Source: an uncultured Candidatus Saccharibacteria bacterium (lineage in GTDB: Bacteria > Patescibacteriota > Minisyncoccia > Phycocordibacterales > PALSA-1337). From it: a stretch of DNA of 60,640 bases. Under the pieces are notes generated by a model. It was given only the letters and a program-made list of their open reading frames with translations, was not told where the DNA came from and did not search any database. A program made the translations under genes and the position numbers. The stretch is taken from the NCBI GenBank assembly GCA_964543075.1, contig CAZIVT010000003.1:1-60640 (forward strand), written 5' to 3'. This document shows positions 1-60,640 of this stretch, piece after piece; positions within the stretch are counted from its first letter, which is position 1; each line of letters begins with the position of its first letter.

Positions 1-165
1 AGGAGAGATTATTAACTTAACTCAGGTGTTCGGATTCGGGGGTGTGGGTAGGGTATGTGTCTGCTATATATTATATAAGAATACTATGTATAAGTCAATA
101 TTGCTACGAGCGCTCATCCACACATATTCATTTCAGGAAATATGAATCATGATATGATATATGCT

Positions 166-996
166 ATGGATATTACCAGTGACACAACCGCCACTACGAA
201 CTCTGGTCCACACAAGAAAGAGAAGATCCTCCTTATCGAGAGTGAGACTGTTTTTGCTGACAAGTTGGCTGACATGTTACGCAAGGATGGCTATGTGGTC
301 TATGTCGAAAAGGAGGGGGCCGCTGGGCTCAAAGCTATCTACGATCTCATGCCCCATCTCATCATGGTCGATGTGGTCTTGCCGGGCATGGATGGATATC
401 AGATATTGGAGAAGAAGGCTGCGGAGCCGCTTCTCACCAAGATCCCCGTCTTCTTGCTCTCGACTCAGGGTGTACCTATCAATATTCAGCGCATCCCACA
501 AGGATCAGTCAAGGAATACATCCTCGATCTCCATGCTGATCCTGTGCAAATCTGCACAAAGGTCGACGCGCTTTTTGGTCATCCTGCAGACGCTGTATCT
601 GGAACAGCCGCCACAGCCTCCTCGTCTGCAAAGAAGAAGGTCATGTGGGTCGAAGACGACAAGCTCATCGGCAGTATTCTCGCGCGCAAGCTCATCTCGT
701 TCGGATTCGATCTGACGCATGCTAGGGATGGCGATGAAGCGATCAAGATGCTATCGGAGGTGGATCCTGATGTGATCATCCTGGATCTGCTCGTTCCCGG
801 CATCGGCGGCTTCGATGTGTTGCAACGCATCAAAGCTACGCCGCGCCTTGCAAAAGTACCCGTCATGGTGCTCTCCAATCTCAACAAGCAGAGTGATATC
901 GATCGTGTGCGCATCCTCGGCGCAGACAAGTTCATGGTCAAGGCGGCCGCTTCTCTCGACCAGATCGTCATGGAGATCAAAGGCCTCTGCAAGTAA
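166..996 (+). CDS. Tandem two-receiver-domain response regulator without output domain
   Basis: Two REC folds. The second is intact (VEDD, ILD, LS, VK). The first has ES in place of the acidic pair and no conserved Lys. Start 166 chosen from TG-a-TATGAT 7 nt upstream; the ORF opens at 142. Confidence 0.85.
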   Translation: MDITSDTTATTNSGPHKKEKILLIESETVFADKLADMLRKDGYVVYVEKEGAAGLKAIYDLMPHLIMVDVVLPGMDGYQILEKKAAEPLLTKIPVFLLSTQGVPINIQRIPQGSVKEYILDLHADPVQICTKVDALFGHPADAVSGTAATASSSAKKKVMWVEDDKLIGSILARKLISFGFDLTHARDGDEAIKMLSEVDPDVIILDLLVPGIGGFDVLQRIKATPRLAKVPVMVLSNLNKQSDIDRVRILGADKFMVKAAASLDQIVMEIKGLCK

Positions 997-1057
997 GGCT
1001 AGAATTCAGGGAGGGTCGCTTGAAATCATCTCGAAAACGTGATACTATCCTGCCACT

Positions 1058-3661
1058 ATGTCGGCTGCCCGTAGACGCGCGATCACTTCAGGCGAAGACC
1101 ATATCGTCGTCAAGGGCGCACGTACGCACAACCTCAAAAATATCACCGTCTCCATGCCGCGCAACGCTATGATCGCGGTCACTGGCTTATCAGGTTCAGG
1201 AAAATCATCGTTTGCGTTCGATACTATCTTTGCCGAAGGACAGCGTCGGTACGTCGAGTCGCTCTCGGCGTATGCCCGCCAATTCCTCCACAAGATGCAA
1301 AAGCCCGATGTCGATGAGATATCGGGGCTTTCGCCGGCTATATCTATCGACCAGAAATCTCGGTCCAACAATCCCCGTTCGACAGTGGCCACCATCACTG
1401 AGATCTACGACTATCTGCGCATCCTCTTTGCCCGTATCGGCAAGCCGCATTGTCTCGTGTGCGGGCGCGGCATCCATCGTATCTCCAAGGAAGAGATCAT
1501 CTCCATCATCCTCAAGAATGTCTCCGCCAAGACCGAGCGAGCCAAGAGCGTCTATGGGATCGAGATCAAAGACGCGCGGATCAGGATATATGCCCCCATC
1601 GTCGTAGGTAGGAAAGGTGAGTACTATCAGATGCTCTATGACCTCCTCGGCAAAGGCTATGACCGTGTGCGCATCGACGGGATAGTCAAACGATTGCGCG
1701 ACCGCATCATCCTCGAGAAGAACAAGAAGCACGACATCGACGTGCTCGTCGATGAGATATTCGTGAGCGAGCTCCATGATCCGGCACAGGCCGACGGTGC
1801 TCGCGAACGCCTCTCCGAAGCTGTCGAGCGCTCGGTGCAGGAGGCCGATGGCCTCGTCAGGATCGAATACCCTGGGACAGCGAACGAGTCGCTCATGTCT
1901 GTCAAGTTCATGTGTCCGTACGATGGATTCTCCTATCCAGAGATAGAGCCTCGTCTGTTCTCGTTCAACTCTCCCTATGGCGCGTGCTCCGCGTGCAACG
2001 GCCTCGGTACAGAGGGCTTTTTCGCCGAAGAAGTCTGCAAGACATGCAAGGGCGCTCGTCTGAGAGAGGAGGCGCTCCATGTCACCATCAGCGGCAAGAA
2101 TATCGTCCAGAGCACGGCTATGTCTATCGAACATGCGATAGAATATTTCGATTCTATCGAGCTGACGCCCTCTGAACAGGAGGTCTCAAAAGTCGTGCTC
2201 AAGGAGATCCAGTCTCGTCTGGCATTCATGCTCAATGTCGGCATCGAATATCTCGCCCTCGATCGTCGTGCCAATACGCTCTCTGGCGGCGAGGCCCAGC
2301 GCATACGTCTGGCATCCCAGCTCGGATCGGGTCTCGTCGGCGCGCTCTATGTCCTCGATGAGCCGACTGTCGGTCTCCATCAGCGCGACAATGATCGCCT
2401 GATCGGTACGTTACTCAAGTTGCGCGATCTCGGCAATACCATCATCGTGGTCGAACATGATGAGGATACCATGTATGCTTCGGACTATATCGTCGATATC
2501 GGTCCTGGTGCCGGTGTCCACGGTGGACGCGTCGTCGTCTCTGGGTATCTCGACGAGCTGCTCTCTGCCAAGAAGAACACCTCAGGATCGCTCACGCTCG
2601 GCTATCTCCGAGGAGAAGAGAAAGTCCCTCTTCCTGCCACGCGCCGCAAGCCATCGGGCAAGATCATCATCCGTGGAGGCGCCGCTTTCAATATCAAAGA
2701 CATGAACGTCGAGGTCCCACTCGGATGCCTCGATGTCATCACAGGCGTGTCCGGATCAGGCAAATCATCCTTCATGTATGAGATCCTCCACCGCAATCTC
2801 TCCGCGAGGCTCGAGATGCGCCATCGGAGCGACAAGCCGGTGAATTGCAAGGAGTTCATAGGGTCTGAATACGTCGGCAGAGCCATATTGATCGATCAGA
2901 GTCCTATCGGCCGTACGCCGAGATCCAATCCAGCGACGTATACTGGGGCATGGACGCATATCAGGGACCTGTTTGCCGCGGAGCCCGAATCTCGCGCTCG
3001 TGGTTGGGGTCCTGGGAGGTTCTCATTCAATCGTCCTGGCGGCAGATGCGAAGCGTGTGAGGGTAACGGAGAGATCGCCGTCGAGATGCATTTCTTGCCG
3101 ACAGTCTATGTCACGTGCGATGTCTGCGGAGGCAAGAGGTTCACCAAGGAGACGCTCGAGGTCCACTATCGCAAGAAGAATATCCATGAGGTTCTCGAAC
3201 TGACCATCGAAGAGGCATTGAAATTCTTCGAGGATATACCCGCGGTCGAGGATCGCCTCAGGACGCTCATGGATGTCGGACTCGGCTATATCAAGCTCGG
3301 TCAGGCGGCCACCACGCTCTCCGGCGGCGAGGCACAGCGCGTCAAGATATCGTCCGAGCTCTATCGTGCCCATGTTCAGAAGACTATCTATCTCCTGGAT
3401 GAGCCCACAGTCGGCCTTCACTATGAGGACGTCAAGAGGCTGATCGAAATACTCCAGAAGCTGGTAGACAAAGGGAATACCGTCGTCGTCATCGAGCACA
3501 ATCTGGACCTGATAAAGAGCGCGGACCATGTGATCGATATAGGTCCCGAAGGTGGCGAGCGAGGAGGAAAGCTGGTCGCTCATGGCACGCCGGAACAGGT
3601 TGCTGCCAATACAAAGAGCTATACAGGGAGATATCTGAAGAAAATACTCAAACGCAAGTGA
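1058..3661 (+). CDS. uvrA: Excinuclease ABC subunit A
   Basis: GARTHNLKN, two Walker A motifs ([16 protein letters not shown]), two LSGGEAQR signatures, Zn fingers. Confidence 0.98.
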
Positions 3662-3702
3662 TGCTTCTCTGGTGCGAAGAGAATGCGTATTCTCCGTATA
3701 TC

Positions 3703-3730
3703 AAAAAAACCGGACGTTGATACGTCCGGT
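3703..3730 (-). terminator. Intrinsic terminator between convergent genes
   Basis: 9-bp stem ACCGGACGT/ACGTCCGGT with an A7 tract on the left (U tract on the minus strand). Confidence 0.7.
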
Positions 3731-3758
3731 CTGCATGTCGTCCGAACAAACTCGCTAG

Positions 3759-4238
3759 CTAGATGACATCATCCCACTGACGTCGTCCTTTGATGCCCTT
3801 GATCTTGTCGGTCGCAACTGACGATATCCATCTGCAGATAGAGATCGCCGTTTCTATGACGAGTACTGCAGTGAATATGAGCCACACTATCGCCACCGAA
3901 GGAACAGAGCTCAAGATGGCGCTGATGCCGAGCAGTATGCAGATGATGAGGAGGGCCCAACGCAGGCGCTCACGGGGCGATGCTCGGGTCAGCACGCTCA
4001 CCTGGAGCTTTACGTAGAGGATTATGCCGGTTGCTCCCATGGCGGCTATTGCGAGGATGCAGAACATCGTCGTAGCGAGAGGTTTGATCCGGAATACGAT
4101 ACCGATGATGAGCAGGGCTAGCACCGTACCTATCGTGCAGAGCCATGTGACGTAACCCGCGTATTCGCTCCGCGCCGAGGGATAGCCGTCGTGCGCGCGG
4201 TCGAAGTCTTTTCTGATGGATCGTGTGAGTCGAGCCAT
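3759..4238 (-). CDS. Hypothetical integral membrane protein (~4 TM)
   Basis: Four hydrophobic stretches; AAGGAG SD-like site 6 nt before ATG 4238. Confidence 0.7.
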   Translation of the reverse strand: MARLTRSIRKDFDRAHDGYPSARSEYAGYVTWLCTIGTVLALLIIGIVFRIKPLATTMFCILAIAAMGATGIILYVKLQVSVLTRASPRERLRWALLIICILLGISAILSSVPSVAIVWLIFTAVLVIETAISICRWISSVATDKIKGIKGRRQWDDVI

Positions 4239-4308
4239 ATGCATCTCCTTTCTGTCGTTTGGTTGTGGATGATTGAATGAACGCCGCATATACTGTACTA
4301 TCCATCCT

Positions 4309-5547
4309 ATGAATCGTCAAATGCTCACACGACTCGATCTGCCCGATACTCCCGGCGTCTACACGTTCGTGGATGCGCGAGGCAGGCCGCTCTATATCGG
4401 CCGAGCCACGTCGCTCCGCGACCGCGTCAGGAGCTATTTTTCCGCGGATCTCATAGATGGGCGCGGACCGCGCGTCGTCGATATGGTGACGAAGGCCAAG
4501 ACTGTCCGATGGCAGGAGACCGGCTCTGTGCTTGAGGCGATCCTGCTCGAGAGCAGGCTCATCAAGCGTTATCAGCCGCACTACAACGTGGATGAGAAGG
4601 ATGACAAGAGTTCGCAGTATGTGATCATCACTGATGAATCTTGGCCGCGGGTGTTCCTCGTCCGTGCGCGCGATTTCGACCAGTACAAGAAAGACGACAA
4701 GCTTCCATATCCGGTCAAGCGGATCTTTGGCCCATATCCGCATGGTGGCCTCATCAAGGAAGCGCTCAGGATACTTCGCAAGATGTTCCCATTCAAGGAC
4801 AAGAAGTCGTTCGACGCACGTCATGATGCGTTCTACCGCGCGCTCGGCAGGTCTCCACAGGATGATAGTGTGGATGCTCGTCGACGGTATCGTCGCTCTA
4901 TAGACGATCTGATCTTATTCTTCGAGGGCAAGAAAGACGTGGTCAAACGTCGGTTGGAGCGAGAGATGAAGTCGCATGCCGTGACTCTGCGCTTCGAGGA
5001 GGCTGGTGCATGCAAAAAGACGCTCTATGCCATAGACCATATCAATGACATCGCTCTCATCAAAGGAGATAGGAGGCAGAGGAGGGATCAGCCATCCGAA
5101 GGGTTCCGTATGGAAGCGTATGATGTCGCGCATCTCTCCGGTACGGATGTCGTCGGTGCTTTCGTCGTATCCATCGATGGGGAATCAGACGCATCCCAGT
5201 ATAGAAAGTTCAAGATATCCTATCAGAAGAACGACGACCTGCGCGGCCTCTCGGAGATCCTCGAGCGTCGCCTCAATCATCCTGAGTGGCCCTATCCTGA
5301 TCTGATCATCGTCGACGGAGATGAGAGGCATCTATTACGCGCTAGCGACATCCTCAAAGCTCGACGGATATCTATCCCTATCGTCGCTGTTACCAAGGAC
5401 GATCGCCACAAGGCCGTGCGCATCATCGGGGATGCTCGGATCATCGAAAAGGGCAGGGGAGACATCATCGCGCTCAACGCTGAGGCGCATCGATTCGTCA
5501 TAGCCTACCACAGGAACAAGAGGAGGAATCGCCTACGACCCTGGTAG
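4309..5547 (+). CDS. uvrC: UvrC-like excinuclease (GIY-YIG + RNase H-like domain, no C-terminal HhH)
   Basis: PGVY...LYIGRATSLRDRVRSYF, EAYDVAHLSG, PDLIIVDG; TACTAT 7 nt before ATG 4309. Confidence 0.88.
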   Translation: MNRQMLTRLDLPDTPGVYTFVDARGRPLYIGRATSLRDRVRSYFSADLIDGRGPRVVDMVTKAKTVRWQETGSVLEAILLESRLIKRYQPHYNVDEKDDKSSQYVIITDESWPRVFLVRARDFDQYKKDDKLPYPVKRIFGPYPHGGLIKEALRILRKMFPFKDKKSFDARHDAFYRALGRSPQDDSVDARRRYRRSIDDLILFFEGKKDVVKRRLEREMKSHAVTLRFEEAGACKKTLYAIDHINDIALIKGDRRQRRDQPSEGFRMEAYDVAHLSGTDVVGAFVVSIDGESDASQYRKFKISYQKNDDLRGLSEILERRLNHPEWPYPDLIIVDGDERHLLRASDILKARRISIPIVAVTKDDRHKAVRIIGDARIIEKGRGDIIALNAEAHRFVIAYHRNKRRNRLRPW

Positions 5548-5620
5548 TTCATGATCGGGCGCCAGGTGTCGAAAGTACGTGGCTTTAGGATTTATGGATT
5601 ATATTGCTATAATATAATCT

Positions 5621-6616
5621 ATGTCTCCTCTCATCAGGGTCGGTGTCTTGCGTGGCGGACCAAGCGCGGAACATGAAGTTTCGCTCCAATCGGGCGCTCA
5701 CGTGCTCGATGTGCTCCGACGACGCCTAGACACAAAGTATCACCCGACTGATATCCTCATAGACAAGCGCGGCGTATGGCACATAGATGGTCTCCCTGTC
5801 GATCCTGTCCGTCTCCACTCCTCTGTCGATGTTGTGTTCAATGCGCTCCATGGTTCATATGGGGAAGATGGCAAGATCCAGAGCATTCTAGAAACCCACC
5901 ACATCCCGTTCACAGGGTCAGGTTCCCTAGGTTCGGCCGTCGGGATGAATAAGCTCCTCACCAAGCAAGCATTCGCGGCTCACGGCATCAAGAGTCCCTA
6001 CGCAAAAGAGGTCGATGCTGATGGGATTCTTAGTGATGCACAGGAAATAGCGCACACCCTCTTTCGTTTATTCCTTTTACCAGCCGTAGTCAAGCCTGCA
6101 TCCAGCGGCTCATCTGTCGGAGTTTCAGTGGTCAGATCGTTCGCTGAGCTTGTCCCGGCGCTTCGACAAGCAGCCGCCCATGGAGGGACTGTCATCATCG
6201 AGGAGTTCATCCCCGGCACCGAGGCCACCTGCGGCGTCATCGAAGGATTCCGCGGACATGACCTCTATACCTTGCCTCCAGTGGAGATCAGGCCGCACGC
6301 TGGATTTTTTGACTATGAAGCCAAATACGCCGGCAAGTCCCAGGAGATCGTTCCCGCTACTTTCTCTGAGCACATCAAGCGTTCCTTGGAGGGATTGGCC
6401 GCCACGATCCATCGTTCGCTCGGGCTCCGGCACTATTCGCGGTCTGATTTCATCATCCATCCACGTCGTGGCATCTATGTGCTCGAGGTCAATACACTAC
6501 CTGGCCTGACAGGGGAGTCTCTCATGCCTAAAGCTTTGCGCGCTGTTGGCAGTGATACACATGAGCTGATCGACCATGTCATCAGGCTGGCGGTCGGCCA
6601 GAGGTTCAACCTCTAG
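5621..6616 (+). CDS. ddl: D-alanine--D-alanine ligase
   Basis: GGPSAEHEVSLQSG, ALHGSYGEDG, GSSVGV, FFDYEAKY, LEVNTLPGLT. Confidence 0.95.
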   Translation: MSPLIRVGVLRGGPSAEHEVSLQSGAHVLDVLRRRLDTKYHPTDILIDKRGVWHIDGLPVDPVRLHSSVDVVFNALHGSYGEDGKIQSILETHHIPFTGSGSLGSAVGMNKLLTKQAFAAHGIKSPYAKEVDADGILSDAQEIAHTLFRLFLLPAVVKPASSGSSVGVSVVRSFAELVPALRQAAAHGGTVIIEEFIPGTEATCGVIEGFRGHDLYTLPPVEIRPHAGFFDYEAKYAGKSQEIVPATFSEHIKRSLEGLAATIHRSLGLRHYSRSDFIIHPRRGIYVLEVNTLPGLTGESLMPKALRAVGSDTHELIDHVIRLAVGQRFNL

Positions 6617-6626
6617 GTGATTTCCT

Positions 6627-6821
6627 ATGAAGAACACGAAACGTAGCGGCAAGACCGGGACTATGGGCTCGAAGTCTCTCGAACGATTCATGCATTTCCA
6701 GTGTGGCTCCTGCCGCAAATGGTGGGGCATCGGCGACGCTCCCGCTCGCAAGAAATGGTACTGCCCCTGGTGCGCGACCAAGCAGTCGTTCGTGGATAAG
6801 ACACCGAGGGATATTGGTTGA
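6627..6821 (+). CDS. Small zinc-ribbon protein (CxxC...CxxC)
   Basis: FQCGSCRKWW...WYCPWCAT motif, 64 aa. Confidence 0.6.
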   Translation: MKNTKRSGKTGTMGSKSLERFMHFQCGSCRKWWGIGDAPARKKWYCPWCATKQSFVDKTPRDIG

Positions 6822-6823
6822 TG

Positions 6824-6896
6824 TGGACCCGAGGAGATTCGAACTCCTGACCTCCGCTTTGCAAAAGCGGCGCTCTACCAACTAAGCTACGGGCCC
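6824..6896 (-). tRNA. tRNA-Ala(TGC)
   Basis: Cloverleaf; anticodon arm CCGCT-TTTGCAA-AGCGG; G3:U70; TTCGAAT T-loop. Confidence 0.96.
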
Positions 6897-7131
6897 GCGA
6901 AGCCATCACAGCATACCCGAAACAGCTTGATAATTCAACGTACATGGTATAATGACCGAAAGGTCGCTTTATAAGCCCGCTAATTTATCTATACAAATTA
7001 TGGGAGAAGCACCAGTATGCTCCGCATGCGGACATGAGCACATGGACAAGAAGTGCGAATGCGGATGCGAGACTCAACAATAACAGCAAGGTCCGTAGGC
7101 ATAGCATGTCTACTGATCATCTGAGATAACC

Positions 7132-7159
7132 AAAAACCGTCCTTTGAAGGACGGTTTTT
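7132..7159. terminator. Bidirectional intrinsic terminator
   Basis: AAAAACCGTCCTT-TG-AAGGACGGTTTTT palindrome downstream of the DUF378 gene. Confidence 0.8.
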
Positions 7160-7176
7160 GGTACGAACGTGTCGTA

Positions 7177-7398
7177 TTACATGGTCGGAGCTGCGGAAGA
7201 GGACGTAGCACAATCCTTGCAGGACTTCTTGTGGGTGAAGATGAGCAAGAGAGCAGAGAGGCCGACGAGGATGTAGACGATCTTGGCGATGACTGTGCCG
7301 AGATAGGCGACAACATCGACATTGGCGATACCGATGATGCCCCAGTTGAGGCCGCCGATCACGACGAGGATAAACGCAATGGTGTGTAATGCTTTCAT
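7177..7398 (-). CDS. DUF378 family small membrane protein
   Basis: ILVVIGGLNWGIIG...IVYILVGLSAL family pattern. Confidence 0.9.
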   Translation of the reverse strand: MKALHTIAFILVVIGGLNWGIIGIANVDVVAYLGTVIAKIVYILVGLSALLLIFTHKKSCKDCATSSSAAPTM

Positions 7399-7531
7399 GA
7401 TGTTATGGACGCTCTATGAGCGTCTGAGTTACTTAGTAATTACGTACTTAATGGTCCTACCGATAAGTATATCAACCCCTCACCCAATAGGGTATTTGAG
7501 TTATACACAGGGGGTGGAAATCGATCATATG

Positions 7532-7602
7532 TGGACCTAGGGGGAATCGGACCCCCGCCTCGGCAATGCGAATGCCGCGTCGTACCACTAGACTATAGGC
7601 CC
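7532..7602 (-). tRNA. tRNA-Ala(CGC)
   Basis: Anticodon arm CGGCA-TTCGCAT-TGCCG; G3:U70; T-loop reads TCCGATT. Confidence 0.92.
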
Positions 7603-7627
7603 CAGCTCACTGCACCCCTCACTTCGT

Positions 7628-7698
7628 TCGGGCTGCCGGGAATCGAACCCGGACCGCATCCACCCCATGGATGTATACTACCACTATACTACAGCCCG
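7628..7698 (-). tRNA. tRNA-Pro(GGG)
   Basis: CGGGCTG/CAGCCCG acceptor; anticodon arm CATCC-ATGGGGT-GGATG. Confidence 0.93.
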
Positions 7699-7847
7699 CC
7701 TTCGGTTCGCCGGAGCGAACCTTCGGCGAGGCAATGCCCGCGTGAAGTATATTGTTCGCGAAGACGACCCTTCCGTACTACCGCATCAGCTTACTCTATT
7801 TTTGAAATTTCCTCAAATATATGCTAGATTTCATCAGTTGCGCGTTG

Positions 7848-7920
7848 GGGCCATTAGCTCATCTGGTAGAGCGCACCCATGGCATGGGTGAGGTGACCGG
7901 TTCGAGTCCGGTATGGTCCA
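7848..7920 (+). tRNA. tRNA-Ala(GGC)
   Basis: Anticodon arm CACCC-ATGGCAT-GGGTG; G3:U70. Confidence 0.95.
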
Positions 7921-7927
7921 CACAAAT

Positions 7928-7998
7928 CGGGGTGTAGTATAGTGGTAGTATACACGCTTCGGGTGCGTGAGGTCCGAGTTCGATTCTCGGCACCCCGA
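7928..7998 (+). tRNA. tRNA-Pro(CGG)
   Basis: CGGGGTG/CACCCCG acceptor; anticodon arm CACGC-TTCGGGT-GCGTG. Confidence 0.94.
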
Positions 7999-8009
7999 CA
8001 AATAAGTAG

Positions 8010-8083
8010 GCACCCTTAGCTCAGTTGGCTAGAGCGCACCCTTCACACGGGTGAGGTCATAGGTTCGAGCCCTATAGGGTGCA
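8010..8083 (+). tRNA. tRNA-Val(CAC)
   Basis: GCACCCT/AGGGTGC acceptor; anticodon arm CACCC-TTCACAC-GGGTG. Confidence 0.95.
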
Positions 8084-8145
8084 CCGATCTTCTCCGTGCT
8101 ATCAACAGTTGCGTCACATATCCATCTGCGATAGCATTGCCGTCT

Positions 8146-8340
8146 ATGGGAAATGCCATTGCTGAAGTCTTGACCGCCCTTTTCGACGTCTGGAAGGAGA
8201 TGTTCTCGGCCATATTTGGATTGATCCCCAAAGCCCTATCTTTCATCCTCTGGATACTTATCGGTATCATCGTATTGCCGTGTGTTTTTGTAGCCGCCAA
8301 CATCTTTCCCAAGTGGACCGAGTGGGGAGAAGGGTTTTGA
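8146..8340 (+). CDS. Small hypothetical membrane protein
   Basis: 64 aa amphipathic/hydrophobic helix pair ending KWTEWGEGF. Confidence 0.65.
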   Translation: MGNAIAEVLTALFDVWKEMFSAIFGLIPKALSFILWILIGIIVLPCVFVAANIFPKWTEWGEGF

Positions 8341-8396
8341 AGGATTGAAAGTTTACAATGAAAGATTGAAAGTTGGATGCCCGCTTTTAACTTTTC

Positions 8397-8414
8397 ATCC
8401 CGCCTTGGCGAGAT
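8397..8414. repeat. REP-like palindrome, family 1 (intergenic copy)
   Basis: ATCCCGCC-TT-GGCGAGAT, one mismatch to the consensus. Confidence 0.8.
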
Positions 8415-8439
8415 AGATTTTTCGCTGTAAACTAGCCCC

Positions 8440-9909
8440 ATGCCCCCCTCTGACTCCCAGAACAAAGCCCCTATAGCCGCTTCTTCGCTTCATCCGACTA
8501 TTTTCGTCATTTTCGGTATCACAGGGGATCTCGCTTCCCGTAAACTCATCCCAGCCTTGCTTGAGCTCTATTCCAAGCGGCTTTTACCGCAACGATTCTC
8601 CATCGTCGGATTTTCCCGGAGAGTCTTTACGCGCGAAGAATTCAGAGAATATATCCGTTCTCGCATGAATGTGAAGCTCGGTCAGTATCACGAGGAAGAC
8701 GTCAAGCACTTCCTCGACCATATGTCCTACGAACAGGGCATATTCGACGATGTCGGATCCTATGCGCGGTTGGCCGCCAAGCTCAAGGGTATCGACGAGC
8801 GTTGGGGCCAGTGTTCCAACAAGCTTTTCCATCTCTCGGTACCACCGACGCTCTACGAAGGCATCCTGCGCAATCTGGCAGGCTCAGGGCTGGCTGAGGC
8901 ATGCGATGATGGTAGCGGATGGACGCGCGTGCTCATCGAGAAGCCGTTCGGCAATGATATCGAGACCGCTCGTAGCCTAGACAAGCTCCTCGGGTCACTC
9001 TTCGAAGAGCAACAGATATTCCGTATCGACCACTACTTGGCCAAGGAAGTCTTGCAAAACATCCTGTCTTTCCGCTTTTCCAACTCGATGTTCGAACCTC
9101 TCTGGAATAGGCAGTACATCGATAAGGTCCACATCAAGCTATTCGAGAAAGCAGGCGTCGATGGGAGAGGCGCTTTCTATGATCCTGTCGGCGCGCTCAG
9201 GGATGTAGGGCAAAACCACATGCTGATGATGTTGTCGGCTATCGCCATGGAAGCTCCGCGGTCCTTTGCGGCTGATGGCATCCGCGCAGAGCGCGGACGA
9301 GTCCTGTCCAAGATCAGACCGATATCTCCACGATCTATGGGCAAGCAGGTAGTCCGTGGTCAGTATGCGGGCTATATGCGAGAACAGGGCGTCTCTCCGA
9401 CGTCGCAGACTGAGACCTATTTCCGGATCCAATCATTCGTCGATTCACCGCGATGGAAGGGCGTCCCATTCTATCTCGAGAGCGGCAAGGCGCTCGCGGA
9501 GTCCAAGGCGGAGATCGATGTGTACTTCAAGCAAAGTCAAAATTCAAAATTATCCCGCCAAGGTGGGACAGGCAAAAGTCAAAAAGAAGCGCAGGAAAAT
9601 CGACAAAATATTCTCACATTCCGTATTCAGCCCGACGAGGGCATCCGCGTGCGCTTCTTCGTGAAGGTTCCGGGATATGATTTCAAGACCGAGTCCAAGA
9701 CGCTCAAATTCAAGTACGCTGATTCGACATTTTCTGATGATATTCCGAACGATTATGAGCGTCTCATCCGCGATGCTTTCGTTGGCGATCAGACACTGTT
9801 CGCTTCCACAGATGAGATCATGGCCTCGTGGAAATTCATGATGCCGATACTCGATAATCTCAAGAATATCCCGCTGACGTTGTATGAGAAAGGGGCGGGG
9901 GAAGTGTAG
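8440..9909 (+). CDS. zwf: Glucose-6-phosphate 1-dehydrogenase, with in-frame palindrome insertion
   Basis: IFGITGDLASRKLIP, EKPFG, RIDHYLAKE, RDVGQNH, RIQPDEG. Confidence 0.95.
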   Translation: MPPSDSQNKAPIAASSLHPTIFVIFGITGDLASRKLIPALLELYSKRLLPQRFSIVGFSRRVFTREEFREYIRSRMNVKLGQYHEEDVKHFLDHMSYEQGIFDDVGSYARLAAKLKGIDERWGQCSNKLFHLSVPPTLYEGILRNLAGSGLAEACDDGSGWTRVLIEKPFGNDIETARSLDKLLGSLFEEQQIFRIDHYLAKEVLQNILSFRFSNSMFEPLWNRQYIDKVHIKLFEKAGVDGRGAFYDPVGALRDVGQNHMLMMLSAIAMEAPRSFAADGIRAERGRVLSKIRPISPRSMGKQVVRGQYAGYMREQGVSPTSQTETYFRIQSFVDSPRWKGVPFYLESGKALAESKAEIDVYFKQSQNSKLSRQGGTGKSQKEAQENRQNILTFRIQPDEGIRVRFFVKVPGYDFKTESKTLKFKYADSTFSDDIPNDYERLIRDAFVGDQTLFASTDEIMASWKFMMPILDNLKNIPLTLYEKGAGEV

Positions 9910-9912
9910 GGG

Positions 9913-9990
9913 AAATCCGAAATCCGAAATTCTAAATCCTAAATAAGCTCAAAATTCGAAATCCGAAATCGCGGCAGGTTTCGGTTTTTT
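9913..9990. repeat. AAATCCG-type heptamer tract
   Basis: aaatccg aaatccg aaattct aaatcct ... aaattcg aaatccg aaatcg directly after the zwf stop. Confidence 0.8.
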
Positions 9991-10023
9991 GTATATCAGA
10001 TGCATACATGCACAGCACGTTTT

Positions 10024-10113
10024 CTCGTAGCGACCGAGGACTGTCTGAGCGAGTAAAAAATACCGCGCTTCTGGGGCGCGGTATTTCACGAGCGAGTTCC
10101 GCAGGTCGCGGAG
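10024..10113. repeat. Structured repeat, family 2 (GCGAGTTCCGCAGGTCGCGGAG) with internal 11-bp hairpin
   Basis: 22 nt identical in inverted orientation to 25872..25893; AAATACCGCGC/GCGCGGTATTT hairpin. Confidence 0.75.
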
Positions 10114-10144
10114 AGAATACCGTGCTGTGCTCGGTGTATTTTTG

Positions 10145-10220
10145 TTATCCACAACCTCCATTGCACGACTTTTTTGGCAAAGTGGGATATAATATCCATC
10201 AAGTGGGATGAAGTGGTAAA
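10145..10220 (+). promoter_or_regulatory. mraZ promoter: DnaA box, -10 TATAAT and MraZ-type GTGG(G) direct repeats
   Basis: TTATCCACA 10145-10153; TATAAT 10188-10193; AAGTGGGAT at 10180 and 10201, AAGTGGT at 10211. Confidence 0.7.
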
Positions 10221-10260
10221 TTACTAGTAACATCACTTCACCTCCCGCGCACAATTACCA

Positions 10261-10704
10261 ATGCTCATCGGGGAATACAGGCACACTATCGACGACAAGA
10301 ACCGCCTGTCGCTTCCAGCCAAGTTCCGCAAGGAAATGGGGAAGCGCGTGGTGGTGACTCCCGGTCTGGACTCCTGCCTCTTCATCTTTACGGTGAATGA
10401 GTGGGAAAGGATCTCGAGTCGCTTGTCGGTGTCTGAATCATCGATGTTGCAGGCGGACAATCGCGGCTTCAACCGCTATCTCTTGGGCAGGGCGGTTGAA
10501 GTCGAGGTTGACGCAGTGGGACGCATGCTCATCCCTGAACGCTTGCGCCACCGCGCCAACCTCGAAGCCTCGGTCGTGTTCGTCGGCGTGAAGGATCGCG
10601 TCGAATTGTGGAATGAAGTTGCTTGGGACACCTATGTTGGCGATGTCGAATCCCGTGCGGATGATCTCGCCGAAAAACTGGGAAGAACCGAGCAATCTGC
10701 ATAA
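10261..10704 (+). CDS. mraZ: Division/cell wall cluster transcriptional repressor MraZ
   Basis: MLIGEYRHTIDDKNRLSLPAKFR, VEVDAVGRMLIP. Confidence 0.97.
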   Translation: MLIGEYRHTIDDKNRLSLPAKFRKEMGKRVVVTPGLDSCLFIFTVNEWERISSRLSVSESSMLQADNRGFNRYLLGRAVEVEVDAVGRMLIPERLRHRANLEASVVFVGVKDRVELWNEVAWDTYVGDVESRADDLAEKLGRTEQSA

Positions 10705-10708
10705 GCCC

Positions 10709-11608
10709 ATGGAGAGCGTCCATACACCAGTTCTTTTACACGAAGTCGTCGAAGCGCTTTCAGCCGTCACTCCAAGGCCCAACCTCGGATATCTCGACGG
10801 GACGCTTGGCGGTGCAGGACATGCTCTGGCCATATGCCAGGCATTTCAGGGCAAGCTGACTGTCATCGGCCTCGATCGTGACCCTGAAGCGGTCAGGAGG
10901 GCTGCGGAGACGCTCAGAGGCAAGGCGGACAAGGTCATCGTCGAACAGGCCGACTTTCGAGGCTTGGATGAGGTCCTAGAGCGTCACAGCATCATCGGGA
11001 TAGACCTTTTCCTCATCGATCTCGGTATATCTTCTGATGAACTCGAGCGGTCCGGCAGGGGATTCACATTTCAGCACGACGAGCCGCTGTTCATGACCAT
11101 GGGGGAACCTGCTTCATATCCGTTCACCGCGCATACGATAGTCAACGAGTGGGACGAGGAAGTCATCGCCAACATCATTTTTGGATACGGAGAAGAGAGA
11201 TACGCCCGTCGCATCGCCCGATCTATCGTCGGATATCGTTCGAAAAAGCCGATCGAGACGTCCGGTGAGCTCGCAGAGATCATCAAATCAGCTGTGCCAC
11301 CCTACTATCGCAGGTCCAAGATACATCCAGCCACGAGGACATTCCAGGCCATACGTATCGCCGTCAACGATGAGCTCAATGCATTGCGCGAGGGTCTCGA
11401 CAAGGGGTACAAGGCGCTCAGGAAGGACGGTCGGATGGCAGTAATCTCATTCCATAGCCTCGAAGATCGCATCGTCAAAGATTTTTATAAGAAGAAGGCC
11501 CAGGAAGGGGCGACCATCGTCACCAAGAAACCCATCACAGCTTCCGAACAGGAGAAAGCAGAGAATCCTCGGTCACGAAGCGCGAAACTCCGCATTCTCC
11601 ACAAGTGA
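10709..11608 (+). CDS. rsmH: 16S rRNA m4C1402 methyltransferase
   Basis: HTPVLLHEV, DGTLGGAGH, DLGISS, IHPATRTFQAIRIAVNDEL, SFHSLEDRIVK. Confidence 0.97.
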   Translation: MESVHTPVLLHEVVEALSAVTPRPNLGYLDGTLGGAGHALAICQAFQGKLTVIGLDRDPEAVRRAAETLRGKADKVIVEQADFRGLDEVLERHSIIGIDLFLIDLGISSDELERSGRGFTFQHDEPLFMTMGEPASYPFTAHTIVNEWDEEVIANIIFGYGEERYARRIARSIVGYRSKKPIETSGELAEIIKSAVPPYYRRSKIHPATRTFQAIRIAVNDELNALREGLDKGYKALRKDGRMAVISFHSLEDRIVKDFYKKKAQEGATIVTKKPITASEQEKAENPRSRSAKLRILHK

Positions 11609-11637
11609 CAAACAAACCAATCATTTCAATTCACACA

Positions 11638-11967
11638 ATGACTAGAACTATCGCACAGACATATCATATCGTTCGTGACTATCGCAGGATCATCGCGCTT
11701 GCGCTGATCGCCGCATGTGTCGCATCCGCGATGTTCTATGCTTCGGGGATCTATAGCGCCATCTCGTATAGCATGGCTATCCGTGTAGTCAACCAGGATA
11801 TCAGCAAGGCCATGTCTGATATCCAAGATCTCGATGGACAATATGCGAAGCTCTCTGCTTCTATCACGCCTGATCTGCTCCAGGCGCATGGGTTCGAAGT
11901 GGGCGATGTCAGCGCATTCATATCGCGTAGCGCATCCCTGGGCTTGGTACATGGCAATGGATTCTAA
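11638..11967 (+). CDS. FtsL-position single-TM coiled-coil protein
   Basis: Basic N-terminus, one TM helix, coiled coil; lies between rsmH and the PBP gene. Confidence 0.65.
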   Translation: MTRTIAQTYHIVRDYRRIIALALIAACVASAMFYASGIYSAISYSMAIRVVNQDISKAMSDIQDLDGQYAKLSASITPDLLQAHGFEVGDVSAFISRSASLGLVHGNGF

Positions 11968-13666
11968 ACATGTCCTCAGGGCGCGCGTAGTGCTCTCGAT
12001 CATCATCCTCCTGGCGGCGGGGCTCGTCTCGACGCTCTATGATACTCAGATCTCTAGCGGCTCGGGCTATGTAGCAAAAGCAGATCGACAATATCTGCCT
12101 CCTCGCGCGACTTCGTTCGATCGAGGTCGCATCCTGATGTCGTCTCTCGACGGGACGCATCCTGCCGCCGCCGGTCTGACATCTACATATGAGATATCCA
12201 TGAATCCGAGCCGTCTGACCGATCCTACTGGCGCATATGATGCCCTCGCGCAGTATATCGACATCGATCAGGAGGACTTCATGCGTAAGGCGGCTCTCTC
12301 TGATGACCCCTACGAAGAGATCGCGCGTAAGGCAGACGAATCTACCGCCCAATCGATATCGGCTCTCGCGTTGCAGGGCATCGTGGTGACAGCAGAGAAC
12401 AAACGCTCATATCCGAGCGGTCTAGCTCCACATATCATTGGCATCGTCGGAGAGGGGGCATCTGGCAACATAGAGGGTAAGTACGGACTGGAGCGAGTCT
12501 ACGACCAGGTATTGGCGAGATCAGGGGGGTATGGCGGAAGCCGATCGGTATTTGCTGATATATTCACAGGCATATCGACTGACCATGCAGACTCATATGA
12601 TCAAGGAGATATCATCACATCCATCGAGCCGACAGTCCAAGCATATCTCGAGAGCGTGCTCGAGAAGACTTCTGATGTATGGCATCCAGACAATATCGGC
12701 GCCATCGTCATGGATCCTCGGACGGGCGCCATCATCGCCGCCGCGTCACTGCCATCATTCGACCCCAATGACCTCTCGGATCTCGATGATCCTGCGGTGC
12801 TATCCAATCTGCTCGTCGAGAGAGTCGATGAGATGGGTTCTATCTTGAAACCGTTGACTGTCGCGATCGGGCTGGATTCGGGTGCGGTCAGTCCGACGTG
12901 GACATATGAGGACAGAGGGACCATGACGCTCGATGGCCGCAAGATATCCAACTATGATGGTAAGGCGCGTGGACGAGTCGGTTTGCAGGAGATATTGAGC
13001 CAGTCTCTCAATATGGGCGCGGCGACAGTGGCGCTGGAGACGGGGAGAAGCGAATTTTCCAGATACTTCCTATCGTTCGGACTCGGAGAGAAGACGGGCA
13101 TCGATCAGCCCAACGAGGCAGCTGCTCTGGTCAGGAACCTAGAGTCGGGCCGTGATATCGAGATAGCCACTGCGTCATATGGGCAAGGCATCGCGATTTC
13201 ACCGATCGTCATGACTCGCGCGTTGGCTGTTCTAGCCAACGGAGGGATGCTGATCAAGCCTCACTTTGCTGAAGAGATCGATTATGTAGATGGGACCGTG
13301 GAGAAGATCGATCATGGCGCGCCTGAACGCGTGCTCAAAGCGGAAAGCGTGGAGTACGTGACGCGTATGCTCGTCAAGGTGGTGGATGAGGCCCTGCGCG
13401 GAGGCAACCTGAAGATCGAGGGATATAGCGTCGCCGCCAAGACGGGCACCGCGCAGATCCCCGATTCGGCCAATCGCGACTACTATGATGATCGCTATCT
13501 CCACTCGTTTTTCGGCTATTTCCCGGCATATGACGCCAAGTTCCTCATCTTCCTCTATCAAAAGTATCCCAAAGGCGCGCAGTACGCCTCGGAGACGCTG
13601 GCGGAACCTTTCCATGAATTGACCAAATTCCTCATCCGATACTACAATATTCCGCCGGACAGATGA
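11951..13666 (+). CDS. Class B penicillin-binding protein (FtsI/PBP2-like)
   Basis: N-terminal TM, DRGRI dimerisation domain, EMGSILKP (SxxK), SLN (SxN), KTGTAQ. Confidence 0.93.
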   Translation: MAMDSKHVLRARVVLSIIILLAAGLVSTLYDTQISSGSGYVAKADRQYLPPRATSFDRGRILMSSLDGTHPAAAGLTSTYEISMNPSRLTDPTGAYDALAQYIDIDQEDFMRKAALSDDPYEEIARKADESTAQSISALALQGIVVTAENKRSYPSGLAPHIIGIVGEGASGNIEGKYGLERVYDQVLARSGGYGGSRSVFADIFTGISTDHADSYDQGDIITSIEPTVQAYLESVLEKTSDVWHPDNIGAIVMDPRTGAIIAAASLPSFDPNDLSDLDDPAVLSNLLVERVDEMGSILKPLTVAIGLDSGAVSPTWTYEDRGTMTLDGRKISNYDGKARGRVGLQEILSQSLNMGAATVALETGRSEFSRYFLSFGLGEKTGIDQPNEAAALVRNLESGRDIEIATASYGQGIAISPIVMTRALAVLANGGMLIKPHFAEEIDYVDGTVEKIDHGAPERVLKAESVEYVTRMLVKVVDEALRGGNLKIEGYSVAAKTGTAQIPDSANRDYYDDRYLHSFFGYFPAYDAKFLIFLYQKYPKGAQYASETLAEPFHELTKFLIRYYNIPPDR

Positions 13667-13751
13667 AGATTTCCAGACCCTTCATTTTTTGCGGATTATG
13701 CGACATAATGGTGCCTACGTACTGAATTTCGGTGCATAGCGCCTCACTGAT

Positions 13752-15065
13752 ATGTTTTTCCTGAAACAACTCCTGATTGCCGTCCTCACTTTGGAATCTC
13801 GGCTTATCGTGGCGAAATACAAGCCATATATCGTGGCTGTGACTGGTAGCGTCGGCAAGACATCGACCAAGGATGCCATCTATGATGCACTCAAGAAGCA
13901 CGTCCCGTATGCGCGCAAGAGCGAGAAGAGTATGAATAGCGAGATCGGATTGCCGCTGACGGTGATCGGCGCTCCGACTGCGTGGCGGAGCTTCTCTGGT
14001 TGGATGAGCAATCTTCGCAAGGGGGCAGGTCTGATCCTGCGTCGACAAGAATATCCGGACACATTGATCCTAGAGATCGGCGCCGATCATCCAGGCGATA
14101 TCAGCTCGGTCGCGCGCTGGCTCCGTGCGGACATCGTTGTCGTCACTCAGGTGAGCGCCACGCCGGTGCATGTGGAGTTCTTCGCGTCTCCGGAGCAGGT
14201 CTTCGAGGAGAAGGCGAGCTTGGCAGGAGCGCTCAAGAAAGGTGGCACGCTCGTCCTCTCGGCTGACAATGACAAAGTGATGTCCATAGCGTCTCGTGTG
14301 GCTGACAAAGATGCTCGAGTCGTATCATTCGGTACTTCCGAAGGTGCTACTGTCAGGGGCTCGGGCGAACGCGTGATCTATGAAGGTGAGGGGACTTCGC
14401 GCATTCCTTCCGGGTGTGGATTCACCGTAACGGTCGAGGGTTCTGCTCATGAGATCGTTCTGTCCGGCATTGTCGGTATGCCGTACATGTTCCCGATATT
14501 GGCCGCTGTAGCCGTCGCGCGCGCCAAGGGAATCGCTCCGGACGTGGCTATCGGTGATCTTGCCTCCTATGCGGCTCCTCGAGGCCGCATGAATCTCATT
14601 CCCGGCGTGAATGGCTCGACGCTGATCGATGACACGTACAATTCATCGCCCGACGCCGCGCTGGCTGCGCTCCGAACCTTGCGAGATATCGAGATGCCAG
14701 GGTCTAGGATAGCGGTTCTCGGCGACATGCTGGAATTGGGCAAATACGCATCTGACGAGCATCGTCGTATCGGCACGGAAGTGGTCGCCCTGGGCATCGG
14801 CAAGCTCGTGACGGTCGGTCCGCGCTCGCGTCTGACCGCCCAGGCCGCCCGCGAGGCGGGTATGGATGCCGCCATGGTGACGTCATTCGACACATCTATC
14901 GAAGCTGGCGAACATCTGAAGTCGTCAGTCAAGGAAGGGGATGTTGTCTTGATCAAAGGCTCGCAGTCGATTCGCATGGAGAAGACGGTGGCGATCCTGA
15001 TGCGTGATCCGAGCAGAGCGGGGGAGCTTCTGGTCAGGCAGGAGCCGGAGTGGCTAAAAAAATGA
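13752..15065 (+). CDS. murF: UDP-MurNAc-tripeptide--D-Ala-D-Ala ligase
   Basis: VTGSVGKTSTK, DDTYNSSP, LGDMLELG, KGSQSIRME. Confidence 0.92.
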   Translation: MFFLKQLLIAVLTLESRLIVAKYKPYIVAVTGSVGKTSTKDAIYDALKKHVPYARKSEKSMNSEIGLPLTVIGAPTAWRSFSGWMSNLRKGAGLILRRQEYPDTLILEIGADHPGDISSVARWLRADIVVVTQVSATPVHVEFFASPEQVFEEKASLAGALKKGGTLVLSADNDKVMSIASRVADKDARVVSFGTSEGATVRGSGERVIYEGEGTSRIPSGCGFTVTVEGSAHEIVLSGIVGMPYMFPILAAVAVARAKGIAPDVAIGDLASYAAPRGRMNLIPGVNGSTLIDDTYNSSPDAALAALRTLRDIEMPGSRIAVLGDMLELGKYASDEHRRIGTEVVALGIGKLVTVGPRSRLTAQAAREAGMDAAMVTSFDTSIEAGEHLKSSVKEGDVVLIKGSQSIRMEKTVAILMRDPSRAGELLVRQEPEWLKK

Positions 15066-15079
15066 AAAGTTGGAATTTC

Positions 15080-15097
15080 ATCCCGCCTTGGCGGGAT
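15080..15097. repeat. REP-like palindrome, family 1
   Basis: ATCCCGCC-TT-GGCGGGAT, perfect stem. Confidence 0.85.
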
Positions 15098-15180
15098 AGA
15101 AAAGTGAGAAGCCGATCGGCCCCAGTGAGATTGAAAATTTCCAAAAATGTGTTATATTTCTCTGGTCGCGAATACACCCA

Positions 15181-15221
15181 GTTTTGACTTTCCCGCCTCG
15201 GCGGGATAAATTTGAGTTTTG
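15181..15221 (-). repeat. REP-like palindrome, family 1, inverted, in the tRNA-Glu leader
   Basis: Reverse complement CAAAACTCAAATTTATCCCGCC is identical over 22 nt to the valS copy. Confidence 0.85.
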
Positions 15222-15235
15222 CTTTCGCGAAGCGC

Positions 15236-15310
15236 GGCCCTTTCGTCTAGCCCGGTCTAGGACGGCGCCCTCTCACGGCGCAAACACGGGTTCAAATCCC
15301 GTAGGGGTCA
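15236..15310 (+). tRNA. tRNA-Glu(CTC)
   Basis: Anticodon arm GCGCC-CTCTCAC-GGCGC; ACGGG-TTCAAAT-CCCGT T-arm. Confidence 0.93.
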
Positions 15311-15385
15311 CATTCGTCCGCACATCACAAAAAACAAGGTCCATTGGCCGGAGGTATTTAATCCTGCTAGAATAGCGACCATCCT

Positions 15386-15949
15386 ATGAACACCTACATC
15401 GTGCTCCTCCGCGGCATAAACGTCGGCGGCAAGAACAAGATCCCGATGGCCGAATTGAGAGCGCGCATAGAGGAGCTCGGCTTCTCCCGTGTCTCGACAT
15501 ACATCGCGAGCGGTAATGTCATCCTGCGATCGGATGAGGATGCACGGACGATCCGAGCGCGGATCGAGGGGATGTTGCCCAAACGCTTCAAACTAGATAG
15601 CGATCTGGTCAAGGTCCTTGTGTTGAGCCGTGCCCAGCTCAAAAAAATCATAGAGAAAAAACCGGCCGGATTCGGCGAACAGCCGCAGAACTATCACAGC
15701 GACGTCATTTTCCTGATGGATATATCACCCGCACGAGCTATGGATGTATTCGATCCGAGAGAAGGGGTCGATACGATCTGGAAAGGATCGGGGGCTATAT
15801 ACTCGCAAAGATTGAGTGCTCAGCGCATCAAGAGCCGTCTCAACAGGGTCATGGGAACGCCTGAGTATCAGCAGATGACCATTCGTAACTGGAACACAGT
15901 TACCAAGCTTGTGCATCTAGCCGAGGATGCGACATTATCGCTAGGTTGA
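15386..15949 (+). CDS. DUF1697 family protein
   Basis: YIVLLRGINVGGKNKIPMAELR...YIASGNV...TIRNWNTV. Confidence 0.93.
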   Translation: MNTYIVLLRGINVGGKNKIPMAELRARIEELGFSRVSTYIASGNVILRSDEDARTIRARIEGMLPKRFKLDSDLVKVLVLSRAQLKKIIEKKPAGFGEQPQNYHSDVIFLMDISPARAMDVFDPREGVDTIWKGSGAIYSQRLSAQRIKSRLNRVMGTPEYQQMTIRNWNTVTKLVHLAEDATLSLG

Positions 15950-15992
15950 TTGCGCACATCTACGTTCTGTTTTGCTCGGAATGTTGGCGTGC

Positions 15993-16625
15993 TCACTTCA
16001 CCCCCACCATCAACTCATCAGAATCGAGAGTGACTGTCACAGGCTCGCCGCCCGAGATAGAGCCGCGACCGGCAGGCCTACCAAACATCTGCACGACGAA
16101 CGTCGTCGGATGTCCGTCATATACTCCCTCAGCGGTGGCGATGCCGATCTCGGTGAAGCCTGCGTTCATGATATTGGCACGGTGCGTCGGGGAAGCCATC
16201 CATGCGGCCTCGACGTCAGCTGAGTCGAAGAAATCTATAGCGAGATTCTCGCCCGCAGTCTCGAAGTCATATCCTGCTTGAGAGATCCAGTGCCATGGTG
16301 TGATGCCGTCAAGGCTGACATGAGAGAAATATCCCTTCGCCGCCATATCGTCCGCCTTGGCCTGAGCCGCCTGCGTGAGCAGAGGGTCGATACGCAGGAG
16401 CGACAGGGAGTGAGCGGATCGCTCGGCATTGGTCAGGTCGACTAGCGCACCAGAGAGGACTGCCGCGACGGAGTCTACACCGCGGATGGCGAGACGCGAG
16501 AGGGCAGGGGCACCGACGGCGAACGCGATAGCCACTGCCGCGAGGGCTACTGCGATCTCGTACATCAGCATCGGCTTGCGTCTCCTGGTAGATGGTCGCG
16601 TGCGCGGCTTGGAGATCTTCTTCAT
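15993..16625 (-). CDS. CAP/SCP domain membrane-anchored protein
   Basis: LTNAER, AAQAKADDMAAKGYFSH, AGENLA, WMASPTHRANI. Confidence 0.93.
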   Translation of the reverse strand: MKKISKPRTRPSTRRRKPMLMYEIAVALAAVAIAFAVGAPALSRLAIRGVDSVAAVLSGALVDLTNAERSAHSLSLLRIDPLLTQAAQAKADDMAAKGYFSHVSLDGITPWHWISQAGYDFETAGENLAIDFFDSADVEAAWMASPTHRANIMNAGFTEIGIATAEGVYDGHPTTFVVQMFGRPAGRGSISGGEPVTVTLDSDELMVGVK

Positions 16626-16632
16626 GCCTGCA

Positions 16633-18363
16633 TTATATCACAGGCTGGGGAAGATCGAGATTGGGGCAGACCATCGTGTTGATAGTCCAGAGCGTGGTCT
16701 CGCCGACGACGCCGGTGGGCTGGCCGTTGGTGATGAAGCCTTTTTGTATCCACGGATCGATGATGGTCTTGCGATACTTGAGCTGGAACTCCTTGAGCGC
16801 GCCGAGCGTGCGCGGTCCGAACTCGCCGGTCATAGGAAGGCTCGGATCGACGGTCTCCTTGAGCAGGGCCTGGAGCTTGATGACCTCGTCTTTGTCGTTG
16901 TCTTGGAGGGTGTCCAATCGGCCGGTGAGATACTTGCCACAGGAGATAGATGCGCCGAGCACACGGCCGCCGCCTGACGAGACGGAGACCGATCGAGAGA
17001 CTGCGCGACTGCCGGTGATGATACCAGGCTTATCATCGTCTGATGGTTGTTCAGGGCTCGGGGTAGGGTCAGAAGGAGGGGTTTCAGGATCTGGGTCCGG
17101 CTCTGGCTCAGGATCCGGATCAGGTTCAGAATCAGCGGCACTGACGCTGACTGTCCTCGTCGTGCTGGTCGAAGCACCGTCGGTATCCGTGACGGTGTAG
17201 GTGATCGTATATGTTCCGGCTGTGTTCGTATCGACACCGCCTATGGGTTCAGTGCTCGAAGCGACAGTCAAATCCTCAGCCGCATCTTCAGCGTCTGAGA
17301 CGGTCACACCCTCGTCGGTGAACACGTCGCCGACGGTGAGCTCGATCGTGCTCGATCCGATGAGAGAGATAGTGGGGGGCTGATTGGCCGGTTCGGAGAT
17401 GGTGACGGTACGCGTCGTCGAAGCGGAAAGGCCCGTAGCGTCTGTAGCCGAATATGTGATGATATAGGTGCCGGCCGTGTCAGCATCGAGCGGATCAGGG
17501 TCGGTAGACGAGGCGACATCCAGCGCGTTACCCTCGAAATCTTCGGCAACCGCGCCCTCGTCGGTGAACCCATCGCCGATGGTCAGATCTACGGTGCTCG
17601 AACCATTGAGAGTCACGGTCGGAGGGATCAGGGAGAAGATGTCGGCGATCTCATCGGCCGAGAGGGCATGGTCATAGATGCGGATATCATCCAATGATCC
17701 TTCGTAACCGACTTTGCCATACGGATTGTAGCCGAAATACATCGTCTCAATGGTACTGGCGGTATTCGCGTCAGCGCGAACCTCCTGGACGAGAAGGTCG
17801 CCATCAAAATATATAGATCCTGTAGTCGTATCAGCGTCCCAGGTCGCGGTTACGAGGTGCCATGCGCCGTCATTGAGCCCGGCGACCGTCGAAGGGGTGC
17901 AGATATAGCTGGATGCACCGACCCAGAGACCGAGCAGATTGCCTGACCCACAGCCCAATTCGGCGAAGCCGGGATTGATGATCAGGCCGAATCCGGCGTA
18001 CGGGGCATCGTCATATTGGAGGATGAGATCGCCACGATCATCGATGGCCGTCTTGATCCATGTGGAGAGGGTGAAGCCGGTCAGTTCCAGACGTGGTCCG
18101 GTCATGTGACTCCCGCCGGTGAGAGAAACGCCAGATCCGACGATACCTGACGAATCCCATGTGGCACCATCGATGAGCGCGGCATCATTACCCCCACCAG
18201 ATGAGTCGACCGCTGTCGTATCCGAGCCCTCATTGAGATTGAGGTGCAGGATAAGGCCGTTCTCGGCGGCTCGCGTGGGCAGGGCGAAGCAGACGATAGT
18301 GATGACGGATAATACTAACGATGCCGCGATAGAAGCGGCCCGTGATGCTTGGGCAGTGTTCAT
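16633..18363 (-). CDS. Secreted surface protein: LamG-like + 2 Ig-like (DUF5011-type) + Pro/Asp linker + peptidoglycan-binding-like domain
   Basis: Signal peptide; GSLDDIRIYDHALS; two PPTxxLxGSST...AGTYxITY repeats; (DP/EP)n; EVIKLQALL...GEFGPRT. Confidence 0.82.
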   Translation of the reverse strand: MNTAQASRAASIAASLVLSVITIVCFALPTRAAENGLILHLNLNEGSDTTAVDSSGGGNDAALIDGATWDSSGIVGSGVSLTGGSHMTGPRLELTGFTLSTWIKTAIDDRGDLILQYDDAPYAGFGLIINPGFAELGCGSGNLLGLWVGASSYICTPSTVAGLNDGAWHLVTATWDADTTTGSIYFDGDLLVQEVRADANTASTIETMYFGYNPYGKVGYEGSLDDIRIYDHALSADEIADIFSLIPPTVTLNGSSTVDLTIGDGFTDEGAVAEDFEGNALDVASSTDPDPLDADTAGTYIITYSATDATGLSASTTRTVTISEPANQPPTISLIGSSTIELTVGDVFTDEGVTVSDAEDAAEDLTVASSTEPIGGVDTNTAGTYTITYTVTDTDGASTSTTRTVSVSAADSEPDPDPEPEPDPDPETPPSDPTPSPEQPSDDDKPGIITGSRAVSRSVSVSSGGGRVLGASISCGKYLTGRLDTLQDNDKDEVIKLQALLKETVDPSLPMTGEFGPRTLGALKEFQLKYRKTIIDPWIQKGFITNGQPTGVVGETTLWTINTMVCPNLDLPQPVI

Positions 18364-18462
18364 GGACCTAAAGAGTTATTTTGTAAGCGAGTACTCAGGC
18401 ATTATACATAAATCTATTTTTTTGCTACAGTTAGCTGTGCATATCTTTCTAGGGAACCCGTC

Positions 18463-20877
18463 ATGAACCAGAAATTCCTCAAGCCGTACGACTCCCAAGC
18501 CACCGAAGGCCGCATCTATGAACTTTGGGAACAGAGCGGCTATTTCGATCCTGATCGACTACCTGAGCGCAATCAGCGGGGAGAGCCTTTTTCTGTCGTG
18601 CTGCCTCCACCCAATGTCACGGGTGTTCTCCATATGGGGTCCGCGCTGATGCTGGCTATCGAGGACATCATGGTCAGGTACGCGCGCATGCAGGGCAAGC
18701 GAGCCGTCTGGATACCCGGCACCGATCATGCCGCCATCGCCACGCAAGCGGTCGTGGAGAAGAAGATCCAGAAAGAGGAGGGCAAATCCCGTCACGATCT
18801 CGGTCGCGATGAGCTTTTGGGGCGCATCGGATCTCATGTCTCCGAGACTCACGATGTCATCGTCGCGCAGATGCGCGAGATGGGCGCTTCCATCGACTGG
18901 TCGCGCGAGGCGTTCACGCTCGATGAGGAGAGAAGCATGGCTGTCAGGACGGCGTTCAAGAAGATGTATGACGACGGACTCATATATCGTGGTCACAGAG
19001 TGGTCAATTGGGATCCCAAGAGTCAGACCACTATATCCGACGATGAGATCGTCTATGAGCCGCGCAAGGCCAAACTGTATACCTTTAAATATTCCAAAGA
19101 TATCCCGATCTCTATTTCCACTACTCGGCCGGAGACCAAGCTCGGCGACACGGCCATCGCCGTCCATCCCGACGATGAGCGGTATCAGGCCTATATCGGC
19201 AAAGAATTCTCGACGACGTTCGCCGGCGAGCCGATAACGCTCCGGGTGATCGCGGATAGGGATGTAGACAAGGAGTTCGGCACCGGCGCGCTCGGTGTGA
19301 CTCCGGCGCACTCGTCGATCGACTGGGAGATGGCACAGAGGCATGATCTGCCGCTCAAGCAGGTCATAGATGAATACGCGCGGATGACCGTCGGTTTCGA
19401 CGGCAAGGACGCTCCACATGCGATCAAAGGCGCGAAGACTGCCGAAGCCCGCGAGGCCGTCGTCGAGTGGTTGCGCGCCGAGGGATTGCTCGAAAAAGAG
19501 GAGGAGATCGATCAAAATGTCGCGACCGCTCAACGGAGCGGCGCCATCATCGAGCCCCTACCCAAACTGCAGTGGTTCGTAGCCGTCAATTCACAGTTCA
19601 CAATTCACAATTCCCAAATTCCAGGCATCGAATCGGGAAGCAAAACTACGCTCAAGGAGCTCATGAAGCAAGCGGTCTCCTCGGGAGCCATCGAGGTCAT
19701 CCCGGATCGTTTCGAAAAAGTGTACTTCAACTGGATAGATAATCTGCGCGATTGGTGCATCTCGCGCCAGATCTGGTACGGGCACAGGATACCGGTGTGG
19801 TATAGAGAAACTCAAAACTCAAATTTATCCCGCCTTGGCGGGATAGGCAAAACTCAAAAATCCGAAACCCCACTCGTCCGCCGTAGCTCAACCGAAGGGA
19901 GAAACGAAGGTAGAAATCCGAAATCCGAAACAGACGAAGAGATATTCGTCGGCTTGGAGGCGCCGGAAGGGGAAGGATGGGTGCAGGACGAAGACACGCT
20001 CGACACGTGGTTCTCCTCGGGACTGTGGACATTCTCGACGCTCGGATGGCCCCGCTTCGCCGACACGGCTACCCGAGGCAAGCCCGGCAAGGAGAATGAT
20101 CTGGCCAATTTCCATCCGACGACCATCCTCGAGACCGGCTCGGACATCCTCTTCTTCTGGGTGGCGCGCATGATCCTGATGAGCGGCTATCTGCTCGGCG
20201 ATGTGCCGTTCCGCACGGTCTATCTCCACGGCCTGGTCCGTGATACCAAGAACCGCAAGATCTCCAAATCGCTCGGCAACAATATCGATCCCGTAGACAT
20301 GATCGCCACATACGGCGCCGACGCGGTGCGCATGTCGCTCGTCGTCAGCGTCGGTCCCGGCAACGACAGCAAGGTCGACGAGCAGAAGATCAAAGCGTAT
20401 AAGCTCTTCTCTAACAAGCTCTGGAACGTCGCCCGATTCGTCATTTCGGCTGCCGAAGGCGAGCGGTACGATCGCGAGAAGGGGGAGACGGCTGTGAGCG
20501 CCGAGAAGATCGGCTTCGATCCTGATTTTCGCGGATGGCACGAAGCGGACAAGGCGCATTTGGAGAGGCTGAACCTCTTGATCGCGGAGATCACCGGAGA
20601 GATGGATGAATACAAATTCTATCTGGTAGGAGAGAAGCTCTATCACTATGCGTGGCATGAGCTGGCTGACGTCATCCTCGAGGAGAGCAAACCGATCATC
20701 GGTGGCGCAGATACAGCGGCTACCGCATCTCGCATCCAGTTCTTGCTTCACGCGCTCCATACGCTCCTGCGCGCGCTCCACCCGTTCATGCCCTACCTCA
20801 CCGAGGAGATCTGGTCGGAGTTCAGAACGGGCACGATGCTCATAGTCGAGGAGTGGCCTCACGCTTCGGCTGAGTGA
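18463..20877 (+). CDS. valS: Valine--tRNA ligase (no C-terminal coiled coil; in-frame repeat insertions)
   Basis: PPPNVTGVLHMG, DHAAIATQ, WCISRQIWYGHRIPVW, KISKSLGN. Confidence 0.97.
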   Translation: MNQKFLKPYDSQATEGRIYELWEQSGYFDPDRLPERNQRGEPFSVVLPPPNVTGVLHMGSALMLAIEDIMVRYARMQGKRAVWIPGTDHAAIATQAVVEKKIQKEEGKSRHDLGRDELLGRIGSHVSETHDVIVAQMREMGASIDWSREAFTLDEERSMAVRTAFKKMYDDGLIYRGHRVVNWDPKSQTTISDDEIVYEPRKAKLYTFKYSKDIPISISTTRPETKLGDTAIAVHPDDERYQAYIGKEFSTTFAGEPITLRVIADRDVDKEFGTGALGVTPAHSSIDWEMAQRHDLPLKQVIDEYARMTVGFDGKDAPHAIKGAKTAEAREAVVEWLRAEGLLEKEEEIDQNVATAQRSGAIIEPLPKLQWFVAVNSQFTIHNSQIPGIESGSKTTLKELMKQAVSSGAIEVIPDRFEKVYFNWIDNLRDWCISRQIWYGHRIPVWYRETQNSNLSRLGGIGKTQKSETPLVRRSSTEGRNEGRNPKSETDEEIFVGLEAPEGEGWVQDEDTLDTWFSSGLWTFSTLGWPRFADTATRGKPGKENDLANFHPTTILETGSDILFFWVARMILMSGYLLGDVPFRTVYLHGLVRDTKNRKISKSLGNNIDPVDMIATYGADAVRMSLVVSVGPGNDSKVDEQKIKAYKLFSNKLWNVARFVISAAEGERYDREKGETAVSAEKIGFDPDFRGWHEADKAHLERLNLLIAEITGEMDEYKFYLVGEKLYHYAWHELADVILEESKPIIGGADTAATASRIQFLLHALHTLLRALHPFMPYLTEEIWSEFRTGTMLIVEEWPHASAE

Positions 20878-20972
20878 CCACTCAGCTATCCCCACTACGC
20901 TCTCGCATGACCTGTGCGGCTGGGGTAAAATGATGAGGTACATTACCCCACCTCATTAACTTTTTTGCGTAT

Positions 20973-22085
20973 ATGAAAAAATACATCTGGAGCATCGCTG
21001 TCCTCGCAATCGCAGCTGTCGTCGTCGCTTCGGTCGGTGCGCATGCACAGACTTCCAACCGCGATTTGAGCGGCTGGGCCTGGTCGTCCAATATCGGCTG
21101 GGTCAGTTTCAACTCAGAAAATCCTGGTGCCAATCCCTCAGGGACTGGTGCCGCGTATAAGGTTCAAATAGAGCCTGATGGTGATCTCGTCGGTTGGGCC
21201 TGGTCGTCCAATATCGGCTGGATCAAGTTCGGCGATCTCCCTGGCCATCCTCCGATCAATGGCGTCGGATCGCGAGTCGATGGCAATAGCGTGACTGGAT
21301 GGATTCGTGCCTGTGCAGGTACCATCAACAATGATTGCAACAGCGCTACGAGGACTGATGGGTGGGATGGATGGATCAACTTGTCCGAGGGATCATCAGG
21401 ATCGATATATCCTACCAATATCAGCGGTTTTGGTGGCGTGACGTATGTAGAAAATTCTGGCGTAGGTCATTTCAAGGGCTATGCCTGGGGAGGCGATGTC
21501 GTCGGTTGGCTCAAGTTCGACCCGACAGCCACTGCCGATGACGTCAATGTCAATGATGGGGGAGGTGAGCCATCTTTCACGCTTTCTGCATCGCCATCGA
21601 ACATCGAGACAGGGGACTACACCACCATCATCTGGAACAAGAGCCATATCGACAGCTGTTCAGTCACGTCAGGGGCGTCCTACTGGTCTCAAGTCAATCA
21701 GGTGAGCGGCGGCACATATCAATCTGGTCAAAGCGGATCGGGAACTATATCATTTGGAACTGCTGGATCATACACGATGGGACTGTCTTGTGACCCTGAA
21801 GACCCATCTGATGCTGAAATATCTCGCTCTGTCACTATCACAGTCAGCGACCCTGCCGCACTCTCCTGCGTCCAGCCGACCCGATCTATCCAGTGTTCAG
21901 ATACGGTAGAACCTATCGGTGACGCGATATTCAACTTCGGCACAGTCCCGGATGGGACCCCGGTGACTACTGTCGTTGAGTCATGTCCGATAGATGTAGG
22001 GACGTATTACTGCAACTACGTCTGTCAACCCGGCTACAAGAAGCAGGGCAACAAGTGCGTGAGCAGTAGCCTCCAGGAGATCTGA
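20973..22085 (+). CDS. Secreted CPR-type surface protein with GWAWSSNIGW repeats and Cys-rich C-terminus
   Basis: Signal peptide; GWAWSSNIGW twice, plus GYAWGGDVVGW. Confidence 0.8.
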   Translation: MKKYIWSIAVLAIAAVVVASVGAHAQTSNRDLSGWAWSSNIGWVSFNSENPGANPSGTGAAYKVQIEPDGDLVGWAWSSNIGWIKFGDLPGHPPINGVGSRVDGNSVTGWIRACAGTINNDCNSATRTDGWDGWINLSEGSSGSIYPTNISGFGGVTYVENSGVGHFKGYAWGGDVVGWLKFDPTATADDVNVNDGGGEPSFTLSASPSNIETGDYTTIIWNKSHIDSCSVTSGASYWSQVNQVSGGTYQSGQSGSGTISFGTAGSYTMGLSCDPEDPSDAEISRSVTITVSDPAALSCVQPTRSIQCSDTVEPIGDAIFNFGTVPDGTPVTTVVESCPIDVGTYYCNYVCQPGYKKQGNKCVSSSLQEI

Positions 22086-22580
22086 TCAAGATCTACCATG
22101 CTTCCGAGCCGCCTCGAGCGCTTCGCGCTCCTCATCAGACAGCTCATACGATGACTCATGGTTCGAGACCGGCTTGGAGAAGACGCTGACGTGATCTCGG
22201 GCATACAAGCTGGAGATGATCACGCCATCGCCCTCTTCGTTGACGATGGCTGTGGCGAAGCTCTGATTGCCTCCGCCACCTGTGCCCTTGAATGGGTTGA
22301 AGCGCACGGTATGTATCGAGCGTGCGCCGGTGCGGAGGCGCTTCTCGACCCCGGAGAGGTATGATTCGAGCTCGCCGCGGAACGACTGCAGGTCGGCGAG
22401 TCCTCGAGAGATATGTGTGAGCGAATCGCCGATATGATGGGCATCGATGTGCACGAGGAACCGGCGGAGCTTGAGGTGCATCCACACGACAAGACCGAGC
22501 AGGATGAGCGTGGCGACGCACAGGACGACGAACCCCATGAGCAGAGGTTGGGCGGCTATGGACGAGAGAGATGAGGTCAT
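22086..22580 (-). CDS. DUF4446 family protein
   Basis: N-terminal TM; VRFNPFKGTGGGGNQSFATA...GVIISSLYAR. Start 22580 from TATACT 6 nt upstream. Confidence 0.88.
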   Translation of the reverse strand: MTSSLSSIAAQPLLMGFVVLCVATLILLGLVVWMHLKLRRFLVHIDAHHIGDSLTHISRGLADLQSFRGELESYLSGVEKRLRTGARSIHTVRFNPFKGTGGGGNQSFATAIVNEEGDGVIISSLYARDHVSVFSKPVSNHESSYELSDEEREALEAARKHGRS

Positions 22581-22684
22581 GGCACTAGTATATATCGAAA
22601 CCTGCCAATCGGACAATTTGAAGTGTCACAAGATCTGGTGTATATTCTTGCCCAGACGATGTTCAACCTCAACTACTAGATATC

Positions 22685-22870
22685 ATGAATGTCACGACCG
22701 TCGGATGTTTCAGGATCGCGTGGTACATGGGATTCTTCTGTACCATCGAGGTCATCATCCCTGAAGAGGAAGCTCCTTCCGATCACCTCCAGGGGGAATT
22801 CGGCGCCGACACGGCCGGATCATCCTGGTTGCACGGACTGCGGTTGCCAGCCGCTCGGTCGGCGTGGTAA
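22685..22870 (+). CDS. Possible small hypothetical protein
   Basis: 61-aa ORF followed by the terminator AACCGCCGCATCT..AGATGTGGCGGTTTTT; no family recognised. Confidence 0.3.
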   Translation: MNVTTVGCFRIAWYMGFFCTIEVIIPEEEAPSDHLQGEFGADTAGSSWLHGLRLPAARSAW

Positions 22871-22927
22871 CATATAACCGCCGCATCTACCCAGATGTGG
22901 CGGTTTTTCAATTTCAAAACACATAGT

Positions 22928-22956
22928 TTGACTCTGTCAACTTTTTAGCATAGGAT
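22928..22956 (+). promoter_or_regulatory. Sigma70 promoter; leaderless start of the cysteine desulfurase gene
   Basis: TTGACT-N17-TAGGAT, ATG 6 nt downstream. Confidence 0.75.
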
Positions 22957-22962
22957 GAGCGC

Positions 22963-24267
22963 ATGTTCAGAGACCTATTCAGAAAGCGCGTCTATCTCGA
23001 CTATGCCGCGCTGACGCCGATCGATCCGCGTGTCGTCCGAGAGATGGCGGCGTATTCGACGATCACGTATGGCAATCCGTCCGCTCTCTATCGCGAAGGC
23101 GTCGCCGCTCGCGCGGCGGTCGATGGCGCGCGCGCATCGGTAGCCGGTTTCATCCATGCTCATCCAGATGAGATCGTGTTCACCAGCGGCGGGACGGAGG
23201 CCAACGCTCTGGCGCTCGAAGGTGCGGTGCGAGCGGCTCGCACGAGCGGTATCGATCGCCCGCACATCGTCGTCTCGGTCGTCGAGCACTCGTCGATATC
23301 GGAGACGGCCGAGAAGCTCGAGGTTGATGGATGTGATGTGTCGCGCATCTCTGTCGACCGTTCAGGCATCGTCGATCTCGATGAGCTCGAGAAGGCGATC
23401 GGCGAGCATACGGTCATCGTATCCATCCAGATGGTCAACAATGAGACGGGCGTCATCCAGCCGATCAAGGAGATCGCCAAGATCATCAGGAACGCACGGA
23501 AGCGATCCGGCGATCCGGCAGAGGGACCATCCAGGGATGGATCCACTCGGTCGAACTATCCATTGCTCCATACCGATGCCGCGCAGGCGCTGTATCAGGA
23601 GATATCCGTCGAAAAGCTGGGCATCGACCTGTTGACGCTCGATGCGAGCAAGATGTATGGGCCGCGCGGGATCGGGTGTCTCTATGTGAAGCGACGCACT
23701 CCCATCGAGCCGATCATCCGAGGGGGAGGGCAGGAGAGGGGATTCAGATCAGGCACGGAGAATGTTCCGGCGATGATGGGCTTCGCCAAGGCGGTGGACA
23801 TCCTGAAGATTGATCTCGCCCATGGCGGGATTGACCCCGCCTGTGGCGGGGTTGAAAGATTGAAAGAAGGAAAGATTGAAGGATCAAGAGGAGGATTACA
23901 CAAAGGGACAGTTGGACGGCTGCAAGGATTAAAGGATGAAATGATTGAAGGACTCAAAAAGATCAGTCCGGACATCGTCGTGAACGGGGAAGGGGCTGTC
24001 GTATCCCCGCACATTCTAAATGTCTCGATCCCCGGTATGAATCCTGCCGATGGTGGGATAGATAATGAGCTTTTCGTCTTGAGGCTCGATGCCAAGGGGA
24101 TCGCATGTTCGACCAGGAGTTCATGCCTTCGTGACGAAGATGAATCATATGTCCTTCGGGCGATGGGGGTGGATGGTCGTGCATCAGTCAGATTTTCATT
24201 TGGGCGATGGACGACGATGAAAGACATCAGGAGGGCGCTTGCGGCGGTAGAACGTAGTCGTTTTTGA
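22963..24267 (+). CDS. Cysteine desulfurase (IscS/NifS class V aminotransferase) with in-frame insertions
   Basis: VYLDYAALTP, FTSGGTEAN, HTDAAQ, DASKMYGP, RSGTEN, CSTRSSC. Confidence 0.92.
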   Translation: MFRDLFRKRVYLDYAALTPIDPRVVREMAAYSTITYGNPSALYREGVAARAAVDGARASVAGFIHAHPDEIVFTSGGTEANALALEGAVRAARTSGIDRPHIVVSVVEHSSISETAEKLEVDGCDVSRISVDRSGIVDLDELEKAIGEHTVIVSIQMVNNETGVIQPIKEIAKIIRNARKRSGDPAEGPSRDGSTRSNYPLLHTDAAQALYQEISVEKLGIDLLTLDASKMYGPRGIGCLYVKRRTPIEPIIRGGGQERGFRSGTENVPAMMGFAKAVDILKIDLAHGGIDPACGGVERLKEGKIEGSRGGLHKGTVGRLQGLKDEMIEGLKKISPDIVVNGEGAVVSPHILNVSIPGMNPADGGIDNELFVLRLDAKGIACSTRSSCLRDEDESYVLRAMGVDGRASVRFSFGRWTTMKDIRRALAAVERSRF

Positions 24268-24339
24268 AGATGTATGGGAGCTTACGTGTCCGCTACTTGT
24301 GCTTTTTCGTTCATTCTGCTACTATTCGACGACCCAATC

Positions 24340-24759
24340 ATGTTGACCATCCGCCTACAGCGCACGGGCCGCAAACACGAACCGACGTTCCGTGTCGTAT
24401 TGACCGATTCCAAGAATGGCCCCAAGAGCGGCAAATATCTCAAGATCCTCGGCTCATATGATTCTCGTATCGACAACAAGCCCAGCCAGATGGACACAGA
24501 GGCTATCAAGCACTGGATCTCCAAGGGTGCCCAGCCGTCTGTGACGCTCCACAATTTCCTCGTCTCCAATAAAGTCATCTCCGGCACCAAGATCAACGCC
24601 CTGCCCAAGAAGACTCCCATCAAAAAGGAGGTCTCTCCTGAGGAAGCGGCTGCTGCAGTAGCTCCTGCAGAGATCGCACCTGCCGCAGCCGCTCCGGCTG
24701 AAGCTGCGCCCGTTACTCCTGCTACAGAGGAGAAGCCGACCGAGGCTCCCGCTCAGTAG
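24340..24759 (+). CDS. rpsP: 30S ribosomal protein S16 with Ala/Pro/Glu-rich tail
   Basis: MLTIRLQRTGRKHEPTFRVV...GAQPSVT. Confidence 0.96.
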   Translation: MLTIRLQRTGRKHEPTFRVVLTDSKNGPKSGKYLKILGSYDSRIDNKPSQMDTEAIKHWISKGAQPSVTLHNFLVSNKVISGTKINALPKKTPIKKEVSPEEAAAAVAPAEIAPAAAAPAEAAPVTPATEEKPTEAPAQ

Positions 24760-24946
24760 TCAGACCACGATGCATATTGATATGTGATGCACCCGCGCCC
24801 TACGCGGCTTTTTGTTTATCCTGACGGCGGTATACAATACCCTGTATCGGGCCTCGGTGGATTGAATTCGAGCATGGTTGCCTTCCCGGTCGCCTCTGAT
24901 ATGATGAGCTCATAACAGTACGATTGCCAAGATAACAATCCCTCAT

Positions 24947-25822
24947 ATGAAGAAAACCTCTGCCAAAGCAGCTCCTCCGACCGACGCCGTGCTCCGCCAG
25001 ACGATCGCGCCCAAGACATTCCATTTCATCGCTGGCTTGCCACGGAGCGGCTCGACCCTGCTCTGCAACATCCTGGCGCAGAATCCGCGCTTCCATGTCA
25101 CAGGCACGTCGGGGATCATGGATGTGATGTTCGGTGTCAGGAATCAGTGGAACAATCTCGTCGAATTCAAAGCCGCTCCCAATCCGGATGGCGAGCTACG
25201 GGTGCTTCGCGGCATCTTGCACAACTATTATGCCGATACGGACAAGCCGGTCGTCTTCGACAAATGCCGCGGCTGGCTGTCGCTCCTGGAGATGGCCGAG
25301 GCCGTGCTCGGGCGCAAGGCCAAAGTCCTCGTACCTGTTCGTGACGTGCGCGATGTGCTGGCGTCATTCGAGAAGCTCTGGCGCAAGACAGCCGCGACCA
25401 AGCAGGTCGCGCAGGAGTCGGCGAGCTATTTCCAGTTCCAGACGGTGGAGGGGAGGACGGAGATGTGGATGCGCTCCGATCAGCCGGTAGGCTTGGCGTA
25501 CAATCGTATCAAAGACGCGCTGGCGCGCGGTTATGGGGATCGGATGTTCTTGGTTGATTTTGATGATCTGACGACTGATCCAGAGGGGACGATGAAGCGC
25601 GTTTATGGGTTCCTTGGAGAAGATTCGTATCCGCATGATTTCGATCATGTGGATCAAGTGACTCACGAGGACGATTCCGTGCATGGGTTCGTCAATCTGC
25701 ACACGATCAGATCCAAGGTAGAACCGATGTCTCCGCAGTGGCCGACGGTGCTCGGTCAGTTCGCCGATCGATATGCCCAGCTCAATTTTTGGAAGCGCAT
25801 GCCGCGTAACAATCGCGGATGA
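24947..25822 (+). CDS. Sulfotransferase family protein
   Basis: 5'-PSB motif GLPRSGSTLL; FDKCR; VRDVRDVLASF. Confidence 0.88.
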   Translation: MKKTSAKAAPPTDAVLRQTIAPKTFHFIAGLPRSGSTLLCNILAQNPRFHVTGTSGIMDVMFGVRNQWNNLVEFKAAPNPDGELRVLRGILHNYYADTDKPVVFDKCRGWLSLLEMAEAVLGRKAKVLVPVRDVRDVLASFEKLWRKTAATKQVAQESASYFQFQTVEGRTEMWMRSDQPVGLAYNRIKDALARGYGDRMFLVDFDDLTTDPEGTMKRVYGFLGEDSYPHDFDHVDQVTHEDDSVHGFVNLHTIRSKVEPMSPQWPTVLGQFADRYAQLNFWKRMPRNNRG

Positions 25823-25849
25823 TCTTCACCCTCCACTCATCTGGATATA

Positions 25850-25945
25850 CCCCCACACGACACGACATCCCCTCCGCGACCTGCGGAACTCGCTTCGCTC
25901 AGAAGACATCCTCGATCACTTCGAGGATGTCATGTCGTGTGGTGA
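25850..25945. repeat. Nested inverted repeat containing a family-2 repeat
   Basis: CCACACGAC/GTCGTGTGG outer stem; GACATCCTCGA/TCGAGGATGTC inner hairpin; family-2 22-mer at 25872-25893. Confidence 0.7.
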
Positions 25946-25998
25946 TACGTCTGCACTTATCCACTCGCCTCATATTCTCACTATGGTATCATTAAGCC

Positions 25999-28971
25999 AT
26001 GAAACCTGATTCATCTCGGTCATTCCTGCATAGCAAACCTTTCACCTACCTCGCGCTCTCCGCCCTCATCCTCAAGGCGTTCGTCTCCACCGATCGAGCC
26101 GTACCTCCGGCGGCCCCCATCTCACGCGCCGACGATCCCAACACCCGCTCCATATCCACACTCCCCATCCCGTCTCGTACCTACCCGGGTCTCCTCTCCA
26201 TACCCACTGCCCATGCCGCGGAAGGGGATGAGGTCATCCCCCAGCGTTCTCTCTTGGCCGCCGTCGGAGACGGCGTCAAGTCCGTCTGGGGTCGCTTCAC
26301 TGCGCTTTTCACCCCGCGTACCGTCTCAGAGGTCGTCACTGAGGACATCCTGCCATATCCGACCGCTCCCGTCATCCCGGCCACATCCACCGAGCCTGTC
26401 ATCGTCAGAGAATACGTCCCCACTCCCGTCCAGCAGATCCCCGTCTTCACCGGCCTCACCTACGCCGACGTCGATCGTCGTATCGCGGCCGCCCTCGCCT
26501 CCATCCCTCAGGGCACCGCCTCCGTCGATCTCACTCCTGTCTATGACTACATCAGGAGACAGGCCAATGTCACGGCCGAATCAGCATCCCGCAATTCCAA
26601 GGGCATCGCCGAAGACACCGTCACCGACGGCTCCCAGTGTTTATCGGCCATATCCCTCTCCCTCACCACCCCTCTTGCCGTTTCCTCGGGAGGCACCGGT
26701 ACCTCCACCTCCGCCTATGGCAAGCTCCTCCTCGGCAATGCCACCGGAGGCTACAACCTCGTCGCCACCTCATCCCTGGGTATCTCCGGGGGGGGCTTCG
26801 ATGTGAGTGAGCTCAATACGCTGGCTACGATCGCAGTAGGTGACTCCAATGTCGTCTCAGGTATCTATGCGAGTGCGTTTGGGTACAACAACACCGCTTC
26901 AGGTCAAAACTCCTCCGCCTCTGGTTACCTCAACACCGCTTCAGGTGATTTCTCCTCCGCCTTTGGCTTCAACAACACCGCTTCAGGTCAAAACTCCTCC
27001 GCCTCTGGCTTCTACAACACCGCTTCATGTCTAGGCTCCTCCGCCTCTGGTTACTCCAACACCGCTTCAGGATACTACTCCTCCGCCTTTGGCTTCAACA
27101 ACACCGCTTCAGGTCAAAGCTCCTCCGCCTTTGGCTTCTACAACACCGCTTCAGATAGTCTCTCCTCCGCCTTTGGCTACTACAACACCGCTTCAGGATA
27201 CTACTCCTCCGCCTTTGGCTACCGCAACACCGCTTCAGGGTATTGCTCCTCCGCCTCTGGTTACCTCAACACCGCCGCCGCCCTCAACTCCTCCGCCTTC
27301 GGCCGCTCCAACTTCACCGGCACAGGTGGTCTGGCATCCATACAGGTAGGTGTGCTCAACAACTCTACAGGTGGGACGCTCAATACTACCACCGGTGCAA
27401 TTACAGGAACACCGTCCGCCTGCACCACGGTGGGTAGACTGACCACGGCTGTGGGTGTGTGCAACAAGACGGCAGGTAATCTTGCGAGTGCGTTTGGGTA
27501 CAACAACACCGCTTCAGGGTATCGCTCCTCCGCCTTTGGCTCCCGCAACACCGCTTCAGGGTGTCTCTCCTCCGCCTCTGGTTACCTCAACACCGCTTCA
27601 GGTCAAAACTCCTCCGCCTCTGGTTACCTCAACACCGCTTCAGGTCAAAACTCCTCCGCCTTTGGCTACTACAACACCGCTTCAGGGTGTCTCTCCTCCG
27701 CCTTTGGCTACTACAACACCGCTTCAGGGTGTCTCTCCTCCGCCTTCGGATCCTGCTTCACCAATGCCACCAGCTCCTCAGTAGCCATAGGCACCTGTGG
27801 AGGCTGGCTCAACGTCCAATCGAACGGCTGTCTCACCACCGCCACCGGAGCCTATCTCACCACCGGAGGCACCTGGTCCAACGCGTCCTCGCGTGATCTC
27901 AAGGAAAACTTCACCACCCTCGATCCCCAGGACATCCTCTCCAAGATATCAGCCCTCCCCATCACGCGCTGGAACTACAAGATAGAGGATGACTCCGTCA
28001 CCCATATCGGACCTGTCGCCCAGGACTTCTACAACATCTTCAACACAGGCGGCTCCGATACCTCTATATCCACCATAGACCCCGCAGGTGTCGCCCTCCT
28101 CGGCATCCAGGGCCTCTCCACCCGTGTCGATCGTCTCAATGCCTCATCTACCGCTTCCACCCTGTCTCTGTCATCACTGTCCAAGAGCTTGGATGCGCAG
28201 AGGCTCAGCATCGAAGGTGTCCTGAATTCTGTCTCTTCTACCGCCTCTACGACTGCCGCCGCGATCGCCTCCTTGGATGTGAAGATAGGTCAATTGGCCG
28301 CACGGATAGGGGATATCGAATCCGGTGCGTCTACGACTACCGAGACGATCATCGTCCAGTCCGATGACCAGAGCATCATCTCCTACCTCGCCTCCTTCGG
28401 CGCGCGAGTCATAGATGGCGTCATCCACTTCGTCGATGTCGTCGTCGAGCGCCTCACGGTCGGATCGCTGACGATCAAGAATGAGGCCGATGTCAGCCAG
28501 ACCGGATTCGTCATCTATGATCGCGCCACCCATCGTCCCATCTGCGTCTATTTCGAGAACGGCGTGCAGAAGACTGCTCCAGGAGAATGTGACGACGAGG
28601 ATGTCGTCTCCGATGAAAACATCCCCGACGATACGAATAGTGCAGAAGAAGACGATCAACCGGACGTCGTCGATGGTGAAACAAAGGTGGACCAAGATAG
28701 CGATCAGGCCACTTCTACGCCTGCCGTACAGGAAGAGGCATCAACATCTGACGAGGAAGATGAACGAGCCGCTTCTGATCAAGAGCAGGGAACTGGCGAC
28801 ACCCAGGACAACTCCGAAGATGTCTCCGATGACCAGAATGTTCAAGCAGACGATCAAATAGCCGATGAATCCGTCGATACCCAAGAAGAGATTGTCGAAG
28901 ACGCAGAAACTCCTCCTGCCCAAGAAGAGTCTCCGTCTGCTGATGTGCAGGAAAACTCGGAAGGCAACTGA
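25999..28971 (+). CDS. Trimeric fibre/adhesin: N-terminal membrane/signal segment, YadA-head-like 14-aa repeats, S74 autocleaving chaperone, coiled coil, acidic tail
   Basis: 18 ASGxxSSA(F/S)GxxNT repeats; WSNASSRDLKEN...WNYK...HIGPVAQDF; D/E-rich last ~140 aa. Confidence 0.82.
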   Translation: MKPDSSRSFLHSKPFTYLALSALILKAFVSTDRAVPPAAPISRADDPNTRSISTLPIPSRTYPGLLSIPTAHAAEGDEVIPQRSLLAAVGDGVKSVWGRFTALFTPRTVSEVVTEDILPYPTAPVIPATSTEPVIVREYVPTPVQQIPVFTGLTYADVDRRIAAALASIPQGTASVDLTPVYDYIRRQANVTAESASRNSKGIAEDTVTDGSQCLSAISLSLTTPLAVSSGGTGTSTSAYGKLLLGNATGGYNLVATSSLGISGGGFDVSELNTLATIAVGDSNVVSGIYASAFGYNNTASGQNSSASGYLNTASGDFSSAFGFNNTASGQNSSASGFYNTASCLGSSASGYSNTASGYYSSAFGFNNTASGQSSSAFGFYNTASDSLSSAFGYYNTASGYYSSAFGYRNTASGYCSSASGYLNTAAALNSSAFGRSNFTGTGGLASIQVGVLNNSTGGTLNTTTGAITGTPSACTTVGRLTTAVGVCNKTAGNLASAFGYNNTASGYRSSAFGSRNTASGCLSSASGYLNTASGQNSSASGYLNTASGQNSSAFGYYNTASGCLSSAFGYYNTASGCLSSAFGSCFTNATSSSVAIGTCGGWLNVQSNGCLTTATGAYLTTGGTWSNASSRDLKENFTTLDPQDILSKISALPITRWNYKIEDDSVTHIGPVAQDFYNIFNTGGSDTSISTIDPAGVALLGIQGLSTRVDRLNASSTASTLSLSSLSKSLDAQRLSIEGVLNSVSSTASTTAAAIASLDVKIGQLAARIGDIESGASTTTETIIVQSDDQSIISYLASFGARVIDGVIHFVDVVVERLTVGSLTIKNEADVSQTGFVIYDRATHRPICVYFENGVQKTAPGECDDEDVVSDENIPDDTNSAEEDDQPDVVDGETKVDQDSDQATSTPAVQEEASTSDEEDERAASDQEQGTGDTQDNSEDVSDDQNVQADDQIADESVDTQEEIVEDAETPPAQEESPSADVQENSEGN
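26854..27762 (+). repeat. 42-nt coding tandem repeats (11 units 26854-27315, 7 units 27469-27762)
   Basis: Core ctcctccgcct.tgg.t.c..caacaccgcttcagg repeated in frame. Confidence 0.92.
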
Positions 28972-29014
28972 TACGCCTACCGAATCAGATAAAATATATA
29001 GATAAAGATGACGA

Positions 29015-29950
29015 TCAGGATGCGAGCAGGTCCTTGTCCATATAGGCGGTATGTTCCGTCAGCGAGTCGATGACGCGATCTGCGTCGAAGAGCTCGTCCA
29101 TGCTCGTCTCATAGGGATATTCCTCTGGTCGGCCGAGAATGTCATATCCGTCGGGCGACATGTCCAGTCGATGCCGGAACATCTCTGGTGCCTTGCAGAG
29201 CATGTTGTCATGCGCCGCATACCCGAAGACTGTCGGGCTGTTGGACATCCAGAGCACCGTGGAGGGCAGTTCAAAGGCGGCCGCAGTATGGTGTGCGAAC
29301 GAATCCATGAAGAGCCGCGCTGTCGAGAGTGTGACGGCGATCAGTGCCTGTCGGTGGCTCAAGGTGATGTATTCGGTTCCCGTGAGAGCTGGTTGGTCGG
29401 CGCGCCGCAGGTGGATCGTCCGGTAGCCGCGCGCGCTCATATGCTCGACTATTTGTTCCGCGAACGGGATAGAGATATCGCGCGCCCATGAGATCGGGTA
29501 GGGCTGTTGAGCGGCGCCTCCAGAGGTCTGTATCAGGAAGATGGGCTTTTTTGTCGGTGCGAGCACCTTCTTGACCATCGAGCGTTCGCGCGCCGTGAAA
29601 TAGAGCTCCGGCTTGGGACCGTCCCAGGGCACGCCGCAGAGACGGCACCAGATCTCCGTCAGATGGGCGCGTCGATACATATGATCAGCGGTCATGTATG
29701 GGTCGAGCCGTAGGATGAGCCTGGTATCGTCAGGATCATGGATGTACGTCGTGTAGAAGTCCGGTGTCGCCGTCACGTCGACGATCTCATCGACGCGCGG
29801 ATTGTGCAGCCAGACATCGCGATGAGGCGTCGTCACGGTGATGCGTGCATCGGGATATGCCTTGTCGAGCGCGCGTACCACAGCTGTGGCCATGATGTTC
29901 TTGCCCAGACCGCCGGCGATATTGAAGATGATATGCGAAGGAGTCTTCAT
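29015..29950 (-). CDS. Glycosyltransferase family 9-like protein
   Basis: GGLGKNIMATAVVRALDKAYPD; FMDSFAHHTAAAF. Confidence 0.75.
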   Translation of the reverse strand: MKTPSHIIFNIAGGLGKNIMATAVVRALDKAYPDARITVTTPHRDVWLHNPRVDEIVDVTATPDFYTTYIHDPDDTRLILRLDPYMTADHMYRRAHLTEIWCRLCGVPWDGPKPELYFTARERSMVKKVLAPTKKPIFLIQTSGGAAQQPYPISWARDISIPFAEQIVEHMSARGYRTIHLRRADQPALTGTEYITLSHRQALIAVTLSTARLFMDSFAHHTAAAFELPSTVLWMSNSPTVFGYAAHDNMLCKAPEMFRHRLDMSPDGYDILGRPEEYPYETSMDELFDADRVIDSLTEHTAYMDKDLLAS

Positions 29951-30858
29951 GGTCGTATGTGGGGGGTATCTAGAGTATCCACGATATCAACAGGCGTGAA
30001 TGACGATCGCCATTCCTTGATGAAAGGGAACGGTTGGTCGGCCGTAGATGCGTATTCAGGATGGTCTTCGGCATGTTCCCTGAATGCGTCCGATATACGA
30101 GCTGTTATAGCAGAATGCAGGGGATATCCCGTGACCTCCTGATCAGTGCCGATCCAGAGCACCGTGGAGGGGAGACCGAGCGCGGCGGCCATTCCCTGGA
30201 TCGCCCCATCGACGAGGAGCCGTCTAGAGACGTGTGCGAGCGCCGCGGCGTAGTGTCGCGCATTGGACATCGTCAGGCGCGCGGCTCCGACGATCGCCGG
30301 ATCGTCGTCTCTCCGTATCTGTAGGATCGCGTATCCGCGCTCGCGCATCAGGTCGGCTGTCTTCTGGGCGACGACCATCGGCATCGTGCGGCGCCATCGG
30401 CTCTGGTAGGGCCATCCGGCGGGACCGTCGGATATTGAGAAGAGCGCGGATGGCCTACCTTCCGTGAGACGAGAGACGATCGTCTTGCCGATCTCGTCTT
30501 CGCGGCGAGTCAGGGTCAGCTCCGGCGCAGGACCATCCCAAGGCACGCCACAGAGACGGCACCAGATCTCCGTCAGGTGACCGCGGCCATGCAGGAAATC
30601 ATCCGTCTCGTAGGGGTCCAAGCGGAAGATCAGCGTATCTCGTTCGCGGATGTAGTCCTCGTAGAAGTAGGGAGTCGATCCGGCCGTATATACCCGGTAG
30701 ACGCGCGGGTTGTGTAGCCAGATATGAGGATTGCGGCTGATGATGACGATCTTGCGATCGGGGTGCGCCTTGGAGATAGCACGGACGACGGCCGTGGCGG
30801 CCAGATCCTTGTCCTCGGATCCATGGCATTCGAAGAGGGCGAATTCCGAACGGTTCAT
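29947..30858 (-). CDS. Second, more divergent GT9-like paralog
   Basis: ATAVVRAISKAHPD, WLHNPRV and HLTEIWCRLCGVPWDGP shared with the neighbour. Start 30858 from TATAAT 6 nt upstream. Confidence 0.72.
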   Translation of the reverse strand: MNRSEFALFECHGSEDKDLAATAVVRAISKAHPDRKIVIISRNPHIWLHNPRVYRVYTAGSTPYFYEDYIRERDTLIFRLDPYETDDFLHGRGHLTEIWCRLCGVPWDGPAPELTLTRREDEIGKTIVSRLTEGRPSALFSISDGPAGWPYQSRWRRTMPMVVAQKTADLMRERGYAILQIRRDDDPAIVGAARLTMSNARHYAAALAHVSRRLLVDGAIQGMAAALGLPSTVLWIGTDQEVTGYPLHSAITARISDAFREHAEDHPEYASTADQPFPFIKEWRSSFTPVDIVDTLDTPHIRP

Positions 30859-31018
30859 GGGGCAATTATAGGTATGAATCACTGGCGGCGCAAATCGAGG
30901 ATCAAGGTCGCACCTCGAGGTGCGACCTTGATCGGCTCTTGCCACCCGCTCTGATACTTTGGTATAATCATGCGCAGTACAGCGAACTGTACGATTACGA
31001 ATAAATCCTTTTTCGATT

Positions 31019-31372
31019 ATGCAGAAAGACCAAGAGTTCCTCGAATATGTCATCAAGTCGCTCGTAGACAATCCTGATCAGGTCAAGGTATCTCGCACGG
31101 TAGATGAGATGGGTGTGCTCCTCACGCTCGATGTCGGCGCCGCCGATATGGGCAAGATCATCGGTCGTCAGGGCAATACCGCCAAGGCTGTCCGCACGCT
31201 CCTGCGCGTCGTCGGCATGAAGAACAACAGCCGCGTCAATCTCAAGATCAATGAGCCGGTCGGTGGCCTCAAGGATCCGGACAGGATCGCCCAGGGCGAC
31301 GCCGCGATGCCGCTCGTCACCCCCAATTCCAAGACGGTGGATGAAGCGATGGCGGATCTCAAGTTGGAGTAA
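31019..31372 (+). CDS. khpA: KH-domain RNA-binding protein
   Basis: DMGKIIGRQGNTAKAVRTLL (GxxG KH motif). Confidence 0.92.
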   Translation: MQKDQEFLEYVIKSLVDNPDQVKVSRTVDEMGVLLTLDVGAADMGKIIGRQGNTAKAVRTLLRVVGMKNNSRVNLKINEPVGGLKDPDRIAQGDAAMPLVTPNSKTVDEAMADLKLE

Positions 31373-31496
31373 ATAGAAGATAGCAAATAGAAGAGATCAA
31401 AAAGTCGGGCGAAGGCTCGATTTTTTGAATGGTGACATTTTTCACAAATCGTGGTAAAGTAATGTGCCACGATTTTTTGTCGACTATAAAAGCAGT

Positions 31497-32315
31497 ATGA
31501 CCACCTATCACCTCATAACTCTCTTCCCGGAATCCACCGAGTCGTATCTCGACGCCTCTATTTTGAAGCGTGCCCGGGAGAAGGGGATTATCGATATCAA
31601 GTATTACAATCCGAGGGATTTTGTCGGAAACTCAAATTCATCCCGCCAAGGCGGGAAACTCAAATTCATCCCGCCAAGGCGGGACAGGCAAAAATCAAAA
31701 CTGACATACCAGGATCGGCGGGTGGATGATAGGCCGTATGGGGGCGGGCCGGGGATGGTGATCGAGGCACTGCCGGTCATTCGCGCGATTGAAGCAGCGG
31801 TAGGGAAGAAAATCCGAAATCCGAAATCTGAAATCCGAAACAAATCCAAAATCATCCCGCCAGGGCGGGACAGGCGAAATTCAATAGCCAAGAAAGCGCA
31901 GGTCAAGATCGTCTTTTTCTCGCCGGCAGGGAAGCAGTTCACCAATGAGATGGCAGATAGCTTCAAGAAATATACCGATATCGTCTTCGTCTGCGGCCGC
32001 TATGAGGGTATCGACGCTCGTGTGAAGAAAGCGTTTCCAATGATCGACATATCGGTCGGACCGTATGTGCTCACCGGCGGGGAACTGCCGGCTATGATCA
32101 TGATCGATACCATCACTCGGCGCATCCCGGGAGTCCTCGGCGACAAATTGTCCGTAGAAGAGGAGCGCGTGGCCAGTCCCGATGTCTACACTCGTCCCGA
32201 AGTCATCGAATATAAGGGCAAGAAGCATCGAGTACCCAAGATCCTTCTGAGTGGTCATCATGCCAAGATGGATGAATGGAAAAAGGCGAAGAAAATAAAA
32301 AATAAAAACAGTTAA
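31497..32315 (+). CDS. trmD: tRNA (guanine37-N1)-methyltransferase with two in-frame repeat insertions
   Basis: ITLFPE, VDDRPYGGGPGM, CGRYEGIDAR, SVGPYVLTGGELPAM. Confidence 0.95.
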   Translation: MTTYHLITLFPESTESYLDASILKRAREKGIIDIKYYNPRDFVGNSNSSRQGGKLKFIPPRRDRQKSKLTYQDRRVDDRPYGGGPGMVIEALPVIRAIEAAVGKKIRNPKSEIRNKSKIIPPGRDRRNSIAKKAQVKIVFFSPAGKQFTNEMADSFKKYTDIVFVCGRYEGIDARVKKAFPMIDISVGPYVLTGGELPAMIMIDTITRRIPGVLGDKLSVEEERVASPDVYTRPEVIEYKGKKHRVPKILLSGHHAKMDEWKKAKKIKNKNS

Positions 32316-32334
32316 GACAGGATTTTCCGTATTG

Positions 32335-32560
32335 TTATCCACAGTCGTCAATCTCTTGACTTTCTGTATCGATGTGATAGGGTAGACACAACTTCGCAGA
32401 TTGTGTTCTGCAGTGTCAGACGGAAGCTCAGTTGAGCCAAGTCTGGCCAAAGCGGAGGATTAGAAAGGCTCATCATTAATCCTGCTTCGTGATCATCACT
32501 CGTTAACCGCGAGCGAATTCAATAACCGTTTTTCACGAAACGGTCGTTTTGCGTGGTATT
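32335..32560 (+). promoter_or_regulatory. rpoB promoter and structured 5' leader
   Basis: DnaA box 32335-32343; TTGACT-N16-TAGGGT with TG extension; series of hairpins ending ACCGTTT/AAACGGT. Confidence 0.55.
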
Positions 32561-32571
32561 AAGTCAGCCTC

Positions 32572-32665
32572 CAAATTCAAAGCACGAATTTCCAAATAAA
32601 CTACAAAATTTAAATTTTAAGGATTGAAACTTGGAGTTTATTTGGAAATTGTAATTTTGAATTTG
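32572..32665. repeat. Long AT-rich heptamer-type inverted repeat before rpoB
   Basis: Perfect 16-bp (32587-32602/32635-32650) and 10-bp (32572-32581/32656-32665) stems. Confidence 0.85.
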
Positions 32666-32679
32666 TAATTTATAAAATC

Positions 32680-35862
<3,183 letters not shown>

Positions 35863-35879
35863 TTCCCTAAATAATTTCT

Positions 35880-36491
35880 ATGAATAAAAAAATTATTTGG
35901 GGGATTGTTGCTGTGCTGATAGTTGCAGGAATGACGGTTGCCTATGTCCGCCAAGGGACTCCTGAATTTGGTCGTGAACGAAAGATTGGGCAGTATGAGC
36001 AATATGCCAAGGGTGTGTCATTGGAAGGTGATTATTCAGTTAAAGAGGACGTGTCAGCCCTTATGGTAAAAAAACTGGAATGGGGAATTTTGTTTCCGCT
36101 TCCAGTTGGTTGGAACGTAACCAATGAAGTGGATAGTCAGATCGTTCTTACAGAATACTCTTCCGGTGATCGCATAACATTGGATTATACGGAAAGCCAG
36201 AGCTATACCGATATTGATGCAAAGCGCGGTCAGGTTACCTATACCTTCAATGATGTGTCTGGTAAATGGGTCGCTGTGGAAAATACCTATACTGACGGCG
36301 GGATGGTTTCCAATGAAGCCAAGCCAATCCTTATGATTAAGAATGTCATTCCTGTTTTTGCTGGCAGTTCGCGTTGGAAGACATATATCGTCCCTCTGTC
36401 GCATACTCAATTCTTGAAAGTCAATATTACAGGTTCTGGTCAGACTGCTCCGCTCGATGAATTTATCAAAACCATTATCATTTCCGGCTAA
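35880..36491 (+). CDS. AT-rich hypothetical exported/membrane-anchored protein between rpoB and rpoC
   Basis: MNKK + hydrophobic helix; T/A-ending codon usage unlike its neighbours. Confidence 0.75.
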   Translation: MNKKIIWGIVAVLIVAGMTVAYVRQGTPEFGRERKIGQYEQYAKGVSLEGDYSVKEDVSALMVKKLEWGILFPLPVGWNVTNEVDSQIVLTEYSSGDRITLDYTESQSYTDIDAKRGQVTYTFNDVSGKWVAVENTYTDGGMVSNEAKPILMIKNVIPVFAGSSRWKTYIVPLSHTQFLKVNITGSGQTAPLDEFIKTIIISG

Positions 36492-36515
36492 TTTTTCAAT
36501 TTTAATTTAACCACT

Positions 36516-39500
36516 ATGTCCACCATCACCAAAAAGCCCCTCGACCCGACCCACTTCGACATCGTCAAGCTGTCGCTCGCATCGCCCGACAAGATCCTCG
36601 AATGGTCGTTCGGCGAGATCACCAAGCCGGAGACCATCAACTACCGCACCCAGCGCAGTGAGAAGAGCGGTCTCTTCGATGAGCGCATCTTCGGACCGGA
36701 TCGCGACTATGAGTGCTACTGCGGCAAATATCGCGGCATCCGCTACAAGGGCATCGTCTGCGAGAAGTGCGGCGTCGAGATCACCCGCTCCATCGTCCGC
36801 CGCGAGCGCATGGGCCACATCGAGCTCGCTTCACCCGTCTCTCATATCTGGTTCCTCCGCTCGGTCCCTTCCAGGATCGGCCTCATCCTCGGCTTGACCA
36901 CCGCCGATCTCGAGAAGGTCGTCTATTTCGCTGGATATATGGTCACCAAGGTCAATGATTCTGAGAAGACATCCTTCCTCAAGGATCTCGATGGTGAGTA
37001 CAAGAGCAAGCTCAAATCTGCGCAGGATGACAAGACCAAGGAGGCCCTCAAGGATCTTGTCGTCGCGGCTCGACGCGAGATCGAGAGCCTCGTCCCTGGT
37101 ATGGTCATGGATGAAGCCACCTATCACAAGTATGCCGTCAAATATGGCGCCATATTCGAGGCAGGCATCGGTGCCGAAGTCATCTATGATATCCTCAAGC
37201 AGATCGATCTAGAGAAGCTCAAGGGCGAGCTCGAGAAATCTCTGGAAGATGCCGGATCCGCCGAGCGTGAGAAGCTTTCCAAGCGCCTCGCGCTGGTCAA
37301 GCAGATGATCAAGGCCAAGCTCCGTCCGGAGTGGATGTTCCTGATCCGTATCCCCGTCATCCCGCCAGGCATCCGTCCGATGGTCGCGCTCGAAGGTGGA
37401 CGCTTCGCCACATCAGATGTCAATGATCTCTACCGTCGCGTCATCAACCGCAACAATCGTCTCCTCAAGCTCAAGGAGATCCATGCGCCGGAGGTCATCC
37501 TCCGTAACGAAAAGCGCATCCTCCAGGAAGCTGTCGATGCGCTCATCGACAACTCGATTCGCCACAGCTCGTCGGCCGGTGCCGCCGCAGCCGCCGCTCA
37601 GAAGCGCGCTCTCAAGTCGCTCTCTGATGGCCTCAAATCCAAGCGCGGTCTCTTCCGTCAGAACCTGCTCGGCAAGCGCGTGGACTACAGCGGTCGTTCC
37701 GTCATCGTCGTCGGCCCGGAGCTCCATCTCGATCAGTGCGGCTTGCCCAAACATATGGCTCTCGAACTCTTCCGCCCGTTCGTCATCTCGGGCCTCCTCA
37801 AGCGCGAGCTCGCATACAACATCCGCGGCGCCAACCGCCTCATCGATGATGGTGCCAAGGAAGTCTGGGAGATCCTCGAAGAGGTCATCAAAGGCAAGTA
37901 TGTGCTCCTCAACCGCGCGCCGACCTTGCACCGCCTCGGTATCCAGGCCTTCCGTCCGATCCTCATCGAAGGCAATGCGATCCAAGTGCATCCGCTCGTC
38001 TGTACGGCTTTCAATGCCGACTTCGACGGAGACCAGATGGCCGTCCACGTCCCACTCTCTGAGGAGGCTCAGTTCGAGGCGCGCGAGATCATGGCGTCAG
38101 ACAAGAACATTCTCAAGCCGGGCAACAATGACCCGACCGTAGCAGCCAAGATGCTTGATATCATCCTCGGTTGTTTCTGGGTCACCAAGAAGGTTCCCGC
38201 TCCATCCAAGGATTCAGAGGACAAGCGCGAAGGAACGAACATGAAATACTTCGAATCGCCGGAGGCCGCTCTGCTCGCATATGATTTCAAGACTATAGAT
38301 CTGCGTGAACCAGTCAACGTACTCGCTCCACATACCGACAAGTATGCCGCCTTCGGAGGGAAGGCATTTGAGACGACTGTCGGACGCATCCTCTTCAATG
38401 GCGTGCTCCCTGAGACATATCCGTTCATAAACGAAGATGTCGGTCGTAAGCGCATCGGATCTATCATCGACGACATGATCTCCTTGCATGGCGCTGAGAA
38501 GGTCGCCCCTATCCTCGATCGTATCAAGAAGTTCGGCTTCGGTTATGCCACCTATTCTGGCACGACCTGGGGTATCGATGATGTCGTCATCCCATCTGCC
38601 AAGGAGGAGATCATCTCCGCGGCCAAGCGCAAAGCCGATGTCATCACCGAGCAGTTCCAGGAGGGCATGCTCACTGAGTCTGAGCGCATCAGGAAGCACA
38701 TCGAGATCTGGCAGCACGCCAAGAGCGATGTTGAGAAGGCCATCCCGGCATCTCTCGACAAGAATGGCTCTGTATACGACATGATCACATCTGGAGCTCG
38801 CGGTTCGCTCTCACAGATCACTCAGATGGCCGGCATGAAGGGTCTCATCTCATCGGTGTCCGGAGAGACCATCGAGTTTCCGATCCTCTCCTGTGCCAAA
38901 GAGGGTCTGACCCCTATCGAATATTTCATCACGACGCACGGATCACGCAAAGGTCTCACTGATACCGCGCTCAATACTGCCAAGGCGGGCTACCTGACTC
39001 GCAAGCTCTTCGTCGTCGCGCAGGACGTCGTAGTCTCTGAGGAGGATTGTGGAACCAAGGATTCGATCGTCATCAAATCCCAGACGTCTTCTGGCATGGC
39101 TATCCCGCTGTCCAAGAACATCCGCGGCCGCGTATTGGCCGAGGCTGTCGAGGGACATGGAGGCAAGACGCTCTTCGCCAAGGGACACTTGCTGAGCAAG
39201 TCTGATGCTCTCAAGATAGAGGAGGAAGGTATCCTCGAGGTCAAAGTCCGCTCGCCGCTCTCATGCAAGACTGTCCGTGGCGTCTGTCGCCAGTGCTATG
39301 GTCTCGATCTGGGCAAGAATAGGCTCGTAGATCTAGGTGAAGCCGTCGGCACGATCGCGGCGCAGGCTATCGGAGAGCCCGGAACACAGCTCACGATGCG
39401 TACCTTCCACCAGGGAGGAGCGGCATCGCAAGGAGGCGATATCACCGCCGGTCTTCCGCGCGTCGAGGAGATCTTCGAAAAGCGCCGCCCCAAGAATCCT

Positions 39501-40217
39501 GCCGTGGTCGCTTCGGTCGACGGTACGATCATGGAGACAGTCGAACTCGGCAAAGAAAAGGTCATCCGCGTCCTCCCGGATATCGATGGTGCCGGTAGCA
39601 AGAAGAAAGCCGCTCAGGTCGAGTATGTATTCCCATATCGCCGTACATTCCTCGTCAAAGCAGGGGACAAGGTCAAGAAGGGCGACCTTCTGACCGACGG
39701 CTCGGCAGATATCGATGACATCTTCGAGTATGGTGGCGAAGAGCGCGCCAAGGATTATGTCATCGCCGAGGTCGGCAAGATCTATGAGCTTCAGGGCGAG
39801 ACGGTCTCGCGCAAGCATATCGAGCTCATCGTCAAGCAGATGTTCAGCCGCCGTCGCATCAAGGACGCGGGCGATACTGAGCTCACCGAGGGTATGGTCG
39901 TGGATGAGGCCTATCTGCTCGAGGAGAATACTATGGCCAAGACTGATGGTGGCTCTCCCGCCAAGGCGGACAAGATGGTCATGGGCATCACCGAGACCTC
40001 GCTCTCCAGGAAGAGCTTCCTATCGGCGGCTTCCTTCCAGCACACCACGCGCGTGCTCATCGGCAATGCCGTCCGTGGCGCCGAGGACAACCTCACCGGC
40101 CTCATGGAGAACGTCATCATCGGACGTCTGGTGCCTACGGGTACCGGCTTCGAGGGTTCTCCCAAGAAGGAGATGGTGGATGCGCTCAAGCCCAAGGAGA
40201 CATATATAGAAGAGTAA
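36516..40217 (+). CDS. rpoC: RNA polymerase beta' subunit
   Basis: NADFDGD catalytic motif, Zn-binding CxCG...[14 protein letters not shown]. Confidence 0.99.
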
Positions 40218-40235
40218 GCGCGGGTATATTTGATT

Positions 40236-40266
40236 AGAAAACCGCCCTACACCAGGGCGGTTTTTC
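40236..40266 (+). terminator. rpoBC terminator
   Basis: AAAACCGCCC-TACACCA-GGGCGGTTTTT. Confidence 0.85.
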
Positions 40267-40537
40267 GTGTGATCGGGTAAATAACGGTGGTGGTGTGTAT
40301 TCATCTCAAGCGTCATCGGGATGTTCACTGCATATGAGAAATCCGATCCGCTGGCCATGGTGTATGCACTTCGGTCCACTGTCATGTGTGGGATCCTCAT
40401 ATACGCCCTGTACAGAATCGAAAGATATCATCCGATGCCCGCCTAGAACGCTTTAGAAATTGATGCTCAAATTTCTAGCCTCCTTTCAAGGGGGCTTTCG
40501 TTTTGTAACATAAGACGGAGTCTGCTATCTTCTCTAT

Positions 40538-41305
40538 ATGTCCAGAAAGTCCCCGGGGAAATACTCGATCATCCACAAACGTCTCGGCGAGACGCCACTG
40601 CAAGCCCTGGAGCGCTTTCGCGTGGAGCAGGGAATAGGGAAGGATGTCCCGATGACATATGCCGGCAGGCTCGACCCGCTGGCCGAAGGTGAACTGCTCA
40701 TCCTCATCGGCGATGAGTGCAAGCACAAAGAGAGCTATCTCGGTCTCGACAAGGAATACGAGATCGAGGTCCTATTTGGCATCGAAACGGATACATACGA
40801 TATTCTAGGTACACGCAGGGTAGACCTGCGTACGCAGGTCTACCCTGCGTGTACCGCGGAATACGTAGGAAAATTCACCCAAGAATATCCACCGTATTCG
40901 TCCAAGACTGTCGGTGGCAGGTATCTACATGAGTTGGCTCGAGCAGGGGAATTGCCCGATGAGATGCCTACCAAGGAGGTGGAGATCTATTCCATAGAGT
41001 CCTTAGGAACATATTCTATCGAGCTCAAAGAACTAAAACGTCGTGTATCCACAGCCGTCTCTTCGGTTACGGGTGATTTTCGACAAAAAGAGATCCTGGA
41101 TGCCTGGGATGACTATTTCAATGCCCAACATGCAAGAAATGGCGATGGTTCGGTGTTTTCAGTATTGAAATTGCGAGTCGTCTGTTCGAGCGGGACCTAC
41201 ATGAGGTCATTGGCTCATAGGATAGGTCGAGATGTCGGTATGGGAGCTATAGCCCTATCCATCAAGCGTACCCGCATATTTTTGGATAAGGCAGGGGCGA
41301 TGTGA
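40538..41305 (+). CDS. TruB-like tRNA pseudouridine synthase (short form)
   Basis: HKRLGETP, YAGRLDPLAEG (catalytic Asp), CSSGTYMRSLA. Confidence 0.85.
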   Translation: MSRKSPGKYSIIHKRLGETPLQALERFRVEQGIGKDVPMTYAGRLDPLAEGELLILIGDECKHKESYLGLDKEYEIEVLFGIETDTYDILGTRRVDLRTQVYPACTAEYVGKFTQEYPPYSSKTVGGRYLHELARAGELPDEMPTKEVEIYSIESLGTYSIELKELKRRVSTAVSSVTGDFRQKEILDAWDDYFNAQHARNGDGSVFSVLKLRVVCSSGTYMRSLAHRIGRDVGMGAIALSIKRTRIFLDKAGAM

Positions 41306-41317
41306 TACCATAGTGCC

Positions 41318-42301
41318 ATGCGACACGTCGTGATCAAAGAGGGTCCACTGGTATTCTTGCGCAGTGTCTTGGCTATGGAAGCGATCGCGGCGATCATATT
41401 CTTCGCTCTCTCATTTGCTGGCAACTATGGCGCGCTTTACGAGCACTGGGGCTTGGCTGACTACGTGAGGTTCGACGTTTTCGAAGTCCTCATATTTTCG
41501 TTGTTCCAAGTGATCTATATTTTCCTGCTTTTCCTCGACTGGTATGTGACCCGTTTCGAGATCAATGAGCGCGAGATCGTGCGCAGGTCGGGACTCCTCT
41601 TCAGACGCAACAAGTCCGTCAGCCTAGCCGCGGTAGCTGCCGTCGAGACATATCAGTCTCCGCTCAATCGTCTGATGCGCAATCATGCCACTATCATCCT
41701 CGAGCATGCCAACGGCCGTATCACCAAAATCAGGAATGTGCCTAATTTCGAGGAATACACATTCATCATCAAGGGCCTCGTTCAGGAATCCTCCGGACGT
41801 GTGCTCGCGAGCGATCCGCGCGTGCTCCTCGAGAAGGGGGAGGGCCAATATGTCGAATTCAAAGAGACGCTCCGCTATGACGCCAAGAAAGGCGAGACCA
41901 GCCGCGAGCTCGAGCGTATGTCGCTCAAGGCCATCGTAGCATTCCTCAATTCAGAAGGCGGCACGCTCCTCATCGGCGTCAATGACGAGGGCAAGGCGAC
42001 AGGGCTCGACGGCGACTACAAGACGCTGACCAAGAAGAATCGCGATGGCTTCGAGAATCATCTGACCACTCTAGTCAAGACACAGATAGGTCTGCCATTT
42101 GCCAAATATGTAAAAGCCCGCTTCGAATCGATCGACGGTCGCGATGTGTGTATTATTTCTGTCAGAGAGTCCCACAAGCCTGCCTATCTCAAGAATGGCG
42201 ATAAGGAGCACAAAGAGGACTTCTTTGTGCGGGTGGGCAACTCCAGCCAGCCATACTCGATGAGCGAGGCTGAGGAGTATATCAAGGTCAAGTGGAAGTG
42301 A
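41318..42301 (+). CDS. Membrane protein: 2 TM + bacterial PH domain + Schlafen/AlbA_2 domain
   Basis: Two TM helices; RRSGLLFRRNKSVSL (bPH_2-like); EGQYVEFKET...AFLNSEGGTLLIGVND (AlbA_2). Confidence 0.82.
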   Translation: MRHVVIKEGPLVFLRSVLAMEAIAAIIFFALSFAGNYGALYEHWGLADYVRFDVFEVLIFSLFQVIYIFLLFLDWYVTRFEINEREIVRRSGLLFRRNKSVSLAAVAAVETYQSPLNRLMRNHATIILEHANGRITKIRNVPNFEEYTFIIKGLVQESSGRVLASDPRVLLEKGEGQYVEFKETLRYDAKKGETSRELERMSLKAIVAFLNSEGGTLLIGVNDEGKATGLDGDYKTLTKKNRDGFENHLTTLVKTQIGLPFAKYVKARFESIDGRDVCIISVRESHKPAYLKNGDKEHKEDFFVRVGNSSQPYSMSEAEEYIKVKWK

Positions 42302-42375
42302 CTAGTGGTCGACGCAAAAACACCGCCCCTAGGGGAGGTGTGATCAAATTTTACTTGAGACTCAGCATGTGATCA

Positions 42376-44172
<1,797 letters not shown>

Positions 44173-44340
44173 GGGAGGTGGCGGGAGATAGGGTTATGTG
44201 CTGGGAAACAAAAACCCGCGGGCACAAGCCTGCGGATCGATGGCTTCTTGCCCATATAGTATGCACTATATGGGTTATTTTGTCAAAAGAAAATCCCGCC
44301 ACGTTGAGGTAGCGGGAGATGTGTGTGACTAAGTCAGGAT

Positions 44341-45033
44341 TCAAGCGCCGGCGGGTGCTATCGACATCGAGACCTGCTGTGTCGACATGGCCTGGCGAGA
44401 AGCAGGAACAGATGGGCCGAACATATCCTCCGGCCTGAACGGGAGCTTGAGGAAGTCGATGATCATCTGAGCGGTCTGGTGTTTGGAGAGATTGGTATTA
44501 TCCACACAGAGCAACGTACCCCCCTGTTCACTGATGCCATGTTCCTCGAATAAATCCATCATGGGGAGCGTTTCCTCTTCATACACCCTCCGTCGATTTG
44601 CCTTGATCGAGGGATCATCATCCTCGAACCGTCCGGGTCGAGTACGTGTTTCGCAGATCTCAGGTGGCGTAGTGAAATGAACAACGTTCACGGTATAACC
44701 GCTCTGTCTCACCCAAGGGATGATTCCGAACTGATCTTTCCGTCGAGGGATGCCGTTGAGATGAATACGCAAATGTTTCGGATTGGTCTGGATCTGTCGA
44801 AAGATCCATCTTTTTGCCACCCATAGGGTCACCTCATCAGAGACGAGTTCTCCTCGGCGGATAGGATCATACCTCGGATCGGTGGGGTTTCGAGCGGCCA
44901 AATCCTTGAGTTGAGGCCCTGTCTCAAATACGAGCTCTCCGAGACGCTCCTTCATTGGGGTGGTTTGAGTATCTTTCCCACAAAGCGGGAATCCGACATA
45001 TACGACAGCGACTTTTCTTTTGTGCACGCGCAA
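44341..45033 (-). CDS. Adenylate kinase-like nucleoside monophosphate kinase
   Basis: P-loop GFPLCGKDTQ, GELVSDE, LNGIPR, RRVYEEETLP; TTG start. Confidence 0.75.
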   Translation of the reverse strand: MRVHKRKVAVVYVGFPLCGKDTQTTPMKERLGELVFETGPQLKDLAARNPTDPRYDPIRRGELVSDEVTLWVAKRWIFRQIQTNPKHLRIHLNGIPRRKDQFGIIPWVRQSGYTVNVVHFTTPPEICETRTRPGRFEDDDPSIKANRRRVYEEETLPMMDLFEEHGISEQGGTLLCVDNTNLSKHQTAQMIIDFLKLPFRPEDMFGPSVPASRQAMSTQQVSMSIAPAGA

Positions 45034-45299
45034 GCCTTTCGTTTGTATTTGTTGGTGTATAACAGATCACTTTTATAGGTATCCTTGAATCCATTTTCCA
45101 AGGAACAGCTAGTTGCAAATATTACCACAAATCCTGATTTTGGCAATGAAATCTGGCAATGTGCACACACATTTGGCGGTTTTCTCCTAGAATAGAGAAA
45201 TGATCATATGTATGACTAAGAGCCAGTGGGGCATCGGATACGTCGTAGCAGAATGAAAAACCCCGTCGCATAGGCTGCGACGGGGTGGGGGACATGGAA

Positions 45300-45947
45300 T
45301 CAGACAGAGATGACGGGACGAGGTTGAGCGGTCATCTCCTCCAGCTTTAGTGCCGCCACGAAGGGGATGTCCTGACCGCGGTATTTCCGCTTCATGCGCA
45401 GTTTGATCGGGTACGGTACGCGCGAATGCGCCAAGATCGTCCCGATGATGTCGTGGTGTGATCGGGACTGATTGACAGAGTGCACGACCCCTCCGCATTC
45501 TTTGAACTTGCGGGCGGCGGTCGTCATCCTGTTCTGATAGGGATCCGGCGAGAAGCTATCGATCCCATTGCCGATGAAGAACAGCTGGCTGCTGGATTTC
45601 CAGGAGAAGAGCCGCTCTGCCTGTTCGGGCGTGTGTGGAGTGCCAAAGATGAATGCGGTGCGCACAGGGTGTGCCAGGATCATGGTCTCCAGTGTGTGAC
45701 TTGCCATGTCGACGATGTTCCATCCGGAGACGGATTGCCGCATGTCTTTCTTCGACTGTGCTAGTGTGGCGATCGTCTGGAGCGGTCCGGCAGGGCATAC
45801 CTGCAGACGTTTTGCCAACGATTCGACATCGAACACGCAGATTTCTGAACTATGTTCGGCGCATGCTCGCAGAGTCATACCCAACACTCGTTCGAGATCC
45901 TTGTTCAGGGCGACGATGAATATTACGTGAGGAGGCATTTTTGCCAT
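45300..45947 (-). CDS. Hypothetical protein, possibly a degenerate adenylate-kinase fold
   Basis: FIFGTPHTPEQAERL resembles LDGFPRTxxQAEAL; no P-loop. Confidence 0.55.
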   Translation of the reverse strand: MAKMPPHVIFIVALNKDLERVLGMTLRACAEHSSEICVFDVESLAKRLQVCPAGPLQTIATLAQSKKDMRQSVSGWNIVDMASHTLETMILAHPVRTAFIFGTPHTPEQAERLFSWKSSSQLFFIGNGIDSFSPDPYQNRMTTAARKFKECGGVVHSVNQSRSHHDIIGTILAHSRVPYPIKLRMKRKYRGQDIPFVAALKLEEMTAQPRPVISV

Positions 45948-46102
45948 TGGAAACTTCCTTTCTGTTTTCTATGAATGTTGTCGATCGATTATCCTCTAGT
46001 CTCTGTAAAGAGTCCATTTCTAAAGGAACAGCGACTGATGATAGTAACACGATATATGTATTTATGCAAGGAGGGCGGGGCTGGAGGTGCCACCTCCTAA
46101 AC

Positions 46103-46156
46103 TTTATCAAAATTTTAGGAAAACTTTATCAGGATTTTATCTCACTCGTGTATCAT
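46103..46156 (+). promoter_or_regulatory. 11-bp-period TTTAT direct-repeat array plus -10 TATCAT
   Basis: Half-sites at 46103, 46114, 46125, 46136; TATCAT 46151-46156; ATG 46164. Confidence 0.65.
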
Positions 46157-46163
46157 ATGCGCC

Positions 46164-47270
46164 ATGCTTACGATATATTCTGCAGAACCTACCACAGCCG
46201 TCGAAGCTCTCGACCAGATCATGAGATATGCCGTCGTTTCGCGTGCCTCTGATATGCATTGCGATCCAGGACAGAGAGATATACATATCCGCGCGAGGAT
46301 AGATGGCTATATCGTCACTGCGGGCACGGTACCCGCACGATTCCATCCAGAGCTCATCTCACGCGCCAAGATACTCGCCGGCGCGCGTACAGACATCCAC
46401 AGTGTCCCACAGGACGGTCGATGGATGGAGACCATAGATGATAGACGATATCATGTGCGAGCGTCATTCATGCCTACATATCATGGGGAGAATATAGTCC
46501 TCCGCCTGCTTCCCGCAGAGGCACAGGAGGACATATCGCTCTCTGCGCTCGGCTTCTCTCCTGATCACGTAGGCGCCATAGAGAGCGCTCTCCGTCGACC
46601 CTCAGGGCTCATCGTAGTGACTGGGCCGACTGGTTCGGGCAAGACGACGACGCTCCATGCCTGCCTTTCCATCAAGTCTCGCGAACCGATCTCGGTCATC
46701 ACGCTCGAGGATCCAGTCGAATACGAAGTCCCCGGGGTCCGTCAGATCCATATACGCCACACGCACGGGGTCACCTTTGCATCCGGTCTACGAGCCGCCC
46801 TGCGACAGGACCCCGATGTGATCATGGTCGGTGAGATCAGAGATGCTGAGACCGCTCACGTCGCCATTCACACCGCGCTGACAGGACATCTCGTCCTGTC
46901 GACGATCCATACCACATCTGCCTTTGAGACGATATCTCGCCTATCTGATATGGGTATCGATCGATATCTGCTCGCTTCGACGCTCAAGCTGATCATCGCT
47001 CAGCGTCTCGTCCGTCTGATGTGCCAGGGATGCTTCTCGATAGGCTGTGAAGATTGTGATGATGTCGGATATAGAGGTCGGACTGTCATAGCCGAAGTCT
47101 GCGAGGTCGACGCGGACATGAGGAACATGATCATGAGGCACGAGGGGATCGACGCATGTATATCACTTGCGCGATCTAGGGGATTCAGACCTATGCGCGA
47201 AGACGCCCTAGAAAAAGAAGAGTGGGGCATCACCACGAGAGAGGAGACCATGAGAGCGCTCTATGAGTAG
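46164..47270 (+). CDS. GspE/PilB family secretion ATPase (short, no N-terminal domain)
   Basis: SDMHCDP, GPTGSGKTTTL, TLEDPVEY, LRQDPDVIMVGEIRD, tetra-Cys motif. Confidence 0.92.
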   Translation: MLTIYSAEPTTAVEALDQIMRYAVVSRASDMHCDPGQRDIHIRARIDGYIVTAGTVPARFHPELISRAKILAGARTDIHSVPQDGRWMETIDDRRYHVRASFMPTYHGENIVLRLLPAEAQEDISLSALGFSPDHVGAIESALRRPSGLIVVTGPTGSGKTTTLHACLSIKSREPISVITLEDPVEYEVPGVRQIHIRHTHGVTFASGLRAALRQDPDVIMVGEIRDAETAHVAIHTALTGHLVLSTIHTTSAFETISRLSDMGIDRYLLASTLKLIIAQRLVRLMCQGCFSIGCEDCDDVGYRGRTVIAEVCEVDADMRNMIMRHEGIDACISLARSRGFRPMREDALEKEEWGITTREETMRALYE

Positions 47271-48324
47271 ATCCATATTCACAGTTCGCTGGAAGCGAAG
47301 GGAGGTGATGTCTCTACTCGAACAGCTCGAGCTCTTCCTGTCTGCGGGGCTGGCTATAGATCGCGCCTTGTCTGCGGTGCAGGATGTCATGTCTCCGCGT
47401 CGTTCGTCAGATATCGGACGTATATGCGGCATGGTCAGGGAGGGGAGAGGCCTGTCGGAGTCTATGTCTGCATATGTACAGCTCCCTGATCAGTTGTGGG
47501 ATCTCATACGCCATGGCGAGGCCTCTGGCACCATCGCTGAGGCCATGTCTCTGGCGAGGTCTATCCTGGAGAAGGCAGACGTTATCCGGTCCAAGTGCGT
47601 ATCGGCCAGCATATATCCTATCGTGATAGCCGTGCTGTCATCTATACTCGTCATCGGATTGATGCGCGGAGTCATGCCGCAGATAGCGCCACTGCTCGCA
47701 GGTCTCGACGCTGATCTACCCATCCTCACGCGGATCGTCATGCGTTGTTCCGACCTGATGACGTCGTACGGCATATATGCGTTGTGCGTCGGGATATGCA
47801 TGTCTATCGCCGCACGGTCCGCATATCGGCACAGCGTCACCATACGATGGTATGTCCACAGCATATTGATGGCTACGCCTGTGATCGGCATGATCTCTGT
47901 CATGCACGCATGGTCACTCTTCTTCAGGTCGAGCGGTTCTATGATCCAGGCTGGCCTTCCTGCATCGTCTGCTTATGCCACGATGTCATCATGTATGACG
48001 CTGTTGCCACTCCGCGACCGCACATCGACGAGCAGTTCGCTCATCGGATCTGGGTCCACGTGGGCATCTATCATGAGGGATATGTCACTGCGCGTGCCTC
48101 GCTCAGCGGTCGCTCTCATATCTGCAGGAGAAGCATCTGGTCAGCTCGGCCTATCGCTCATACGTGCCGCTGATGCCGCGGATCGCGATATAGAGAGGAT
48201 GATCGCCTCCACTGTGTCACTGATCGAGCCTGCCCTCATGGCGATCATGGGGACAGCCGTCGGTGCGATAGCTTTATCCATAATGATGCCCATATATGAG
48301 ATGTCGAGAATATTGCAAGGATGA
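47263..48324 (+). CDS. GspF/PilC family inner membrane platform protein
   Basis: LSAGLAI, GEASG twice, YPIVI, LIEPALM...IMMPIY. Confidence 0.88.
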   Translation: MSRSIFTVRWKRREVMSLLEQLELFLSAGLAIDRALSAVQDVMSPRRSSDIGRICGMVREGRGLSESMSAYVQLPDQLWDLIRHGEASGTIAEAMSLARSILEKADVIRSKCVSASIYPIVIAVLSSILVIGLMRGVMPQIAPLLAGLDADLPILTRIVMRCSDLMTSYGIYALCVGICMSIAARSAYRHSVTIRWYVHSILMATPVIGMISVMHAWSLFFRSSGSMIQAGLPASSAYATMSSCMTLLPLRDRTSTSSSLIGSGSTWASIMRDMSLRVPRSAVALISAGEASGQLGLSLIRAADAADRDIERMIASTVSLIEPALMAIMGTAVGAIALSIMMPIYEMSRILQG

Positions 48325-49777
48325 CCGCATACGATGCCGAGCGACCGTAGATGAGGATGGCATGATCCTGGTGGATGCTTTGATCGCCTGCTCGCTCGGC
48401 GCTCTCTGTGCCTGGATGCTCACTCAGGCACACGTGGATGCCCGTAGATCGTTCGCGCGCGCATACGAGCGCGATGATCTGATCGATGTATATCTAGAAC
48501 ACGCGCACCAGTTCGAGGATATGCGCCTCTATGAGCGACGTTCTGTGGATGTGGGACATGATGGAGGAGCAGGCACGTTCGTTGCGTCGGCAGAAGCCAA
48601 GCCGTATAGCGACGAGCTGATACAGACAGACGTGACTATCACCGGCCCATCTTCGAGCATCGTGTTCTCATCGGTCGATCGTGATCCGTCGATCCGTCAT
48701 GACATACTCAGCCGTCCGTTCTGTTCTCCTCGGATGGCCGATGGTCCACTCGGTCTATCCTGGGGGCATGACGACAGTGCTCCCACTATCGTGCCACTGC
48801 GCATGCCAGTGGATCCAGCGCTTCCGCTCACTGATATACAGGTCCGCAATGACATCGCGTATATATCCGCTGATTCGACGCGTTCATCTGACCCTGATTT
48901 GATCGTAGTGGACATCGGCGACAGGGATGATCCGGCACTCCTGTCATCTATAGACACAGGTCCAGGCATCTCGGCGATCTCGCTCGCCGGCGATCGTATA
49001 TATGCGGCCGCTGCGAGCACCGCTGCACAGATGCACATCATCCACATGGAAGATCTCTACTCTCCAGTGCTCGAGAGCAAGTATCGTTTACCGTTGCCGT
49101 ACGCGACCTCCTCGTCACCTATAGGAGAATCCATCGCCTATGCGCGTGGTGCCGTATACCTAGGTACGAGCAAGTGGGACGGCGATGAATTGGTACAGAT
49201 AGATGTCGCGGATCCATCCGATCCGACAGTCATCGCTGGTATAGATATCGGTAGTATGGTCGGAGAGATCGTGGTCGATGATGCCGCAGTCTATGCGGCC
49301 ACAGCATCTCAGGATCAGCTCATCGGTATCGACACCGACTCGATATCGGATCTTGGAGATGCGTGGTCGTTTGCTCCATCGGGCTGGCAGCGTCAAGAGG
49401 GTAGAGCGATCCGATCTTTCGAGGATTCGCTCGTGTTCGGCAGGACATCAGGAGGATTCAATATTTCCAGGGATCACGAGCTCTTTTCATGGACATTATC
49501 CACCACTTCTGAGGATGCCACCCCTAGCGGAGATCCTATATCCGTCGATGTGGCAGGCGGCATATATGGCATCATCGTCGATCAGTCCCATGTATTTGCG
49601 GCGAGCGGGGCTCTCGATAGGGAGTTTCAGGTATATGACCGGCGATTGTCATCTACGTCGATGATGTCATATCCATTGCCAGTCGCTCCACAGACCATCG
49701 CGTGCGATAGATCTATCCTGTATGTGCTCGCGCGTACAGCCCCATACATATATGAGATTACATTCAATCACGAGTGA
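48296..49777 (+). CDS. Pilin-like leader fused to a beta-propeller (LVIVD-like repeats)
   Basis: G|MILVDALIA; repeated LIVVDIGD / LVQIDVADP..P motifs. Start uncertain. Confidence 0.65.
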   Translation: MRCREYCKDDRIRCRATVDEDGMILVDALIACSLGALCAWMLTQAHVDARRSFARAYERDDLIDVYLEHAHQFEDMRLYERRSVDVGHDGGAGTFVASAEAKPYSDELIQTDVTITGPSSSIVFSSVDRDPSIRHDILSRPFCSPRMADGPLGLSWGHDDSAPTIVPLRMPVDPALPLTDIQVRNDIAYISADSTRSSDPDLIVVDIGDRDDPALLSSIDTGPGISAISLAGDRIYAAAASTAAQMHIIHMEDLYSPVLESKYRLPLPYATSSSPIGESIAYARGAVYLGTSKWDGDELVQIDVADPSDPTVIAGIDIGSMVGEIVVDDAAVYAATASQDQLIGIDTDSISDLGDAWSFAPSGWQRQEGRAIRSFEDSLVFGRTSGGFNISRDHELFSWTLSTTSEDATPSGDPISVDVAGGIYGIIVDQSHVFAASGALDREFQVYDRRLSSTSMMSYPLPVAPQTIACDRSILYVLARTAPYIYEITFNHE

Positions 49778-49967
49778 TCGGCTGCCGGCATGCAGAGGTG
49801 GACGCGCGCCAGTGCGCGCAGATAGGGGCATGTTTCTGATCGAGGCGATCATATATATCGCCATCATCTCTACATTCCTCGCGACGATGATCTCGTATCT
49901 TCACGAGATACATATGAGCTCTATTCGACTCAATCAAGATATATATGACACACGATCCCAACCATAG
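49752..49967 (+). CDS. Minor pilin/pseudopilin
   Basis: Class III signal RG|MFLIE followed by a hydrophobic helix. Confidence 0.65.
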   Translation: MRLHSITSDRLPACRGGRAPVRADRGMFLIEAIIYIAIISTFLATMISYLHEIHMSSIRLNQDIYDTRSQP

Positions 49968-50211
49968 ATCAGGGTTCATCATGACCATCGCCGTCGTCAC
50001 GCTCTCTGTGGGCGCGTTGGCATTTGCGGCAGTCACTATGGTCACAGTGTGGTCGTATATCGATAGCGTCAATGCTCGTGAGAGGCGGGTACAACGAGAC
50101 CTCAATCAGCAGTCCTGCGCCGATATCGCCCCGATCATCCATGCCAAGGATTACTTTTGGCATAGACCCACATACCTAGCTGATTTCGAGTGCACGATCG
50201 ATCCCACCTGA
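49945..50211 (+). CDS. PilX-like minor pilin
   Basis: SG|FIMTIAVV hydrophobic helix; two Cys. Confidence 0.6.
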   Translation: MTHDPNHRSGFIMTIAVVTLSVGALAFAAVTMVTVWSYIDSVNARERRVQRDLNQQSCADIAPIIHAKDYFWHRPTYLADFECTIDPT

Positions 50212-50225
50212 TGGATACGCGATAG

Positions 50226-50301
50226 TTTATCAGGATTTTATGGTTTCTTTATCGAGATTTTATGAAAAGTTTATCAGGATTTTATCTGACACTGATATCA
50301 T
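50226..50301 (+). promoter_or_regulatory. 11-bp-period TTTAT direct-repeat array plus -10 TATCAT
   Basis: Six half-sites 50226-50285; TATCAT 50296-50301. Confidence 0.68.
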
Positions 50302-50336
50302 CGGGACATTAGCATAACAGATACCACCATCTATCT

Positions 50337-50582
50337 ATGTCACTAGAACAAAAAGACATCGAGCTCATCGAGCACCTCGTATACAAGGCCAACGACGACG
50401 TCGCTGTATCCATCGCGCGTAGCTTCGAACGACTCGAGGAGCGCATCGATGCGGTGGAGTCTCGGCTCTATAGCCGTATCGCTGAGGGAGAGGATTCATC
50501 CGAGTCAGATAGGCAGGACATCATCGAGGCTATCCGAGATCTCAAGAATGACGTCAGAGATATGTCGCGCCATGAGTTCTAG
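50337..50582 (+). CDS. Small acidic coiled-coil hypothetical protein
   Basis: 81 aa, heptad pattern SFERLEERIDAVESRLY. Confidence 0.65.
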   Translation: MSLEQKDIELIEHLVYKANDDVAVSIARSFERLEERIDAVESRLYSRIAEGEDSSESDRQDIIEAIRDLKNDVRDMSRHEF

Positions 50583-50590
50583 CCGGACCA

Positions 50591-51982
50591 TCACTCTCGG
50601 AGAGAGATCACTGGCCCATCAGATCCGTCCGATATATCGAAGCCGCGGCTCTCGATCTCGTGCCGTAGAGCGTCTGCCTTTGCCCAGTCTCTCGACCTGC
50701 GAGCGTCTTCGCGAGCATCCGCGAGAGCCCTGATCTCCTCAGGAACTTCCTGCTCTTCTGATCCGATGACAGGTATGGAGCCGAGATTGAGGCCGAGCAC
50801 TCGATCAAAGTCGATCAGGGTCGCTCGCTTGTCCTGATCAGCGATCTGCTTGTCTTTGAGGAGCTCCCATGCGAGAGCGATCGCTTGTGGCGTAGCCAAG
50901 TCGTCATTGATCAGAGCAGAGAATCTCTGTGTGTATTCACGATCTACGGCACCGCCATCAGGGAGATTCCCTATAGCGGACATCAGCTTGACGAGGGCGT
51001 TTTGAGAGCTTTGGAGCGCCTCGCGTGTGAAGTTGACCGGTGAACGGTAGTGCGCCGTGAGCAGCCAGTACCGATAGGCGAGAGGGGAGAGCGTCTCATC
51101 GCGGAGCGTGTCGAGCGTCACGAAGCTACCGGATGACTTGGCCATCTTGCTATCATCGACCGTGACGAATGCGCCATGCATCCAGTGGTGCGCGAGGGGC
51201 ACGCCATAGGCGGCCTCTGATTGCGCGATCTCGTTGTTGTGATGGACAGGGATGTGATCGATGCCTCCTGTGTGGATATCGAACGGTTGGCCGAGGAAGG
51301 CGCGCGACATGGCAGAGCATTCGATATGCCAGCCAGGAAATCCTCGTCCCCACGGCGCATCCCAGCCGAGCGCGCTATTTGATTTCCATAGGGCAAAATC
51401 GGCAGGGTTGCGCTTTGCCGGATTTGTCGCTATGCGCGCTTCTGCCTGAGAGTCTCCTGATGATACCTGGCCGAGCTTGCCATATGTGGGCAATGATCCC
51501 GTATCGAAATATATGCCATCAGGCGTCGTATACGCCGAACCCTTTTGGAGCAGGATCTGGATGATTTCGATGTCCTCAGCGATATGGTCTGACGCTCGCG
51601 GGAGCTCATCAGGGAGCTCGATATTGAGAGCACGCAGGTCATCGACAAATGAAGCGATATAGCCAGTGGCTAGCGCGCGCATCGCCTCGATAGAGATAGG
51701 TTTGCCTTCGCGCTTGAGGGCCTTGGTCATCTTGTCTTCTCCATCATCGCCGTCGCTCACCAGGTGTCCGACATCGGTGATATTGATGACCTGCTTGACA
51801 GTATAGTCGTTGTACTCGAACATGCGGCGCAATATATCAGCGAATACATAGGCGCGCAGGTTGCCGATATGCGCCCGGTCGTAGACGGTCGGGCCGCAGT
51901 GATACATCGAGACGTGGCCCTCCTGGATGGGTTTGAACGTCTCTATCTTTCGGGAGAGCGTATTGTAGATGCTGATATCCAT
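50591..51982 (-). CDS. cysS: Cysteine--tRNA ligase
   Basis: CGPTVY, HIGN, PGWHIECSAM, KMAKS. Confidence 0.97.
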   Translation of the reverse strand: MDISIYNTLSRKIETFKPIQEGHVSMYHCGPTVYDRAHIGNLRAYVFADILRRMFEYNDYTVKQVINITDVGHLVSDGDDGEDKMTKALKREGKPISIEAMRALATGYIASFVDDLRALNIELPDELPRASDHIAEDIEIIQILLQKGSAYTTPDGIYFDTGSLPTYGKLGQVSSGDSQAEARIATNPAKRNPADFALWKSNSALGWDAPWGRGFPGWHIECSAMSRAFLGQPFDIHTGGIDHIPVHHNNEIAQSEAAYGVPLAHHWMHGAFVTVDDSKMAKSSGSFVTLDTLRDETLSPLAYRYWLLTAHYRSPVNFTREALQSSQNALVKLMSAIGNLPDGGAVDREYTQRFSALINDDLATPQAIALAWELLKDKQIADQDKRATLIDFDRVLGLNLGSIPVIGSEEQEVPEEIRALADAREDARRSRDWAKADALRHEIESRGFDISDGSDGPVISLRE

Positions 51983-52023
51983 CGTCGATATATGGTCTTA
52001 GTCGTCTCTCGTCTAGAGAGGTA

Positions 52024-52950
52024 TCATACCCAGCGCTTCTTCTTGAAATACCACCAAATCGCAGCACTGACGACGGCCATGAATACGAATATACCATACC
52101 AGCCGGTGGAGCTCTCGATGATGGGTACGTTTGCGGCTGGTATCGTGAAGAGCGCCGCTACAAATATGATCGGGCTGAAGATGAGCGATATCATCGTCAG
52201 ACGCTTGATGATCTCGTTCTGTCGCGCGTTGAGGAGGGAGTCGTTGGTCTGTCGCAGGTCCGTGAGGAGCTCGCGCGAGTTTGCGATGAGCTCACGGATA
52301 CGGTTGAACTCGTCGCGTATGTCGCGCACATAGATCGCAAAATCCTTGCCGAAGAAGGTCGTCTCTGTCGAGCGCTCCATGGATCCCCATATATCTTCGT
52401 GGATGCGGGCCGTCTGCTTGAAGTCTATGAGCTCTCGGCTCAGATCAGACAATCCTTCGACCATCTTGCGCTCGTCTCCTCCGAAGATGCGGGACTCGGC
52501 AGCGCGTAGTGAGTCGCGCATGTTCTCCAGATCCTGGCGCATACCGGCATATATCCGCTTGATCATATGGTAGAAGAGGTGGCCCGCATGCTCGATGCGC
52601 TCTTCTTTGCTGATGATCGAATTGGCCTCAAAGACTTTTGCGAAATACTCGAGCTCCTCGATAGTCTCATACCGTGAAGTGATGAGAAAATTCTTGCCTA
52701 TGACAAAGTCGATCTCTCTGTCGATGATGGTGTATTCTCCGGTGTCTGTACGGCTGCGTATAGGGAGGGTGAGGACAACCAGTATATAATCTTTGTAGAA
52801 GTCTATCTTGGCGAGCGATGAAGAGTTCTTGAGCTCTTCACCGACTAGGGGGTGTAGATCATGGCGTTTTACCAGTCCTGCGATCTCATCGTCATCAGGC
52901 GATGAGGCGTCGATCCAGATCAATCCTTTGGAAGTATGGTGGGTTATCAT
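52024..52950 (-). CDS. CorA-family divalent cation transporter
   Basis: WIDASSPDDDE, HPLVGEE, two C-terminal TM helices; the GMN signature is replaced (TIPAAN). Confidence 0.85.
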   Translation of the reverse strand: MITHHTSKGLIWIDASSPDDDEIAGLVKRHDLHPLVGEELKNSSSLAKIDFYKDYILVVLTLPIRSRTDTGEYTIIDREIDFVIGKNFLITSRYETIEELEYFAKVFEANSIISKEERIEHAGHLFYHMIKRIYAGMRQDLENMRDSLRAAESRIFGGDERKMVEGLSDLSRELIDFKQTARIHEDIWGSMERSTETTFFGKDFAIYVRDIRDEFNRIRELIANSRELLTDLRQTNDSLLNARQNEIIKRLTMISLIFSPIIFVAALFTIPAANVPIIESSTGWYGIFVFMAVVSAAIWWYFKKKRWV

Positions 52951-52996
52951 GGCCAGATTATATCATTAGGGGGTGCCATATGCTATAATTCACGTC

Positions 52997-54193
52997 ATGA
53001 ATGCTCAAGACCGAAAGTTCATCCTATTCCTGGTGGGATTGCCGGCTGTCGTACTTTCGTTCTTCATCGGAGTATACGTAGGCGGCAATGACACGCCTAT
53101 CACAAGCGATCTCATAGATACTGAGGCGGTATCAGAGGAGATGTTTTCTCCATTTTGGAAAGCCTGGACTATCCTCGACGACAAGTATGTCGAGGCGGCC
53201 AGTACTACAGCCCAGGACAAGGTCTGGGGAGCCATACAAGGCCTCGCGTCATCATATGATGATCCATACACAGTGTTCCTGCCTCCAGTCGAGGCCAAGA
53301 TGTTCGAGGAGGATATATCAGGCAACTTCGAGGGCGTCGGCATGGAGCTTGGCATCAAGGATGGCCAACTCAGAGTCGTAGCCCCTATCAAGGACAGCCC
53401 AGCTGAGCGCGCGGGGGTCAAGGCGGGAGATCTGATCATCAGGATAGCCGACCAAAGCTCGCTCGATATGCCCGTAGATGAAGCGGTCAAGCTCATCCGT
53501 GGCAAAAAGGGCACGCCGATCGTGATCACCTTCTTGACGCCCGGATCAAGCCAGCCAGTCGAGCGCACGATCATCCGTGATATCATCGATATCCCCACTC
53601 TCGAGACTGAGAGCAAGCCCGGCGGCATCTTCGTGATTCGCCTCTTCAGCTTCACTGCCCAGTCGCCCAATCTCTTCAGGAATGCGTTGCGCGAGTTCAT
53701 CCTATCAGGCGATGACAAGCTCATCCTAGACCTTCGCGGCAATCCAGGCGGATACCTCGACGCGGCGTGGGATATGGCATCATTCTTCTTGCCGCCCGGT
53801 GCCATCGTGGTTACTGAGGATTTCGGAGAGAATGGCAGCCCCAAAGTCTATCGTAGCAAGGGATACGATGTATTCAGAGGCGATCTAGACATGCTCGTGA
53901 TCGTCGATGGTGGGTCAGCTTCTGCTTCAGAGATCCTGGCGGGTGCGCTAGCCGAAAACGGCGTCGCTGATCTCGTTGGGTCCAAGACCTTCGGCAAAGG
54001 GTCTGTCCAACAGCTCATATCGCTGACCCCCGATACGTCGCTCAAGGTCACTATCGCTCGTTGGTTGACCCCCGGAGGACACAATCTCTCTCATGATGGC
54101 CTAGAGCCAGACTATCCGGTCGAGGCCAAGGGTACCGCCGAAGGGGATGATCCAGCTATGACCAAGGCAATCGAGATATTATCAAGTAAGTAG
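52997..54193 (+). CDS. S41 family C-terminal processing peptidase with PDZ domain
   Basis: GVGMEL, DLRGNPGG, SASASEI, KTFGKGSVQ. Confidence 0.95.
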   Translation: MNAQDRKFILFLVGLPAVVLSFFIGVYVGGNDTPITSDLIDTEAVSEEMFSPFWKAWTILDDKYVEAASTTAQDKVWGAIQGLASSYDDPYTVFLPPVEAKMFEEDISGNFEGVGMELGIKDGQLRVVAPIKDSPAERAGVKAGDLIIRIADQSSLDMPVDEAVKLIRGKKGTPIVITFLTPGSSQPVERTIIRDIIDIPTLETESKPGGIFVIRLFSFTAQSPNLFRNALREFILSGDDKLILDLRGNPGGYLDAAWDMASFFLPPGAIVVTEDFGENGSPKVYRSKGYDVFRGDLDMLVIVDGGSASASEILAGALAENGVADLVGSKTFGKGSVQQLISLTPDTSLKVTIARWLTPGGHNLSHDGLEPDYPVEAKGTAEGDDPAMTKAIEILSSK

Positions 54194-54209
54194 CTGATAC
54201 TAGCACACC

Positions 54210-54647
54210 ATGAAAGTCATTCTTTTGAAAGATGTGGCTCGGGTAGGGAGGAAGCATGATATCAAGGACGTCAGTGACGGCTATGCCATCAACTCACTGA
54301 TTCCACAGAAAGCGGCGATCGCTGCGACGCCTGAGGCGATCAAGAAGGTAGAAACAGAGAAATCCAAAGCAGAAGGCGAACGTCAGGTGAGAGAAGATCT
54401 CATACTCAAGAACCTTGAGACGCTCGGAGGCGCTACGCTACCTATCGCTGGTAGAGCCAATGACAATGGACATCTCTTCGCCGGACTCCATCGAGAGGAG
54501 ATCGCGGCAGAGATCTCGCGTCAGATGCGCATACAGCTAGATCCTGGCTCAATTATGATTGATCATCCCATCAAGGAGACGGGAGAGCACATGATCGAGT
54601 TGAGAGGGGCAGGGAAGACCGTCACGATGAAGGTAGTCATCAGTTGA
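54210..54647 (+). CDS. rplI: 50S ribosomal protein L9
   Basis: MKVILLKDVARVGRKHDIKDVSDGYAIN. Confidence 0.95.
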   Translation: MKVILLKDVARVGRKHDIKDVSDGYAINSLIPQKAAIAATPEAIKKVETEKSKAEGERQVREDLILKNLETLGGATLPIAGRANDNGHLFAGLHREEIAAEISRQMRIQLDPGSIMIDHPIKETGEHMIELRGAGKTVTMKVVIS

Positions 54648-54678
54648 TGCTCATAGGGATGCACTACCTACACAAATA

Positions 54679-54711
54679 CAGATCGCTCCGCATCTAATGT
54701 GGAGCGATCTG
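54679..54711. terminator. Long hairpin between convergent rplI and rpmA
   Basis: CAGATCGCTCC...GGAGCGATCTG stem. Confidence 0.7.
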
Positions 54712-54734
54712 CTCGTCTCGGCAGCTCAATGCCG

Positions 54735-55007
54735 CTACTTTATGTGGACGATATTCTTCCTCACGATGTCGTCGTTGAAGGAGGTCTTGCGCTTGGTGCC
54801 AAAATGGACGACGCCTTCCTTGAGAGCGAATAGGGTATGATCTTTGCCTACGCCGACATTGGATCCGGGTAGATAGGAGGTGCCACGCTGGCGCAGGATG
54901 ATCTGGCCTATGGCTATCTTTTGGCCGTGATTGATCTTGACCCCCAGGTATTTGGGATTGGAATCGCGTCCATTTTTGGTCTGTCCGGCTGCTTTCTTAT
55001 GTGCCAT
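54735..55007 (-). CDS. rpmA: 50S ribosomal protein L27
   Basis: [22 protein letters not shown]...RQRGT. Confidence 0.97.
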
Positions 55008-55242
55008 ATTATTTGATATTTAAAGAAGAAAGGATGGGAAATATGGGCTCCGTATCTCTCCCCGGCCTTGCTTCAGATTTGTGCATTGCATGTTAACACA
55101 TGATGCTGAATTAAGCAACACGACCCCTCGACTGAGCCGGATTTCCAGGGATTGATACCAAAACTCCAAAATATGGCTTAAAATAAGGCCATTTTAGGTA
55201 TCAGATATGGCTCTGTTGAGCCGTATTATAGTAGGATGGGTA

Positions 55243-55271
55243 TTGACTTCCAAGCCCATAGGTGCTATACT
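55243..55271 (+). promoter_or_regulatory. Sigma70 promoter
   Basis: TTGACT-N17-TATACT with TG extension. Confidence 0.78.
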
Positions 55272-55329
55272 TGATTCATAAATGAGCCATGTATCGTCTT
55301 GATACAGAAGCTCGTTTTTTAATTGTCAT

Positions 55330-55785
55330 ATGCTTGAAATCACCACTGGTGTGGCCTTTCTTATGTCCTCGCTCTATGGAGCGAGACAGGGAGCGAGCCA
55401 CATCGCTACGATAGCGGGAACCATCAAGAATGAGATCGTCGTCGAAGAACGTTCATTCACAGACACAGAGGTTATGCAGGAGTATCTCCGCCAGGAGTTC
55501 TTCGAAGCGCCGATTCTTATCGAGGTCGCTCGTTGCGAATCAGAATTCCGTCAGTTCGATAAAGACGGTAACGTGATCCGTGGCCGCGCGGTCCCTGACG
55601 ATATCGGCGTGATGCAGATCAATGAATACTTCCACGGAGAAACTGCCGAGAAGATGGGTCTGGATATCCATACCGTAGAGGGTAATGTGGCATATGCCAA
55701 GTATCTCTATGACAAGTATGGGCTCAAGCCCTGGTCGGCTTCCAAGCCGTGTTGGTCCAAGTCTGCTGACCTGGCCAAGATCTAA
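55330..55785 (+). CDS. Lysozyme-like/lytic transglycosylase domain protein
   Basis: VARCES (catalytic Glu), DIGVMQIN, PWSAS. Confidence 0.8.
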   Translation: MLEITTGVAFLMSSLYGARQGASHIATIAGTIKNEIVVEERSFTDTEVMQEYLRQEFFEAPILIEVARCESEFRQFDKDGNVIRGRAVPDDIGVMQINEYFHGETAEKMGLDIHTVEGNVAYAKYLYDKYGLKPWSASKPCWSKSADLAKI

Positions 55786-56015
55786 CGATAACCAAAAAGC
55801 CCCCTCGATGAGGAGGGCTTTTTGTGTGGGGGAAAATGAGGGATCAGGTCGTCTATTCACGAGTATGCCGAAAGAAATTTTTCTGTCATCTACCTATAGG
55901 GAAGAGGAGGGATATGATGGTGTGCCTAGTATGAGTTCACAGTGTTTCAAAAGAAATGCTATGTCGCACAATAGAAACTTGCAAGTCACGATGTCGCACA
56001 ACTGTGGATAACTTT

Positions 56016-56726
56016 TTAGGAGCGTTTCTTTTCAAAAGTGAAAATAGTACAAATATACTCGTCACTATTGATAATATCCTTCTTTTCCAGTGTTAGACCA
56101 TCTTGTTCCAAGAGATCTTTATAGTAATTTTCCTCCCGATCATAATCTATAACAGTGCCCATGTCGGGAATCTCGACGTAGTGCAGGTATTCCTTATATC
56201 TTTTACCATTAAGTTCGATAGTATTTTGCTCAATGAATAAGTCTTTCTTTGTGGCTAGTTTATTCCTCAAATATTCTTCGTTTGAAACTATGATAATCAG
56301 TTTTCCATTATCATTAAGCATACCGGATATTTTTTCTGCTATCGGTTTGAGATCAGATTCGATAAAATGAGGGAATACATAAATAGCTGTTACAAAATCG
56401 AACTTTGTATCGGTCTTAAAATTCTGAAAGGTATCAGTAAAAATCTTTACATTATTTTTGTTGATATCGCTTTTAAGAAAATGCTCATAGCTCTTTTTCG
56501 AAGGTTCACAGCCTTCAATGTAAACAGAGTCACCGTATTTGTCCTTGAGCATTCTTATAAAAAATCCTATACCAGATCCAATATCAAAAAGCTTAAAAGG
56601 AGGTTCCTTTTTCGAAAGAATGTTATCAATAACGAACTGATTTACGGCAACATTTAGATGCGTCTTATCCTGATTTGCCCAATTGATTTTGTCATACTGC
56701 TCAAAGAAAAAATCGCGGTTTTTCAT
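56016..56726 (-). CDS. Class I SAM-dependent methyltransferase (AT-rich)
   Basis: FDIGSGIG, GCEPS, FDFVTAIYVFPH. Confidence 0.85.
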   Translation of the reverse strand: MKNRDFFFEQYDKINWANQDKTHLNVAVNQFVIDNILSKKEPPFKLFDIGSGIGFFIRMLKDKYGDSVYIEGCEPSKKSYEHFLKSDINKNNVKIFTDTFQNFKTDTKFDFVTAIYVFPHFIESDLKPIAEKISGMLNDNGKLIIIVSNEEYLRNKLATKKDLFIEQNTIELNGKRYKEYLHYVEIPDMGTVIDYDREENYYKDLLEQDGLTLEKKDIINSDEYICTIFTFEKKRS

Positions 56727-56897
56727 TAATACACATAATAGCTGAAAATTAGCCAAAACGCTACTGGAATGGCCTAATAGAGCCGCTCTAGACAGACATT
56801 GACATCGGTGTTATAATGTGATAAGCTACATAGGGTAAGAACATTGAATTTTAAGGCTTTAAGCAGGTGCGCCTATGAGCACCAGTTGGATCAAATA

Positions 56898-57437
56898 ATG
56901 AATAATCCAGTCTATCGGTTCACGATCAACTTCAAGGTTAGCTTGAGGAAATTGTTGGACAAGATGTGTGATAAGGCCGAACATTACTGTAACCAGTGGT
57001 GGTCGAGTGTGTATGGTTCGGAAATCGAAATTCCGAACAAACACCCCAACCATACTGGAAAACAGGGAAATGTCGAACTGGAAGCCGAGCTGATCGGCCA
57101 CGGTGAAGGACTTTCTTCGAGTGAAGCACTGGCGCAGATGGAAGAGAGAAATCTGCGGCCGGCGACCACAAAGGAGATGGTTGCTTGTTGGACACAACAG
57201 TCTGGAGCCATCGTGAAGAAAACCGGCAAAAGACTGATCCTGGTTGCTCTCGACTCAGTTAAGACTGACGATCGTGGAGAATTTGTTGCGACCATATCGG
57301 AGCAAATATACGCAGACCGCAGGCAGTTTCGTCTGTGGATGACTGCTCTCCCAGAGTCGAAAACAAGCAAGCAGGTTGTCTATCTCGCCGTGAAAAATTG
57401 CAGTAAGTCTGCACGGTCGAGAAAAACCGTAGCGTAA
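56898..57437 (+). CDS. Hypothetical protein
   Basis: Coherent ORF behind tandem promoters (TAGACA-N17-TATAAT; TTGACA-N17-TAAGCT). Confidence 0.65.
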   Translation: MNNPVYRFTINFKVSLRKLLDKMCDKAEHYCNQWWSSVYGSEIEIPNKHPNHTGKQGNVELEAELIGHGEGLSSSEALAQMEERNLRPATTKEMVACWTQQSGAIVKKTGKRLILVALDSVKTDDRGEFVATISEQIYADRRQFRLWMTALPESKTSKQVVYLAVKNCSKSARSRKTVA

Positions 57438-57569
57438 GCTTGTAATTCTCATTGATTTCCCCCGAGGTTGAAATATTATCTCGGGACTCAAATGGATTTA
57501 CGATCTAATGATCGCGAATCCTGAGAGTTCAGTTCTTTGAATCAACCACCAATGCAGTATACTTAACCC

Positions 57570-58325
57570 ATGAACACACCTACTTCAGTTTCGGTAGAAG
57601 GGTTTACCCTTCAACTCTCTCGGAGAGTCCTCGAACCTGAAGAAGTGATTTCAGGGGAAGAGGCAAAAGCATACGCCAATCGGCGTGACAATAGGACGTT
57701 GAGCTCAAAACTCATCGCCACTGACATCGTGGAGAAGCTCTCGCTCACTCCTGCATCAAACGTTTTGGAAATCGCCTGTGGTCCCGGCCAGCTTGCTTAT
57801 GAGCTTTGGAAAGTCGTAGGTTGCTCGATAACGGCAACCGACGGTAGTCCCGAACTCATTGAGGCGGCTACCGAGCGCTACAGGGAAACTCCGATACGCT
57901 TTGCTACGGAAAATCTGCATAGCCATACTGGAAAAGGGGAATATGATGCACTTGTCTGCAAAGACTCGTTTCATCATTTCTTCAATTCAGAGAAGGCTGT
58001 TACAGAGATGCTCTCGCTCTTGAGGCCGGGCGGTAAAATCTACATCTTTGATTTGTGCAGAAATGCCCGAATCGAGGAAGTGGAGTATCGCTTATCTTCG
58101 ATACAGGCATCACACGAGCAGATGCGTTTCCTCAGGTCTCTGAATGCCGCACTTACGGTTCAGGAATTTGAAGAAGCCTGCGGCACAGCTAAGGTTTCCG
58201 TTTTCTACCCCCTTGATTTCTCGCAAGAGAATCTGAGGGCGCATGAAGCAGAGATTGAAGCTGATGTAGTGAAGGAGTTTAAGCTCTCCTCACTGTTCTC
58301 GGTTTACGTCATTGAAAAAATTTAA
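57570..58325 (+). CDS. Class I SAM-dependent methyltransferase
   Basis: VLEIACGPG, TDGSPELI, YDALVCKDSFHHF. Confidence 0.87.
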   Translation: MNTPTSVSVEGFTLQLSRRVLEPEEVISGEEAKAYANRRDNRTLSSKLIATDIVEKLSLTPASNVLEIACGPGQLAYELWKVVGCSITATDGSPELIEAATERYRETPIRFATENLHSHTGKGEYDALVCKDSFHHFFNSEKAVTEMLSLLRPGGKIYIFDLCRNARIEEVEYRLSSIQASHEQMRFLRSLNAALTVQEFEEACGTAKVSVFYPLDFSQENLRAHEAEIEADVVKEFKLSSLFSVYVIEKI

Positions 58326-58384
58326 CCCCCGCGATCTGAAATATGGTCGCGGGTTTCTGCTTTTGTGATATACTAACGATGTTT

Positions 58385-58422
58385 GTCATTAGAAAACGCC
58401 AACTCGTGTGGCGTTTTCCTTT
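58385..58422 (+). repeat. 38-nt hairpin repeat, copy A
   Basis: GTCATTAGAAAACGCC-N9-GGCGTTTTCCTTT; same arms at 59555-59592. Confidence 0.85.
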
Positions 58423-58461
58423 ATACACGTATTGCTTTTTCAAAATCTATTATATAATTGT

Positions 58462-58795
58462 GGAGTATTCTTATCCTTTCGGAATACGAGAGAGAAAATG
58501 AAAGGGGTCAGCGTTCGTACGCTTTTTGAAAGATTTGATGGCTAGCGTTTTGGGGAAGGCAACTTCCCTAAGACGAAAAACTTGGGGGACTCTGAAAGGA
58601 GAGACTTCCCAGAACGCTGACCATCAAACCTTTCTTAAGCCATACGAATATGGTTTATAGGAGTAACTTAGCTTTAGTCCGTGATTCCAGAAAAGTCTAT
58701 AGTGATCTGAACTTCTACCAACGGAGTCATCTCACCCCGTGACGACCTACACCTAAGTAGGTAAAGGCATTATACAGATGTAAACATAGACGAGT
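58462..58795 (+). ncRNA. Candidate unclassified structured RNA or long 5' leader
   Basis: Many stems with + strand GNRA loops, a 27-bp long-range helix, upstream TATAAT 58453-58458, no ORF of 60 aa or more. Confidence 0.55.
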
Positions 58796-58936
58796 ATGTC
58801 AAAAAGACAATCTCGGCTTGCCGGTCGCGATAAGCTTGGTCAATTCGAGAAGCTCTCGGAGGCCAAGAAGAAGAAAAGCTCGACAGTTGAGCACCTTCCT
58901 CTACCAGGTTATGGTGATGTGAAGAAGGATAAGTAA
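58796..58936 (+). CDS. Small basic 46-aa ORF (below the ORF track cutoff)
   Basis: MSKRQSRLAGRDKLGQFEKLSEAKKKKSSTVEHLPLPGYGDVKKDK*, followed by hairpins. Confidence 0.5.
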   Translation: MSKRQSRLAGRDKLGQFEKLSEAKKKKSSTVEHLPLPGYGDVKKDK

Positions 58937-59139
58937 CCTTCTAGGGGAAATGAAAACCGCCCCTGCAAAGCAAGAACGGTTTTCGATCATATGTAAGTAG
59001 TCAATCTTACAAGCGGGCATCCCGAAAGGGATGTTTTGCTTTCCATAATTATAACTTACAGAATCGATACCTTACCAAAATATTGTGGATAAAGCCAATG
59101 CTGCGATCCTGAATTGCAGCTATTTGCTATAATACGTAT

Positions 59140-59517
59140 ATGTCAAAATATTTTGAGGAGGATATTAAAAATCTTGGACTCAATGAAAAACAGAAAAAAC
59201 TCCTAGACAGGGTTGGAGGGTTAATGGGTGCCGGTACAAGCGAGCATCTTTCGACCGAATCACAAATAATATCTGAAATGAGTTTGGCTAACACTATTGA
59301 GGCATCGGCTCGTGTGCATGGTCAGGCTGTATTGGATGCTACTAGAAACCTATCACTAACGATCGAAAAGCAAGCGGATATCATGGTTAAATCAAATGAG
59401 AAGCTGGCTTCATCAAATGAAAAGTATTCTAGTGCGATGGTAAAGCTTACATAGGCGTTAGTATTTGTTGGTGTAGCTGGAATTGTTGTTCAAATCACAC
59501 AGATTTTTTCAAAGTAG
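59140..59517 (+). pseudogene. Coiled-coil protein with C-terminal TM helix interrupted by an in-frame TAG at 59452
   Basis: ...AMVKLT*ALVFVGVAGIVVQITQIFSK*; extended -10 6 nt before ATG. Confidence 0.6.
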
Positions 59518-59554
59518 GAGGTTGCTTCGATAGTCTAAGTTTTATATAATGAAA

Positions 59555-59592
59555 GTCATTAGAAAACGCCGGCCTGTACGGCGTTTTCCTTT
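59555..59592 (+). repeat. 38-nt hairpin repeat, copy B
   Basis: Arms identical to 58385-58422, different 9-nt loop. Confidence 0.85.
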
Positions 59593-59657
59593 GTCTAAAT
59601 AGAGTTATGCACAGTTATGCACAGGCACTTTACTTTTTGGTTAAAATTTGCTATCTT

Positions 59658-59820
59658 AAAAGTGACCTAAAAAGTCAATTTTCTAAAGCTTGGGGGCCTC
59701 GCAAGAGGTCCCCTTTGCTGTATATTTGTTATATTTTCACACTTGAAACGTCATCAATAATGACTATAAAAGGTCAATATTCTAGGGCTTAGGGGTCTTC
59801 GCAAGAGGATCCTTTTTGCT
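59658..59820 (+). ncRNA. Duplicated two-hairpin RNA motif convergent with and overlapping the NYN gene
   Basis: Two units; GCAA loops at 59701 and 59801; compensatory changes; promoter TTTACT-N17-TATCTT. Confidence 0.6.
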
Positions 59821-60573
59821 TTCCTCAGACAAGGGAGTCATTTCCTTTTTGTAACAGATAAACTCTTTGATCTTTTGTATGTCAAAAATAGTAAGCCCAA
59901 GTATTCTAAGCTCGCTAAGCTCTGTGGCAACTCGACGTGCAGTTGCGAACAGCATAACTTTCTTTTTGTCAGTTAAAAGTTGTCGGATAGGATCTTCAAA
60001 ATCGCTATCGCCACTCCAAAGAATAAAATTATCAATGCCATTTTTGTCATAGTCACGAAGCATATCTCTGCCGATCTCGACGTCGAAATTTGACTTCATG
60101 TCTTCGACATACAAAATGCCTTGCTGGTTCAATAGCTTGAGCTCATTGTTCAGAGCCTCGATGGTTTCGACTTTAAGTTTTGCAAGCAGAGGTTTGCGGA
60201 TGAAATCTTTGAGTAGATCAGGGGAATTGGCTGGAATACTGGAGGCATCGATCGAAAGACGAAGCATTTTGACAGGCTTTGTCTTCACGATATAGCCCAA
60301 TCGTTCTGCTTCCTTGATCATGAGCAATGACTGCTCACTTGTTTTTAGTGTGCCGTGATAGAACTTAATCTCGTTGATCGTGTCGAAAGATTTTAGGAGC
60401 TGTTTGAGACGCTTTAGGTCGATATGCCAGCCAAGTTTTTGAGACCAGGGGCGGACATTGGCGTAGTCAATGTAAATATTTGTCCACTTATCGAAGATGC
60501 TTTCAAGTTCCGCAATTTTCTCCGGATATTGAGCAGCTAATTCTTTTATTCTTTCTGAAACTGGCTTGAACAT
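59782..60573 (-). CDS. NYN domain (LabA/DUF88, PIN-like) ribonuclease
   Basis: IYIDYANV, KSNFDVEIGRDM, ILWSGDSDFEDP acidic catalytic motifs. Confidence 0.88.
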   Translation of the reverse strand: MFKPVSERIKELAAQYPEKIAELESIFDKWTNIYIDYANVRPWSQKLGWHIDLKRLKQLLKSFDTINEIKFYHGTLKTSEQSLLMIKEAERLGYIVKTKPVKMLRLSIDASSIPANSPDLLKDFIRKPLLAKLKVETIEALNNELKLLNQQGILYVEDMKSNFDVEIGRDMLRDYDKNGIDNFILWSGDSDFEDPIRQLLTDKKKVMLFATARRVATELSELRILGLTIFDIQKIKEFICYKKEMTPLSEESKKDPLAKTPKP

Positions 60574-60640
60574 TGCTTGAAATATATGAAAATTCCCCTT
60601 TGAAATGCAATTGCAGTAATATGCGATTGTATGAAAATAC

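What the first reader, a model, noticed from the sequence alone, without database searches (positions are those of the whole stretch)
8397..31884. REP-like palindromic mini-element colonising essential genes in frame (Rickettsia-RPE-like)
Seen: the core (A)TCCCGCC-N2/3-GGCGGGA, usually followed by (C/T)AGGC and flanked by AAA(C/G/T)TCA / AAATCCG heptamer tracts, occurs 10 times. Copies are at 8397, 15080 and 15191 (intergenic, the last inverted) and at 9553 (zwf), 19826 (valS), 23813 and 23834 (desulfurase), 31641, 31669 and 31855 (trmD). The valS and 15191 copies share 22 identical nt including flank. All 7 coding copies keep the reading frame and are read in different frames (SRQGG, SRLGG, IPPRRD, IPPGRD, LAHGG, PACGG). 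Established: Rickettsia palindromic elements insert in frame into surface loops; REPs are spread by RAYT transposases. Inference: a composite palindrome-plus-heptamer selfish element adds new peptide loops to essential CPR enzymes. No transposase is in this window.
Basis: partly seen in the sequence, partly recalled or inferred. Interest (0 to 1): 0.85.

Follow-up and report, generated by a model that had tools for sequence, protein, structure and literature searches.

The report
In-frame hairpin repeats in essential genes
A tiny-genome (CPR/Paceibacteria) bacterium carries about 20 near-identical copies of a 50-base hairpin-plus-heptamer repeat, most of them sitting in frame inside essential genes as extra floppy loops, much like the "selfish DNA in genes" known from Rickettsia but smaller, modular and in a new lineage.

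Summary
TCCCGCC-N2/3-GGCGGGA occurs 6 times exactly in the window (0.01 expected) and 21 times in the 0.75-Mb genome. It is absent from 18 congeners and from about 185,000 species genomes.

The full unit is about 52 nt: an (AAAMTCA)n tract, TTYA, the hairpin, CAGGCAAAA, then another tract. There are about 19 sites. Thirteen lie inside conserved genes (ValS, IleS, TrmD twice, MurA, LigA, Zwf, RecO and others). All 13 are sense-oriented, and all three reading frames are used.

Orthologues lack the inserts, shown for TrmD, ValS, Zwf, MurA and the desulfurase. The sites are hypervariable loops that are predicted to be disordered. The antisense strand carries stop codons and looks like an intrinsic terminator. 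That orientation occurs only between genes.

The element is modular. ValS and a TraD-like gene share a composite of about 110 nt made of module A, an array and a second module D. Module D also occurs in one congener, at other loci.

The only transposase-like gene is a RAYT. It is flanked by a different hairpin that is mostly extragenic. The Rickettsia-RPE-like reading is therefore supported, but RAYT mobilisation is not. How the element spreads remains unknown. I rate it a new variant of a known kind.

The parts
8397..8414 (.). Degenerate hairpin copy (ATCCCGCCTTGGCGAGAT). It is intergenic, 26 nt upstream of the zwf start, and is preceded by a GATTGAAA octamer tract at 8337-8372.
9533..9583 (+). 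Type-A element in zwf, read in frame B (QSQNSKLSRQGGTGKSQK). It lies in a hypervariable loop between YFK and QNILTF.
   Evidence: nhmmer E=2e-13. Frame. Comparison with a PDB G6PD. Comparison with 6 congeners.
15076..15103 (.). Hairpin ATCCCGCCTTGGCGGGAT, 15 nt after the stop codon of the Mur-ligase gene (13752-15065). Intergenic.
15179..15225 (-). Type-A element in reverse orientation. On the + strand it reads as hairpin plus TAAATTTGAGTTTTGCTTT, which is terminator-like. It lies between the Mur-ligase gene and the tRNA at 15236-15310.
19807..19859 (+). Type-A element in valS, frame B (ETQNSNLSRLGGIGKTQK). It forms the 5' part of a 126-nt insert.
   Evidence: nhmmer E=6e-17. Congeners read WYKE-KDIFVG with nothing in between.
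19860..19938 (+). The rest of the valS insert: AAATCCG linker, module D (ACTCGTCCGCCGTAGCTCAACCGAAGGGAG...) and a (GAAATCC)n tract. Read as SETPLVRRSSTEGRNEGRNPKSETDE.
   Evidence: The same A-linker-D composite occurs in the TraD-like gene at C5:32825-32930.
23813..23884 (+). Type-B hairpin doublet (ATCTCGCCCATGGCGGGAT and ACCCCGCCTGTGGCGGGGT, 21 nt apart) plus a TTGAAAGA octamer tract, in the cysteine desulfurase. Read as DLAHGGIDPACGGVERLKEGKIEG.
   Evidence: About 28 extra residues relative to PDB IscS/NifS. A near-identical doublet occurs in GatA at C2:34898-34968.
31627..31700 (+). Tandem doublet of type A (28-nt period) in trmD variable site 1. The first hairpin is read in frame B (NSNSSRQGG) and the second in frame C (KLKFIPPRRDRQKSK).
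   Evidence: AF2 pLDDT is 43-58 here.
31810..31887 (+). (AAATCCG)n heptamer tract followed by a type-A hairpin in trmD variable site 2. Read as KIRNPKSEIRNKSKIIPPGRDRRNSIA.

Best explanation
This is a lineage-specific family of short, non-autonomous palindromic repeats that behaves like the Rickettsia palindromic elements.

Anatomy. The conserved module is about 33 nt: TTYA-TCCCGCC-NN-GGCGGGA-CAGGCAAAA. It is embedded in A-rich heptamer tracts (AAAMTCA)n, giving a unit of about 52 nt. It can be chained with other modules into mosaics of 75-125 nt.

Copies (shown). Copies have been made at unlinked loci.

Why these copies survive (inferred). The genome is about 86-90% coding, so most landings fall inside genes. 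The copies that survive are those that:
- lie in indel-tolerant surface loops;
- keep the reading frame;
- present the A-rich strand as the sense strand. That strand has no stop codon in any of the three frames and encodes K/Q/N/S/T/G/P-rich peptides.

Fate in genes. The inserts are simply transcribed and translated as disordered loops. This is inferred from the intact ORFs and was not verified by RNA or protein data. There is no peptide-level function, because the same DNA is read in all three frames.

The opposite orientation. It has stop codons in 2 of 3 frames and forms a GC hairpin followed by a U-rich tract. It is therefore excluded from genes and found only between genes. There it probably acts as an intrinsic terminator (inferred).

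Copying mechanism (not shown). My preferred guess is copying helped by homology of the flanking word arrays and by stalling at the hairpin, that is, template switching or ectopic gene conversion. The alternative is a hairpin-specific HUH enzyme acting in trans.
For: - Over-representation and near-identity. There are 6 exact hairpins in the window against 0.01 expected, 21 exact genome-wide, and about 20 nhmmer hits to the 52-nt model. Mean identity over the 34-nt core is 88% across 16 copies.
- Lineage specificity. There are no copies in 18 congeners or 12 genomes of the same order. About 185,000 species genomes gave none except one Streptomyces chance hit. One hit came from 241 M metagenome records.
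- Empty sites in orthologues: TrmD sites 1 and 2; ValS, with a clean 126-nt insert at the DNA level; Zwf; the desulfurase; MurA.
- The sites are hypervariable loops that carry independent inserts in other species. They are predicted to be coil with pLDDT 43-58.
- Orientation. All 13 genic sites are sense-oriented, and frames A, B and C are all used. Intergenic sites are 2 sense and 4 antisense. Fisher p=0.004; against the 3:1 expectation from open frames, p=0.024.
- The terminator scan flags the valS and zwf copies on the antisense strand. Hairpin free energy is about -14 kcal/mol.
- Modularity and copying of larger units. ValS and the TraD-like gene share an A-linker-D composite of about 110 nt. 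LigA and a methyltransferase share a 76-nt doublet. The desulfurase and GatA share a type-B doublet.
- Module D occurs in congener G002 at three different, intergenic loci.
Against: - No mobilising enzyme is identified, no target-site duplication is seen at the ValS junctions, and no terminal inverted repeats are present. 'Mobile' therefore rests on the distribution of copies only.
- No strain closer than about 74-84% protein identity exists in the databases searched. Precise empty sites and the recency of insertion therefore cannot be defined.
- Translation of the inserts is inferred from intact ORFs.
- In Zwf the element replaces about 9 loop residues instead of being purely added.
- The genome is a roughly 86%-complete MAG, so a cognate enzyme could lie in the missing part.
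Confidence: 0.8

Rival explanations
1. Classical REP/RAYT system. On this reading the TCCCGCC hairpin is a REP that is cut and pasted as single-stranded DNA by a RAYT (Y1 HUH) transposase. That enzyme would be either the one encoded on contig C2, acting in trans, or a cognate one in the unassembled 14% of the genome.
For: - One intact RAYT-like gene is present (PF01797, 32.7 bits). Its YHV..RG, HFH and Y..HLNP motifs are visible.
- Its own REP also occurs in frame inside genes: MnmA N-terminus QGRPAYAGLPCG, TruB at window 40814-40849, and inside the RAYT gene itself.
- At C4:16577 a TCCCGCC hairpin sits between the two outer arms of a RAYT-type REP doublet.
- The hairpin has a constant 5' TTYA tag, which recalls the tetranucleotide sites of IS200/IS605.
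Against: - The RAYT gene is flanked by CGCAGG-GTAGA-CCTGCG doublets, not by TCCCGCC hairpins.
- That REP is 67% extragenic, whereas type A is 68% intragenic.
- Type-A doublets are direct, with a 28-nt period, and are not inverted REPINs.
- The hairpin lacks a GTAG-type head. No second Y1 gene and no TnpB were found.
Confidence: 0.25
2. Transposase-independent spread. Hairpin modules would be copied between loci by template switching or ectopic gene conversion, guided by the A-rich heptamer or octamer arrays that flank them. Colonisation would then take two steps: the array first, the hairpin later.
For: - The genome is full of 7- and 8-nt tandem arrays: 249 period-7 and 89 period-8 TRF hits at a low threshold.
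- At TrmD site 2 several related species carry array-type peptides (KIRNPKSEIR-like) without any hairpin.
- Every type-A and type-B hairpin sits between same-sense arrays. Left and right array units match in about 5-6 of 10 copies.
- Doublet periods are 28 nt and 21 nt, both multiples of 7.
- The loop is TT or AA in about equal numbers with no intermediates, as expected from hairpin-mediated strand switching.
- No TSD is seen and no transposase was found.
Against: - At ValS and at TrmD site 1 the congeners have no array at the site, so homology-guided entry is not evident there.
- The matching of flank units is only weakly above chance.
- No direct evidence for such a process exists in this lineage.
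Confidence: 0.3
3. The hairpin is primarily a selected functional signal, and not selfish or neutral DNA. Candidates are a terminator or RNA-stability element, a protein-binding site, or a DNA-uptake-type sequence. The genic copies would then be there because of that function.
For: - Four of six intergenic copies are oriented as hairpin plus U-tract directly after a gene.
- Genic copies would terminate antisense transcripts.
- Several copies abut tRNA genes.
Against: - There are only about 20-50 copies, and none in 18 congeners that have the same gene set. No conserved cellular function can depend on the hairpin.
- In genes the sense RNA lacks the U-tract.
- Sites inside genes are exactly the indel-tolerant loops, which is what tolerance would predict and function would not.
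Confidence: 0.1
4. The inserts are not expressed as protein. They would be removed from the RNA or bypassed by the ribosome, as with the mitochondrial 'byp' elements of Magnusiomyces. Alternatively, the intragenic copies are MAG assembly artefacts.
For: Short GC hairpins in coding genes are bypassed in one known system (my own knowledge of Lang et al. 2014; not checked here). No RNA or protein data are available.
Against: - Every genic copy is stop-free and keeps the frame, in three different phases. That would be unnecessary if the inserts were skipped.
- Total insert lengths are multiples of 3 (126 nt in ValS).
- Both flanks of each insert belong to the same gene, in the correct order and frame. 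This argues against chimeric assembly.
Confidence: 0.03

Closest known systems
Rickettsia palindromic elements (RPE; Ogata et al. 2000 Science 290:347, as summarised in PMC10969869)
   Same: - Short palindromic repeats with no transposase of their own.
- Many copies inserted in frame in unrelated housekeeping genes, as well as between genes.
- The inserts sit at positions compatible with the protein fold.
- The host has a reduced genome.
- The mobilisation mechanism is unknown.
   Different: - The unit is about 50 nt (33-nt core) against about 100-150 bp for RPE.
- It is built from a GC hairpin plus heptamer word arrays and is assembled into mosaics.
- It is read in all three frames, so there is no conserved peptide. 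According to the review, each RPE family encodes a conserved peptide.
- It occurs in a different phylum (Patescibacteria) and shows no sequence relationship.
- It is restricted to a single species-level lineage.
REP / BIME / REPIN elements with RAYT (TnpA-REP) transposases of Proteobacteria
   Same: - A GC-rich hairpin of 16-20 nt.
- Mosaic arrangement with other short motifs, as in BIMEs.
- Possible terminator activity.
- A RAYT gene exists in this same genome.
   Different: - It is mostly intragenic (13 of 19 sites).
- It is low-copy.
- Doublets are direct, not inverted.
- It has a 5' TTYA tag and no GTAG head.
- The genome's RAYT is flanked by a different hairpin family.
Terminator-like small repeats (pneumococcal SPRITE, Neisseria Correia elements) and intragenic ERIC/BOX elements (listed in PMC10969869)
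   Same: One strand reads as an intrinsic terminator. Copies occur after genes. Some copies form in-frame fusions.
   Different: No TIRs or TSD were found. It is far smaller. The intragenic copies are the majority and have a fixed orientation.
Mobile GC-rich hairpin clusters in mitochondrial protein genes (yeast GC clusters; placozoan and sponge hairpin elements, e.g. PMC7813641; Magnusiomyces byp elements)
   Same: Very short GC hairpins that invade AT-rich or compact genomes, including coding regions, without an identified enzyme.
   Different: Those are organellar. Some are bypassed and not translated. They have no heptamer-array flanks. This comparison rests largely on my own knowledge and was not tested here.

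Membership tests
Rickettsia palindromic elements (RPE) | A short interspersed palindromic repeat present in many near-identical copies | tested here: met
   About 20 copies of a 52-nt model. The core is 88% identical across copies. Hairpin free energy is about -14 kcal/mol, z=-3.2.
Rickettsia palindromic elements (RPE) | In-frame insertion into unrelated protein-coding genes, absent from orthologues | tested here: met
   There are 13 genic sites. Empty sites were shown in TrmD, ValS, Zwf, MurA and the desulfurase.
Rickettsia palindromic elements (RPE) | Inserts located where the fold tolerates them (surface loops) | tested here: met
   The TrmD inserts are coil with pLDDT 43-58. The sites are hypervariable in 42 homologues. 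This was tested structurally for TrmD only.
Rickettsia palindromic elements (RPE) | Each family encodes a conserved peptide (one preferred frame), and the sequence belongs to RPE-1 to RPE-10 of Rickettsia | tested here: not met
   The same DNA is read in three frames: KLKTQIYPALAGQAK, TQNSNLSRLGGTGKTQK and NSKLKFIPPRRDRQNSK. The element is found only in this Paceibacteria genome. It is therefore an analogue, not a member.
REP/RAYT (REPtron) | A cognate RAYT gene flanked by copies of the same hairpin | tested here: not met
   The only Y1 gene (C2:27160-27747) is flanked by CGCAGG-GTAGA-CCTGCG doublets.
REP/RAYT (REPtron) | Predominantly extragenic location, with inverted doublets (REPINs) | tested here: not met
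   Thirteen of 19 type-A sites are intragenic. Doublets are direct with a 28-nt period. The genome's true REP is 33/49 extragenic and forms inverted doublets.
REP/RAYT (REPtron) | A conserved tetranucleotide head (GTAG-type) next to the hairpin | tested here: inconclusive
   Type A has a constant TTYA 5' of the stem, not GTAG. Whether this is a recognition site is unknown.
MITE | Terminal inverted repeats, a target-site duplication, and a parental IS with a DDE transposase | tested here: not met
   The flanks are direct word arrays, not TIRs. No TSD is seen at the ValS junctions. No DDE_Tnp_1 or TnpB was found in the genome. Other DDE families were not searched.
Intrinsic-terminator-derived repeat (SPRITE-like) | A GC hairpin followed by a T-run on the functional strand, located at gene ends | tested here: inconclusive
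   The antisense strand matches the terminator pattern. Four of 6 intergenic copies follow a gene in that orientation. Termination itself was not testable.

The most novel reading that the evidence does not exclude
Paceibacteria may possess a transposase-independent, modular 'loop-building' system.
- A-rich heptamer or octamer word arrays would first seed indel-tolerant loops and spacers.
- Interchangeable GC-hairpin modules (A, B, C, D here, and different ones in each species) would then be copied into those arrays. The mechanism would be hairpin-stalled template switching or array-guided conversion.
- The result would be mosaics of up to about 125 nt, translated in any frame.

This would be a new route by which selfish DNA spreads. 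It would also be a main source of the lineage-specific insertions seen in essential CPR proteins.
Probability: 0.3. Interest if true: 0.8.

Novelty: new variant of a known kind. Interest (0 to 1): 0.62.

Why it matters
In-frame colonisation of essential genes by selfish palindromic DNA has essentially one textbook case, the Rickettsia RPEs.

Here the same outcome appears in an unrelated, free-standing lineage with a reduced genome. The unit is far smaller, it is modular, and it is demonstrably read in all three frames. That cleanly separates tolerance from peptide function.

It offers an explanation for many of the odd low-complexity insertions that annotators see in CPR housekeeping proteins. 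It also warns that such inserts can mislead alignments, phylogenies and structure predictions.

The genome contains a bona fide RAYT/REP pair that behaves differently, being mostly extragenic. This gives a natural within-genome contrast for asking what makes a hairpin repeat 'gene-compatible' and how it is copied.

My four full-text searches found no paper describing this in CPR. That is not proof that none exists.

Tried and rejected
- Closer relatives for precise empty sites. The 5.8-billion-protein search found nothing above 74% identity to TrmD. The genome-contig scans found nothing relevant.
- The single metagenome hit (L034, an IspH gene of a low-GC organism, read ESRQGGTGK) differs from a solved IspH by only about 4 residues at that spot. 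It cannot be called an insertion. It is left unexplained.
- RAYT linkage. Checked and rejected as the simple explanation.
- TnpB and DDE_Tnp_1. Both absent.
- TSD search at the ValS junction. None found.
- TTNA tag on both sides of the hairpin. It is present on one side only and only for type A, so there is no TSD-like symmetry. The TTGA|hairpin|TTGA pattern of type B is explained by the hairpin sitting inside an ATTGAAA array.
- Rfam. It reports only tRNAs in the window.
- Chance or composition. Rejected by shuffles.
- The copy at 39957 (CCCGCCAAGGCGGA, in the 1233-aa gene) has no element flanks. I treat it as a chance partial match.

Full report
**1. Observation**

The core TCCCGCC-N2/3-GGCGGGA occurs six times exactly in the 60.6-kb window, against 0.01 expected from dinucleotide-preserving shuffles. 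The looser CCGCC-N2-4-GGCGG occurs eight times against 0.17 expected.
- the one-mismatch copies at 8397 and 9553;
- the two variant stems in the desulfurase at 23813 and 23834.

The window is contig C3 of a 752,824-bp, 30-contig, roughly 86%-complete genome with 52% G+C. Its closest protein relatives are named Patescibacteria, Paceibacterota or Taylorbacteria by their sources.

Genome-wide there are 21 exact hairpins. With one mismatch or fewer there are 54, against 2-13 (about 8) in shuffles.

**2. Anatomy**

Aligning the copies shows a much longer conserved unit, which I call type A: AAACTCAAAACTCAAATTTA-TCCCGCC-TT/AA-GGCGGGA-CAGGCAAAA(C/A)TCAAAA.
- An nhmmer model finds about 20 copies at about 19 sites.
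- The 34-nt core is on average 88% identical between copies.
- The forward strand is A-rich and T-poor and has no stop codon in any frame. It reads KLKTQIYPALAGQAKIK, TQNSNLSRLGGTGKTQK or NSKLKFIPPRRDRQNSK.
- The reverse strand has stops in two of three frames.
- The hairpin folds at about -14 kcal/mol.

The same CCCGCC/GGCGGG stem occurs with other flanks:
- Type B sits in ATTGAAA(G) arrays and forms doublets 21 nt apart. It is found in the desulfurase, GatA, DnaG and RNase H.
- Type C is ACACCCCGCC..GGGGTGTGGCT and is intergenic.

A further module, D (ACTCGTCCGCCGTAGCTCGACCGAAGGGAGG), is flanked by AAATCCG arrays. It lies in ValS, LigA, MnmA and a TraD-like ATPase.

Larger composites have been copied as units:
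- ValS and the TraD-like gene share A-linker-D over about 110 nt. A 1-nt indel in the linker puts module D in different frames in the two genes.
- LigA and a SAM-methyltransferase share a 76-nt A-plus-second-hairpin doublet.
- The desulfurase and GatA share the type-B doublet.

The genome as a whole is rich in 7- and 8-nt tandem word arrays.

**3. Where the copies sit**

Thirteen of about 19 type-A sites lie inside long ORFs: RecO, ValS, IleS (a decayed copy), a transketolase C-terminal subunit, MurA, LigA, a GT1 glycosyltransferase, an RluD-type pseudouridine synthase, a SAM-methyltransferase, TrmD (two sites), Zwf and the TraD-like protein.
- In every case the A-rich strand is the sense strand, and all three phases are used.
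- Of six intergenic copies, four are in the opposite orientation directly downstream of a gene. There the transcript would read hairpin plus UAAAUUUGAGUUUUG.
- Several intergenic copies abut tRNA genes.
- Genic 13:0 against intergenic 2:4 gives Fisher p=0.004. Against the 3:1 ratio expected if only stop-free frames mattered, p=0.024.
- The consensus terminator scan independently flags the valS and zwf copies as terminator-like on the antisense strand.

**4. Are they insertions?**

- TrmD. Fourteen relatives and 41 further homologues lack both inserts. The basal protein is about 227-231 aa, against 272 aa here.
  - Both sites are hypervariable loops that carry unrelated inserts in other species.
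  - At site 2 several species have heptamer-array peptides (KIRNPKSEIR-like) without a hairpin. This suggests the array preceded the hairpin there.
- ValS. Two congeners read ...WYKE|KDIFVG.... The window has 42 extra residues (126 nt) exactly between these, with no obvious target duplication.
- Zwf. The element occupies a hypervariable loop. It is 8-9 residues longer than in the nearest congener and in a solved G6PD.
- Desulfurase and MurA. Both show extra residues at the element relative to solved homologues: about 28 in the desulfurase and about 17 in MurA.
- Structure. An AlphaFold2 model of TrmD built on the 42-sequence alignment gives coil and pLDDT 43-58 for both inserts.

**5. Distribution**

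- The exact hairpin is absent from 18 same-genus and 11 of 12 same-order genomes. One same-order genome has a single copy.
- The hairpin with its 3' flank is absent from about 185,000 species representatives, apart from one Streptomyces chance match.
- It has a single hit in the metagenome collection, in an IspH gene of a low-GC organism. That hit is not clearly an insertion.
- Module D has three related copies in one congener (G002). All three are intergenic and at loci different from those here. This is the best evidence in hand that these modules change location.

**6. Mechanism**

Shown:
- Copies arose from one another.
- Genic copies are in frame, sense-oriented and located in permissive loops.
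- The antisense strand is terminator-like.

Inferred:
- The inserts are translated as disordered loops.
- The orientation bias reflects selection against stop codons and against intragenic termination.
- Intergenic antisense copies act as terminators.

The copying mechanism is unresolved.
- The genome's one RAYT-like gene is intact but is bracketed by a different hairpin. That hairpin has 49 copies, 33 of them extragenic, and forms inverted doublets.
- The RAYT's own REP also occurs in frame in MnmA, TruB and the RAYT gene itself. Hairpin repeats in frame are therefore a general trait of this genome.
- No TnpB or DDE_Tnp_1 was found.
- I slightly favour array-guided, hairpin-promoted template switching or conversion (0.3) over trans-mobilisation by a Y1 enzyme (0.25). 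The reasons are: the arrays pre-exist at some sites; no TSD is seen; doublet periods are multiples of seven; and the loop flips between TT and AA without intermediates.

**7. Comparison and novelty**

Functionally this is the Rickettsia-RPE phenomenon (PMC10969869). It fails membership on sequence, on size and on the 'conserved peptide' criterion. It also fails the REP/RAYT and MITE definitions.

Four full-text searches found no description of it in CPR/Patescibacteria. Earlier notes of this scan describe sister observations on other contigs of this genome: GatA hairpins, a pyrG heptamer tract, and the RAYT locus. I re-derived the overlapping facts myself.

I rate it a new variant of a known kind and of moderately high interest. 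The main weaknesses are the lack of RNA, protein or population data and the unknown mobilisation mechanism.

Noticed in passing
window 40814-40849 (in TruB gene 40538-41305): An inverted doublet of the RAYT-cognate REP (CGCAGGGTAGACCTGCG-TA-CGCAGGTCTACCCTGCG) lies in frame inside the TruB pseudouridine synthase gene. The same doublet is translated as QGRPAYAGLPCG at the N-terminus of MnmA (C4:32536-32571).
   Followed up: partly
L034 1109-1135 (metagenome contig Ga0105106_10078837): A 27-nt stretch identical to the element core (TCCCGCCAAGGCGGGACAGGCAAAAGG) sits in frame (ESRQGGTGK) in an IspH gene of an unrelated low-GC organism. It has no heptamer flanks. It differs by only about 4 residues from a solved IspH, so whether it is an insertion, a transfer or a coincidence is unresolved.
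   Followed up: partly
window 19587-19617 and 20052-20084 (valS): ValS carries two more lineage-specific pieces. One is a CAATTCA heptamer tract read as FTIHNSQ. The other is an 11-residue insert, RFADTATRGKP, that is absent from two congeners.
   Followed up: no
genome contigs C2:~35500 (GatA) and C6:~13550 (DnaG): Another shared in-frame module, read as SP(A/T)S(A/T)PLREASAGKQFP, occurs in both GatA and the DnaG primase. It is a further repeat family in essential genes.
   Followed up: no
window 25999-28971: This is a 990-aa ORF with a strongly negative GC skew (-0.30 in 26-28 kb). It has YadA-head repeats and a Peptidase_S74 intramolecular chaperone domain, so it is a phage-tail-fibre-like surface fibre.
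   Followed up: partly
window 56000-60640: G+C drops from about 0.54 to 0.41. This may be foreign or island DNA.
   Followed up: no
genome contig C7:4551-8219 (IleS): The 1223-aa IleS appears to contain an embedded segment resembling a histidine-phosphatase domain (…MMRHGEAEQN…DSPLWLL…). It also has several heptamer-array peptides (SEIRNPKSEI, INSKLKSQNSK, LKLKTQNSKL).
   Followed up: no
whole genome (e.g. C1:61006-61083, C2:39599-39686): Intergenic spacers often hold inverted pairs of 7- or 8-nt tandem word arrays that would fold into long AT-rich hairpins. There are 249 period-7 and 89 period-8 TRF hits at a low threshold. Their origin is unexplained.
   Followed up: partly
L007 1900-2080 (G010 TrmD): A congener has an unrelated 48-residue insert at TrmD site 2. 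It is built from other palindromic words (…LQRTSRSELRRAG…) plus AAATNCG arrays. The same loops are therefore colonised independently, by different modules, in different species.
   Followed up: partly

What the first reader, a model, noticed from the sequence alone, without database searches (positions are those of the whole stretch)
46103..50301. Matching 11-bp-period direct-repeat arrays at two promoters flanking the pilus cluster
Seen: TTTAT half-sites every 11 bp (22-bp unit TTTATCAGGATTTTAT). There are four at 46103-46140 and six at 50226-50285. In both arrays the last half-site is followed by exactly 10 nt and then TATCAT, so the array covers the -35 position. Established: OmpR/PhoB-family regulators bind 11-bp-period direct repeats replacing -35. 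Inference: one activator co-regulates the pilB/pilC/minor-pilin operon and the small coiled-coil gene at 50337, defining a candidate competence or host-contact regulon.
Basis: partly seen in the sequence, partly recalled or inferred. Interest (0 to 1): 0.62.

Follow-up and report, generated by a model that had tools for sequence, protein, structure and literature searches.

The report
Response-regulator promoter code for DNA-uptake genes
The two repeat arrays are real and belong to 11 near-identical promoters that this ultra-small (CPR/Paceibacteria) bacterium puts in front of its DNA-uptake pilus, ComEC, ComM, SSB and a few unknown genes. They are most likely docking sites for its only OmpR-type response regulator, which gives a first readable handle on how such bacteria may control natural competence.

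Summary
Observation confirmed. Array 1 (46103-46140) has four half-sites and array 2 (50226-50285) has six, spaced exactly 11 bp. Each is followed by 10 nt and TATCAT.

The same module (phased TTTAT repeats, 10 nt, a TG-extended -10, no -35) occurs at exactly 11 places in the 753-kb genome and nowhere else. It precedes:
- a short PilB/ComGA-like ATPase-PilC-pilin operon
- the 81-aa single-helix protein
- the major pilin
- both ComEC pieces
- ComM
- rpsF-ssb-rpsR
- a secreted LCAT-like lipase
- a RAYT-like gene
- a tRNA-like RNA
- a histidine kinase

The genome's only OmpR/PhoB-type regulator gene ends within about 20 nt of the array that drives that kinase. In 34 of 38 related regulator loci the gene is followed by at least four half-sites at an exact 11-bp step; no other step gives this.

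The module sits upstream of orthologous genes in relatives. All 14 pilB orthologues examined have it, with the ATG about 7 nt after the -10, so these mRNAs are probably leaderless.

Binding and activation are inferred, not shown. I found no description of it in the literature, though earlier notes of this scan report the same module in other Paceibacteria.

The parts
46083..46097 (.). Perfect palindrome GGAGGTGCCACCTCC just upstream of array 1. A dispersed element, not part of the repeat array.
   Evidence: Six exact copies in the genome. Related hairpins lie directly upstream of 4 of the 11 arrays. Function unknown.
46103..46140 (+). Array 1: two 22-bp units, i.e. four half-sites (TTTAT, TTTAG, TTTAT, TTTAT) at an exact 11-bp step. 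With the ATG taken as +1 they lie at about -61, -50, -39 and -28. This is the predicted binding site for two head-to-tail regulator dimers.
   Evidence: 81 bits in the genome scan. An equivalent array precedes all 14 pilB orthologues examined and pilB of G006.
46151..46156 (+). -10 hexamer TATCAT, 10 nt after the last half-site. There is no -35 match at the usual distance.
   Evidence: Fixed 10-nt spacing (11 nt in one case) in all 11 promoters. The sigma-70 consensus scan does not call this promoter because a -35 is missing.
46164..47270 (+). Short-form PilB/GspE/ComGA-family assembly ATPase (368 aa). Its ATG lies 7 nt after the -10, so the mRNA is probably leaderless.
   Evidence: Pfam T2SSE, 5e-106. 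NCBIfam: the ComGA model is covered end to end (2-266/267) but below its cut-off. Each related genome has one short orthologue (56-70% identity) plus 2-3 long PilB paralogues. The ATG position is conserved.
47263..48324 (+). PilC/GspF/ComGB-family platform protein (353 aa), overlapping the ATPase gene.
   Evidence: Pfam T2SSF, 6e-31; NCBIfam GspF/PilC/ComGB.
48296..49777 (+). 493-aa ORF with no family match. It has an N-terminal hydrophobic pilin-like segment (…DG/MILVDALIACSLGALCAWML) and may be a large minor pilin or tip protein.
   Evidence: ORF list, translation, no Pfam or NCBIfam hit. The pilin-like reading is an inference from the sequence.
49722..49967 (+). 81-aa ORF with a prepilin-type N-terminus (…RG/MFLIEAIIYIAIISTFL), a candidate minor pilin.
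   Evidence: Translation; no Pfam hit; motif read by eye.
49945..50211 (+). 88-aa ORF with a hydrophobic N-terminal segment (…SG/FIMTIAVVTLSVGALAFAAV). It is the last gene of the pilus operon and ends 15 nt before array 2.
   Evidence: no family.
50226..50285 (+). Array 2: three 22-bp units, i.e. six perfect TTTAT half-sites at an 11-bp step.
   Evidence: 76 bits. The orthologous small gene carries the module in G006, in G019 and beside the regulator in L060.
50296..50301 (+). -10 hexamer TATCAT with TG two bases upstream (TGaTATCAT), 10 nt after the last half-site.
50337..50582 (+). 81-aa protein of unknown function, predicted to be one long alpha-helix (a coiled-coil former). It is a conserved regulon member.
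   Evidence: 437 related clusters at 60-70% identity in Patescibacteria, with no Pfam domain. 22 invariant columns. AlphaFold2 gives a helix over residues 5-80 at pLDDT 94.7.

Best explanation
Each array is the upstream half of an activator-dependent promoter.

Shown:
- A module of 4-6 direct TTTAT(C) half-sites at an 11-bp step, ending 10 nt before a TG-extended -10 and lacking a -35, precedes 11 transcription units in this genome.
- These units form a DNA-uptake gene set: ComG-like pilus operon, major pilin, both ComEC pieces, ComM and SSB. They also include a conserved 81-aa helix protein, a secreted LCAT-like lipase, a RAYT-like gene, a tRNA-like RNA and a histidine kinase.
- The only OmpR/PhoB-type response regulator gene in the genome (contig C28:144-815) ends within about 20 nt of the array that drives its kinase gene. 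This regulator-array pairing is conserved in relatives.

Inferred:
- The phosphorylated regulator binds the half-sites as head-to-tail dimers, one dimer per 22-bp unit, with the promoter-proximal dimer over the -35 position.
- It recruits the primary-sigma RNA polymerase as PhoB and CiaR do.
- It thereby switches on DNA uptake and, through the kinase promoter, amplifies its own signalling.
- Several first genes (pilB, comM and both ComEC pieces) start about 7 nt after the -10 and are translated from leaderless mRNAs.
For: 1. Regulon. There are 11 sites at 59-84 bits and nothing else above 12 bits. Downstream genes were identified by Pfam and NCBIfam.

2. Regulator link.
- There is a single Trans_reg_C hit in the genome, next to an array.
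- 22 of 24 genomes of the genus carry one or two such genes, 18 of them exactly one. The two without are the least complete.
- In 34 of 38 regulator loci of Paceibacteria relatives, at least four TTNAN half-sites follow the regulator gene at exactly an 11-bp step. The count is 0 of 38 for steps 7-10 and 12-15, and 0 in 1,900 shuffles.
- The kinase follows in 13 loci including this genome's own.
- In G002 and G018 the 16-mer hits lie directly after the regulator gene.

3. Conservation.
- In G006 and G019 the module lies upstream of orthologues of pilB, the 81-aa gene, the lipase, rpsF-ssb, comM, comEC, the 296-aa gene, the RAYT-like gene and the pilin.
- It precedes all 14 short-pilB orthologues examined.
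- It precedes comM in four more genus members.

4. Phylogenetic profile. In the genomes where both the regulator and comM were checked, no genome without the regulator shows an array there: 11 of 11 regulator-less genomes of the order have no array at comM.

5. Promoter logic.
- The -10 elements are sigma-70-type with a TG extension.
- There is no -35.
- Start codons lie at a fixed +23 to +25 after the 16-mer.

6. The receiver domain has the canonical Asp/Thr/Lys residues (sequence).

7. The geometry equals that of CiaR (TTTAAG-N5-TTTAAG about 10 nt before the -10; PMC3091779) and of the PhoB pho box, where effector domains bind head to tail (PMC4415409).
Against: - There are no binding, expression or transcription-start data.
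- The assembly is a MAG at 86% completeness, so a second regulator could be missing here.
- Ordinary promoters of this genome (dprA, the regulator gene itself) also appear to rely on an extended -10 without a clear -35. The missing -35 is therefore weaker evidence for activator dependence than it would be in E. coli.
- The regulator's recognition helix is almost invariant, while the distal half-sites differ between species (TTTATC/TTTTAG, TTCAT/TTGAT, TTGAAC) and are homogeneous within each genome. A single unchanged regulator does not obviously explain this.
- Four genomes of other families have an OmpR-type gene but no array at comM.
Confidence: 0.74

Rival explanations
1. The arrays are a genuine regulon signal, but a different DNA-binding protein reads them, not the C28 OmpR-type regulator. 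Alternatively, a second, fast-evolving factor reads the species-specific distal units while the regulator reads only the conserved proximal 16-mer.
For: Distal units are species-specific but homogeneous within a genome, while the regulator's recognition helix is invariant. The assembly is 86% complete.
Against: The regulator-array adjacency holds in 34 of 38 loci. An 11-bp direct-repeat step is the hallmark of OmpR/PhoB-type binding. In the genomes checked for both, none without the regulator has an array at comM. All variants keep the TTNAN core.
Confidence: 0.1
2. The regulator binds the arrays but acts as a repressor or operator-binding protein. The TG-extended -10 would be sufficient for transcription, and the arrays would occlude RNA polymerase until the signal removes the regulator.
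For: Other promoters in this genome seem to work with an extended -10 and no -35. OmpR-family proteins can repress.
Against: - The spacing is fixed, with the proximal dimer ending 10 nt before the -10. This is the activating class II geometry of PhoB and CiaR (PMC3091779).
- The -10 hexamers of the regulon are weak (TACGCT, TAGAGT, TATCGT), in contrast to TATAAT and TATACT at dprA and the regulator gene.
- Arrays extend upstream, not over the -10 or the start site.
Confidence: 0.08
3. The conserved box is the promoter of an alternative sigma factor (the genome has one ECF-type sigma), by analogy with ComX/SigH competence sigmas.
For: A second sigma gene exists (C8:16478-16678 region, 192 aa, ECF class, with an anti-sigma-like neighbour). 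The proximal CAGGATTT loosely recalls SigH -35 boxes (from memory).
Against: - The element is repeated 4-10 times at a helical-turn step, which no sigma -35 element is.
- AGGA is not conserved in wider relatives, whereas the phased TTTAT and the TGnTAnnnT -10 are.
- The -10 is of the primary-sigma type.
Confidence: 0.03
4. The arrays are copies of a mobile or REP-like repeat, or merely phased A/T tracts (curved DNA or UP-element-like), without a dedicated regulator.
For: Near-identity of the 38-bp arrays within the genome, spacers included. The genome is rich in dispersed hairpin repeats. A RAYT-like gene is present.
Against: - All copies are co-oriented with the downstream gene at a fixed distance from a -10 and a start codon.
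- They sit upstream of orthologous genes in many species although the distal sequence has changed.
- There are no terminal inverted repeats.
- They are restricted to one functional gene set.
Confidence: 0.03

Closest known systems
PhoB pho-box promoters (E. coli) and PhoP boxes of Bacillus and Streptomyces (OmpR/PhoB family)
   Same: Direct repeats with an 11-bp period occupy the -35 position and end about 10 nt before the -10. Effector domains bind head to tail (PMC4415409). Several dimers can line up. The two-component system is autoregulated. One box defines a regulon.
   Different: - The half-site is TTTAT(C), not CTGTCAT or TTAACA.
- The regulon is DNA uptake, not phosphate.
- The regulator matches no PhoB equivalog above cut-off.
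- There are up to 6 half-sites here and up to 10 in relatives.
- Several targets are leaderless.
CiaRH of streptococci (CiaR box TTTAAG-N5-TTTAAG, about 10 nt upstream of the -10; PMC3091779)
   Same: A T-rich hexamer direct repeat with a 5-nt spacer at a fixed distance from the -10. An OmpR-family regulator. The regulon includes small RNAs. There is a link to competence.
   Different: CiaR restrains competence and controls only one repeat pair per promoter. Here the box sits directly on the uptake machinery genes, and the arrays have 4-6 half-sites. The regulator is not an orthologue.
Dedicated competence regulons: ComK boxes (Bacillus), ComX/SigX cin-box (streptococci), Sxy/TfoX-CRP-S sites (gamma-proteobacteria)
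   Same: One cis-element placed in front of the pilus or pseudopilus operon, comEC, comM, ssb and (in G006) dprA.
   Different: The regulator class and site architecture are different. ComK boxes are AAAA-N5-TTTT dyads, the cin-box is a -10-type sigma element, and CRP-S sites are 22-bp palindromes (from my own knowledge; not tested here).
Earlier notes of this scan on other Paceibacteria genomes (e1-1560551, e1-1195697, e1-1294430, e1-5109632, e1-1320797)
   Same: The same kind of module: T-rich 11-bp repeats 10 bp before the -10, in front of comEC, comM, dprA, pilus genes, an LCAT-like lipase and a RAYT-like gene.
   Different: Those notes concern other genomes. This report adds the complete 11-site list for this genome, the single-regulator count across the genus, the step-size control and the leaderless starts. 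It also adds the species-specific distal units, the small ORF upstream of the kinase and the tRNA-like member.

Membership tests
OmpR/PhoB-type response-regulator (class II) promoter | Direct (not inverted) repeats spaced one helical turn (10-11 bp) apart | tested here: met
   Exact 11-bp step in both window arrays. Across 38 regulator loci only step 11 gives chains of 4 or more (34/38, against 0/38 for other steps).
OmpR/PhoB-type response-regulator (class II) promoter | The array overlaps or replaces the -35 at a fixed distance from a sigma-70-type -10 | tested here: met
   10 nt (11 nt in one case) between the last TTTAT and TAnnnT in 11 of 11 promoters, mostly with a TG extension. The consensus scan finds no -35.
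OmpR/PhoB-type response-regulator (class II) promoter | A winged-helix (Trans_reg_C) response regulator with an intact receiver is encoded in the genome | tested here: met
   One hit, C28:144-815, at 90 bits, with REC at 92 bits. Asp/Thr/Lys of the receiver are present. OmpR/PhoB-class matches in NCBIfam, none above an equivalog cut-off.
OmpR/PhoB-type response-regulator (class II) promoter | The regulator physically binds the repeats and activates transcription when phosphorylated | not testable with these tools
   Only indirect evidence: conserved adjacency of the regulator gene and the array, and co-occurrence.
Autoregulated two-component system | The box lies in front of the system's own genes | tested here: met
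   An array at C28:824-894 lies between the regulator gene and the kinase gene (HisKA plus HATPase_c). The kinase follows in 13 loci including this genome's own. The regulator gene itself has an ordinary extended -10 promoter and no array.
Natural-competence regulon | A shared cis-element in front of the DNA-uptake pilus, ComEC and DNA-processing genes | tested here: met
   T2SSE/T2SSF operon, N_methyl pilin, Competence+DUF4131 (ComEC), Mg_chelatase (ComM) and SSB. dprA carries the module in G006 but not in this genome.
Natural-competence regulon | The genes are induced together and the cells take up DNA | not testable with these tools
Alternative-sigma (ComX/SigH-like) promoter | A single -35/-10 pair distinct from the primary-sigma consensus | tested here: not met
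   The element is iterated 4-6 times (up to 10 in relatives). The -10 is TGnTAnnnT. The only extra sigma is of ECF type.
Mobile repeat (REP/MITE-like) | Terminal inverted repeats, variable orientation and position, insertion polymorphism | tested here: not met
   Always co-oriented with the downstream gene, at a fixed distance from the start codon, and upstream of orthologous genes across species.

The most novel reading that the evidence does not exclude
The switch may be a self-inducing peptide circuit. The array at the regulator locus drives a transcript that starts with a covarying hairpin, GTTATGTGTCGACATAAC. The transcript then encodes a 26-33-aa peptide directly upstream of a kinase with a multi-pass membrane sensor.

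In seven genomes, including this one, the peptide ends in [A/V]-P-W-N-[S/D/G/N]-stop; in one of them (L050) no ATG-initiated frame is intact. All four proline codons and all three stop codons are used at the same positions, which indicates selection on the peptide itself. Here it is MTHTSLSYRNIVHSDHDATGEFAPWNS, at C28:962-1045.

On this reading the peptide would be an autoinducer or co-sensor, recalling ComX/ComP/ComA or ComC/ComD/ComE. Paceibacteria would then decide collectively, or on host contact, when to take up DNA. The same programme would co-induce a secreted lipase, a RAYT-like enzyme, a D-arm-less tRNA-like RNA and a conserved single-helix protein.
Probability: 0.17. Interest if true: 0.85.

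Novelty: new member of a known kind. Interest (0 to 1): 0.66.

Why it matters
Patescibacteria (CPR) lack nucleotide synthesis, and the genes of the DNA-uptake machinery are enriched in them. A 2024 perspective on the phylum mentions competence six times, but never a promoter, transcription factor, two-component system or response regulator (PMC11665869). My literature searches found no description of this module.

The sequence code found here is simple: phased TTTAT repeats 10 nt before an extended -10, together with a single OmpR-type two-component system.
- It allows the competence regulon of hundreds of uncultured genomes to be read from sequence alone.
- It nominates one regulator and one kinase for biochemical tests (EMSA, DAP-seq).
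- It flags unannotated regulon members as candidates for new functions in DNA uptake or host exploitation: the 81-aa helix protein, the LCAT-like lipase, the RAYT-like protein and the tRNA-like RNA.

Tried and rejected
1. Covariation between the regulator's recognition helix and the half-site sequence. The helix (SNTVEAHIRNLRKKI) is almost invariant across 38 loci, so there is no test to be had.

2. A ComQ-like modifying enzyme for the small peptide.
- The 315-aa and 356-aa genes after the kinase have no Pfam match, even at E up to 10.
- The 356-aa protein has no homologue in the word-indexed protein search.
- The 315-aa protein has a relative in only one of 8 genomes.
- Neighbours of the kinase differ among the peptide-bearing genomes.
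The idea was dropped.

3. Rfam on the kinase leader gave no family.

4. Conservation of the tRNA-like RNA. There are only two partial homologues in 40 relatives, and no array could be seen in G020. Unresolved.

6. Fold search on the 81-aa protein was not run, because the model is a single long helix and matches would be uninformative.

7. A terminator-like hairpin at 50207-50234 overlaps the first half-site of array 2. Such hits are as frequent in shuffles, so I did not interpret it.

8. An alternative promoter for the 81-aa gene (CTGACA-18-TAGCAT) was rejected. The architecture shared by 11 promoters and their orthologues places the -10 at 50296-50301.

9. dprA as a regulon member. In this genome it has an ordinary TGaTATAAT promoter and no array.

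Full report
**The observation.** Both arrays are in the sequence as described.
- Array 1 (46103-46140) is two 22-bp units with half-sites TTTAT, TTTAG, TTTAT, TTTAT at an exact 11-bp step. It is followed by 10 nt and TATCAT (46151-46156).
- Array 2 (50226-50285) is three units with six perfect TTTAT half-sites. It is followed by 10 nt and TATCAT (50296-50301).
- The 16-mer TTTATCAGGATTTTAT with up to 3 mismatches matches five times in the window, all inside the arrays. Shuffles give 0.25.
- The repeat finder aligns 55 nt of the two promoters at 84% identity, -10 included.

**The organism.** The window is contig C3 of a 753-kb, 30-contig, 52% G+C assembly that is 86% complete. Relatives of its response regulator are MAGs labelled Candidatus Taylorbacteria, Paceibacteria or Patescibacteria, so this is a CPR bacterium.

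**A genome-wide regulon.** The 16-mer occurs 9 times exactly, and with few mismatches at 11 loci. Aligned, all 11 share one architecture: TTTATCAAAATTTTAGGAAAAC-TTTATCAGGATTTTAT-CTCG…, then 10 nt (11 nt once), then TAnnnT, mostly preceded by TGn. A weight-matrix scan scores these 11 at 59-84 bits. Nothing else exceeds 12 bits except shifted self-hits, and shuffled genomes reach at most 8 bits (the matrix was trained on the same sites, so the informative part is the empty gap).

The downstream genes are as follows:
- the window's short PilB/GspE/ComGA-family ATPase, a PilC/ComGB platform protein and three pilin-like ORFs
- the window's 81-aa gene
- the major pilin, followed by a D,D-carboxypeptidase
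- ComEC (DUF4131 plus Competence domain)
- a separate 296-aa gene next to it, which an earlier scan note reads as the degenerate ComEC metallo-beta-lactamase part
- ComM
- rpsF-ssb-rpsR
- a 964-aa secreted beta-helix/LCAT-like lipase
- a RAYT-like Y1 transposase homologue
- a histidine kinase with two unknown genes
- a tRNA-like RNA

This is a DNA-uptake gene set. A second pilB(469 aa)-REC-pilT cluster on contig C2 has no array.

**The regulator.**
- The genome has one Trans_reg_C gene, C28:144-815, with a canonical receiver domain.
- Its stop codon lies within about 20 nt of an array (C28:824-894), which drives the kinase gene (C28:1051-2553).
- In the genus, 22 of 24 genomes have one or two such genes, 18 of them exactly one. 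The two without are 74-76% complete.
- In 38 regulator loci from related MAGs (regulator 52-64% identical), 34 have at least four TTNAN half-sites at exactly an 11-bp step within 260 nt after the regulator's stop. The count is 0 of 38 for every other step from 7 to 15, and 0 in 1,900 shuffles. The kinase follows in 13 loci including this genome's own.
- The only other sigma factor is an ECF type with an anti-sigma-like neighbour. The -10 elements of the regulon are primary-sigma-like.

**Conservation.**
- The 16-mer with up to 1 mismatch is multi-copy in several genus members (11, 8, 7, 7, 6 and 6 copies). A reversed control pattern gives about 0.
- In G006 and G019 it lies upstream of orthologues of pilB, the 81-aa gene, the lipase, rpsF-ssb, comM, comEC, the 296-aa gene, the RAYT-like gene and the pilin. 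G006 adds dprA.
- All 14 short-form pilB orthologues examined in wider relatives carry a phased array, a -10 and an ATG about 7 nt later. comM does too in four further genus members.
- None of 11 genomes of the order that lack a Trans_reg_C gene has an array at comM. Four that have such a gene, all from other families, lack the array as well. The co-occurrence is therefore one-sided and confounded by phylogeny.

**Promoter anatomy.**
- With the pilB ATG as +1, the half-sites lie at about -61, -50, -39 and -28, and the -10 at -13 to -8. The sequence at -35 (ATCAGG) is no -35 element, and the consensus scan misses both promoters.
- pilB, comM and both ComEC pieces start at exactly +24 after the 16-mer, and at +23 to +25 in relatives. 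This supports the -10 assignment independently and implies leaderless mRNAs.
- The geometry equals that of CiaR boxes (TTTAAG-N5-TTTAAG, 10 nt to the -10; PMC3091779) and of the PhoB pho box with head-to-tail effector domains (PMC4415409).
- Caveat: the dprA and regulator promoters of this genome also seem to rely on an extended -10. The missing -35 is thus only moderate evidence for activation.

**An unexplained feature.** The proximal 16-mer is at least 90% identical between species. The distal units are species-specific: TTTATCAAAATTTTAGGAAAAC here, TTCATT…TTGATC in G006, and TTGAACAATTCTTGAACATTTT twice in G019. They are homogeneous within a genome (identity 0.55-0.90) and no more alike between orthologous promoters (0.38-0.43) than between unrelated ones. 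Meanwhile the regulator's recognition helix hardly changes. This looks like concerted evolution of the whole promoter set; a second factor or indirect readout is possible.

**The regulator locus.** The array there drives a transcript that begins with a hairpin, GTTATGTGTCGACATAAC.
- The hairpin is found in 32 loci. Five of its 8 pairs show changes on both sides, and G-U wobbles occur on the sense strand.
- The transcript then carries a small ORF. In seven genomes whose kinase has the long multi-pass sensor, the ORF ends in [A/V]PWN[S/D/G/N]-stop. Pro is encoded by CCC, CCA, CCG and CCT, and the stop by TGA, TAA and TAG, which is a coding signature. In one of the seven (L050) no ATG-initiated frame is intact.
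- No conserved partner enzyme was found.

**The 81-aa protein.** It belongs to a large, well-conserved Patescibacteria family without annotation (437 clusters). It is predicted to be one long helix (pLDDT 94.7). Its function is unknown.

**Comparison and novelty.** The mechanism is of a known kind: an OmpR/PhoB-type response-regulator promoter. The regulon and the lineage are new. Literature searches found nothing on competence regulation or such a box in Patescibacteria. Earlier notes of this scan describe the same module in other Paceibacteria genomes. They agree with what I found independently here, but they are not independent proof.

**Verdict.** Binding by the regulator and activation are still to be shown.

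Noticed in passing
G000 contig C28:918-1045 (locus L035), outside the window: Between the array and the kinase gene lies a conserved, covarying hairpin GTTATGTGTCGACATAAC, followed by a 27-aa ORF (MTHTSLSYRNIVHSDHDATGEFAPWNS). Seven genomes share the C-terminal [A/V]PWN[S/D/G/N]-stop with synonymous codon variation, although in one of them (L050) no ATG-initiated frame is intact. Shorter ORFs starting M-x-[RHK]-x-S-S-[LS] occur in other relatives. No Rfam family matches.
   Followed up: partly
G000 contig C8:26731-26799 (- strand; locus L034 532-600): One of the 11 arrays drives a 69-nt tRNA-like RNA. It has a 7-bp acceptor stem, no D arm, a 10-bp 'anticodon' stem with loop CUUACCA, and a canonical T arm. 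Rfam tRNA scores 32 bits (cut-off 29), but ARAGORN does not call it. A normal tRNA-Val(UAC) exists elsewhere in the genome. Only two partial homologues were found in 40 relatives.
   Followed up: partly
window 46083-46097, and C6:2895, C6:4611, C7:10281, C7:10625, C20:5267: The palindrome GGAGGTGCCACCTCC occurs six times exactly. Longer hairpin versions lie directly upstream of 4 of the 11 arrays. A RAYT-like (REP-associated tyrosine transposase-like) gene is itself a regulon member (C2, array at 27798, - strand).
   Followed up: partly
G000, G006 and G019 promoters: The distal half of the arrays evolves in concert. It is uniform within each genome, different between species, and not more similar between orthologous promoters, while the proximal 16-mer and the regulator's recognition helix stay constant.
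   Followed up: partly
G000 contig C12, array at 6041 (- strand): A 964-aa secreted protein (signal peptide, right-handed beta-helix, LCAT/lipase alpha-beta hydrolase domain) is a conserved regulon member, and is also under the module in G006. It may act on host membranes during DNA or nutrient acquisition.
   Followed up: partly
G000 contig C11:~11718-12375 (- strand): In this genome dprA has an ordinary TGaTATAAT promoter and no array. In G006 dprA carries the array. Regulon membership therefore differs between species of one genus.
   Followed up: yes
G000 contig C2 (locus L003): A second type IV pilus gene set (long PilB of 469 aa, a stand-alone receiver protein of 141 aa, and PilT of 352 aa) is not under the array. 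The short ATPase of the window thus belongs to a separate, competence-type pilus.
   Followed up: partly
window 226-954 (+): A roughly 300-aa ORF with two receiver (Response_reg) domains and no output domain was detected at the start of the window.
   Followed up: no
G019 locus L032 and G006 locus L023: In relatives the module also precedes a PemK/MazF-like protein fused to a CYTH-like domain (365 aa), and a DUF3800-like protein (230 aa). Both identifications were made by eye from the sequence and were not checked against any family library.
   Followed up: no

What the first reader, a model, noticed from the sequence alone, without database searches (positions are those of the whole stretch)
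58991..60573. NYN ribonuclease paired with a convergent, duplicated two-hairpin RNA: candidate RNA-controlled toxin/defence system
Seen: two ~62-nt units at 59658-59719 and 59756-59820 have GCAA loops exactly 100 nt apart. Both fold as hairpin 1 (AAAA-G-TGAC..GTCA-A-TTTT vs AATA-A-TGAC..GTCA-A-TATT, same 1x1 mismatch, compensatory change) and hairpin 2 (basal RGC/GCT stem, U-rich internal loop, 9-10-bp GC stem with different but still-pairing bases, GCAA tetraloop). A promoter TTTACT-N17-TG-c-TATCTT (59629-57; alternative TAAAAT at 59642) starts transcription at unit 1. Unit 2 overlaps the last 12 codons of the NYN gene on the other strand. A diverged third unit may lie at 58999-59040 (AGTCAAT..AAGC..GAAA hairpin..TTGCT). 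Established: NYN is a PIN-like RNase fold, and type III TA systems (ToxIN, CptIN, TenpIN) neutralise an RNase with repeated structured RNAs, but those repeats lie upstream in the same operon. Inference: an undescribed arrangement where a convergent repeated RNA acts as antitoxin, substrate or antisense regulator of NYN.
Basis: partly seen in the sequence, partly recalled or inferred. Interest (0 to 1): 0.87.

Follow-up and report, generated by a model that had tools for sequence, protein, structure and literature searches.

The report
NYN nuclease with partner small RNA
A predicted RNA-cutting enzyme gene (NYN family) in this ultra-small bacterium is faced tail to tail by a tiny, highly conserved structured RNA gene, here present twice. 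The same pairing recurs in nearly every related locus examined, so it is most likely an undescribed mobile cassette of a nuclease plus its RNA antidote.

Summary
Units at 59657-59726 and 59755-59827 (+) are two copies of a ~62-nt small-RNA gene. Each has a 5' hairpin, a single-stranded UYUA-NN-GC linker, and a terminator hairpin with a conserved G·U pair.

- **Association with NYN.** The RNA lies convergent to a LabA-like NYN gene, at or over its stop codon. This was seen in 9/9 genome loci, 76/77 assessable metagenome loci, and all 8 NYN-bearing genomes of an unbiased 401-genome sample.
- **Structure.** 86 distinct sequences give 98% paired cells and compensatory changes at 11 of 15 pairs.
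- **Promoter.** A near-consensus TTGACA-N17-TGnTAnAAT promoter precedes the primary unit.
- **Level of conservation.** NYN C-terminal tails read the hairpin in all three frames, so conservation is at the RNA level.
- **Mobility.** The ~1-kb cassette is sporadic (2% of the phylum sample, 3/19 genomes of the genus) and sits in an AT-rich island beside an IS end.
- **Asymmetry.** Three loci keep the RNA with a truncated NYN. No clear case shows the reverse.

The most likely function is a toxin-antitoxin-like module in which the RNA restrains NYN. The tandem duplication is rare (4 loci), unit 2 has no promoter, and "unit 3" is a weak relic. The RNA is absent from Rfam and from the searched literature, but this scan has flagged the same class in other genomes.

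The parts
59555..59592 (.). A/U-flanked terminator hairpin (GTCATTAGAAAACGCC-N9-GGCGTTTTCCTTT). It marks the left edge of the block shared with the closest relative.
   Evidence: Terminator-like on the + strand. Homology with L131 runs over window 59556-60587. A second copy lies at 58385-58422 (D1).
59605..59623 (+). Two TTATGCACA (DnaA-box-like) motifs just upstream of the sRNA promoter.
   Evidence: The same motif lies upstream of the -35 in many related loci, but it is a genome-wide promoter-proximal motif here (46 copies).
59629..59657 (+). sRNA promoter: -35 TTTACT, 17-nt spacer, extended -10 TGcTATCTT.
   Evidence: Sequence. It is positionally conserved as TTGACA-N17-TGnTAnAAT in nearly all primary units.
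59663..59726 (+). sRNA unit 1, the canonical and probably functional copy. P1 is 59663-59677; the linker is AUUUUCUAAA; the basal GC/GC helix pairs 59688-89 with 59717-18; P2 is 59692-59713 with a GCAA loop and a G·U pair; a U-rich tail follows.
   Evidence: CM 90.3 bits. Fold. Covariation. Identical (0/62 differences) in L131, where the surrounding DNA is 88% identical.
59755..59827 (+). sRNA unit 2, a diverged tandem copy without its own promoter. Its hairpin abuts and overlaps the NYN 3' end.
   Evidence: CM 71.1 bits. Folds only on the + strand. No promoter. 3/65 differences from L131.
59782..60573 (-). NYN (LabA-like, PF01936) predicted metal-dependent nuclease, 263 aa, with all conserved acidic residues present.
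   Evidence: Pfam 56.2 bits against a cutoff of 24.2. Invariant D36, D164, E166, D170, D189, D191. AF2 pLDDT 85.6, and the only significant PDB fold match is 2qip.
60587..60640 (.). End of a multi-copy IS-like repeat inserted 14 nt upstream of the NYN start codon. This is the cause of the contig break.
   Evidence: The same 54-mer ends contigs C12, C26 and C29. Homology with L131 stops exactly at 60587.
58982..59047 (+). 'Unit 3': a weak, promoter-less, 5'-truncated look-alike (3' half of P1, linker, different but pairing P2, UUUGCUUUCC). Probably a relic, or a chance terminator.
   Evidence: CM 33 bits, E about 1e-3. Alignment row. It lies inside a 1.13-kb segment absent from L131.

Best explanation
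The region 59628-60573 is a self-contained, horizontally mobile two-gene cassette. It holds a LabA-like NYN nuclease gene and, convergent to it, a ~62-nt small RNA gene.

The RNA is made constitutively from a near-consensus sigma-70 promoter. It starts at the base of a 5' hairpin and ends at its own terminator hairpin, which sits on the NYN stop codon.

Most likely the RNA is the dedicated antidote (antitoxin-like restrainer) of the nuclease. I favour direct binding of the RNA to the NYN protein as a pseudo-substrate or inhibitor, recognised through three features: the conserved single-stranded UYUA-NN-GC linker, the GC/GC helix with its U-rich internal loop, and the G·U pair in P2. The unavoidable 3' antisense overlap with the NYN mRNA could act as a second layer. 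Loss of the labile RNA (cassette loss, or transcription shut-off during phage infection) would free the nuclease.

In this window the RNA gene is tandemly duplicated. Unit 1 is the functional copy. Unit 2 is a promoter-less diverged copy that still supplies the terminator next to NYN.

Shown: the gene pair, the RNA structure and strand, the promoter, and the co-occurrence, mobility and asymmetry of loss. Inferred: transcription, toxicity, the antidote role and the mode of action.
For: 1. Near-obligate linkage.
- The RNA lies at the NYN 3' end in 9/9 genome loci.
- It does so in 76/77 metagenome loci that have downstream sequence, always on the opposite strand.
- In an unbiased 401-genome sample, every CM hit with E<1e-6 lies next to NYN or a NYN remnant, and all 8 NYN orthologs have the RNA.

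2. A real RNA on the + strand.
- 98% of cells are paired, against 85% in shuffles and 51-70% in slid controls.
- 11/15 pairs show double changes, giving 223 compensatory cells against 61±12 in shuffles.
- A G·U pair is kept in 83/86 sequences. It would be an A·C mismatch on the NYN strand.

3. Sequence constraints beyond what antisense pairing or termination need.
- The single-stranded linker is conserved (U 83/86, A 83/86), the GC/GC helix is invariant, and there is no extended helix to explain this.
- P2 is identical across NYN proteins that are only 54-82% identical.
- Unit 1 has 0/62 differences from L131, where the surrounding DNA is 88% identical.

4. Conservation is not protein-coding. 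NYN tails read the hairpin in three frames: AKGTSCEAPKL, KGDLLRGPQALEN and KDPLAKTPKP.

5. The nuclease looks catalytically competent.

6. Accessory and mobile character.
- Present in 2% of sampled genomes across many families and in 3/19 genomes of the genus.
- No conserved neighbour gene.
- AT-rich island: about 41% GC against about 54%.
- An integrase gene lies next to NYN in L131, and an IS end abuts NYN here.

7. Asymmetric decay. The RNA and its promoter are intact while NYN is truncated in L008 (residues 68-256), L009 (210-258) and G115 (226-256). No clear case has intact NYN without the RNA.

8. Generality. At least 12 of 16 distant NYN paralogs (25-40% identity) also have a convergent consensus promoter plus hairpin RNA at their stop codon, with unrelated RNA sequences.
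Against: - There is no expression, toxicity or binding evidence.
- NYN (263 aa, with extra N-terminal helices and an inserted ~60-aa segment) is larger than typical toxins, and no LabA-like NYN has a demonstrated activity (PMC5499597).
- It gives only weak, partial hits to defence-system models (PADLOC PDLC01154 E 2.8e-9 over 85 residues; HEC-09 E 8.8e-6).
- The G·U pair and U-rich features could instead serve to make the terminator unidirectional, which would fit a purely antisense mechanism.
- Loci were mostly retrieved through NYN, so orphan RNAs are under-sampled, apart from the 401-genome CM scan.
- Phage-borne orphan copies, which would support a defence role, are weak. One is a good hit on a contig whose viral nature I could not confirm (L130, 55 bits). 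The other is at chance level, in a genuine phage (L146, 36 bits).
Confidence: 0.52

Rival explanations
1. Purely cis-antisense control, type I-like. The sRNA pairs with the complementary 3' end or 3' UTR of the NYN mRNA, and the duplex is cut (for example by RNase III), lowering NYN expression. The RNA does not touch the protein.
For: - The end of the RNA's basal helix lies a median of -1 nt from the NYN stop codon. In 35/90 loci it overlaps the CDS by up to 44 nt, and in 45/90 the gap is under 10 nt, so the transcripts must overlap.
- No terminator-like site is predicted on the NYN strand in 58300-59782, so NYN transcripts probably read through both RNA genes.
- The conserved G·U (A·C on the other strand) would weaken the hairpin only in the NYN mRNA, which favours read-through.
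Against: - Cis-encoded complementarity is automatic. It does not explain the conserved single-stranded UYUA-NN-GC linker, the invariant GC/GC helix, or a P2 sequence that stays identical across divergent NYN genes.
- The overlap affects only the 3' end, after the coding region.
- The sRNA shows no cognate-specific pairing with the NYN 5' region (p = 0.30).
- The RNA is retained where NYN is truncated.
Confidence: 0.2
2. The RNA is a positive partner of NYN rather than an antidote. It could be a cofactor, guide or scaffold of a NYN ribonucleoprotein, or its dedicated processing substrate, in defence or RNA metabolism.
For: - Tight co-inheritance and co-diversification of the RNA with NYN subfamilies.
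- A hairpin / single-stranded / hairpin layout with a conserved 4-nt single-stranded motif, which could be a recognition or guide segment.
- No function is known for LabA-like NYN proteins (PMC5499597).
Against: - The single-stranded segment is conserved rather than variable, so it is not a programmable guide.
- A cofactor should be lost together with NYN, yet the RNA survives NYN truncation in three loci.
- The sporadic, mobile distribution argues against a housekeeping role.
Confidence: 0.13
3. There is no specific functional tie. The promoter-hairpin unit would be a transcriptional insulator or (bidirectional) terminator of a mobile cassette, or a DNA-level recombination site, and the 'RNA' would have no function of its own.
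For: - P2 scores as an intrinsic terminator on the + strand.
- The unit lies at the cassette edge.
- A P2-like hairpin acts as the apparent terminator after a phage major head gene (L146).
Against: - A plain terminator does not need a near-consensus convergent promoter, a covarying 5' hairpin, a conserved linker or a conserved G·U pair.
- The model finds the element nowhere else in this genome.
- In 401 genomes it finds it only next to NYN.
- The G·U conservation argues for an RNA-level, not DNA-level, function.
Confidence: 0.1

Closest known systems
Type III toxin-antitoxin / abortive-infection systems (ToxIN, CptIN, TenpIN, AbiQ-antiQ)
   Same: An endoribonuclease-type protein sits beside a small structured RNA that would neutralise it. 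The modules are compact, sporadic and horizontally mobile, and a phage-defence logic is plausible.
   Different: - The protein has a NYN/PIN-like fold, not the ToxN/AbiQ (Kid/MazF-like) fold.
- The RNA is a single unit (two here) with its own promoter. It is convergent and downstream, not a 2-5.5x tandem repeat array upstream in the same operon.
- No evidence exists for processing by the protein or for a closed heteromeric complex.
Type I toxin-antitoxin loci with convergent, 3'-overlapping antisense RNA (B. subtilis txpA/RatA, bsrG/SR4; par Fst/RNA II of pAD1)
   Same: The genes are convergent, the sRNA promoter is strong, and the two transcripts necessarily overlap at their 3' ends.
   Different: - The 'toxin' is a 263-aa predicted nuclease, not a small membrane peptide.
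- The RNA's sequence and structure are conserved well beyond what cis-complementarity requires.
VapBC and other type II PIN-domain toxin-antitoxin pairs
   Same: A PIN-like metal-dependent nuclease with conserved acidic residues, carried on mobile, sporadically distributed modules.
   Different: There is no protein antitoxin and no conserved neighbouring gene at all. The partner is an RNA, and the nuclease belongs to the NYN branch with extra domains.
LabA-like NYN proteins, NYN.COG1432 (PF01936; structure 2qip, VPA0982)
   Same: Pfam and fold membership, and the active-site residues.
   Different: This CPR subfamily has extra N-terminal helices and an insertion of about 60 residues. No RNA partner has been reported for any LabA-like protein, and the family's function is listed as unknown (PMC5499597).

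Membership tests
NYN / LabA-like nuclease (PF01936) | Match to the Pfam NYN model above the gathering score | tested here: met
   56.2 bits against a cutoff of 24.2, E 7.4e-15.
NYN / LabA-like nuclease (PF01936) | Conserved acidic metal-binding residues of the PIN-like active site | tested here: met
   D36, D164, E166, D170, D189 and D191 are invariant in 20 diverse homologs.
NYN / LabA-like nuclease (PF01936) | LabA-like NYN fold | tested here: met
   AF2 model with pLDDT 85.6. The top and only significant PDB match is 2qip, at probability 1.0 and TM 0.75 normalised to the target.
Type III toxin-antitoxin (ToxIN/CptIN/TenpIN) | Toxin of the ToxN/AbiQ, CptN or TenpN family | tested here: not met
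   The protein is NYN by Pfam and by fold. There are no PADLOC type III hits.
Type III toxin-antitoxin (ToxIN/CptIN/TenpIN) | Antitoxin is a tandem array of direct repeats upstream of the toxin in the same transcription unit, separated from it by a terminator | tested here: not met
   The RNA is downstream, on the opposite strand, with its own promoter. It is single-copy in about 95% of loci.
Type III toxin-antitoxin (ToxIN/CptIN/TenpIN) | Toxin cleaves the repeat RNA into units and is inhibited in an RNA-protein complex | not testable with these tools
   This needs biochemistry.
Type I toxin-antitoxin (3'-overlapping class) | Antisense RNA overlapping the toxin mRNA | tested here: met
   Gene geometry forces a 3' overlap: median -1 nt to the stop codon, with CDS overlap in 35/90 loci. 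No terminator is predicted on the NYN strand. The transcripts themselves were not observed.
Type I toxin-antitoxin (3'-overlapping class) | Toxin is a small hydrophobic or membrane peptide | tested here: not met
   A 263-aa soluble NYN-fold protein.
Any described RNA family (Rfam 15) | Covariance-model match | tested here: not met
   No relevant hit at the gathering threshold or at E<=10. Weinberg 2017 does not mention NYN, LabA or DUF88.
Intrinsic (Rho-independent) terminator | GC-rich stem-loop followed by a U tract on the transcribed strand | tested here: met
   Units 1 and 2 are called terminator-like on the + strand only. The tail consensus is N-U-U-U.

The most novel reading that the evidence does not exclude
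LabA-like NYN nucleases of CPR bacteria, and of some neighbouring phyla and phages, form a large unrecognised class of RNA-restrained nuclease modules. In each, a single-copy, separately promoted, convergent sRNA plugs the NYN active site as a pseudo-substrate. This would be a repeat-less, type III-like mechanism on a PIN-like fold, and different NYN subfamilies carry their own co-diversified RNAs. The modules would act as addiction or abortive-infection devices, and phages could counter them with decoy copies of the RNA. This would give the first function for the LabA-like NYN family.
Probability: 0.3. Interest if true: 0.85.

Novelty: new variant of a known kind. Interest (0 to 1): 0.7.

Why it matters
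- LabA-like NYN proteins number in the thousands, and no member has a demonstrated biochemical function. An almost obligate, structurally defined RNA partner gives a direct experimental handle: binding, cleavage and rescue assays.
- If the RNA is an antidote, this adds a new architecture to RNA-based toxin-antitoxin and defence systems: a PIN-like nuclease with a convergent, single-copy structured sRNA. It would also reveal a widespread accessory system in CPR bacteria, whose defence and addiction repertoire is poorly known.
- The RNA is a new, well-supported RNA family (86 distinct sequences, strong covariation) suitable for Rfam.
- The caveat is that this window is one more instance, with a rare tandem duplication, of a class this scan has already flagged in other genomes.

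Tried and rejected
1. Replication origin or DnaA control. TTATNCACA motifs lie upstream of the sRNA promoter, but the motif is a genome-wide promoter-proximal element (46 copies), and GC skew shows no switch here. This does not mark oriC.

2. Trans pairing of the sRNA with the NYN 5' region. A 9-nt match exists in the window, but cognate duplex energies are no better than non-cognate ones across 78 loci (p = 0.30). Many NYN genes also seem to have little or no leader: a -10-like hexamer ends 4-9 nt before the start codon in 34/75 loci, and an SD-like tetramer occurs in only 9/75.

3. The outer AAAA/UUUU helix of hairpin 1 is not conserved.

4. An extended basal helix between the linker and the 3' tail shows no covariation.

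5. Rfam gave nothing.

6. A conserved protein partner: the neighbours differ in every locus.

7. Phage-borne orphan RNAs as decoys. Two pattern hits came from 2.9 M viral contigs.
- L130 scores 55 bits and has no NYN, but none of its three ORFs tested matched a PHROG family.
- L146 is a true phage, but its hit (36 bits) is at the chance level for that database size.
- This remains only a lead.

8. L070 is the one NYN locus without the RNA. Only 126 nt remain downstream, and they are GC-rich foreign-looking sequence. By eye it resembles group II intron domain V, but Rfam did not confirm this. It cannot be assessed and is not a counter-example.

Full report
**What is in the sequence.**
The window is an entire contig (C3) of a 753-kb, 30-contig, 52% GC genome of the Patescibacteria/Saccharibacteria type. 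Its last ~4.6 kb are AT-rich, about 41% GC against about 54% elsewhere.

The ORF at 59782-60573 (-) is a NYN domain protein, PF01936 at 56.2 bits. On the + strand, running toward its 3' end, lie in order:
- a promoter, TTTACT-N17-TGcTATCTT (59629-59657);
- unit 1 (about 59663-59726);
- unit 2 (59755-59827), whose hairpin overlaps the NYN stop codon and about 12 codons.

The GCAA loops are 100 nt apart. Both units fold as a small 5' hairpin plus a GC-rich hairpin, with z about -3.8. Unit 2 folds well only on the + strand because of its G·U pairs. No Rfam family matches.

**Is it more than chance?**
- Genome loci. In all nine NYN-homolog loci from species-representative genomes, the same RNA sits convergent at the NYN 3' end behind a TTGACA-N17-TAnnnT promoter.
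- Own genome. A covariance model built from 13 units (R1) finds only the three window copies.
- Metagenome loci. Among 80 NYN loci, the model hits 76. Every hit is on the strand opposite NYN, at its stop codon. Three of the four misses are cut by the contig end, and the fourth (L070) has only 126 nt of foreign-looking sequence left.
- Unbiased sample. In 401 genomes of the phylum, NYN orthologs (E<1e-50) occur in 8 genomes. A refined model (R2) finds the RNA at the NYN 3' end in all 8, and in one further genome (G115) where only the last ~30 codons of NYN survive. No other hit has E<1e-6.

**RNA structure.**
The 94 hits (86 distinct) give 98% canonical pairing. Compensatory double changes occur at 11 of 15 pairs, 223 cells against 61±12 in shuffles. 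Slid controls reach only 51-70% pairing.

The consensus is: 5' UG-[P1, 4-7 bp, mostly a GNRA-like loop]-CA..A-UYUA-NN-GC-UU-[P2, 9 bp]-UUU-GC-NUUU.

Four features stand out:
- A G·U pair in the middle of P2 is kept in 83/86 sequences. It is meaningful only on the sRNA strand.
- The 2-bp GC/GC helix never varies.
- The single-stranded UYUA is nearly invariant (U 83/86, A 83/86).
- No extended helix explains that conservation.

It probably lies upstream of the transcription start, because the -10 element ends 6 nt before P1 in the whole family.

**Conservation is at the RNA level.**
After the conserved FICYKKEM end of NYN, the C-terminal tails are variable. They read the hairpin in all three frames, or stop before it. 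P2 is identical in loci whose NYN proteins are only 54-82% identical. Against the closest relative (L131, 88% nt identity over 1033 nt), unit 1 has 0/62 differences and unit 2 has 3/65.

**Geometry.**
The end of the RNA's basal helix lies a median of -1 nt from the NYN stop codon. It overlaps the CDS in 35/90 loci (by up to 44 nt), and the gap is under 10 nt in 45/90. The two transcripts must therefore overlap at their 3' ends. The scan predicts terminators on the + strand only, and none on the NYN strand between 58300 and 59782.

The sRNA shows no cognate-specific complementarity to the NYN 5' region. Many NYN genes seem to have little or no leader.

**The protein.**
All acidic residues of the PIN-like site are invariant: D36, D164, E166, D170, D189 and D191. 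The AF2 model (pLDDT 85.6) matches only 2qip, the LabA-like NYN structure. It adds N-terminal helices and an insertion of about 60 residues. The PIN-superfamily survey lists this group (NYN.COG1432) as of unknown function (PMC5499597). PADLOC gives only weak, partial hits.

**Mobility.**
- The cassette has no conserved neighbour.
- It is present in 2% of sampled genomes scattered over many families, and in 3 of 19 genomes of the same genus.
- Homology with L132 spans exactly from the sRNA promoter to the NYN start codon (59628-60573). Homology with L131 spans 59556-60587.
- L131 has a tyrosine-recombinase gene next to NYN.
- In the window, an IS-like repeat end, shared with the ends of contigs C12, C26 and C29, begins 14 nt upstream of the NYN start codon. 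This is why the contig stops there.

**Asymmetric decay.**
L008 (NYN residues 68-256 only), L009 (210-258 only) and G115 (226-256 only) keep a perfect RNA gene with its promoter. I found no clear case of an intact NYN without the RNA. This is the pattern expected if the RNA is an antidote, although most loci were retrieved through NYN.

**Generality.**
At least 12 of 16 distant NYN paralogs (25-40% identity) from the same genome sample also have a convergent consensus promoter, a small hairpin RNA and a terminator at their stop codon. Their RNA sequences are unrelated. A 51%-identical NYN on an IMG/VR contig (L127) has a diverged version of the present RNA.

**The duplication and 'unit 3'.**
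Two tandem units occur only in the window's own subclade: window, L131, L132 and L004/G406. Second units lack the family promoter. In L004 the second unit has the linker of a different RNA subtype, which suggests cassette-level recombination rather than a functional repeat array.

Unit 3 (58982-59047) scores 33 bits. It lacks the 5' half of P1 and a promoter, and follows another terminator. It lies in a 1.13-kb segment that is absent from L131 and bounded by two copies of a 38-nt terminator element. I regard it as a relic, or as chance.

**Interpretation.**
The best reading (about 0.5) is a toxin-antitoxin-like cassette in which the sRNA restrains the NYN nuclease. Direct protein binding is favoured because the conserved features exceed what antisense pairing or termination require, and the 3' antisense overlap is a possible second layer.

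The rivals are:
- a purely antisense mechanism (0.2);
- an RNP cofactor or substrate (0.13);
- an insulator, terminator or DNA-level site (0.1).

It is not a member of the type III or type I TA families, because defining features were tested and not met, but it may work like them.

No paper in the searchable library links NYN with an RNA antitoxin or partner, and Weinberg 2017 does not mention it.

Earlier AI notes of this scan describe the same class in other genomes. They agree with what I found here, but they are not independent evidence.

Noticed in passing
window 60587-60640 and 1-52; ends of most G000 contigs: Nearly all 30 contigs end in one of about four repeat families. Examples are AGGAGAGATTATTAACTTAACTCAGGTGTTCGGATTCGGGGGTGTGGGTAGG, CGTTTTCATGATTTTTAATCATACAAGCGTTCGGATTCAAAGGTAAATCTACA, and the 54-mer at the window's end. 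The genome is therefore riddled with multi-copy IS-like elements. One of them sits 14 nt upstream of the NYN start codon and might form a hybrid promoter (TTGCAT-18-TATATT).
   Followed up: partly
genome-wide; window 7501, 10145, 32335, 44498, 56003, 59084, 59605, 59615: The DnaA-box-like motif TTATNCACA is strongly over-represented (8 in the window against 0.9 expected; 46 in the genome). It mostly lies just upstream of promoter-like sites, and also upstream of the sRNA promoter in many other CPR loci (as TGTGGATAAC). It looks like a general promoter-proximal element of unknown role. A cluster of three boxes on C15 near 18300 may be the true oriC.
   Followed up: partly
window 58385-58422 and 59555-59592: Two copies of a 38-nt terminator element (GTCATTAGAAAACGCC-N9-GGCGTTTTCCTTT) bracket a 1.13-kb segment that is absent from the closest relative, L131. 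The same element, also in pairs about 1 kb apart, occurs in other genomes of the genus (G406, G411, G418) and in L003.
   Followed up: partly
window 59140-59517: A 104-aa ORF ends at a TAG (59452-59454). In the same frame it is followed by a hydrophobic, TM-like ALVFVGVAGIVVQITQIFSK and then a stop. This could be a split or read-through gene, a pseudogene, or chance.
   Followed up: no
window 58453-58790: A long imperfect hairpin (arms 58514-58554 and 58608-58648, 41 nt, 78% complementary) lies downstream of a TATAAT and upstream of a 46-aa basic ORF (58796-58936). It is a candidate structured RNA and the subject of a separate first-stage note.
   Followed up: no
L030-L046 (distant NYN paralogs from other genomes): Most distant NYN paralogs have their own, unrelated, convergent module of consensus promoter, small hairpin RNA and terminator at the stop codon. 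The NYN-plus-sRNA layout is therefore general across NYN subfamilies.
   Followed up: partly
L146:3595-3667 (-) and L130:679-745 (-): sRNA-like elements without a NYN gene on IMG/VR contigs. In L146 (a genuine phage with terminase, portal and major head genes), a P2-like hairpin with the GCUU...G·U...UUUGC features sits right after the major head gene. L130 has a 55-bit full-length match. These could be decoys, or just terminators.
   Followed up: partly
L070:2750-2876: Downstream of this NYN gene, the RNA is replaced by GC-rich sequence that by eye resembles group II intron domains V/VI (CCGCCGTATGCGG...CGCATGTACGGTGG). Rfam did not confirm this, and the contig ends.
   Followed up: partly
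L131:344-1204: The closest relative of the window's cassette (NYN 97% aa identity) has a Phage_integrase-family gene directly upstream of NYN. The window's genome has only a distant (27% identity) homolog, on C15.
   Followed up: partly
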